In this document: positions 1 to 64,000 of the stretch, piece after piece
Layout of the letters: every line of letters starts with the position of its first letter
Position numbering within the stretch: the stretch's first letter is position 1
Assembly: GCA_024137785.1 (NCBI GenBank)
Contig: JAHRHZ010000140.1
Span: 12,418,986 to 12,482,985 of the forward strand
Reading direction: 5' to 3'
DNA: 64,000 nt
Source of the DNA: Ginglymostoma cirratum
Taxonomy: Eukaryota
Made by a program: the position numbers and the translations under genes
The notes under the pieces: model-generated
Database searches by the model: none
Told to the model about the DNA's origin: nothing
The model's input: the letters and a program-made list of their open reading frames with translations, nothing else

Positions 1-2030
1 CTGAAAGCCCAGTGAACGAATCTGATACATACTGTGGAATATCAAATAAGAACTGATTTTCATATGCAACAAAAATGTCTGACAGTGTTGCTTAATTTCA
101 GCGCAAACCATGATACTTGTACGAAAACTGAACAAATTATTAGAGTAGTCATACTCAACAAACAATTACTGTTCCAGCCGTGTACCTTCAGGACCTATTG
201 GAATATGTGATTGTACAGCCACACTAGAGGACAAGTTGCAGAGGCATTAACTGAACTTGTGTAAAGATGGTAACCTGCCTGGTGATGGATTTGGCCTTGT
301 GGTTCAGTGCACTGACTCATCTTTGGGTTGTCAAAGATGTGCCCAAGCAATGTCCCTTTATGCCTGCCTTATCGATGGCTGGCTTTGTACAACATGAATT
401 GGCGAAATGGTTGAGTGAGCTTTAACCAGTTTTAAATGAGTTTTCCATCTGTTATGAAGGACTCCTTCACTTTCACAAAGAGCATTGAAACCTACATCTC
501 AAGCAAAACTGTTGATGTACACTTTTGATCTTATTAGTTTATTCACAAATATGCCACTTGAGAAAACCATTGACATTGTGATCTGTGATCACATCTCTAG
601 ATAGTCACCAATCTGTGAATCTGTTTTCTTCAAACCGACTCAAGGTTAGTAACTCGGTTGAGAGCAGTTTCAGTGACTCCATGTACGCCCAAATAGATGG
701 TGTTATTTTGGAATCCCTACTAGGTCCAGCTCTTGGCCAAAAGAAGTGTTACCACAAAAAGTGTGTTGTCAATGGAATTACCACTAACCTTGTACCCCTT
801 ACGTACCAATAGATAGGTAGATTTACAATATTCAAATCCAGAGCAGCATCAAAGAGGTCTTTAAACTCCGTCCTGTGCTCAAAACTGGTATTGAAAATGA
901 GCAAGCTTGCTTTTCCTCTTCCTTAATTGAGCATTCAGCCAGTGTGTTTTTTTTTCCTGTTTTGAGAGCCTATATGCTCCCTAATCAGTATATGTGTCGG
1001 GATTTCTACAGTGCCATGGACTAGATATTTTCTAATCTGCCTGCTCAGACATGTTATTACACAGATCTGGAGCCAGTGGGACTTGAGCTCCAGTCTCCTG
1101 GATCAGCAGTAGCGCTGCTGCTGCTCCACAAGAGCCCTTCCATGTTCCATGTACTACAAGGTCAACCTTTATTGATAACCTTGTGAATAGGGCTCTAGCC
1201 ATCTGCTCTTTAAGCTTGATGTTGAGATAGTGAATTTCAAATCTATTCTACCTGACAGTGGCGGCCCTGATCAAATCGTTGTCACTGTATATTACACAAA
1301 TTCATGAAAACATGAATGGCCACCATTTTTGGCACTGAACAGTATTCAGTCTAGCTTGGATTCCCATGGAAGGGGCCAGTGTCTCGAAGGTTTGAATAGG
1401 TGAAGTTAACTGTCAGATGGTGCTACTTTTCAGTAAACACGTGCTCTCTCCTTTAACAGGATGACACCAAGCTAACAAAAAATGTTTTTGCCAATTCTGC
1501 AAATGAGTAATGTGATTTGAGTTTCCGTACTGATGTGTTACCAGGTTGCAAGTCCCATCAGTTGGAGGCTGTATCAAACAACATGTCACTTTGTGATTTG
1601 CCACAGCAAGCAGCCTGCAGGTCATGCCCTTGCAAACCTCCACACACTGTCTAACATTAGATTTGGTTCTGCTATGGCAACATTTACTAAATAGTTCTGA
1701 CTGCATTAATAATTACATAACCTCAAATTGGTTTCTGGTATCAGTTGGCCATGTGGTGTCATGCATTTGAACATGCTGGAAGCTATTGTTAACATACTGA
1801 GCCATATTCTGTGGAAGCAAATTTAATTAATCTATGAATTACACTTTTTTAATTGTACAAAGGGTCACATTTCTGCCACATTCCCCGTGGCAACACATTG
1901 ACCAATCAGTCTCCCTGCTAGCTCAGATTTTTTTCAGCCAAGATTGACAGTTCCTATTAAATTATTCCCTTACCAGTCCTAATGAGTGAAAGATGAAAAG
2001 CTTCAATTTTGTTAAAAAGAGACATGATAC
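1..2030 (+). mobile_element. Highly decayed Penelope-like retroelement (RT + GIY-YIG remnants), interrupted by a small SINE at ~1025-1140
   Basis: Remnants of (Y)GLPK..PLRP..HELAKWL (~320-420), YAQIDGV..SLLGPAL (681-735), a GIY-YIG-like region (~1510-1590) and a decayed hammerhead-like motif cctaatgagtgaaagatgaaaagctt (~1978-2003). Confidence 0.7.
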
Positions 2031-3211
2031 ACAATGGAACCTCTGGGCTTTGTTCTGAATGTGTGGGGGAGGAATGGAGAAGAGGGGAACCGAGTTGTAT
2101 TTATTTTTTGTCTTTGCTGTGAAGCAATAGAAAGGGAATGTCACAGACTTGCAGCTTCAGAATAACAGTTTACATTCATATAGCACCTGTAATGTAGTGA
2201 AACATTTCAAGATGCTTTGCAGGAGCGATTATTGAACAAAATGAGACACCGAGCCATATGAGATACTGTTGTAAGTGATCAAAAAATTTGAAAAGTAGGT
2301 AGGTTAGATCAAACAGTTGCTGATGGAGTCTACCGAGGACAGTAGATAAAAGGGAGTTGGCTGGTGATCCCTGGGTTTGTTGAAGCGTCCATTTCTCTGC
2401 AAGTGGTTTGTAGTGAATCTCAATGAGTCAAAATCTTATTTCAGTCTTTTTTTTTAGGGTCCCGAGGAGCATTCTGTGAAGTAAAACCCACTGATCGACG
2501 AGGTCTGGAATTCTACAGAAAGCTGGGCTTCTTGGAGTTGGCTAAAATGGAGGGATTCCCAAAAGAAATGTTAGTTCTTGGAAGGAACTTGTAACAGAAA
2601 TCTGTGCAACGTAGTGTAATTAAAGGATGTGTATAATTAAATGTATCTAAATTTAGCCTTAAGCTGAATAACCTGTGTTTAATAATGTTTTATATTTTCT
2701 TTTTTTAATTTACAATACATAATGAGGTGAACTTGATTTAGATGGCACTTTGTGAGTTGGGTGGAACTCCACTGATGCAGTAACAAAGCATTATCTTCCT
2801 TGTTCTGTTTTATACCCTTTTCTATTCCTCCCACTTTACATGAACAATTGTTTGGTATCAGAAGGGAAGTTGACAAGGTGGTGCCTAGTTCTCTCACTTC
2901 AGACACTAGTCCCAAGCTGATGGTGTGATCTTGCTGTGCAGCCAGTTGAACTACTGTGTCAAAACTTGGTCATTTTTATAACTGACTATCCACAGAGGAG
3001 CATGTGGAGTTTTCTGTTTGCAGTGATAATTGAGCTCAGTTCATTGTGGTTGGGTGGGAGGCTTTGGGACTTCAACTGGTATCTGGTCTGCTTTCTGCAT
3101 TTTGTTTTGAATCCTATGGAAAGTAATGGACTTTGTCTGTCTTTAAAAGACACATTATATTTAGATATTCTCATTTCACTGTATTAAATAAATTGTTTCT
3201 GGATGAAGGAA

Positions 3212-3335
3212 CATGCTGTACATGTTGAAAATCTGAAATAATTGCGACAGTGCTGGGAATACACAGCAGGTTAGTCAAAATCTTTAAAGATTAATGTCAG
3301 ACTAATACTTTGGGTGCAAAACCTTTTATCAGAAC
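3212..3335 (-). mobile_element. Decayed mini-Penelope terminal fragment
   Basis: Minus strand gttctgataaaaggttttgcacccaaagt...cctgctgtgtattcccagca resembles the family at 13787 and 35797. Confidence 0.5.
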
Positions 3336-4220
3336 CTAATTTGAACTATACATCCAAACTATTTAGTGTGTGAAAGTTTCTTGTTTGTATAAAAACTGCA
3401 GTCCACTTTCAAGTTAGACTTCAGTCATTGGATTTCACCAGACACAATGTTAACTTAGTAACATGTCCCACAGTCGTCGTTAACAGCAGTCCTGTATGTG
3501 ACTGTACCTTCCCATCTTATTGCTGTTAAGTGTTGATAGTTATATTAAGTGATGGGTGTGACCGTTTCTCTCCTCCCCACAGTATGCAATGGAATGTAAT
3601 AAGCTCCCAGATGTCTGTTTCTAGTCTGAGATTTTTTTTGCAAAGCTGGTTAAGGCAAAAGTTGATCTAGATGAAAACAAATGTACACCTTGCAGTCTCT
3701 GGTTTCACACCCTCGTTTGTTGTGTGGACCAGAAATTATTTCCATTGTGGTCTTTTTCCTTTGCGTCAGATTGGTGGTATCTCTCATTGTCCCTGATATT
3801 TTGAGTATGCATCTCAAATGCTAATGTCTCCTGATAGGAGCAGTTTTTCAGTTGGTTGCTGACACCCAGATGTGCTGGTCAAGTCACACCATGATCTGCT
3901 AATGCAATTAGTCAAGCAACCCTCCCCAGACATTACTTAGAACTACTACTTGGAATGCATTCCTCAATAGCCTATGATTAAAACCATTATCGCAGTCTGC
4001 ACCATTTTCACTCTCTAACCCTCTGTTGTTCTATAAACCCCTCAATATGCAATAAATAGAGCCTGTCTTGAATTACTAAATATTTACTCCTATACTTGAA
4101 GAATTAAGTAAGTAATGGGGATAAGTACTGACATGTTTTAGACATTCAGTTCATACTACCCATCACATTGATATTAGGAGAAAAGGCTGAACATCACCTT
4201 GAGAGTGCTTAACTGCAGCA

Positions 4221-4565
4221 TTTTTTATTCATTCATGAGATGAGGGCATCGCTGGCTAGACTAGCATTTATTGTCCATCCCTAACTGCACAAAGGGCAGG
4301 TACGAGTCAACCAGATTGTGGGTCTGGAGTCACATGTAGACCAGACTGGGTGAGGATGGCAGAGTCCTTCTCTAAAGGACATAGTGAACCAGGTGGGTTT
4401 TTCTGGTAATCTGACAATGGTTTCATGGTCATTAGACTTTTAATTCCAGATTTTGTTTTTTTTTATTGAATTCAAATTCCACCATCTGTCCTGGTGGGAT
4501 TTGAACCCAAGTCCCCAGAGCAGTCTTAACAGTTTAATGATAATACCACTAAGCCAACGCTTCCC
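4221..4565 (-). mobile_element. tRNA-derived SINE (~350 bp). Other copies at 19019-19372(-), 22060-22378(+), 25840-26182(+), 44497-44848(-), 51240-51575(-)
   Basis: Mutually alignable copies with A-box/B-box-like head (tggc.tagtgg; gggttcaaatccc) and tail ...catcccatgaatgaataaaa. Confidence 0.85.
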
Positions 4566-7141
4566 AATCTCAATTGACAAAATGAGTGCTTGAGCTAAGA
4601 TTTCAGTCTTCGGTTTCTCACACGCTCTGGTTTTCTTTGTGCAAACCCATACTCTGTAGTTTCCACTTGCTGGAGATAGATAAATTTGCTTTTCTGTCTT
4701 CACTATACTGATGCCAGCACTCCTGCAACCATTGTCTATTACAATTTTCTGTCTGTGATATCTTGTTCAAATGGGTCACTTCCTTGTTTCCTGAATACTG
4801 TATTGAGTGAGAAGTAGCTGAAATTCATGTTAATTCCCATTCACTCTTGTCTGGTTTATTTTTCTAAACATTTAGCCTACACTTGCACACACTGTACAGA
4901 TCTATCCTTTTTCTTTACTTCTTACGCATCATGACTTCTATAAATCAAGCAGTACACTTGATTGGGGTCAAAAGTCTCATCTCTCACCCAGCCCCAACCA
5001 TCCCTTTGAACATAATGTTTTGCACCATGTGCCATTTTCCTCAGTCACCTCAAATCATATATAAAAGCTATCTTAACTGAGCAATGTGCACATTTGGAAT
5101 CCAGATTTTAAAATTAAATGTTTTTATTTGGACAGAAAGAAAATGGAGCACAGAATATTCAGATGTTGTTCAGGTTGCATTCATGATCCTAGATAGATTA
5201 AAAATTTGATTTTACAGACAGATGTATGGGCTAATCCATTTTGAATATCTGTTTCATAAATCCAGATTAACACCTTTGTTTCCCTTTCTGCCTCATTTAT
5301 CCCCTGCCCCTACTTCTCAAGAAATATAAAACTGCACTTATTTTTGATACTATATTTCTGCATACTAGCCGAGGTTTCCTGACTACATACTTGAAACTGC
5401 CATTGCTTGCCTGCTTCCTTTGGTTGTCTTGTAATGGGTTTTTTGTTGCACGGGTACTAGAAACCAAGAAGAGAAAATGGTTGCATCTAGGTGGGGTTGC
5501 GTGGCAGTACATGGTCTGTTCTGAAAGATTGCTGCTTATAGGAAGTTTGTGGGACGTCCAGAAGTGGAAAGCATGGCAGAAAGCTCTGCCAAGTCATTTT
5601 CTTCTAAGGAGAGGAAAGAAAACAGTCAGTGCTGCAAAATATTTAGTTCAATTTCAAATTAACAGATGGGATAAAGATGTCTGGTGTTGTATCATTTTTC
5701 CTATTTCAAATACCAACCTGCTGTGTATTCAGGGACATTTCTTATTGCCACATAGAGTTAAATGTGAACGTGCCCCTTGTTAAACATTTCTCCAAATTAA
5801 TTTGGGAAAGGGAGGGTCATCCCCCTTGAACCACTTCAATTCATTTGATATAGGTATTCAGTGATGATAAAAGGTTGCAGAGGTTTGATCCAGTAATAGT
5901 GATATATTCCAAGTCAGAGAGAAATCTGCAAGTGTTGGTGTTCCCACTTGTTTGCTACCCGTGTCCTGGGTAGTGGTGCTCATTGCATGTTTCAGTGCTT
6001 CTCCTGCAGGGATAAGACTTCATGTTTTGTGACTAGATAAAATGAAATAGTGTGGGAAATTATGTTTATCATTACACAGTAGTAGAGTTACAGATTCTAT
6101 CCTCCAAAAACCTACTGTGGCTAGTGAAAATATTTTGAGCTGTATAGCAACGTGACACAGTATTAGTTCCACAGAACCATAGGGCACATTGCCAGGGCAC
6201 ATGGCAGTGTCAACTTTCTGTAAAGCATATTAATGCTGATCATTACCATAATTAGCATGATAAATATGATAGCTGTCAATACTTCTCTTATTTCTGGTTG
6301 GAATTTAGCCAGCCTTCTGCTTTAACTTTTGCACCCCTCTTTGAAAAAGCACAGACATGCTGCTAGATCTTGATACCTGGTGCTCATTCACCAAAGCTTC
6401 CAACACTCATCAGTGGAGAGCAAGCCCAGACATGGAAAGAACTGTGTACATATAAATTTTTTTTTAAAAGATATCTTCTGTGTGTCTTTTCCTTTTAGTG
6501 TTTGGGTGTGAGCCGGAAATGCTTGTTTGTGCAGTAGTCACTTATCTGTGTTGGCATACTAACAGCCAAATAAATGCAACTGGTGTTTTTGTAAATCGAA
6601 TCGTGATAACAGTAGATGCAACAGTTATGCTGATAACTTTGTAGTTCTGCTTTGTAGATAAAGGGAATCCGTGCTGGGCTGAGGGTGGAGAAAGGGACAC
6701 TGAAGCAAAATTCTTAAAGGCATAAATGAACAAGATGACTTGAGTAGCCCCCACCCCCACTTCCCTTTTTCTGACCACCTCTCTTAAAGGGGCAGCACAT
6801 ACCCCCAACTACATAATACCCTTCCCTCTATATTTCAAAAAGTCCCATTAATGAACATGTATACAACAATTGTTTCCTAGCCAACATATACACATGTTCA
6901 GCAATACTTACCAAAGCATGGAAAACATAGAATAACAACCACCCCTAGACTAATCTACATGGCATGATTAGTCTCTTGGAGCATAACAGCTTCTAGAAGA
7001 TGGTCTCGTAGCCTAAGGAGCCTTTTCTAGTGTAGTCTCCTGGAAGAACCTGCCCTCCCTAATACCCCTCCCTAATAGATGACTCTGACACCACTAGTTC
7101 CATTCACCCCAGCTCTGAATTTTGAAGGAAGGAACTCTCAA

Positions 7142-7178
7142 ACACACACACACACACACACTCTCTCTCTCTCTCTCC
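7142..7178 (+). repeat. (CA)n(CT)n compound microsatellite
   Basis: Seen directly. Confidence 0.9.
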
Positions 7179-8834
7179 CCCCTCTCCCTCTCTTCCCTCC
7201 CCTCACTCCGTCCCTGTTGGTGAGGTAACCACGAGTCCCCTCCCCACCTTGTCGGCTGTGTATAAGACAACGGTCCTCTCTGAGCCACCACTGTTGGAAT
7301 CGTTTCCCCCCCCCCCCCCAGACATACAGTTTCAGGCCAAGACAATCTCTCCTCTTTGGGGTATCCTCAACTTTAGGATTCTGGTTATCTGTCCTTGTTA
7401 ATTCTACTCCACCATCCCTCTGATCTCTCCCAGCTGCAGTCAGTAGTGGTTGAACATGAAGGACACTGGTGAGCACTAGGTTGCTGCGTGTGGCGTCTTA
7501 TAGAACATGCTGAGGAACTTGATTTGCTGTCCTAGTGAACCCTCTTTTTAAGGCTTGCGTGTGGGTTTGTTCAAATCTCTCCACCTGTCTGTTTATCGCT
7601 GGGTAAGATGGAGCCAATCTCCCCTGATTGCTATTCCAGGTACTCCCCAAACACTTGCCACAAATTGTAGACCGTTGTCACTCATGACTTGTTTGGAGTT
7701 CCCAAACTTGACATATTTCATCCATTTGGTCTATCATTGTTTCTGCTGGTACCGACTTCACAACCGTCACCTTCAGCTACCTGGAGTAGGCATCCACCAC
7801 CATTAGCAACATCTGTTCCTCTGCTGGTCCTATGAAATTGACTTGAATTTGCTGCCATGGTGATTGAGGGCCAAAAACGGAAGTAGCGGCCTGTGGTCGG
7901 TCAGCAGCATGAAGTGTCTGCTGTAAAGGACTCCTCAGATGAACCTCTGGTTTCACCTGTGTTTTAATTTCAACTCCTCTCTTTTCTTTCCCGGCCCCCT
8001 CCCCAGGGATCCCTTGAAGACATCCTTAGACTTGTCCAAGCTGTCTTGCAAACTCAGTTTGGGTCTGCCAACCTGTTTAAAATGTAAGTTTTGTGACCAG
8101 GAGCATCCAAATTATGCAGGGGTTTGCTTTTTACTACATACAGTGGTAATTCTGCACACTGGTGCCTTAAATGTACTTTCACCAATATATAACCCTTTAG
8201 TGGCACCATTTGTTCAATGTATGTATGTCTGTAATGTAATCTTGGCAGGCTTCAAGGGTAGTGCCCTTCTCCCTATAGACTTAATTCAGGAATCAGAAAC
8301 ATCACTGCACCTGCCTTTGCTTCCATCTTTATTACCATTCCCTCTAATTTGGGAAGAACCCAGAAATGATCAACTTTGTTCCATACCGACTGAATGTTTA
8401 ATCAAAACTCCACTGATTCTTGCCCTTCTTCTGCAGACCCAGTCAACTCCCTGGGTGCTATGTACCTTTTATCCTGTCCTTGGGTTTATTTCTTATTGAC
8501 TTGTCTTGTTTGGGTCGTAACTGGCATTTTTGGGCAATGTAGCTCAACTGCAGATATTTTTGACACTGGGGTTCTTAAGCCACAAAGAGCCAACATGTTG
8601 GACTCAACTTGCCATGTTCGCAGCATTCTGCAGCTGGTACTGCTATTTGCTGAGTTTCTGCTACTCTATTCCAACTCGGGATGTAATGATTTCAGAAGCT
8701 GCTGTGAAATCCAAAATTCTGGTTTCCTGTCAACTTCTGTTAAATGGCTTCACGTCAAATGCCATAAACCAACTAGTCCTCCAAGGCATTCTACAGGAAC
8801 CCTCTAGATTCGTAATGTTCTGCTAATCTCTTTA

Positions 8835-9450
8835 GTCGAGAATGTTAGGTTCTTGGGAGTGATGATCACCAACAATCTGTCCTGGTCCACCCACCATCCA
8901 TGCAACAGTAGAAAGCACAACATCTTTACCTCAGGAGGGTAAGGAAATTGGGCATGTCCACAAAGACATATCAATTTTTACAAATGCACCCTGGGAAGCA
9001 CCCAATCTGGATGCATCAGTGTGGCTTGACAGCTGCTCTTCCCGAGACAGCAAGAAACTAGACAGTCATGTGAACAGGCCTTTGTACCCTATTAACCAGC
9101 CTTCCATCTATTGACGCCATCTGTACTTCCTGCTGCCTCGGGAAAGCAACCAACATAATCAAAGACCCCTCCCACCCTATTTATACTCTTCCACCCTCTG
9201 CCATGAGGCAGAAGATATAAAGGTTTGAATACATCTATGAACAGATTCAAAAATGGCTTTATCCCAGCTGTTATCAGACTTGAATGGATCTCTCAACTGT
9301 TAACGTTGATCTCTCTCTCTGGCTGTATCACTCTATTTTGCACTCTGTTCTACTACCCTGAAGTACTTTGGTACAATCTACCTGTATAGCAAATTAAACA
9401 ACACTTTGTCACGTACCAAGATACAGTGAAATGATAAATCATACAAACAA
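8835..9450 (+). mobile_element. 5'-truncated Rex1/Babar-type LINE fragment nested in the Gypsy element
   Basis: RFLGVMITNNLSWSTH...YLRRVRKLGMS..NFYKCT.GS..SGCI remnant typical of the Rex1 ORF C-terminus. Confidence 0.7.
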
Positions 9451-10299
9451 AGAGGTAGCCACAAATTGGCTGATGGACTCTCCATGTTGTACCCATTCAT
9501 AAAAATAGAAATGTTTTGCAATCATCGTGGCTTTGGCACAAAATGACTTCCAATGCTTCACAATCTTTTATTGGATTGGTTTTCTCTGGTTGCATCAGAC
9601 TCCTCAGAATTGCAAACGTTTAGCTCCGGATGATGCTCAAGAAAACCGGTACCGTTAAGTCTTCAGGCACTCTGTTTCTTTGTACTAAAGTATGCATTAA
9701 AACGTTCAGTATACAGAACCCAACTTTCTGTCTGATAGCTCCACATGGGTCTGCCCTTTCGTCTTCCTGCCAGTAGAAACTTTTCCTGCTACTTGAGTCG
9801 AAGTCCAATAGCTGAGCACAACCAGAGTCCCCTAAGTGAATGCTCTCAGCGATGGTTTTGGTAACCTTCTGGGTGAGTACACCCCTTTTCAGCCTTTGGC
9901 TGTAGCTCAAGTTCCCTCACAACTGCTTCCTTTGACATTTTGTTCTATCTCTCAGCATGTCTACTACGCTACCTCCTCAATCCCACACTGTTTCCAAGGT
10001 CTGTGTGATGTACGTCGTCTCGTCTGAAAATGACAGCAGCCCACAGTCAGTGGGCTGTGACTCAGTCTCATCACCAGTCATTATGTTCAGGTCAATTTAT
10101 AAGTTATAAAAAGACCACGCAGTAGGCCTGTAGAAATTGAACTGGGACCAGTTTGTTATATCTTTACAGCTACAAAGTTAGAGCTAGACTGTCTCTCAAA
10201 GTCTCTCCACCGCACCCCCCGGTCACATGACCTACTTTCAAAAGGGCAGCATGTACCCCCAACTATGTAGATTTTTCAGAAAACACGGGGTCAGGTTAA

Positions 10300-11735
10300 T
10301 GTGTAAATATAGTAGGTTTAATAAAATGATCTCAGAGAAAACTTGCATCATAAACAGATATGCTAAACTTAAAGATGGTTACTGAGGGATGAGCAAGAAC
10401 TAATACTGAAGGAATTAGTTGTCTGCGTAAAGGTATATCCCAATGAGGAGTAAGGATTCTAAGAAGGGGATAAAGTGACAATGGTCAATCAAGACGATTA
10501 AGGACAGTATCAAGTTGCAAGAAAAAATACAATGGCAATGGTTAGTCAGAAATTGGAGAATTGGGAAATGTTAAAGTCAATAAATGACCCCAAAAAAAAA
10601 ATAAATTGAGGATACGCTTGTATGTAATACCAAGATGGACATTAAAAGCTTCTTTAAACATATAAAGGCTAGAGAAGGAAGCTGGGAAATAATAAAGGGA
10701 AACCAGGGGTTCCTATGGCAACTGTAGTCATGTCCCTACCCTGGAGCCAGGAGGCCCAGGTTTAAGATCTACCTGTTCTAGAGGAGTGTAGTAACACATC
10801 TGAACATTTTGATTAGGAAATATTTTCAATTGGATACTAGTCAGAAAACAAAAAGAGGAAATCATGTCTGACAAAATTATTGTAGTACTTTGAGGCGGTA
10901 ACAAGGAGGCTAAAGGGGAAGCAATGGATGTAACATTTGGATTTCCAGAAGGTGTTAGAATAGTCAGTCAATAAAACTCAGTGTTGGAGGGTGTACGTTA
11001 GCATAGATAACTGCTAGTTGGGATAAGGGGGATCTGTAACTAGTGAAGTGCTATAGGGATCAGTGCTGAGCCACAATTATTCACAATTTATATTGATGAC
11101 TTGGATGAGGAAAGTGAAAGCGTTTTTAGCCAGGTTTTCAAAATTTGACAAAAATAGGTGGGAAGGCAAGTGGTGAGGCTGACTCCAAGCACTTGCAAAT
11201 AGATATAGATAGGTTAAAACTTGGCAGATGGAATACAATGTGGGGAAAAACCAAAGTTATGCGCTTTGGCTGAAGAAATAGAGGAGCAGAATGTTATTTA
11301 CATGGAGAAAGACTGCAGAATGCTACTGAACAGGGATTTGGGATACCTTGCACATGAATCAGGAAAAGCTAACATCCAACTTTAGTAGATAATAGTGAAA
11401 GCAAATGAAATATTGGCCTCTATTTCAAAGGGAGTGGAGTGTAAAAGCAAGGAGGTCTTGCTAAAACTACGTATACAAGGCACCAGTCACACCACAGTTG
11501 GAATACTGTGAACAATTTTCAGCGCCTTACCTAAGGAAAGATATATTGGCATTGGAGGCAGTCCAGAGAAGGGATATTGATTGATCACAGGTTTTGAGGC
11601 ATTTTCTTTATCAGAAAGTCAGTCAGTTGGGCTTGTATTCATGACTTGTGGAAGAATGAGAGGTGATTGTTTTGAAACATAGAAGATTCTAAGGGGCTGG
11701 ATAGGGTAGAGAGGATGTTTCCCCTTGAGGAAGGT
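10300..11735 (+). mobile_element. Decayed CR1-clade LINE
   Basis: RT remnants (QGSVL.PQLFTIYIDDLD; WQMEYNVGK; LEYCEQF) with many indels. Confidence 0.75.
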
Positions 11736-12529
11736 AGAAACTTTACCACTTCACCACAATTCCCCTCTATTGTGCTTACCAAAACTTTTCCCATACCAGG
11801 GATGCACTGAAGGCACCATATCTGCCGAATGTGGCATGCAACCAGCTGCATCAACTACTTTTCTCACACAGACTCCATGAAAACAGGTATTGATGTAGTG
11901 GTCTGACTTGCTGTTCACTAAAGAATTGTTGGCTGCATGGTTTTCGATCAGCTCTCATTTCTCAGACTGAGGGTGTTAGCATATCCCCATCACTGTTATA
12001 CATGCAGTCAGCTATGCCTCTGTCTTGTTAAGGTTTCTGAGCAATATCCCAACAGCAACAAGGAAAACAGGTGTACCTTTCTGACAGCATCGCATCTCTT
12101 CATTTTTCTTCCATATCCAGAATTTATCATAACACTGAACAATTTTCTTCCAATCGTCAAATCACCTGTGGTAATTTTCATTTTTTCTTAACATCCCGAA
12201 GTATCTCACACAACCAAACATTTTTCCCCATGACCAAATCACTACCTTTTGTGTTTTTAATTACTCACCACCACCACTGGTAAATCACCTATATGGCCAA
12301 TTACATATTTATATACAAAGCCCATTAAATTTCACCTGTTAACTACACCAATAAAGGCATCTATTCATTAACCGATGAATAACAAGTACCAGCTCAACCA
12401 TTCTGTCTCAAATGCATCCATCAATGCCAGTGATGGAGGAAGACTGCAGTTTGTATTAACTCTAAAGAGGAACAGTGGCGGTACGGATCAGACTAAAGCT
12501 CCTGAAAACATATCAAGAAGATATTGTAT

Positions 12530-13046
12530 CAGAGATAAAAGGTACTGCAGATGCTGGAGAATCCGAGATAACAAGCATGNNNNNNNNNNNNNNNNNNNNN
12601 NNNNNNNNNNNNNNNNNNNNNNNNNNNNNNNNNNNNNNNNNNNNNNNNNNNNNNNNNNNNNNNNNNNNNNNNNNNNNNNNNNNNNNNNNNNNNNNNNNNN
12701 NNNNNNNNNNNNNNNNNNNNNNNNNNNNNNNNNNNNNNNNNNNNNNNNNNNNNNNNNNNNNNNNNNNNNNNNNNNNNNNNNNNNNNNNNNNNNNNNNNNN
12801 NNNNNNNNNNNNNNNNNNNNNNNNNNNNNNNNNNNNNNNNNNNNNNNNNNNNNNNNNNNNNNNNNNNNNNNNNNNNNNNNNNNNNNNNNNNNNNNNNNNN
12901 NNNNNNNNNNNNNNNNNNNNNNNNNNNNNNNNNNNNNNNNNNNNNNNNNNNNNNNNNNNNNNNNNNNNNNNNNNNNNNNACCCATGCGGGTACCCATGGC
13001 CACACCCTTTGTTTGTAGGAAGTGGGAGGAATTGAAAGAAAAGTTA
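12530..13046 (-). mobile_element. 5'-truncated Penelope-like element spanning an assembly gap
   Basis: Left flank is the PLE 3' terminus (cf. 51180-51225); right flank encodes RT NFSFNSSHFLQTKGVAMGTRMG (cf. 49518-49585). Confidence 0.85.
12580..12979. other. Assembly gap (400 N); other gaps at 39719-40118 (400 N) and 50890-50989 (100 N)
   Basis: N runs. Confidence 0.99.
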
Positions 13047-13647
13047 TAGTCTAGATGTAACTTCTATCTTATTAAAAGGCAAGTGTTAGGTGCTGTGTTC
13101 CAGATGTGATTTGATTGCTCAAACTACTAAGCTTGAAGCAAAACACACTTTATTCTTACACCACGGTTAAAATACAAACAAAAAACAGAATTGGCATAAC
13201 TTTAACTCTATCGAAATACTTAGAACAATATATTTTTTAATTACTACTCATCAACTGTTCCAATATAGCAGCATCCCATACACACACCCTTGGCAAAAGC
13301 AAATTCAGCAAAACAGATTTCCCTTACTTGCTATCTCCTCCAGTCCAGGATAAGGAACACCAACAGAATGAATCTAGCAGCAGGGACAGAACTCAAGCAT
13401 TTTATGGCAGCAGAGATAGCTTCACCTCCAAAACCCCAACTTCAACCACTGAAAGCAAAAACCAAAAACCCACAGTCTGTGTGAGCCTGACTCCACTAAC
13501 TCATTTAAAAATGAGTGATTTGTCTAATTTTAAAAAAAGCCATTTATTCTGGCCTCCATGGAGCAGACACCTCCACCATGTTTACAGCATCCACTTCAAG
13601 ATTAACATGACAGGACAAATCCCTCTTGAAGGCACATACTGTCACAG
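13047..13647 (-). mobile_element. Probable solo LTR (may extend left of the PLE to ~12470)
   Basis: Minus strand begins TGTGACA and has AATAAA at ~13153; LTR-like composition; no coding remnants. Confidence 0.4.
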
Positions 13648-13786
13648 TTGTGAAATGGCTACATAATTGGATGCAATCTTGAGAACAACAGCTCAGAACA
13701 CAGAGAATCTGAATTAAACTTAAGAACAAAAATCAAGTGACCATGAAGCTGGTAAACTGACATAAAACCAACCTAGTTCATTAAAG

Positions 13787-13888
13787 ACACAAAAACAAAT
13801 TGCTGGAAAAGCTCAGCATGTCTGGCAGCATCTGTGAAGAAAAAATCAGAGTTAACATTTTGGGTCCGGTGACCCTTCCTCATAACAT
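13787..13888 (-). mobile_element. Mini-Penelope element with decayed hammerhead motif and 13-bp TSD
   Basis: TSD TAGTTCATTAAAG at 13774-13786 and 13889-13901; minus strand gttatgaggaagggtcaccggacccaaaatgttaac. Confidence 0.82.
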
Positions 13889-14436
13889 TAGTTCATTAAA
13901 GTCCTCTTGGAAAGGAAACATGCCATTCATACCCAGTTTGACTAATATAGTGGAGGAATGGACATTCAGTCTGGCTCAGTTGAGAAGACGGTACTGCAGG
14001 GCAAATAAGTAACGCAAAGATGTAATATTAATTGTTCCAATCCATAATCTATCAGTAAACTGATAATAGCACACCGTTGTCCAGACATCTGAAAATCTGA
14101 CACAGGCCCCGAGCAGAGTTACCCTGTAGCCTGATCTTGTTAAATATGTTTGCTAAAAGAGAACTCTTCTGTGTCCATCTACAGACCTGGGAAGAACTAA
14201 ATAAAAATCTGAAAAGTATGTCCTTTAAAAGTAAACATGTTTCTCTTTCTTTTGTAGTTTTTTCTTTGCCTGATACAATTATGTCAACTGAAATAGGCTC
14301 ATTCAGGTGATGGGTACACTTCCTTCAGTGAAGAGCAGCACAGCTAAACTTGACACTGCTTTCCATTAATGTCCACACACATACTTTCCATCAGGGGTCA
14401 CTATACTGCAATCAGATGGAGCCTATTTGATTTCTA

Positions 14437-15007
14437 GGATAACAAGTTGTACAGCTGGATGAACACAGCAGGCCAAGCAGCATCATAGGAGCAGGAAAGC
14501 TTGACGTTTCGGGCCTAGACCCTTCATCAGAAATGGGGGAGGGGAAGAGGGTTCTGAAATAAATAGGGAGAGAGGGGGAGGCGGATAGAAGATGGATAGA
14601 GGAGAAGATAGATGGAGAGGAGACAGACTGATCAAAGAGGCGGAGATGGAGCCAGTAAAGGTGAGTGTAGGTGGGGAGGTAGGGAGGAGATAGGTCAGTC
14701 CAGGGAGGACGGACAGGTCAAGGGGGCAGGATGAGGTTAGTAGGTAGGAGATGGGGGTCAGGCTTGAGGTGGGAGGAGGGGATAGGTGGGAGGAAGGACA
14801 GGTTAGGGAGGCGGGGACGAGCTGGATTGGTTTTGTGATGCCGTAGAGGGAGGGGAGATTTTGAAGCTTGTGAAGTCCACATTGATACCATTGGGCTGCA
14901 GGCTTCCCGAGCGGAATATGAGTTGCTGTTCCTGTAACCTTCGGGTAGCATCGTTGTGGCACTGCAGGAGGCCCAGGATGGACATGTCATCTGCGGAATG
15001 GGAGGGG
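14437..15007 (-). mobile_element. 5'-truncated Penelope-like element (GIY-YIG C-terminus, 3' UTR, hammerhead)
   Basis: MSILGLLQCHNDATRRLQEQQLIFR.GSLQPNGINVDF as at 50552-50670; ~21-bp TSD gatgga(gc/a)ctatttgatttcta at 14415-14436 and 15008-15028. Confidence 0.9.
14499..14533 (-). ncRNA. Minimal type I hammerhead ribozyme motif with intact core
   Basis: ttt-CTGATGA-A-GGGTctagGCCC-GAAA-C-GTC-aag. Confidence 0.72.
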
Positions 15008-15684
15008 GATGGAACTATTTGATTTCTAACCTTGTTTTTAACTGACGTGTCTGACTGCTAACTAGCTTGGTTAAAATAAGCCAAGTCCAGTATACATCTG
15101 GGGCCAGCCCCTTCCTTAGATGTTCTTCTAAGATCTTCTTAGCCTGTCCGCTAAGCAATTATTACTCTTTAAACATTCAGCAGGAAATATTTATTTTTGT
15201 CCACAAGGTGGCTACAAATCTCCTGTTTCACCTTCCACTCTGCAGGAACTGTTCTGGGTGCACTAACATAACTCTTCCCCACTCAGCCCATGAGGACAGG
15301 AAACAATGAGAGAGGTTAATTTAGTACTGCTGCTTCTTAAAATGTACTGATCAGTGCTCCAATACATTATAAAGTCTTTAAGACGATTAAAGGCATTTAC
15401 AAAGTAGATAGAGATAAATTGTTTCTTCTGTGTGAAGAAATGCTTCAGGACCACTCCATCCCCTCTCCCACACCAATCAAGGTTTATTCGGAGCTTTCAA
15501 AATTCAGACTGATAGATTTTTGTTGGGTAAGGAAGTTCATAGTTAAGGAACCTAGGTGGGATAAATGGAATTAAGGTACAGCTTAGCCACAATATAACTG
15601 AATACAAGTTGAGTTGATGAGTTCCCCTCTGATGTTTCTAAATATCAAGTGAATTTATGCATGGGACAGTGAGCTCTCGTTATT

Positions 15685-17660
15685 ATAGAGTCATGGAAAC
15701 GGACCCTTCGGTCCAACCAGTCCCTCCCGATCACGTGCCCAAACCAAACTAGTCCGACCTGCCTGCATTTGGCCCATATCCTTCCAAACCTTTCCTTTTG
15801 ATGAACTTATCCAAATTTCTTCCAAATGTAACTGACCTGCATTCACCACTTTATCTGGCAGTTCATTCCACATACAAACCATTCTCTGTGTAAGAAGATT
15901 GCCCCTCATGTCCTGTTTAAATCCTTCTCCCTTCACTTTAAAAATATGCCCCCTAGTTTTGAATGCCCCCACCCTATGGAAAAGACCCTTGCTATTCACC
16001 ATTTCTATGCCCCTCATGATTTTGTAAACCTCTACAAGGTCACCTCTCAACCTTCTACGCTCTAGTTAAAAAATTCCCAGTCCATCTTTATAATGTCAGA
16101 AATCACACGACACCAGGTTATAGTCCAACAGGTTTATTTGAAAACACAAACTTTTGGAGACTCACTCCATCTTCAGGTGTTACTGAGGTGGTATCAGACA
16201 CAGAAAGTATAAGTAAAAGATCAAAGAGTCACACCACTGATGAGGATGTATTAAACAAACATAAGATGTTGTTAAGTCTTTAATCAGTTAGAAGGTTTTA
16301 ACTGAAGCGTTGTTTAGAATCTGTTTGTGTTTTGGTTTGGAGCCAGATTAGTTTTATTTCTACAGTAGGAATTTATAAAAAGCCATATTGACTGACTGTC
16401 TATAAATTGTGTGCTTTTTGAACAAAATAGAATGCAAATACAAATACACCCCATCTACTTATGTGTGTGGGGAGTGGAGAGAGAGAAAGAGATGGGGAAG
16501 ACAGAGTGACAGTGTGTGTGGGAGAGAAAGAGAGAGTGTGTGTGTGTGTGTGGAAGAGACAGAGTGTCTGTGTGGGAGAGAGACAGAGCGAGGCAGTGTG
16601 TGTGTGAGGGAGAGAGTGTGAGTATGTGCACATGCGTGGGACAGAGTGTGTGTGGGAAAGTGTGTGTGTCTGAGAGAGAGAGAGTGTGTGTGACACTCAC
16701 ACAAATACACACACACACATTTGCAGATACATTCTATTTTGTTCAAAAAGCACACAATTTATAGACAGTGAGTCAATGTGGCATTTTATAAATTCCCATT
16801 TTAGAAATACAACTAGTCTGACACCAAACCAAAACACAAACAGCTTCTAAACAAGGCCTCACACCTAACATGCATTGTCTGACCTAAAATGTCATCTCTT
16901 CTTTACACTGATAAAACGTTTGGTTCTCTCAGGACAGTGACTGGAAAGGAATTCAGGGATTTACATATACAAATTAATCAATTAAAATCTTCTAAATGAT
17001 TAAAGATTGAACAGCCTCTTAGGTTGTTTAATACATCCTCATCCAGTGTTGTGACCCTTTGATCTTTTACGTATAAATTCTGTGTCTGATACCACTTCAC
17101 TAACACTTGAGGAAGCAGCGAGGCTCCGAAAGCTTGTGTTTTCAAATAAACCTGTTGGACTATAATGTGGTGTTGTGTGATTTCTGACTGTGTCCACCCC
17201 AGTCCAACACCGGCAACTCCACATCATATCATTATAACTCAAACCCTCCATTCCTGGTAATATCCAGATAAATCTTCTCTGAACCCTCTCCAATTTAATA
17301 ATATCCTTCCTGCAGCAGGACGACCAGAACTGTACATAGTACTCCAGAAGAGGTCTCACCAATGTCCTGTACAACCTCAACATGACATCCCAAATCCTAA
17401 ACTCAAAGGTCCAGACGATGAAGGCAACAGTGCTAAACCATCCTGTCTACGTGGACACAAATTTCAAAGAATTATGTACCTGATCCCCTAGGTCTCTCTG
17501 TCCTACAACACCATTCAGGGCCCTGTCATTAACTGTAAAAATCCTGCCCTTGTCTGATTTACCAAAATGTAATACCTCGCATTCATCCAAAGTAAACTCC
17601 ATCTGCCTCACCTCAGCCCAGGGGGCCAACTGATTAAGATCGCTTTGTAATCTTAGATCA
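15685..17660 (-). mobile_element. CR1 LINE 3' portion, split by the palindromic PLE derivative at 16094-17227
   Basis: ORF2 C-terminal remnants: LYRTLVRPLLEYYVQFWS..DIIKLERVQRRF; RGDLVEVYKIMRG..TRGH.FKV..WNELP. Confidence 0.88.
16094..17227. mobile_element. 1.1-kb palindromic non-autonomous PLE derivative with a central GA/GT microsatellite and 10-bp TSD
   Basis: 16094-~16450 is the reverse complement of ~16700-17189; TSD ATCTTTATAA 16084-16093 / ATCATTATAA 17228-17237; hammerhead-like motif in each arm. Confidence 0.85.
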
Positions 17661-18108
17661 CAAATCCCTAATGTTTTGAACATTGCTATTAAATCTCTTA
17701 TAAATCATCTTCAACAAGAAAGACAGCTTTTTCAGGATCACTGTATAAAGCCCTAGTTCCTGGTACCACTGCAGTAAATCTCCTTTAGTACCCTTTCCAA
17801 AGCCATGACATTTTTCTTAAAATTGTGCCCCAGAATTGGACACAGCAGATTGATGCAGGTTTAGCCTTCCCTACATTTTACTCTGTAACCCTGTGGATAA
17901 AGGATAAATCACTCTGTTTTCTCAGATTGTAAAGCTCACAGATGGCGAAGGTATTTCATTTTACAGATACATTAAAAACCCTCAAAGCAGATAGCTCAGC
18001 CTGGACTTGGAGGTGAACTGGTGGGTCCGTGGCCTGTATGGTGCTATATCAAACTGGGCGACACATGCACAAATACAGTGGAATGAGTCTCTGCCAACCT
18101 CAGGAATG

Positions 18109-18470
18109 TCACCAGTCCCTCTCATGTGGCTTCCTGTAAGGCAGTCCCAGGTGCTCAAAGATGTCTTGCTCGGTTGTCGTGGAAATGATTACTCCTGTGG
18201 TGAGTTTGGCACTGCCCTTCCTAAGGACGTGGTAGTTCAGCGAGTGCTCTGACAGGCTCATGCCCTTCGTCTTGGCCAAAGCCCGCATGGACCGATTAAA
18301 ATGTGCTGATCCAGTAAAGTACATCAGGGCACAGGCAAACTCACTGTATGGTACCACAATGATGTCAAGCCTCCGGTGACGGTGCCCAGGACCTGGAAGC
18401 CGGCAAACTCCCAGATATTTCTTCTGATCCCCGCTCTCTTCCTGGCTGACCAGGTCATCTGTTAGAAATC
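18109..18470 (-). CDS. POLL: POLL last coding exon, third catalytic Asp and thumb
   Basis: ttgaaag|GATTTC; [10 protein letters not shown]...[35 protein letters not shown]...PHERDW*. Confidence 0.97.
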
Positions 18471-21400
18471 CTTTCAATAACAAATTCAAGAATCAAACAT
18501 TGTCCAGAAAATATTCTGTGCTTGTGAAAATGTGAGATCTCTGTTTAAAAGCTACTCAGGAGAACCTTGAGTCAGGTGTACCAAGGTTAAATACAGAATA
18601 AAATTTCTACACTGCTCTCTTCAATCACACCCAGGACTGATACAATATTGGGTTATTTACTGAGTAAAGCTTCCTCTACTCTTTTAAACAGAAAGTAATG
18701 CATCCTCTACACTGTCCTCATTAAACACTCTCAGGGCAGGTACAGCCTGGGGTTAGGTGCAGACTAAGCTCCTTCTACACTGCACCATCGGACACCTGCA
18801 GGGCAGCAACTGCTGGGTCTTGTTCTGGATGATTTCCTCCAACAATATACATAAGTCCCAACCTTAAACAGTTGCCCATACTGCATTAAATAGTGACATT
18901 GTAGAAACCAACAGACAACTGCAGAGCACTCAGGCAGCGTGGAACTCTGCACCATCCAGGAAACTCATCAGTGGCAAATCTGAGGAATGTTTAATAATCC
19001 TTAATTTTTTTTTCTTTTCTTTATTCATTCACAGGATGAGGGCATCGCTGGCCAGGCAGCATTTATTGGCCATCTCAATTGCTCAGGGGGCAGTTAAGAG
19101 TCAACCACATTGCTGTGGGTCTGGAGTCACATGTAGGCCAGACCAGGTAAGGATGGCAGTTTCCTTCCCTAAAGGACATTAGTGAACCAGATGGGTTTTT
19201 CCTGACAATCAACAAATGGACTCATGGTCATCATTAGATTCTTAATTCCTGATATTTACTGAATTCAAATTCCACAATCTGCCCTGGTGGGATTTGAACC
19301 CGGGTCCCCAGAGCATTATCTGGGTCTCTGGATTAACAGTCCGGTGATAATATCATTAGGCCATAGTCTCCCCCGAATGATCCCTGATAGATTAGGCCTG
19401 AGGCTAAACAAATGAAAGGTGCATTTTTTGGGGGTGTGAGGGTAACAATAAGCTTCATGTCCATTACAGAACACTGATGATATTTTTGCTCCAAAACTCT
19501 GCCTGTATCCATTGTCCCATTTTTGTCTGAACACACTTACCTGTGTCCCTCAGACCAGCAAGGATCTTACTGAGGACACCTTGGTGCGATTTTCCATCTG
19601 GATGTGTGATGAGGACGTCTACATCACCACAGGTGGACCTCCCACGTCGATAGGAGCCACAAGCTACAGCAATCAGAGATGGATCGATTGACTGAGCCAT
19701 GTCCCCCACCTGGAAAACAAAGATAAGAAATACTGCTAATGAGAGATACTGGATCACTGCTTATACCCCTCTCAGCTCTGACAATGGATTACTGCTCATG
19801 ACCCTCTCTGCTGACAATGGATTACTGATAATCACTCACTCACCCTCAGTTGTTTCTCCTGTTCCTTATCTTTGGCACTCTCTTTCCTCAGTCTCATGAT
19901 CTTCTTTCATTCCCATCAAAGCTCCTGAACTCTTGCCTTCCCGAATGCAATTGGCAATTTCCCTCAACTCCACCTTCTAAGTGCTCCTAAACGGTCACTT
20001 CTGAACATATTAATGCTGAAATTTTGCAGTGAAGCCACAGACTGTAACTGTATTGTGAGGCAGCTGAAAGACTCTGGAGAGCTTCAGTCAATCCTACCTA
20101 ATCCATTTGACATACAGATAGACGGTATAATCCTGTTAATTCCTTTCTTAACTCCTTACAGCCTCAATAAGGTCCCAGTCGTTGCTGTCAATAATCCTAT
20201 CACTGAACAATGGCCTTTGCTCCCGTCAAACTGACAACTGTTGAGTCCTCTGATTGATTTGTGCACTGAGCTGATGTTTGCTCCCTCTAATCCAGGATAG
20301 GAGGCTATTCCCTATTTACACAGCACAGTGAAGTCGGAATGACACACTGCACCCCTTCCCTCCCCTGCTGAGCAACATTCCGTGGGTCTGATACTTCATG
20401 GCAGATGCCGTGGTTTTGAGCTTCTTGTTGTTCCCATGACAACTGCTGTGCATGTGTCGGTAAGCTCAGCAGGATTTGCCAATCACAGTGGAGTATATAT
20501 CTCTATTAGAGAATCACTTTCAACAGATTCCATTATTGCTTTCTCTGTATTAAATACTCCTGGGTTCTCCACCAAGTTCATTTAAAACCTGAGGACTCTG
20601 AGCTGCTCTTGTTTGTCGTGGTGTCACCTGTTTTGTGGGAAGGATTGGTATATTCCCTAGTCTGCAACATCAACAGCTTGAACTGATGTGTGCACCTGAA
20701 CACAAACAAAGTTCTCTGCAGGACCAGCAAATAAAATGTTGACACTGAGGCGGAAAAAGATATTTAGCCAAAGGATGGAATTCAATCCAAATAAGTGTGA
20801 GGCAACACACTTGGTCAGGACAGACAAAGCAAGGGAACACATGATGAATGATAGAAACCTGGGAGGTACTGAGGTTCATAGGGACCTTGGTCCATAAGTT
20901 CTTAAAGGTGGCGGGACAGGTAGATAAACTGGTTAAGAGCAGGGAGGTCATAGGTTATACTTTTAACTCTATATAAAACATTGGTTAAGCCACAGTGAGG
21001 GTATTGAGTGCACATTACAGAAGGGATGTAATTGCATTGGACAGGGTGCAAAGGAGATTTACCAGGATGCTGTCTGGGCTGGAGAATCTAATGATGACCA
21101 TGAAACGGTTGTTGATTGTTGGAAAAACCCATCTGGTTTACTGATGCCCTTTGGGGAAGGAAATCTGCCATCCTCAACTGGTCTGGCCTCGCCGTGACTC
21201 CAGACCCACAGCAATGTGGTTGATTTCTAACTGCCCTCTGGGCATTAGGGATGGGGAATAAATACCGGCCTGGCCAGTGATGCCCCCATTCCATGAAAGT
21301 GTATTGAGTGCACATTACAGAAGGGATGCAATTGCATTGGACAGGGTGCAAAGGAGATTTACCAGGATGCTGTCTGGGCTGGAGAGTTTTAATTATGAAA

Positions 21401-24400
21401 AGAGATGGGATAGACTGGGTTTGTTTTCCTTGGGGCACAGACTAAGGGGCGTGACGGTTGTATTGTATAAAATAATGATGGGCATAGATAGGGTAGATAG
21501 GAAGGAACTTTTCCCTTTGAATGGAAGGGTCAATGACCAGGGGCACAGATTTAAGGTAAGAGCCAGATGGTTAAGAGGGGATGTGAGGAAACATCTTTTC
21601 ATCCAGAGGGTGTTGGGAATCTGGAACTCACTGCCTGTGAGGGTAGTAGAAGGAGAAACCCTTATACTTAAGAAGCATTTAGTTGTGCACTTGCGATGAT
21701 GCCAAGGCATACAAGACTATGGGCCAAGTGACAGAAATGGGATTAGAATAGATTAGATTGTTGCTTCTGACTAGTGCAGACTCAATAATCAAAGGGCCTT
21801 TTTCTGTGCTGCAGACTTCTGTGGCACGACGACTATGACTCTATGATCAAATGTTTGATTGAAGGTGCAGGTTTTAAGGAATGTCTTGCAAAGTAGACAG
21901 GCAGTGAGGTTTATGGAGGGAGTTACAGAGTCATAAAGTCATACAGCATGGTAACATTCCCTTTGGTCCAACCAGTCCATGCCGGCCATAATCCCGAAGT
22001 AAACTAGTCCCATCTGCCTGCGCTTGGCCCATATCCCTTCAAACATTTCTTATTCACTAGACTATTAATCCAAAGGCCCTTTAATGTTTTGGGGACTTGG
22101 GTTCAAATCACACCATGGCAGATGGTGAAGTTTGAATTCAATATAAGACTGGAATTAAGAATCTAATGATGACCATGAAATGGTTGTTGATTGTTGGAAA
22201 AACCCATCTGGTTTACTGATGCCCTTTGGGGAAGGAAATCTGCCATCCTCAACTGGTCTGGCCTCACCGTGACTCCAGACCCACAGCAATGTGGTTGACT
22301 TCTAACTGCCCTTTGGGCATTAGGGATGGAGAATAAATACTGGCCTGGCCAGTGATGCCCCCATTCCACGAATTAAAATATATTAAAAGAAAGAGAGAAG
22401 GTTGACAGATGGCGTGATGAGATACAGCAGAGTATTGTCAGCGTGGATTGTGTCACAAAGAAGATAGCAAGTAAGTGAGACAGGAGGGCAAGGACAGTTA
22501 GTTGGATGGCATTGATGGTTTGATTGCAAAGCTGAGTGATGCTGACAGCACAGGTTCAATTCCCGCACTGGCAGAGATTACCACTGAAGGTCCCACCTTC
22601 TGAACTTCAGCCTTGAAATGGGGGTGACCCTCAGGTTAAACTCACCACCACTTATCTGTTTCTAATGAGAGAGCAGCCCTAAAGTCCTCTGGAACTATGG
22701 TGACATTACCTTTGCCTTTATAGGATTAGGCAGGAAAAAGTGGTTGGTTTCCTTGAAGGGCAATGTAAGACCTTCGTGGATTTTTCAAAACAGCTTCCAT
22801 AAGATTTTTTAAAATTGAATTTTACAACTGGCCATGGTGGAATCTCTATTCACAACTCTGTGTTTCCGTATCCCCAAATCCCAAGCAACATATTTCCTCT
22901 CCCCAGAAACATTACAAGTTCGGCCTGTTTCTGAAACCTTGCCCCCAGATCCTCTATCCTGCAGATCATCTTCAATGCACCATGAATACCCTCAAATACT
23001 GCCTCCAAATTCCCAAATCCTGGAATATATGCAGAAAATAATAGCAAAAACTCAATAGTTCTGGCAGAGAGTGAAAAACAGCCAATGCTCGAGCTCTGTG
23101 ACCTTTCATCATAATTGGGAAACGTTAGAGAGGTAATAGGTTTTGAGCAAAGCATAGGTTGGACAAGGATGGGGAAGATCTATGATAGGCTCGAAAACAG
23201 GGGAGATGGGATGACAGAAAGGTTAGTCGTCCGGGACAAAGGGAATAGAGATGGGGCAGGAAAAGCAGCAAAGAATCAAAAGGTGTCCCGAAAGCAGGTA
23301 CTACTAGCTGAGAGAAAATAACAAAAGAACCAAAGGAAAGATAACAAAATGCAGAACAGATTATGGTCAGAAATTATTGAACTCAACATTGAGTTGCGAA
23401 GGCTGCAAAGTGCCTAACAGGAGATAAGATAGTATTCTGAAGTTTACATTGAGTGTCAATGGAACAGTGCACTAATCTAAGGACAGAAATGTCAGTATGA
23501 GAGCAAGGTGGAGAATTAAAAGACAGGTTGCAAGAAGCTCAGCGACACATTTGCGGACTGAACAGAAATGTTCTGCAAAGAAGTTATCAAGTCAACATTT
23601 GGTCTTCCCAATGTAGATACTGTGACCGTCAGTGGGCTTCTAATGAATATTAGTTATTAATAATGATCAATATAACCAGAAATCGAGACAGAGAACTCAA
23701 GAAAGGGAAAGGCGAGCCTAACTAGGACCTATCCAGATACCCATAGCAACACCTTTTACTCAAAAGGAGTGAAGTTGAAGGAAAAGTTACTCAAAGTGGG
23801 AATGAATTCTGCTAGGAGGTGGAGAGTAATGTTAAATGGGGATTGGTTGGGCCTCCCCAAATCACATCCCCACATTCTAAAATCCTAGCCAAGCCCGTCT
23901 ATAAATTTGGAAACAAAGTACATAGCACACACAACTTTTCCACAGTGGGACAGTAGGGATTTTCAGTTGAACTTGTTTGGGGGGAATAAGTAAGAGATGT
24001 GAACAGTTCTTTCAGATCACCAGCACAAGCACAGTAGAATAGGGAATGAGAAATAGAGAAATGAGGAACAGTTCTAACAGACAGAAGACACAGTGATGAG
24101 GGGTAAAATGGCCTTTATCTACATTATAAAATTCAATAATTCTCTTTTCTGATTGACCACACCATTGCGAAAAAGCAACAATCACATGCTTGTAACCAAA
24201 ACCAGCAGGTACTCACCATTTTTTCAATCTCCCCTGCCTCTTCCCGGGGCATTCGGTCTAGGAAATCATGATAGTGTTTGAGGCCAATGATCTGCTGCTT
24301 AGTCAGACTAGCTTTCATCTGAATATCATCCAAAGTTCTGAATCCCTGTAAAACATGTCTAAGTGTTAAAGCTTCTCAATCTAATGTGACAATAGGAAAA

Positions 24401-27400
24401 GAGCAATAATAAGAATTATTTCCTTTTCCAAGAAACAGAGTGAGTAGACTAGATCATGGGATGGAAGCATATTCAGATAGGAATAGACAGATCTCATTCA
24501 CAAGTGGGATAAAGCGTTAGTAAAACTGGACTGAATGGCCGAATGTTCTCTGACCATTTGCAAGCATTAAAGAAAGAAAACAAGTGCATTTGCTATGAAA
24601 GTTTCATTTTTAATCATTTTGTGCACTTGAATTTAAAGGATTGTGGATACCTGGATATTTTTAAAGGGGTCAATGAAAGGACATTGGAAAACTATCTTAA
24701 CGAGGCATTTCTTGGTTGTCAAATGTCTTGTAATAACTGCTTGTTTATTGGAATCCATCCAGTCGGGCTCATGACTGTCAGCTTTCAGTTTCTACTTTGG
24801 ATAGTGTTTAGTTGATGACCGCCTGATGAGCTTTCCAGCTTAGTTCTCCTGTTTCTGGAAAAATCCTTATTATGATTCAAATTTGAAACCTGATTGTCCT
24901 CTTGAAAAGTGCCCAAAAAAATCCATGACACTGTTTTGCATGTGTTTGCAAAGGTCTCAGAGATAACACTTGTCCATATCTTCCAGAATGTCAGCCATTT
25001 GAACACCTTATCCATTTTAGTTTTAAGAGCTAACCATCATTTAAACTAGAGTGGCAGGGGGACAGGAATCTGGGTGGGAAGACAAGAGTGAGGGAAACAA
25101 ACATGGAAATGAAAGACAGATAAGTGGAAAGCAAAACTGTAAGGCAGAAGAAACAAGGGCTAGCAGTAAACACAAATAAAATGTGCAATAAATCAAACCA
25201 ACAAGTTTAAAGGTGCTACATCTGAATGCACAGAGCATTCAAAATAGACAAAATAACAGCATCAATAGTTTTACTACAGTACTATATGATAGCAATTATG
25301 GACACATGGTTGCAGGTGATCAAGTCTGGGAACTTAACAAGGGTATACAATCTTTAGGAAGGACAGGAAAAATAGAAAAGAAGATGGCAGTGTTAGAGAA
25401 ACGTGAAATCAGACCAATCATGAGAAAGGATACTGGTTCAGGAAATTTAGATGTGGAATCAGCCTGGGTTGAGCTAACAAATAACAATTCCATTGGTAAG
25501 AGCTGTATCTAGGCCTCCAAACTGTAGGGCTACGTTGGGAATGACATTAAATAGGAAACTAGAGATGCATTCAACAAAGGTGCTACAGTAATCATGAGTG
25601 ATTTTAATCTACATGTAACTGAGTAAACCATGATGAATTCCTAGAGTGTTGTACAAGCTGGATTTTTAGAGCTGTACATTGAGGGACTAACTTGGAGTGG
25701 GTTATCCTCGATTTGGTTTTGTGCAATGAGAAGGGATTAGTAATCTTTTTGTGAGAGGTCCTTTAGGGAAAATATGACATAACATGATCATAGAACTATT
25801 CAGTGGGATAGCAAGTGAAAAAATCCAATTCAAAACTATTTGGGGATGTGATGACCTGGTGGTATTATCACTGAATAGTTAATCCAGAGATCCAAGTAAT
25901 ATTCTGGGGACCCGTGTTCAAATCCTACATGGCAGATGGCGGAATTTGAATCCAATAAAAATCTGGAATTAAGAGGCTAATGATGACCCTGAATCCATTG
26001 TCGATTGTCAGGAAAAACCGATCGGGTTCACTAATGTCCTTTACGGAACGAAACTGCCATCCTTACCTGGTCTGGTCTACCTATGACTCCAAATCCACAG
26101 CTATGTGGTTGATTCTTAACTGCCCTCTGGGCAATAAACGCTGGCCTAGCCAGTGACGTCTACATCCAGTGAATGAATTAAAAACTAACATGGATGAAGA
26201 ACTTGTTAGCAGACAAGAAATGGAGATTAGCAATAAGTCAGTAATTTTGGAGTGGAAGGCAATGTCAAGTGGGATACAACAGGGATCAGTGCTTGGGCCC
26301 CCACTATTCACAATATGGATCAATGATTTAAATGAGGGAATTGAGTGCAATACTTCCAAGTTTGCTGATGAAACAAAACTAGGTGGTCAGGAGAATGTAA
26401 AGAAGTTTCAAGGCAATTTAGACAAGTTGTTTGAGTGGGCATAAATGGCAGATGCAGGATCAGGTGTAACACGCTGGATCTTGGAGCTGTTGACATTGTC
26501 TCTGCAAACTAAGAGCAGGAGGCCAAGAAGGTACTGACAATAAAATCAGGAATCTGCTCAGAGAATTATATAATATTGCAGAATCTGCTTCCACCTGCTG
26601 GTACCACATCTGGGCTGTCTTCACACCAGCTCCCCAGATGTTTGAGAAGGTTTCCAGCACTGGGACACTCTCACTGATGTAGTCAAGCTTGCGCAGGTGC
26701 CCACTCTCCAATATCTCTCTGATTTTCTCAGCCATTCGTTTGCCAATGCCAGGGATCTTACATGCTTCCTGTGGACGGGTAAAGAGAAACCGGCTCCAAA
26801 ATGTATTCATGTATACAAATCAAGCTAAATTTTTAAGATTATTAACAAAATGCACATGCCTTCACTTTATTAATAGAGTACAAAATCAAGAATGTTACAC
26901 TAAAGCTTTATAAAACACTGGTTTAGCCACAGCTGAAGGACTGTGGCCACTTTTGGCACCATTCTTTAGGAACAAACAAACCTGGGCTCCCAGGGGATTG
27001 CTCATTGCCCAGCAGGGTACTGTACCTGATTGGGAAGGGGTTGCCCACTGAGAGTCATACACCTGCCCTTACTGCCAAAATCCTTTCTCCACACCCCTGC
27101 GATTGCCACCTGATGACCTCCATCCTGCCATTACTCATTTGTGCTTGGGACCCTCTTCAATCTGAGGCTTTGGGTAGGTGTCTAATGGCAGTAACCACCA
27201 TTATCTCCACAAGGGGCAGTGCCCTTCATGTAAGTGCCAGCCTCTGATCGGCCAGCAGTTCTTGTTGGGACTTCTGAACCCCCTTTCCTTGATCACAGGG
27301 TAGGGGCTGCCACTGGCCTTTTAAGAGCTGGAATGCCACTCAATGTGATGGACCTTCCTGAAGAGAAGTTAAGCAGGGCTCTGACCAGTTCTCTTAACTG

Positions 27401-48135: not shown

Positions 48136-48576
48136 CTGGAGGAAAAGGAAACAAAGCATTGATTAGTTCCACAACCTGTGCTTTGCTGTTATTTGCACAG
48201 GAAATGCTGCAGTACACTAAGGCTAACGGACTGGTTCAGGACAATCTCCTGCTTCAAACTTTATGTTTGCTGCCCTCTGCTGGAATACCAGAATCTCAGT
48301 AACTTCTCTCAATCTCTTATTTTTCACAGGAGACTGGACACTGATCCAACTGCAGTGAGTGCCTGATTAACAGTGGCTATATTTTGTATGACGAGCAAGT
48401 TTGGGATAGGTGTTGATGTAATAGAAATATTTCAGCAATACATAAGCCAATGAAGATAATTTGTAGGGCTCAACCATAAAGACTGGGCAGATTGAGCTAG
48501 AAAAGGTAACCTGTAAAGAGGTTTGATGGTAGACGTGAAAACATTTCTACGTGCAAGGAAGTCCAAAACTAGAGGA

Positions 48577-51225
48577 AACCCCCAGACCTCCCCCTTATTG
48601 AGGACGAACGGTCAGTCCTCAGTAAAGGGCTCACCTTTGTCCCCCTCCACCCACACATCAACGAATACCGCTCCCACTTGGACATTGAGCAGTTTTTCCG
48701 CCGCCTCCGTCTCCATGCTTACTACTTCAACCATGAACCTAACCCTCCCTTTACTGACCCCTTCTCCCTCCTCCAACACAAGCCCTCCTCCTGGACACCA
48801 CCCCAAGGCCTCCTACCCTCCCTTGACTTCTTCATCTCCAACTGCTGTCGAGACATCAATCGCCTCAACCTCTCCACCACTCTCACCCACTCTAACCTCT
48901 CCCCCTCCCCCGCAGAACGTGCAGCCCTCTGCTCCAATCCCAACCTCACCATAAAACCCGTGGACAAGGGAGGGGCAGTTGTAGTATGGTGCACTGACCT
49001 CGACATTGCTGAGGCCAGGCGCCAACTCTCCGACACCTCCTCTTACCGCCCCCTGGATCATGACCCCACCCCCGAGCACCAAACCATCATCTCCCAAACC
49101 ATCCACAACCTCATCACCTCAGGTGACCTCCAACCTCATCATTCCCCAACCCTGCACCGCCCGCTTCTATCTCCTTCCCAAAATCCACAAACCTGAATGC
49201 CCCGGTCGACCCTTTGTCTCCACCTGTTCCTGCCCCACCAAACTTATCTCCACCTACCTCGACTCCATTTTCTCCCCCTTGGTCCAGGAACTCCCTACCT
49301 ACGTCTATGACACCACCCAGGCCCTCCACCTCCTCCAGAACTTCCAATTCCCCAGTCCCCAGTACCTCATTTTTACTATGGACGTCCAGTCCCTATACAC
49401 CTGCATTCCCCATGCAGATGGCTTAAAGGCCCTCCGCTTCTTCCTGTCCCGCAGACCTGACCAGTCCCCCTCCACTGACACCCTCATCCGCTGAGCCGAA
49501 CCCGTCCTCACCCTCAACAACTTCTCTTTCAATTCCTCCTTTTTCCTACAGACAAAGGGGGTGGACATGGGTACCCACGTGGGCCCAAGCTATGCCTGCC
49601 TCTTTGTAGGTTACGTGGAACAATCCCTCTTCTGTACCTACACTGGCCCTAAACCCCACCTCTTCCTCCGTTACAGTGATGACTGTATCGGCGCCACCTC
49701 GTGCTCCCACAAGGAGCTCGAACAGTTCATTCACTTCACCAACACCTTCCACCCCAACCTGAAGTTCACCTGGACCTCTCTGTCTCCATCTCGGGTAACC
49801 ACCTAGAAACCGATATCCATTTCAAGCCCACCGACGCCCACAGCTACCTAGAATACACCTCCTCCCACCCACCTTCCTGCAAAAGATGCCATCCCCTATT
49901 CCCAATTCCTTCGCCTCCGCCGCATCTGCTCCCAGGATGAGGCATTCCACTCCCATACATCTCAGATGTCCTCGTTCTTCATGGACCACAACTTCACCCC
50001 GCAGTGGTCAAGAACGCCCTCGACCGTGTCTCCCGCATTTCCCGCAACTCATCCCTCACACCCCGTCCCCGCAATAACAACGAGAAAAGAATCCCCCTCG
50101 TCCTCACGTACCACCCCACCAACTCCGGATCCAACGCATCATCCTCCGACACTTCCACCATCTGCAATCCGACCCCACCACCAAAGACATTTTTCCCTCC
50201 CCACCCTTGTCTGCTTTCCGGAGGGACCACTCTCTTAGTGACTCCCTTGTCCGCTCAACACTCGGCACTTTTCCCTGCAACCACAGGAAGTGCTACACCT
50301 GCCCCCACACCTCCTCCCTCACCCCAATCCCAGGCCCCAAGAAAACTTTCCACATCAAGCAGATGTTCACCTGCACATCTGCCAATGTGGTATACTGCAT
50401 CCGCTGTACCCGTTGTGGCCTCCTCTACATCGGGGAAACCAAGCGGAGGCTTGGGGACCACTTTGCAGAACACCTGTGCTCGGTTCGCAACAAACAATTG
50501 CACCTCCCAGTCCTGAACCATTTCAACTCCCCCTCCCATTCCTCAGACGACATGTCCATCCTGGGCCTCCTGCAGTGCCACAATGATGCCACCCGAAGGC
50601 TGCAGGAACAGCAACTCATATTCAGCCTGGGAACCCTGCAGCCCAATGGTATCAATGTGGATTTCACAAGCTTCAAAATCTCCCCTTCCCCCAACCGCAT
50701 CCCAAAACCAGTCCAGCTCGTCCCTGACCTGCTGTGTTCATCCAGCCCCATGCTTGTTGTCCCTGCCTTCCTAACCTGTTCTTCCTCTCACCTATCCCCT
50801 CCTCCCACCTCAAGCCCCACCCCCATCTCCTAGCTACTAACATCATCCTGCCCCCTTGACCTGTCCGTCCTCCCTGGACTGACCTATCTNNNNNNNNNNN
50901 NNNNNNNNNNNNNNNNNNNNNNNNNNNNNNNNNNNNNNNNNNNNNNNNNNNNNNNNNNNNNNNNNNNNNNNNNNNNNNNNNNNNNNNNNCCAACCTACAC
51001 TCACCTTTACTGGCTCCATCCCCGCCTCTTTGACTTTTCTGTCTCCTCCCCACCTATCCTCTCCTCTATCCATCTTCTATCTGCCTCCCCCATTTCTGAT
51101 GAAGGGTCTCGGCCCGAAACGTCAAGCTTTCCTGCTCCTATGATGCTGCTTGGCCTGCTGTGTTCATCCAGCTCCACACCTTGTTATCTCGGATTCTCCA
51201 GCATCTGCAGTTTCTATTATTTCTG
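48577..51225 (+). mobile_element. Near full-length Penelope-like retrotransposon (RT + GIY-YIG endonuclease), disrupted by frameshifts and stops
   Basis: ERSVLSKGLTFVP; KPVDKGGAVVVW; FYLLPKIHKP..PGRP; TMDVQSLYTCIPH; QTKGV.MGTHVGPSYACLFVG; RYSDDC; HFKPTDAHSYL; VVYCIRCTRCGLLYIGETKRRLGDHFAEH; 3' hammerhead and terminal tail. Confidence 0.95.
51093..51127 (+). ncRNA. Minimal type I hammerhead ribozyme motif with intact core; predicted cleavage after GUC at 51123
   Basis: ttt-CTGATGA-A-GGGTctcgGCCC-GAAA-C-GTC-aag. Confidence 0.75.
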
Positions 51226-52780
51226 CCATAAACATCAGGTTTTTTTTTTCATGGGATGTGGGTGTCACTGGTATTATTGCTCATCTTTCTAAATGTACTT
51301 GAATGGATGGCTTGCTAGGCTATTCCAGAAAATAGCTAAAAGTCTACTACATTGCTGTAGTCACATTTTGGCCAGATCAGGTAAAAGCATATTTCCTCCC
51401 CTAAAAGATATTACAGAACCAGATAAGTGTTTATGATAATCGATATTAGTTCCATTGTCACCATTCCTCAAACTAACTTTCAATTTCACACCTTTATTAA
51501 GTTTCCACCTCCTAGTGTAGTAGAATTTAAATTTGTATCCCCAGAGCATGCCACCATCTCCCGAACATCATGAAATAATCTAATTGGACTTTCAAATAAA
51601 GCTTCTTTACTCAGAGAGTCATATAATGTGCATCTCACCTCTAGAGGGAGGAAACTGAACCCATGGTGTTGGTGTCACTCTGCATTGCAAATAAGTCACC
51701 TAGCCAATTCAGCTAACCGAGCCAACATCTGAGCATACCATGAAGGACCCTCTTCCTCAATCAAGACATGGTGGCCCTCAGGTTTTCACCACCAGTCATC
51801 TCTCTCTCAAGAGCGAGCAGTCTATGAAATGGTAGAACTATGGTGAATTTACCAGAAGGAGTAACTGAAGTGAGTGGATAGGTGTAGTTAAGAGTAGGTA
51901 GGTAAACATCAGAGAGAAAGAAATGGAGGTTCGGTTGATAAAATGAGGTGTAGTGGGGCGGGAGGAGGTTTGTGTGGAGTATAAGCACCGTCATGGACCT
52001 ACTGGACTGAATGGCCTGATGTCATTTGATAACCTCATTGTTTGATATTACATAACCATTAGAGAGGCTGGAAAGACATCATCTATTAGCTATAAATGGA
52101 AGCTGTGTTGTTGGGCCAGTTTCCTGTGCCTGATTAGAGGAAATTGTGGATAACGGAGGGATCAGGATCAGGAGAATCATTCTCCGAAAGTCATGAAGCT
52201 TGGCGGTATTTTCTGACCAGATTCGTGCATGAAGAATGTGCACATCTACACAGTAACCAAACAGACAAAGATGCATTTTTTGAAGTATTGTCACTGTTGT
52301 AATTTAGCAACATTCAAGACAATTTACACACGCAAGTTCCTCCAAGAGCAATAAGATATTAACCATACAACCTGTTTCTGTGATGGTGATTAAGGTACAA
52401 ACATTGGTCCAGGTATGGCCCTCCACACTACTATACAAAATAGTGCCATGGGGATCTTTTACAACTACATGAGAAGGCAGGTGGGGCCTTGGTTTACACT
52501 TAATTTGAAAGATAACAGCAAAATTGTGCAGTGCTTCATCAGTGCATCACTGAGAGTGCTAAATGGATTATGTGCTAAAGGCTCTAGAGTGAGACTTGAA
52601 CCCACGATCCCATTAACGGAAGTAACAGAGTGTTATCCCGTTCAGTTACAGCTGGCTCTGACAAAATGGCATTCAGGATGAAGCACCAATGGATGGTCAG
52701 TACTCTTAGAAAAGATGGTGATAGGGTGCTGGAAAGCCAGAGAACATTAACATTCTTGGCATAAGCTGGACCAACCTTAC

Positions 52781-52922
52781 CTGTAGACTCTTTGTCTGCC
52801 TCTTGTCCCAGAGACGCACAACACCATAGCGGGATGAGCCACTGGCAATCATGAAGTTTCCATCTGTCTGCAAGCAGTACAGTGCACTGTCATGAGGTTC
52901 TTCCCATTCCATCACACTGCGT
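52781..52922 (-). CDS. FBXW4: FBXW4 (dactylin) penultimate coding exon, WD40
   Basis: ttgcag|ACGCAGT ... CTACAG|GTAAGG; SVMEWEEPHDSALYCLQTDGNFMIASGSSRYGVVRLWDKRQ resembles human CVMEWEEPHDSTLYCLQTDGNHLLATGSSYYGVVRLWDRRQ. Confidence 0.94.
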
Positions 52923-55699
52923 CTGCAACAGAAGAGACAGATTAGAACAGTGATTGCATGACATCCAGTACTGACAGAAGAGATGGCAAAACTGCTGATC
53001 TCATAAGCACCACATGTTTTTGTAAGCACCTGAAATATACCGCTACTGTTCGACACAATGTATTTATGAACGGTGAATAAAAAATAGAAAAAAGAGTAAA
53101 GGGAAAGGGAGACATTGGGAAAGAAAAAAACAAACATGATGAGCAAGTTTTTATGTGGTTTCTGAAGGAAAATACAAGGGGTTGATGAGAGGTCTGGGCT
53201 TTTGGGAGAAAGAATGAGCTTTCATTCCCACAGTGACTTTCATTACTTTGGGACATCGCAAAGTGCATTTCAGTCTAATAAGTACTTTGAAGCACATCAT
53301 TGTTGTAAGGTCGAAAGCTTGCCAGCAAAAGTATGCTCAAAATCTCACAAATGACAATGCCATAATGGCAAAGTAATCTTTTGATTATGTTTTTCAAAGG
53401 ATAATTTCTGGCCCAGGGTACTCTATGCATCTTCCTTCAGTCTAAAAATAACCATTCACCATTACTGTCTGTTTCCTGTCACTTAGCCAACATGCTTTTA
53501 CTTCATGGGGTTCAGCTTTGCAGGGATGTATATTATGTGGCACTTTATCAAAACTGTTTGGAAATCCATAAGCATCATGCAAACCATAATCCCACTGTGA
53601 ATCAATGAACGACTGATTCTCTACTAAAGTAATTCTCTCTCTCATCAAGGGCAATCAGTCTTGGATGACAAATTCTGGCTTTGTAAGTGATGGCCATGCT
53701 GCATACAATTTTTAAAAAGTTCTCTCCTCCTCCACTCACCTTCAAACATTTAATTCCCCTTCTCAACAGACATCAATCCAAGTCTTTTCAACAATGATGA
53801 CTAATGCAAGTCTCATACCTTAGCTACGTTTGGCCCCTGTGCTTGTTGTCCAGGGTTGGTAGCTGTTTTATGATTCATCTCACATGTTTCATTGTTTTAA
53901 GCACCTGTGTTATGGGTGGGCAGAGGAGGACAATCATAATACAGTAGGGAGGGTAGCCACTCACCCCAACATGCCTATGCCAGCTTTTCGAAAGAGCTTT
54001 TCAATTAGTTTCTTTCCTTTGCGCTTTCCATTAATTTTTTTCCATTTCACACAATTGTCCAATTCACTTTTGAAAGTTATTATTAAAATCTGCTTTCACT
54101 GCCCTTTCCACCAGCACATTCCAGATCCCAGCTCCTCGTTCTGTCATGAGGAAGCCATCTTCCTCATTGTGACTTTGTGGGGTGGGTGGGTGTATGTTTG
54201 TTTAGGGGTGTATGGAAGGAAATGAACAGCAAATATGCATAATGAAAACCACTGGCAGTATAAGGCAGCTCAGCGATTCAAACTATCTCAGTGTTGATGA
54301 AGACAGCCTCATTAACTTGGAGGATTCAGCTGACAGTGCAGTACAGTCACAGGATCACTGCTGTGTTTACTATGAATGCTGGAGATTAAGTGAGTATCGA
54401 CAGAGCTGTAGACTATGCAAGAAACCATTAAAAAGCTGCTGAGTCCATTAAAGCATTCTCAACCAGGGATAGTCTAATTCTTCTCCTTGCTGTATTTATT
54501 CATTCATCCTTAGAATATAAGCATCAATAGCAAGATCAGCATTTATTGCCTATCCCTAATTGTCCCTACTTAGTTGGTTTTACAAGTTGATAAAGGACTA
54601 ACATCTTGCAGTCTAGCTGATAAAGTTACTCTTGAAGTGCTGTTAGAGAGTGATTCAAGGCTCTAACCCAGTGAAGACGAATGATGGTGGAGGTGGTGGT
54701 GTCCCACACATATGCTACCCTTGTTGTTCTAGGCAGATGGTTACCTCCACAACATTGCCCAATTCTGCACCTACTTCAGGTAATTGACAGCTGAAACCCT
54801 CATACATCCCTTGCTATCAAGATACAATTGTTCCAATGTACTCCTAGTTGACCTTCCAAATTCTATACCCTCCCTGCAAATTACTCATAATTTTGCTGCA
54901 TGTGTCCTAATTCCCATCAAGTCCCATTTGTCCATCACTCCTGTATTTACCAATTTGACTCCCAGTTTTGCAAATATAGTACTTTGATTTTAAAATCACT
55001 CACCCTTCTTTGTAAATTTCTCCAGCCTTAAGACGTCCTGAGATATCTAATGCTCTGCCAATTCAGGTCTCTTCAGAATCTCTGAATACGATCAATCCAG
55101 GAATGGTGGCCATGTTTTCAGCTGCCTAGACTCCAAGCCTTGGAATTCACTCCCTAAATCCCTAGATCCCCTTTCCTCCTTAAAGACACTTCTTAAAACC
55201 TACTTCATTTGACCACGTTGCTCTGTGTCAAACTTTGTTTGGTAATGTTTGTTGAAAGCCAGGAATGCCTTATTACGTTAAGGGTGCTATCCATAAACAG
55301 GTCATTTCTGTTGTTGTTTACATGGTTCAATTAAAGCAGCCTTGGTAAGTTTCTCCAAGAGACCTGGTAGATGGAACACACTGATGCAGTGAGAGTGCAA
55401 TGTTGGTGGAAGGAGTGGGTGCTCAAGGTGCTGAATGGAATGCCAATCAAATAGATCACAGAATTGTTATGGTGCAAAATGAGGCCATTTGGCCCTTTGA
55501 GCCTGCACTGGTTCTATTAATTACTGCCAATCTACTCCTATTCCCCCATATCCTTGCACACTACTTCTATCCAAACAACAATCCAATGCCATTGCGAATG
55601 CCTCAATTAAACCTGCCTCCACCACCTTGCCAGGCTGTGTATTCTTTACCCTAAGTACTTGCTGTGTGAAACCATTTCTTCTCACGTCACTCTTGCTGA

Positions 55700-57525
55700 T
55701 CAAGTGTATTCCAGGATGTTGAGGGAAGTTAGGGAAGAAATTGCAGCGTCCCCTAGCAGAGATATTTGTATTACCTTTAGCCACGGATGAGGTGCCAAGG
55801 AATGTTGTGCCGTTTATTAAAGAAGGCTGTAAACAGACGCCTGGGAACTACAGACTGGTGAGTCTGACATCAGTGGTGGATAAATTGTTGGAGGTAATTT
55901 TGAGAGTTAGGATTTATGTCCATTTGGAGAGGCAAGGACTGCTTAGGGTAGTCAGCATGGCTTTGTGCGTGGGAAATCGTGTCTTGCAAACTTGATTGAC
56001 TTTTTTGAGGATGTAACCAAAAAGATTCTTGAGGGCAGAGCGGTAACACTATCTACATGGACTTTTGTAAAGCTTTTGACAAGGTTCCTTATAGTAGACT
56101 ATTTAGCAAGGTTAGATCACATGGAATACACAGAGAACTAGCAATTTGGATACAGAACTGGCTCGAAAGTAGGAGACAGAGTGGTGGTGGAGGGTTGTTT
56201 TTTGGACTAGAGGCCAAGACCAGCAGAGTTCTGCAGAGATTGGTGCTGGATCCACTGTTGTTTGTCATTTATATAAATGATTTGGATGAGAATTTAGGAG
56301 GCATGGTAAGTAAGTTTGTGGATGACACCAAAATTGGTGGTACAGTCAACAGTGTAGGTGGTTATCGGATATTACAAAGGGATCTTGATCAATTGGGCCA
56401 ATGGGCTGAGTAGCAGATGGTTTAATTTGGATAAATGTTAGGTATTGCATTCTGGTAAAATAAACACAGCGCAGGACTAATACAGTTAATGGCAGGCCCT
56501 GGATAATGTTATCAAACAGAGGAACCCAGGAGTTCAGGTACATAGTGTTTTGAAAGCTGAATCGCAGTTAGACAGGATGGTTAAGAAGGCATTTATCACA
56601 CTTACCTTCATTGCTTATATCAATGAGTTTAGGCGTTAGGATATCATGTTGAGGTTGTACAAGACATTTGTGAGGGCACTTTTGGAGTACTGTGTACAGT
56701 TCTGGGTGCCCTGCTATTGGAAGGAAATAACTAAACTGAAGAGCGTTTCAGAAAAGATTTACCAGGATGTTAACGGGACTGGAGGGTTTGAGTTGTAAGG
56801 ACAGGCTGGAGCATAGGAGGTTGATGGGTGAGCTTATAGAAGTTTATAAAATAATGAGGAGTATAGATAGAGTAAATGGTAGTTGTCTTTACCCTAGGAT
56901 GGGGGATTTCAACAACAGGGGGCATATTTTTAAAATGAGAGGAGAAAGATTTTAAAATGACACGCGGGGCAAATCTTTTTACACAGAGGGTGGTTCGCGT
57001 GTGGAATGAACTTCTTGAGGAATTGGTGGATGTGGATACAATTACAATGTTTAAAAGACATTTGGATAAGTGCATGAATAAGAAAAGTTTGAAGGGATAT
57101 GCTCCAGGAGTAGGCAGGTGGGACTAGTTAGTTTGGGATTATGTTTGGCGTGGACCGGTTGGAATGAAGTGTGTGATTCTATGAGGGGTATAGATAAGGT
57201 GAATAGGAAAGGTCTTTTCCCTGGAGGCTGGGGTGTTCAAAACCAAAGGGGCATATTTTTAAGCTGCGAGGAGAAAGATTTAAAAGGGACCTGAGGGGCA
57301 ACCTTTTCACCGAGTGGTTTGTATGTGGAATGAACTGCCAGAGAAAGTGGTAGATGCAGGTATAGTTACAACAATTAAAATTCATTTGGACATGTACACG
57401 AGTAGGAAAAGTTTAGAGGGGTATGAGCCAAATGCAGACAAGTGGGACAGTTTGGTTTGGGAAACTTGATTGGCATGGACGTGTTGGATCAAAGGGTCTG
57501 TTTCGTGCTATATGACTCTATGCTA
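55700..57525 (+). mobile_element. CR1 LINE ORF2 fragment followed by a second CR1 3' end
   Basis: PGNYRLVSLTSVVDKLLE; MDFCKAFDKVP; LLFVIYINDLDE..KFVDDTKIGG; 3' tail repeated at 57180-57525. Confidence 0.9.
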
Positions 57526-58269
57526 CATTTTCACATCACGTTAAATCTACGCTTTCATTCTTTTTCTCTTTTGAACGGGAACAATGTTTTCCCATCTACT
57601 CTGGAGTACTTTGAACTGATTGATATTCAGCTCCTTTAGTGTTGTTGGAGCTGAATTCATCCAAGCAAATGAAGAGTATTTCGTCATTTCACATGATGGT
57701 GGAGGGACTTTGCGAAATCAAGAGGTGAGTCACTTGCCACAGAATGCAATGGTTCTGACCTGTTCAATATGGACAAATTCCAGCTTTTACTATTCAGTGG
57801 AAAGGAGTAGGGAGCCAATACAGAACATCGCTTCATCATAGGTATCTAAACAGCAGAAAGACTCTGGTTCAAGCTTGGTCTGTGTTTTGTCAGAGATTTG
57901 AAATAAGTTGGGCAGTAAGGAACACTACACTGGATCCTCCACGTCCTCAACCATCTCTATCTCTGCAATGCCTCCCAGCTCTGCATACCCTCAAGATTTC
58001 TCTACTCCTGTACTCTGGCCTCTTTCATCATCACAATCCCCATTGCTCAATCAGTGATAGACAGGATTTCAGTGCCTGGGCCGTAAGCTCTGGAATTCCA
58101 TCCACAAACCTCTCTGAATCTCTGCTCTTTTCAGATAGTCTTTCAAATTCAACTCAATGAACACTTGGTCACCTGGTCTTATGTTTCCTGTGGCTCAGTG
58201 TCAATTTTACATTGATAATCGTTCTTATGAGGCAGATTAAAAGTGCTATACAGTTACAAACTTTTTTGC

Positions 58270-58670
58270 ATCTAATCTCATGCTGCATCTGCCTTGGGAG
58301 TGTTTGATGAGGTCACTGTGGAAAGAGCTTTACTCTGTATCCAGCCCTGTGCTGTACCTGTCCTAGGAATGTTTGACGACGACAAAGTCGAGGACGCTTT
58401 ACTTACAGTTTACTTTCAGTTTAAAAGGATAGAGAAAGCTTTACTCTTTATTTAAGCCTGTGCTGGGAGTGTTCAATAAGACACTGTGGACAGAGCTTTA
58501 CTCTATATCTAACCCCGGGCTGTTTCTGTCCTGGGAACATTGAACGGGGACAGTTAGATTCAGAGGGACCTTTACCCTGTATCTAACCCAGTGCTGTATC
58601 TGTTTTGGGAGTGTATGTTGGAGACAGTGTAGAGGGTGATTTACTCTGTATCTAACCTGTAACATACTGT
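58270..58670 (+). repeat. Degenerate ~65-70 bp tandem repeat (agagctttactctgtatctaaccc..gtgctgt..ctgggagtgtttg..gacagtgtagaggg), about 5-6 units
   Basis: Units seen directly; dispersed short arrays also at ~18570-18800(-), 41680-41800(-) and 47025-47130(+). Confidence 0.8.
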
Positions 58671-58749
58671 CAGTGTTTTCCACTACCTCACAACCAATAT
58701 TTGCTAATCTGGTGAACATACGGAAATACTTCAAGCACATTTGTATAAT

Positions 58750-60245
58750 GTCAGCAGTGGGTAAGTTGTTGGAGGAGATTCTGAGAGACAGGATCTGCAT
58801 GTATTTGGAAAGGCAAGGACTGATTAGGGATAGTCAGCATGGCTGTGTGTGTGGGAAACTGTGCCTCACAATTTTATTTAATTTTTTAAAGAGGTGGCCA
58901 AGAAGATAGATGAAGGCAAAATGGTAGACGTTATCTATATGGACTTCAGCAATGCGTTCGACAAGGTTCTACATGGTAGACTGGTTAGTAAGGTTAGGTC
59001 ACATGGGATCCAAGAAGAGCTAGCCCAATTGGATACAAAATTGGCTTGATGGTGGAGTCAGAGGGTGGTGGTAGGGAGTTGTTGTTCAGACTGGAGGCCT
59101 GAGACCAAGAGTGTGCCACAAGGATGAGCGCTGGGTCGACTGTTCATTTTTTATATAAATGATTTAGATGAGAACTAAGGAAGCATTTTTAGTAAGTTTG
59201 TGGATGACACCAAAATTACAATGAAGAAGGTTACCTAAGATTACAACGGGATCTTGATCAAATGTGCCAGTTGGCCGAGGAGTGGCAGATGCTGTTTAAT
59301 TCAGATAAATGCAAGGTGTTGCATTTTGCTAAGACAAACCAGGGCAGGAATTACACAGTTAGTTAATGGTCAGGCTCTGGAAGGTGTTTTCAAACAGAAA
59401 GACCTAGGGGTGAATGGTACATAGTTCCTTGAAAGTGGTGTCATGGTGGTGAAGGCGGCATCTGGTACGCTTGCCTTCATCAGTCACAGCGGTGAATATG
59501 GAGTTGGGATGCCATATTACAACTGTACAAGACATTGGTAAGGCCACATTTGGAGTATTGCACACAATTCTGGGTGCCCTTCTATAGGAGGGATATTGTT
59601 AAACTTGAGAGAGTGCAGAAAAGATTTACAAGGATGTTGCTGGACTGGACGGTTTGAGCTATAGGAAGAGGTGGAAAAGACTGGGGCTATTTTCTCCGGA
59701 ACGTCGGAGGCTAGTGGTGACCTCATGAAGATTTATAAAATCATTACAAGCATTGAATAGGGTGAATAGGGTCTTTTTCCTATGGCAGGGGAGTCCAAAA
59801 CTAAAGGGCACAAATTTAAGGTGAGGCGAGGAAGATTTAAAAAAAGGACTGAGGGGCAACTTTTTCATGCAGAGGCGTGAACGGAATGAGCTGCCAGAGG
59901 AAGTGGTGAAGGTGGATACAATTACAACATTTAAAAGGCATCTGGACGGGCATATGAATAGACAGGGTTTAGAGAGATATGGGCCAAATCCCGGCAAATG
60001 GGACAAGGTCAGGTCGGGACATCTGGTCGGTGCAGACGAGTTGGTCCAAAGGGTCTGTTTCTGTGCTGTGCGAATCTATAAGTCTATGGTAGAAGTGAGC
60101 AAAAGACATTTTGAAAGCCGGGTGGATAGAAAAGATTTAGTGGGATATGGGCCAAACACAAGCAAATGAGACTTGTTTATTTTAGGAAACTTGGTCAGCA
60201 TGGATGACTTGGACCGAAGGGCCTGTTTCCGTGCTGTATGATACA
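58750..60245 (+). mobile_element. CR1 LINE ORF2 fragment with duplicated 3' end
   Basis: SAVGKLLEEILRDRI..DSQHG; YMDFSNAFDKV; KFVDDTKI; LVRPHLEYC; NELPEEVV. Confidence 0.9.
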
Positions 60246-61429
60246 GTACTGAATCTGTACAATTTTCACAATAATGCATGTGCATTTCCAGCTGTCGCAT
60301 TGACTTTTATTGCCACAAGATGGCAACAGTATCCCACAGGACAGACATGTTACATTTAAACTGGAGCTGAACTGTCCATAGGCTGTTCAGGTGAACCCGT
60401 ACCTCTGCACTGTCATCTGGCTTTGTTCTGCCATCAGACTCTGCTCATATTTGCTCTCTCTTTGGTGTGACATATCAATTCAGAAAATAATTCTTCCAGA
60501 TTTACAGTCTTAGTTAATAATATTCTCCAGCTCCAATTCAGACATATTCCTTACAAAAATGCCAATTCCTTAGGACTGGCTCTCAGGGCTCGTTAGTTTG
60601 GACCATGAGAGCAGTCTGCTATCAGAGTTAGAGGCTTCTAAATTCAAACCCTGCTCCAGGGCCTGAAAATGTAATCACCGCTGACACTGCAGCCAGCATC
60701 GATAAAATTCTGTTGCACCAGGACTTCTTTCCTTTATGTGGGACTTGGAAACTGAGCACAGTTTATAATTTTGGCATATTACAAACGAGTGTTGTTGGCA
60801 ACACAGAAGTACGCTCCAACTCCTAACTGCCTATGAAAAGATGGTAATGAACTGCCACTTTTAAACTTCTGCAGTCCTCAGGAGCGTAGAGACACCCAAG
60901 TGTTGTTAGGGAGAAAATTCCAGGATTTTGAACCAATGTCAATGAAGGAATGGTGATATAGTTCTAAGTCGGAACAGTGAGTGGCTTGGCAATGAACTTG
61001 TGATTTTTCCATGTATCTGCTGCCTTCCTCCTTTAGATGGTAAAGACTAAGTGTTTGGAAGGAACAGCTTCACAATAGCACTAATATAAACCACAGTAAG
61101 TAGAACATCATCTTGGCTTGATAGCAGCAGCTTCTCAATGGAGAATACCACTCAGACTGCTACTGCATGGTAGAAGTGTGAAACTGCTAGCTTCATCTGC
61201 TGCTGTAATGTTTTGAAACACCTGGGTTATCCGAGACAGACTGGGCACTTTTCAGGAATGAAAGTAGCAGCCTGAGGCTAATTCATACATTTGTGTGATA
61301 TGCACTGAGTAATGCTCTGATCTGGGTAGCTGTTAACCAAAGTGTGTCCCAGGAATTACACTAACAATCAGTTTAAAATTCCCAGTCAGGCTTATTATGT
61401 GGTGCTCTTGCAAATGCTAGAAGATAGAA

Positions 61430-62400
61430 GCATCGAAAACAGAAGCAGGAATAGGCCATTTGGCCCCTCGAGCCTGCTCTGCCATTCAACATAGTCATGG
61501 CTGATCATCCTAATCCTGTTTTCACTCTATACCTCTTGATCCCTTTAGCCCTAAGACTTATGTCTAACTCGTTCATGGAAATTCAATATTTTTGCCTCAA
61601 CTGTTTTCTGTGGCAGATAATTCCGCAGGTTCACCACTCTCTGGATGAAGAAATTTCTCCCCATCTCAGTCCTAAACGGCTTATCCTGTATCCTTAAACT
61701 GTGATCCCAGTTCTGGACACCACAGTCACTGGGAAGATCCTTCCTCCATATACACTGTCAAGTCCTGTTAGAATTTTATAGGCTTCTACGAGATCCACCC
61801 TCGTTCTTTTAAACACCAGTGAATATATTCCTAGATAACAAGGTATGGGGCTGGATGAACACAGCAGGCCAAGCAGCATCATAGGAGCAGGAAAACTTTC
61901 TATATGATTCTGCTTGGCCTGCTGTGTTCATCCAGCCCCATACCTTGTTATCTCGGATTCTCCAGCATCTGCAGTACCTTTTGTCTCTGAATATATTCCT
62001 AGCTGGTCCAGTCTGTCTTCATACATCACTCCTGCCATCCTTGGAATCAGTCTAGTACACCTTCAAAGCACTCTCCCTCCACAGCCAGAACATCCTGAGT
62101 TGAGACCAAAACTGTACACAAAACTCCAGTTGTGATCTCACATGGGGCCTGTACAAATGCAACAAGACACCCCTGCTCCTGTACTCAAATCCTCTTGCTA
62201 GGCAGGCCAAATGACCATTTGCCTTCTTCACCGCCTGCTGCACCTAATTGCTTACTTTCAGTGATTGGTGTACAAGCACAACCAGCTTCCACTGCACTAC
62301 ACCCCCAATTTATTGCTGTTCAGATAATAATCTACTTCCTGTTTTTACTACTGAAGTGGATAACCTCACATTTATATAATTCATCTGTCATGCATTTGCC
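61430..62400 (-). mobile_element. Decayed CR1-clade LINE 3' fragment
   Basis: QQAVKKANG.LA..ARGFEYRSR.VLL.LYR..VRSQLEFCVQFWS; DLVEAYKILTGLD. Confidence 0.8.
61835..61987. mobile_element. ~150-bp hairpin mini-PLE with 15-bp TSD, nested in the CR1
   Basis: Near-perfect inverted arms; TSD TGAATATATTCCTAG at 61820-61834 and 61988-62002. Confidence 0.9.
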
Positions 62401-63467
62401 CAGTTTGACAATGGCTGAACAGGCTCATTTCTTCAACTCTCCCAGTCAGTAAATTTGCAATAAAGAGAGAATTGGTGAAAGAGATGACACATTTTCGAAT
62501 GCAGTAAACAGTCAACATTCACAACTGCAGCAGTCAGCAAGCGTCAAAGACTCCAAAAATCCAGACTGCTGAGAGGTTCAATCTCCGGAAGAAGGGGTAA
62601 TGCACAGGGTCCAAATGAGGGGAGAACATTCAAACCAGTGAGGACTGCTATTCAGTAACTCATGCTGAGTGTGCAAATGTAGGCATGTGGACATAAAGGA
62701 CCAAAATAGAACAGGTCCTGAACACACTTGGATCATGATGCCCCCTCCTCTATAAATTGCAGAGATGTGTGTAAGAACAAAGCCCACTTTACAGATGACC
62801 CAGACATTAAAGGCTGCATATAGCTGAGACAGACCACTTCATAGTCAGAGCCTATGCTGTGTTGAGGTAGCTGTTTTCAGACAGAATGAGTATACAACAA
62901 CAACCTGTACTTAAATTGCTACTTCAACATAGAAAAATGTCCCGAGGCACATCACAAGAGCGTGATCTAGCAAAAACTGACACTGAGTCACATAAGGAGA
63001 TATGAGGAGATGGTTCAAAGTTCAGAAAATGAGAGATGCTTTGAAGTTCATCTTAAAAGGAGGAGAGGGAGGCAGAGAGCTTTAAAGAGGAAATTCTGGG
63101 TTCTTGGGTCCAGGCAGCTGAAAGTACAATCATCACCGTGAGATGAAGCAAAGTCAGAACTGAGGAGCCCAGAATGGAGAGGGTTTTAGGGTTGGAGGAG
63201 GTTACAGAAGAAAGGGAGCTGGAAGCAGCTGGAGAACATAGGAAAGGCGAACAGGAGTAAGCCACACAGCTACTTGTACCTGCTTCACTCAACAAGATCA
63301 CAGACCTTGGTTCACAATCCCATTTTCCTGTTCAATTCCCATATCCATTATTTCGCATATCTGTTTATTTCCCTTTTCATCAGGTGAAGGGAAGGCTTGG
63401 ATTTGGCTGTGACTCACCCCAGTGGAGATTAGCTTGACTATCTTAAGTGTTCATGCACAGCGTTTGG

Positions 63468-64000
63468 AGACAGAAAGGACTGCAGATGCTGGAAGCTAGA
63501 GTCAAAAAATGAGAAGCTGGAAAAGCATAGCAGGTAGACAGCCGAGAAGCTGAAAAGTCAACGTTTTGGGTTGGAATCTTTCTTAAAGACTGTGGAGGGG
63601 GAGGGAAGCCCAGAAGTAAATAGAGGGAGCGGGGTGGGACTGGGGTGAGGGTAGGTGAGATGAAGATAGGTGGATGCAGGTAGGGGGCTACTGTAGTTGG
63701 TCAGTGGCAAGGGTGGAGCAGATAGGTGAGTCAGAAGGTGGACAGGTTGGGGGAGGAGTGATTTTAAAGCCGGTGAAGTCAATATTCAGGCCATTGGGCT
63801 GTAAGCTCCCGAGGCAAAATATGAGGTGTAGCACCTCTGCAGGGAAATGTACCGGGTGTGGTGGAGGGGTTGATGGGGAGTGTGGAGCTGACGAAGGAGT
63901 CGCAGAGTGAACAGTCCCTGTGGAGAGTGGACAGGGGTGGGGAGGGAAATATTTTGTTCGTGGTGGGTTCACATACCATCCCACCAGCCTTCAAATACAA
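63468..64000 (-). mobile_element. Decayed Penelope-like element 3' portion, running off the window
   Basis: HLIFCLGSLQPNGLNIDF; IFPSPPLST..RDCSLCDSFV; terminal tail ctccagcatctgcagtcc. Confidence 0.8.

Follow-up and report, generated by a model that had tools for sequence, protein, structure and literature searches.

Hammerhead-bearing insertions in the window

Here, we describe about 15 short or truncated Penelope-like retrotransposon (PLE) end-pieces with a minimal hammerhead motif in a 64-kb stretch of a shark-type genome (the window). The module that closes each insertion is the pLTR-ORF junction of the element and comprises a minimal type I hammerhead with a downstream stretch of about 95 or 135 nt. 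All 11 sites named in the original prediction lie where it had placed them and on the strands it gave, with the layout helix I, CUGANGA, extra base, helix II, GAAA, 4-nt palindrome and H17 (only half of it in family D). Assembly gaps were left unfilled in all analyses.

Family A includes a degraded, 5'-truncated Neptune-type PLE (48523-51225, plus strand), recognised by its ORFs, GIY-YIG match, RT homologue and hammerhead. This element has frameshifted RT and GIY-YIG ORF remnants to 50833, a pLTR (50834-51092, including an assembly gap at 50890-50989), an intact minimal hammerhead motif (51093-51126; C3 at 51096; predicted cleavage after C17 at 51123) and a long-form tail to 51225. The gap lies downstream of the ORF stop (50831-50833) and touches no reading frame, and its flanks are collinear with a paralogue at 15009-14438, where the matching points are about 12 nt apart. 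The paralogue (14438-15009, minus strand) is truncated in the GIY-YIG region and retains the ORF 3' end, the pLTR, an intact motif (14533-14500; C3 at 14530; predicted cleavage between 14503 and 14502) and a short-form 3' end at about 14438. A further family A copy (12530-13045, minus) is split by the gap 12580-12979 into a tail end (12530-12575) and an RT-region piece (12981-13045). Two fold-backs each have a short-form left arm and a long-form right arm: 27518-27678, with an 18-bp TSD and an arm joint formed by a GGAAA/TTTCC microhomology adjoining G12 of the hammerhead, and 61835-61988, with unequal arms and a 14-bp TSD (GAATATATTCCTAG).

Family B is represented by unit-length solo copies at 13787-13887 (minus), which starts at helix I (TGTT/ATGAGGA boundary) and has a short-form 3' end, a TSD of 12-13 bp (CTTTAATGAACTA) and a decayed core (C3>A, G12>A, ACGT>ATGT), and at 35786-35922 (minus), which starts at a GTGTT/CTGAGGA boundary and has a long-form 3' end, the TSD CTTCC(C)TCCTTC and the change A15.1>G. 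An old unit-length copy with a long-form end (3216-3336, minus) starts at a GGTT/CTGATAA boundary and has no clear TSD, and a copy with a short-form end (47197-47275, plus; TSD approximately GCTATTATT) is truncated about 10 nt into the hammerhead. The composite 36676-37148 is a single inverted (head-to-head) insertion with the TSD ACA(T/A)AAATAA: its minus arm (36676-37035) runs from a long-form tail through a hammerhead at 36816 into about 220 nt of CT-rich pLTR, and its plus arm (37036-37142) is unit-length and short-form. A nested inverted structure of families B and D (39529-40348, both strands) surrounds the gap 39719-40118, which is the centre of an inverted repeat (39639-39718 and 40119-40197, 92.5% identical). 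Its family D arms (39655-39718, minus; 40119-40245, plus) hold only the half-motif GAAACGTC, 16 nt from the edge of the gap, and an AC-rich tail; the CUGANGA half would fall inside the gap. These arms are flanked by family B copies at 39529-39654 (minus, long-form, 5'-truncated inside the hammerhead) and 40247-40348 (plus, short-form).

Family C consists of a single 1.1-kb inverted insertion (16094-17231; TSD approximately ATC(T/A)TTATAA) with a short-form minus arm (16094-16446), a long-form plus arm (about 16700-17231), a GT/GA microsatellite between them and one decayed hammerhead per arm (C3 at 16176 and 17107). The insertion sits within another repeat. Two diverged PLE ends complete the set: 23046-23617 (minus), in which a decayed hammerhead (C3 at 23112) is accompanied by about 260 nt of pLTR and by what remains of a GIY-YIG (37.6% identity over 85 aa), and 63470-64000 (minus), which runs past the window edge and has a long-form tail, a decayed hammerhead, a pLTR and an ORF remnant. 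The short copies do lack an ORF and have their own TSDs, as had been noted. The proposed size of 100-160 bp does not hold for family C, whose two copies are arms of at least 350 nt each of one insertion, or for the family B copy at 36815, which is longer and has a pLTR.

The core is intact only in the family A copies at 51096 (plus) and 14530 (minus). The exact pattern CTGANGA..GAAACGT has 2 matches in the window against 0.02 expected, and a full descriptor, which requires the core boxes, the extra base, pairing in helix II, a palindrome in helix III and any base but G at H17, finds the same two sites and nothing in 200 shuffles. The motifs match the published minimal type I hammerheads, with their extra base and palindromic helix III: all four hallmarks used as criteria there (core boxes, a base that separates A9 from G10.1, pairing of G10.1 with C11.1, and a palindrome at 15.2-16.2) are present (PMC4209133). 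No family B or family C copy is free of changes in the core or helices; most of these are G12>A or ACGT>ATGT/ACAT and represent CpG decay. The consensus motifs proposed for these two families are therefore inferred ones that no single window copy carries. Genome-wide reads restore C3 and ACGT at the copy at 13887. The differences between the families are real: helix I is UUU/AAG in A, GUU/AAC in B and AACAC/GUGUU in C; helix II is GGGU/GCCC, GGGUC/GACCC and GGAGC/GCUCC, respectively; and helix III is ACGU in A and B and AGCU in C. We infer that the ribozyme was intact in the source elements and is not maintained in the copies. Rfam reports no hammerhead in the window even at E<=10 and so lends no independent support, a blank that is expected because the motifs have no helix III hairpin. 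Minimum free energy and cofold predictions do not give the hammerhead fold, and their nested model cannot represent a dimer.

Derivation from PLEs and the two 3' ends

The proposed derivation from PLEs is borne out by the element at 48523-51225, which has RT together with GIY-YIG at the C-terminus: the latter gives a match at E=5e-4, the RT fragment has a homologue 81% identical that itself has an RVT_1 match, and the ORF remnants contain the CX4CxxC linker (read as CNHRKCYTC) used to recognise Neptune-type elements (PMC8557442). Four further copies have pLTR and/or ORF remnants. Families A and B are homologous along the entire tail of about 135 nt, and B-type tails are also found attached to pLTR and ORF remnants, the copies at 36815, 23116 and 63584 being longer ones with a pLTR and the last two also having ORF remnants. 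Judged by their sequence, the end-pieces are the 3' ends of Neptune-type PLEs.

In the window, the 3' ends of copies fall at either of two fixed points about 36-40 nt apart. Genome-wide, among the matches listed, the loose-end consensus runs on as the long form at 13797/13800 and 14438/14454 with an agreement of 0.5-0.7. All five inverted structures have one short-form and one long-form outer end. PLEs are known to have a 30-40 bp tail at one end (PMC8557442), and in a lizard PLE reverse transcription initiates within the RNA, at two neighbouring sites, and both DNA strands are extended (PMC11167929). The two 3' ends match this tail signature and, by analogy, would reflect two internal reverse-transcription start sites; such a start, with extension of both strands, would explain why short and long forms are paired in every inverted structure.

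The 5' end at the ribozyme base

The 5' boundary of the short solo copies is the base with which helix I opens. In the window, five copies have their start no more than 2 nt from helix I, and in two of these the TSD adjoins that start. Among the matches listed, those stopping at 13882/13886 number 517 contigs in this species, 1310 in a relative and 2663 RNA reads, counts that cover the best-supported loose ends of a set with a further 1929 and do not yield the share of copies ending at the base. Past this stop, contigs and reads genome-wide continue into AT-rich sequence with an agreement of only 0.36-0.40. Fold-back joints, too, cluster genome-wide at 14533. Family B has the fixed 5' end it was predicted to have, and random 5' truncation, the observation held to speak against an independent class, is absent from it; that part of the earlier idea survives, although the fixed end has simpler explanations.

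The best explanation is that these are ordinary Neptune-type PLE insertion products, mostly old and decayed, and we consider it probable that the end-pieces are by-products of PLEs and not an independent ribozyme-processed class. The PLE transcript would begin at the ribozyme base, for which we favour transcription start there, driven by the pLTR; cDNA synthesis would start at the first internal RT start site and run to the transcript 5' end, and the short unit-length copies would be run-off cDNAs. Having no promoter, they would be dead on arrival, by-products that do not propagate themselves. That their 5' end is the transcript start is a tentative proposal, to which we give somewhat less than an even chance. 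PLE promoters have been placed in the pLTR (PMC6765202; PMC2377424), and in two diverged families a TATTTAT/TATTTAC box located 32-33 nt upstream of the ribozyme base, together with an initiator-like CCATTTC at the base in family A, offers a lead for a putative start there. The start site of D. virilis Penelope lies further upstream of the ribozyme, by 46 nt plus a 75-nt intron (PMC4209133; PMC2377424), so that a start at helix I would depart from the known arrangement. RNA reads show no pile-up of starts at the ribozyme base; they are dominated by read-through of thousands of copies.

The composite 36676-37148, in which one arm stops at the base and its sister continues 220 nt into the pLTR, fits equally well with RT copying a long PLE RNA and often falling off just after the ribozyme, the cDNA then being joined to the target; possible causes are PLE protein bound to the junction module and folding or dimerisation of the hammerhead. 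Other arms end at G12, beside the GC-rich helix II, many opposite-strand joints genome-wide fall within the ribozyme, the depth of family A in this species drops stepwise upstream of it, and in the lizard PLE the protein has its binding site inside the ORF's first 172 nt and helps the ribozyme (PMC11167929). We nevertheless hold such a stop to be unlikely: a folded-helix roadblock is expected 3' of the structure, not after the full ribozyme has been copied, and in diverged subfamilies the position of the stop varies by no more than 2 nt. Recombination between ribozyme-plus-tail modules at both ends of a full insertion, deleting the body and leaving one module between the original TSDs, would likewise yield solo copies with TSDs and discrete ends on both sides, and PLEs are flanked by direct pLTRs (PMC4209133; PMC8557442). 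It is a very improbable source given that the repeats would be only about 100-135 nt long, that no complete element in the window has the module at both ends, and that it cannot yield fold-backs with unit-length arms (the joints at 14533).

The original prediction suggested that the unit-length module, from hammerhead to RT start, may be an independent non-autonomous retrozyme- or SINE-like lineage that its ribozyme processes, possibly via small circles, and that PLE RT/GIY-YIG mobilises in trans. Fixed length, discrete 5' and 3' ends, TSDs, many copies in two species and one head-to-tail contig joint agree with it, as do published proposals of animal non-LTR retrozymes derived from PLE pLTRs, including in one cartilaginous fish (PMC7229834). 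Such retrozymes are defined by canonical type I motifs with loop contacts, whereas those here are minimal. The short copies contain the whole ribozyme, with their boundaries away from the cleavage site that they span, and so the template RNA was uncut there. No tandem arrays occur in the 64-kb window, and genome-wide, among the matches listed, a single contig has a head-to-tail joint, of a mini-unit (14533>14439). Read ends in the RNA runs accumulate neither at the cleavage site nor at any other position, depth is equal for both strands, and the copies decay neutrally at CpG. In the composite, a B-type tail is joined to a pLTR at 36817-37035 and the closest relative of this pLTR-bearing arm is the short arm at 37036 (83% identity); both were made in one event, and no separate non-autonomous master is needed. 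Unit-length copies have no upstream pLTR, where the published promoter lies, and would not be transcribed alone. The retrozyme/SINE reading is thus not supported here, and we regard an independent lineage as decidedly improbable.

Comparison with known systems

The idea of a PLE-related retrozyme/SINE class is already published. Like the shark copies, animal non-LTR retrozymes have no coding capacity, carry a hammerhead, are related to PLE pLTRs and occur alongside PLEs, and dispersed "monomer" copies have been reported for them (PMC7229834; bioRxiv 10.64898/2026.07.22.740005). They differ in being 150-450 bp tandem repeats whose ribozymes are canonical type I ones that make loop-loop contacts, and in their expression as circles, whereas the shark copies are solo or inverted with a minimal motif, and no circles or unit-length RNAs were seen. 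The schistosome Sm-alpha and Sj-alpha SINE-like elements, as cited in PMC6765202, are also short, dispersed, non-coding, hammerhead-bearing retroposons, and are described there as having a promoter within the element and an active ribozyme of the canonical kind; in the shark units the upstream pLTR is missing and no promoter of the unit's own is evident.

A closer likeness is to the minimal hammerheads of metazoan PLEs (Cervera & de la Pena 2014, PMC4209133; also Lunse et al. 2017, as cited in PMC6765202), which share the CUGANGA and GAAA boxes, the unpaired base that separates A9 from G10.1, the pairing of G10.1 with C11.1, a helix I that is short at 3-5 bp, a 4-nt palindrome in place of a helix III hairpin and the pLTR location, and which occur mostly as scattered singles or close opposite-strand pairs in several sequence families per genome. 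Here the host is a cartilaginous fish, and helix II of the putative ribozymes measures 4-5 bp, less than the 7-8 bp seen in schistosome families. None of the papers searched describes these shark families.

The Poseidon PLE of Anolis carolinensis (Frangieh et al. 2024, PMC11167929) likewise has a ribozyme at the pLTR-ORF junction, a "tail" whose end lies about 100 nt downstream at one of two positions separated by 30-40 nt, head-to-head structures that result because both DNA strands are extended, and no RNA reads ending at the cleavage site. It belongs to a different PLE clade, and the shark elements differ in their Neptune-type linker and in having no start codon at helix II. The Poseidon paper contains no description of short copies that begin at a discrete point, the ribozyme base; this 5' end is the one modest new detail.

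Fixed ends of the Penelope-like copies

Here, we show that the copies of Penelope-like elements (PLEs) in this Ginglymostoma cirratum stretch end at one of two fixed points on the 3' side and have a discrete 5' end, located at the base of the ribozyme. Within the window, five copies start no more than 2 nt from the first base of helix I, with unrelated sequence upstream, and in two of the five the target-site duplication (TSD) abuts that base. When positions 13700-14900 were compared at 80% likeness with two RNA runs, same-species contigs and related-species contigs, multi-copy depth was limited to the elements. Among the loose ends listed, the counts of matches that end at 13882/13886 are 517 for same-species contigs, 1310 for related-species contigs and 2663 for RNA reads; the AT-rich continuation beyond them reaches an agreement of only 0.36-0.40, which points to many independent flanks and not to a shared pseudo-LTR (pLTR). 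Opposite-strand joints, among those listed, are also concentrated at 14533, the base of the family A ribozyme. The fixed-length family B that the original prediction proposed to test for is thus borne out at its 5' end, and the random truncation named there as evidence to the contrary was not seen. A spliced-intron origin of the 5' end was rejected, the short copies having no upstream exon sequence attached.

The 3' ends fall into two classes, ~36-40 nt apart, so that a unit-length short copy runs from the helix I base to a point ~95 (short form) or ~135 nt (long form) past the hammerhead. Short forms of family B end near ...GTTTTTGT, and its long forms extend to ...CAGCATCCGCAGTTCTT. Five inverted structures (two fold-backs, two composites and the family C insertion) each have one short-form and one long-form outer end, and genome-wide the consensus at loose ends in short-form positions continues as the long form (agreement 0.5-0.7 among the rows listed). 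In the lizard PLE, Poseidon of Anolis carolinensis, RT initiation is internal, at a pair of adjacent sites that lie ~100 nt downstream from the ribozyme, and both DNA strands are extended (PMC11167929). The two 3' end classes are the published PLE "tail" (PMC11167929, PMC8557442).

The hammerhead motifs and their state

Minimal hammerhead ribozymes (min-HHRs) are known in PLE pLTRs from fishes, coelacanth, amphibians and reptiles, where they are scattered, mostly as single motifs or close opposite-strand pairs (PMC4209133). Judged by sequence, the motifs in the window are a real feature of this PLE min-HHR type, with putative self-cleavage, and each of the eleven sites originally predicted was found with its coordinates and strand unchanged. 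Coordinates were used to divide each copy into its hammerhead parts (helix I, core, extra base, helix II, GAA, helix III, H17 and helix I'); this parsing replaced a MAFFT alignment of the ribozyme regions, which mis-registers family C. The motif is intact in two family A copies, with C3 at 51096 (+) and 14530 (-), as CAUUU CUGAUGA A GGGU-loop-GCCC GAA ACGU C AAG; their core boxes C3-A9 (CUGANGA), G12-A14, A15.1, U16.1 and H17 (not G) are all unchanged. The exact pattern CTGANGA..GAAACGT has 2 matches in the window, both in family A, against 0.02 expected.

Model scoring had been suggested originally. The complete min-HHR descriptor matched the same two family A copies alone (0 matches in 200 shuffles), and Rfam returned no hammerhead match at the gathering threshold or at E<=10. 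This silence is expected because the motifs have no helix III hairpin, and the call thus relies on the descriptor together with the hallmarks in the literature. RNAfold and cofold runs on monomers and dimers gave no hammerhead fold (z ~0), but a dimer in which both helix I stems form is a non-nested structure, of a kind that these programs do not model.

As predicted, the helices vary by family yet keep pairing: helix I is UUU/AAG in A, GUU/AAC in B and AACAC/GUGUU in C, and helix II is GGGU/GCCC, GGGUC/GACCC and GGAGC/GCUCC, respectively, with helix III either ACGU or AGCU. Without a hairpin, helix III is a palindrome that would permit dimers (ACGT in A, AGCT in the family C copy at 17102, and by inference ACGT in B); once A..T is given, each family has a 1 in 4 chance of such a palindrome. 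All copies carry an extra unpaired base between A9 and G10.1, which is A, but T in the family C copy C16182. The G10.1-C11.1 pair closes helix II in 7 of 10 correctly parsed copies, and inspection by eye adds C16182 (8 of 11); the family B copies B36816, B3336 and B23116 have lost it. At least one core or helix change is present in every B and C copy, in agreement with the core mutations predicted for them, most often G12>A and ACGT>ATGT or ACAT. Since both sites are CpGs, these changes look like neutral decay following insertion. At the tested B copy, whole-genome reads and contigs restore C3 and ACGT.

The candidate family D consists only of GAAACGTC, 16 nt from each edge of the gap 39719-40118, into which the other half of any motif would fall. 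This gap is the centre of an inverted repeat whose edges are 92.5% identical in reverse complement; gaps were left unfilled in all analyses.

Identity and variety of the insertions

The predicted derivation from Penelope is supported by RT, GIY-YIG and linker remnants and by the signatures of PLE insertion, namely extensive loss of 5' sequence, inverted partners that are themselves 5'-truncated, a tail of 30-40 bp at one end and TSDs of variable length (10-18 bp). Frameshifted ORF pieces at 48523-51225 (+) comprise RT pieces followed by a C-terminal GIY-YIG, the last piece matching GIY-YIG at E=5e-4, just under the Pfam cut-off. Pfam gave no match to the RT pieces, even at E<=10; the piece at 49006-49491 is 81% identical to the predicted protein P0001, which matches RVT_1 at E=6.8e-6, and has a relative in sawfish. 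Upstream of the GIY-YIG block, ORF 50207-50833 contains CNHRKCYTC, an instance of the CX2-5CxxC RT-EN linker motif that marks the Neptune and Nematis clades (PMC8557442), and from this motif we assign the element to a probable EN+ Neptune/Nematis type. The gap 50890-50989, in the pLTR, lies beyond the ORF stop and has flanks collinear with the paralogue 15009-14438, and therefore affects no reading frame.

Along the entire ~135-nt tail, families A and B align, and they thus belong to a single PLE group as separate branches. Searching with a profile gave 19 A/B matches, which further comparison reduced to ~14-15 insertion events. Five of the copies are short and of unit length, and two are truncated a little way into the ribozyme; small fold-backs and composite inverted structures contribute two each. 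Also included are the 1.1-kb inverted insertion of family C and five longer copies with pLTR and/or ORF remnants (14438-15009, 23046-23617, 48523-51225, 63470-64000 and 12530..13045, which spans a gap). The block 36676-37148 is a single insertion with a 10-bp TSD; its segment 36817-37035, between the family B motifs B36816 and B37036, was rejected as a captured intron or host DNA, being 220 nt of CT-rich pLTR that aligns with other pLTRs. B23116 is not a short copy, given the pLTR and GIY-YIG remnant upstream of it. At B13887 (13864-14436), related-species contigs span the unique DNA beside the element with ~2.5-6.5% differences, and one starts inside it; this insertion is probably older than the split of the two species.

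A single-sequence nhmmer search with family C found no additional copies, and the apparent extra hits from blastn are to another repeat, one copy of which received the C insertion. This dispersed, abundant repeat (..TATAACTCAAACCCTCCAGTCC..GTAAATCTTTTCTG..) is unrelated to the PLE tails and occurs at 17232-17300, 21031-21084, 21331-21407, 34384-34460, 37475-37526, 46038-46088, 56732-56808 and 59599-59663. The centre of the inverted C insertion (16450-16700) is a GT/GA microsatellite-like stretch, consistent with the microsatellite bias that has been reported for Neptune-type PLEs, or with an expansion at the centre of a palindrome.

Two further features lie close to the ribozyme. A ~40-nt segment with a TATA-like box (14534-14574) is present in the 14534 and the diverged 63584 copies and missing from the 51092 copy (51088-51092); its loss, between two CCTCCCCC repeats, looks in sequence like a slippage deletion. 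An ATG ~14-22 nt past the cleavage site (..GATGCTGC..) is conserved in A (51137-51225) and B (e.g. 37084 onward), and the family A frame that begins with it is uninterrupted to the end of the long-form tail. By analogy with the lizard PLE, whose ORF begins at the ribozyme (PMC11167929), it may be the start of a PLE ORF.

Origin of the unit-length copies

In light of these fixed ends, how might the short copies arise? The original prediction was that they may be a ribozyme-processed, SINE- or retrozyme-like class, and this is unsupported. Because the copies continue across the cleavage site, the template RNAs were uncut there. The sharp 5' end of the short copies indicates that most inserted templates were uncleaved and suggests that the ribozyme was the 5'-most part of the template RNA. 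TRF detected no head-to-tail hammerhead array within the 64-kb window, and genome-wide a single contig, among the joints listed, has a head-to-tail joint. As originally suggested, RNA ends at the cleavage site were looked for in two RNA runs, with no read-end pile-up at 14503|14502 or anywhere else in 13700-14900 and equal RNA depth on both strands; the lizard study likewise had no reads ending at the cleavage site (PMC11167929). Among the rows listed, polyA RNA-seq gave no ends or back-joints there, in libraries of a kind that loses small non-polyadenylated circles. In addition, the pLTR-bearing and unit-length arms of 36676-37148 come from one event and are each other's closest relatives, which makes a separate non-autonomous master unnecessary. 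No tRNA, 7SL or 5S-like part was found in the units, the pLTR lies outside the short unit, and no lineage structure emerged from 7-9 decayed copies. Elsewhere in the window, 44759-44841 (-) weakly matches a tRNA model (26.7 bits against a gathering score of 29; no tRNA by ARAGORN) and is possibly a decayed tRNA-derived SINE head.

A tentative explanation, which we hold at somewhat less than even confidence, is that PLE transcripts of this lineage start exactly at the first base of helix I, which would make the ribozyme a 5'-terminal module and the unit-length copies run-off cDNAs. Synthesis of such cDNAs would begin at the first internal RT start site and finish at the RNA 5' end; carrying no promoter, they would be dead on arrival. 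Two diverged families have a TATTTAT/TATTTAC box 32-33 nt upstream of the ribozyme base, family A carries the initiator-like CCATTTC at the base itself, and PLE promoters have been reported within the pLTR (PMC6765202, PMC2377424). Counting against a start at the ribozyme base, the D. virilis Penelope transcript starts further upstream (PMC4209133, PMC2377424). A strong stop of RT just past the ribozyme would also yield a discrete 5' end, and it explains the composite insertion 36676-37148 as well as a start site does. As a minor alternative, the unit-length copies could be "solo repeats" left by recombination. If transcripts do start at helix I, the ribozyme on cleaving would trim off ~36 nt of capped leader and could shift the RNA between serving as messenger and serving as template; the very abundant unit-length copies would then document, across the genome, where transcription and reverse transcription of a vertebrate PLE begin.

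Annotators should treat these pieces as PLE ends for masking and should not call them SINEs, microRNA hairpins or ribozyme genes. Sub-threshold Rfam matches at 27524-27639 and 61841-61954 are to microRNA-precursor models only (mir-3926, mir-3127 and others), with 29-41 bits where gathering requires at least 80. A microRNA identity was rejected for both, which are the PLE fold-backs 27518-27678 and 61835-61988, so annotation pipelines could miscall microRNA genes here.

Non-coding hammerhead repeats have already been proposed as non-autonomous PLE derivatives, one cartilaginous fish included (PMC7229834), and our literature search found no publication on these shark families. They add cartilaginous-fish families to the known PLE minimal hammerheads. 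That the 5' end is sharp and falls at the ribozyme base may be new, along with its tie to internal initiation; it is a small clue to the long-open role of the hammerhead in the PLE life cycle. We draw a distinction between these motifs and the animal retrozymes (PMC7229834), which have canonical type I ribozymes with loop contacts, whereas the shark motifs are of the minimal type; in animal non-LTR retrozymes the contacts are between the helix I and II loops, whereas the shark helix I is open, 3-5 bp long and without loop 1. Two-site internal initiation has so far been demonstrated biochemically for the lizard PLE alone; the natural insertions of the shark carry its signature.
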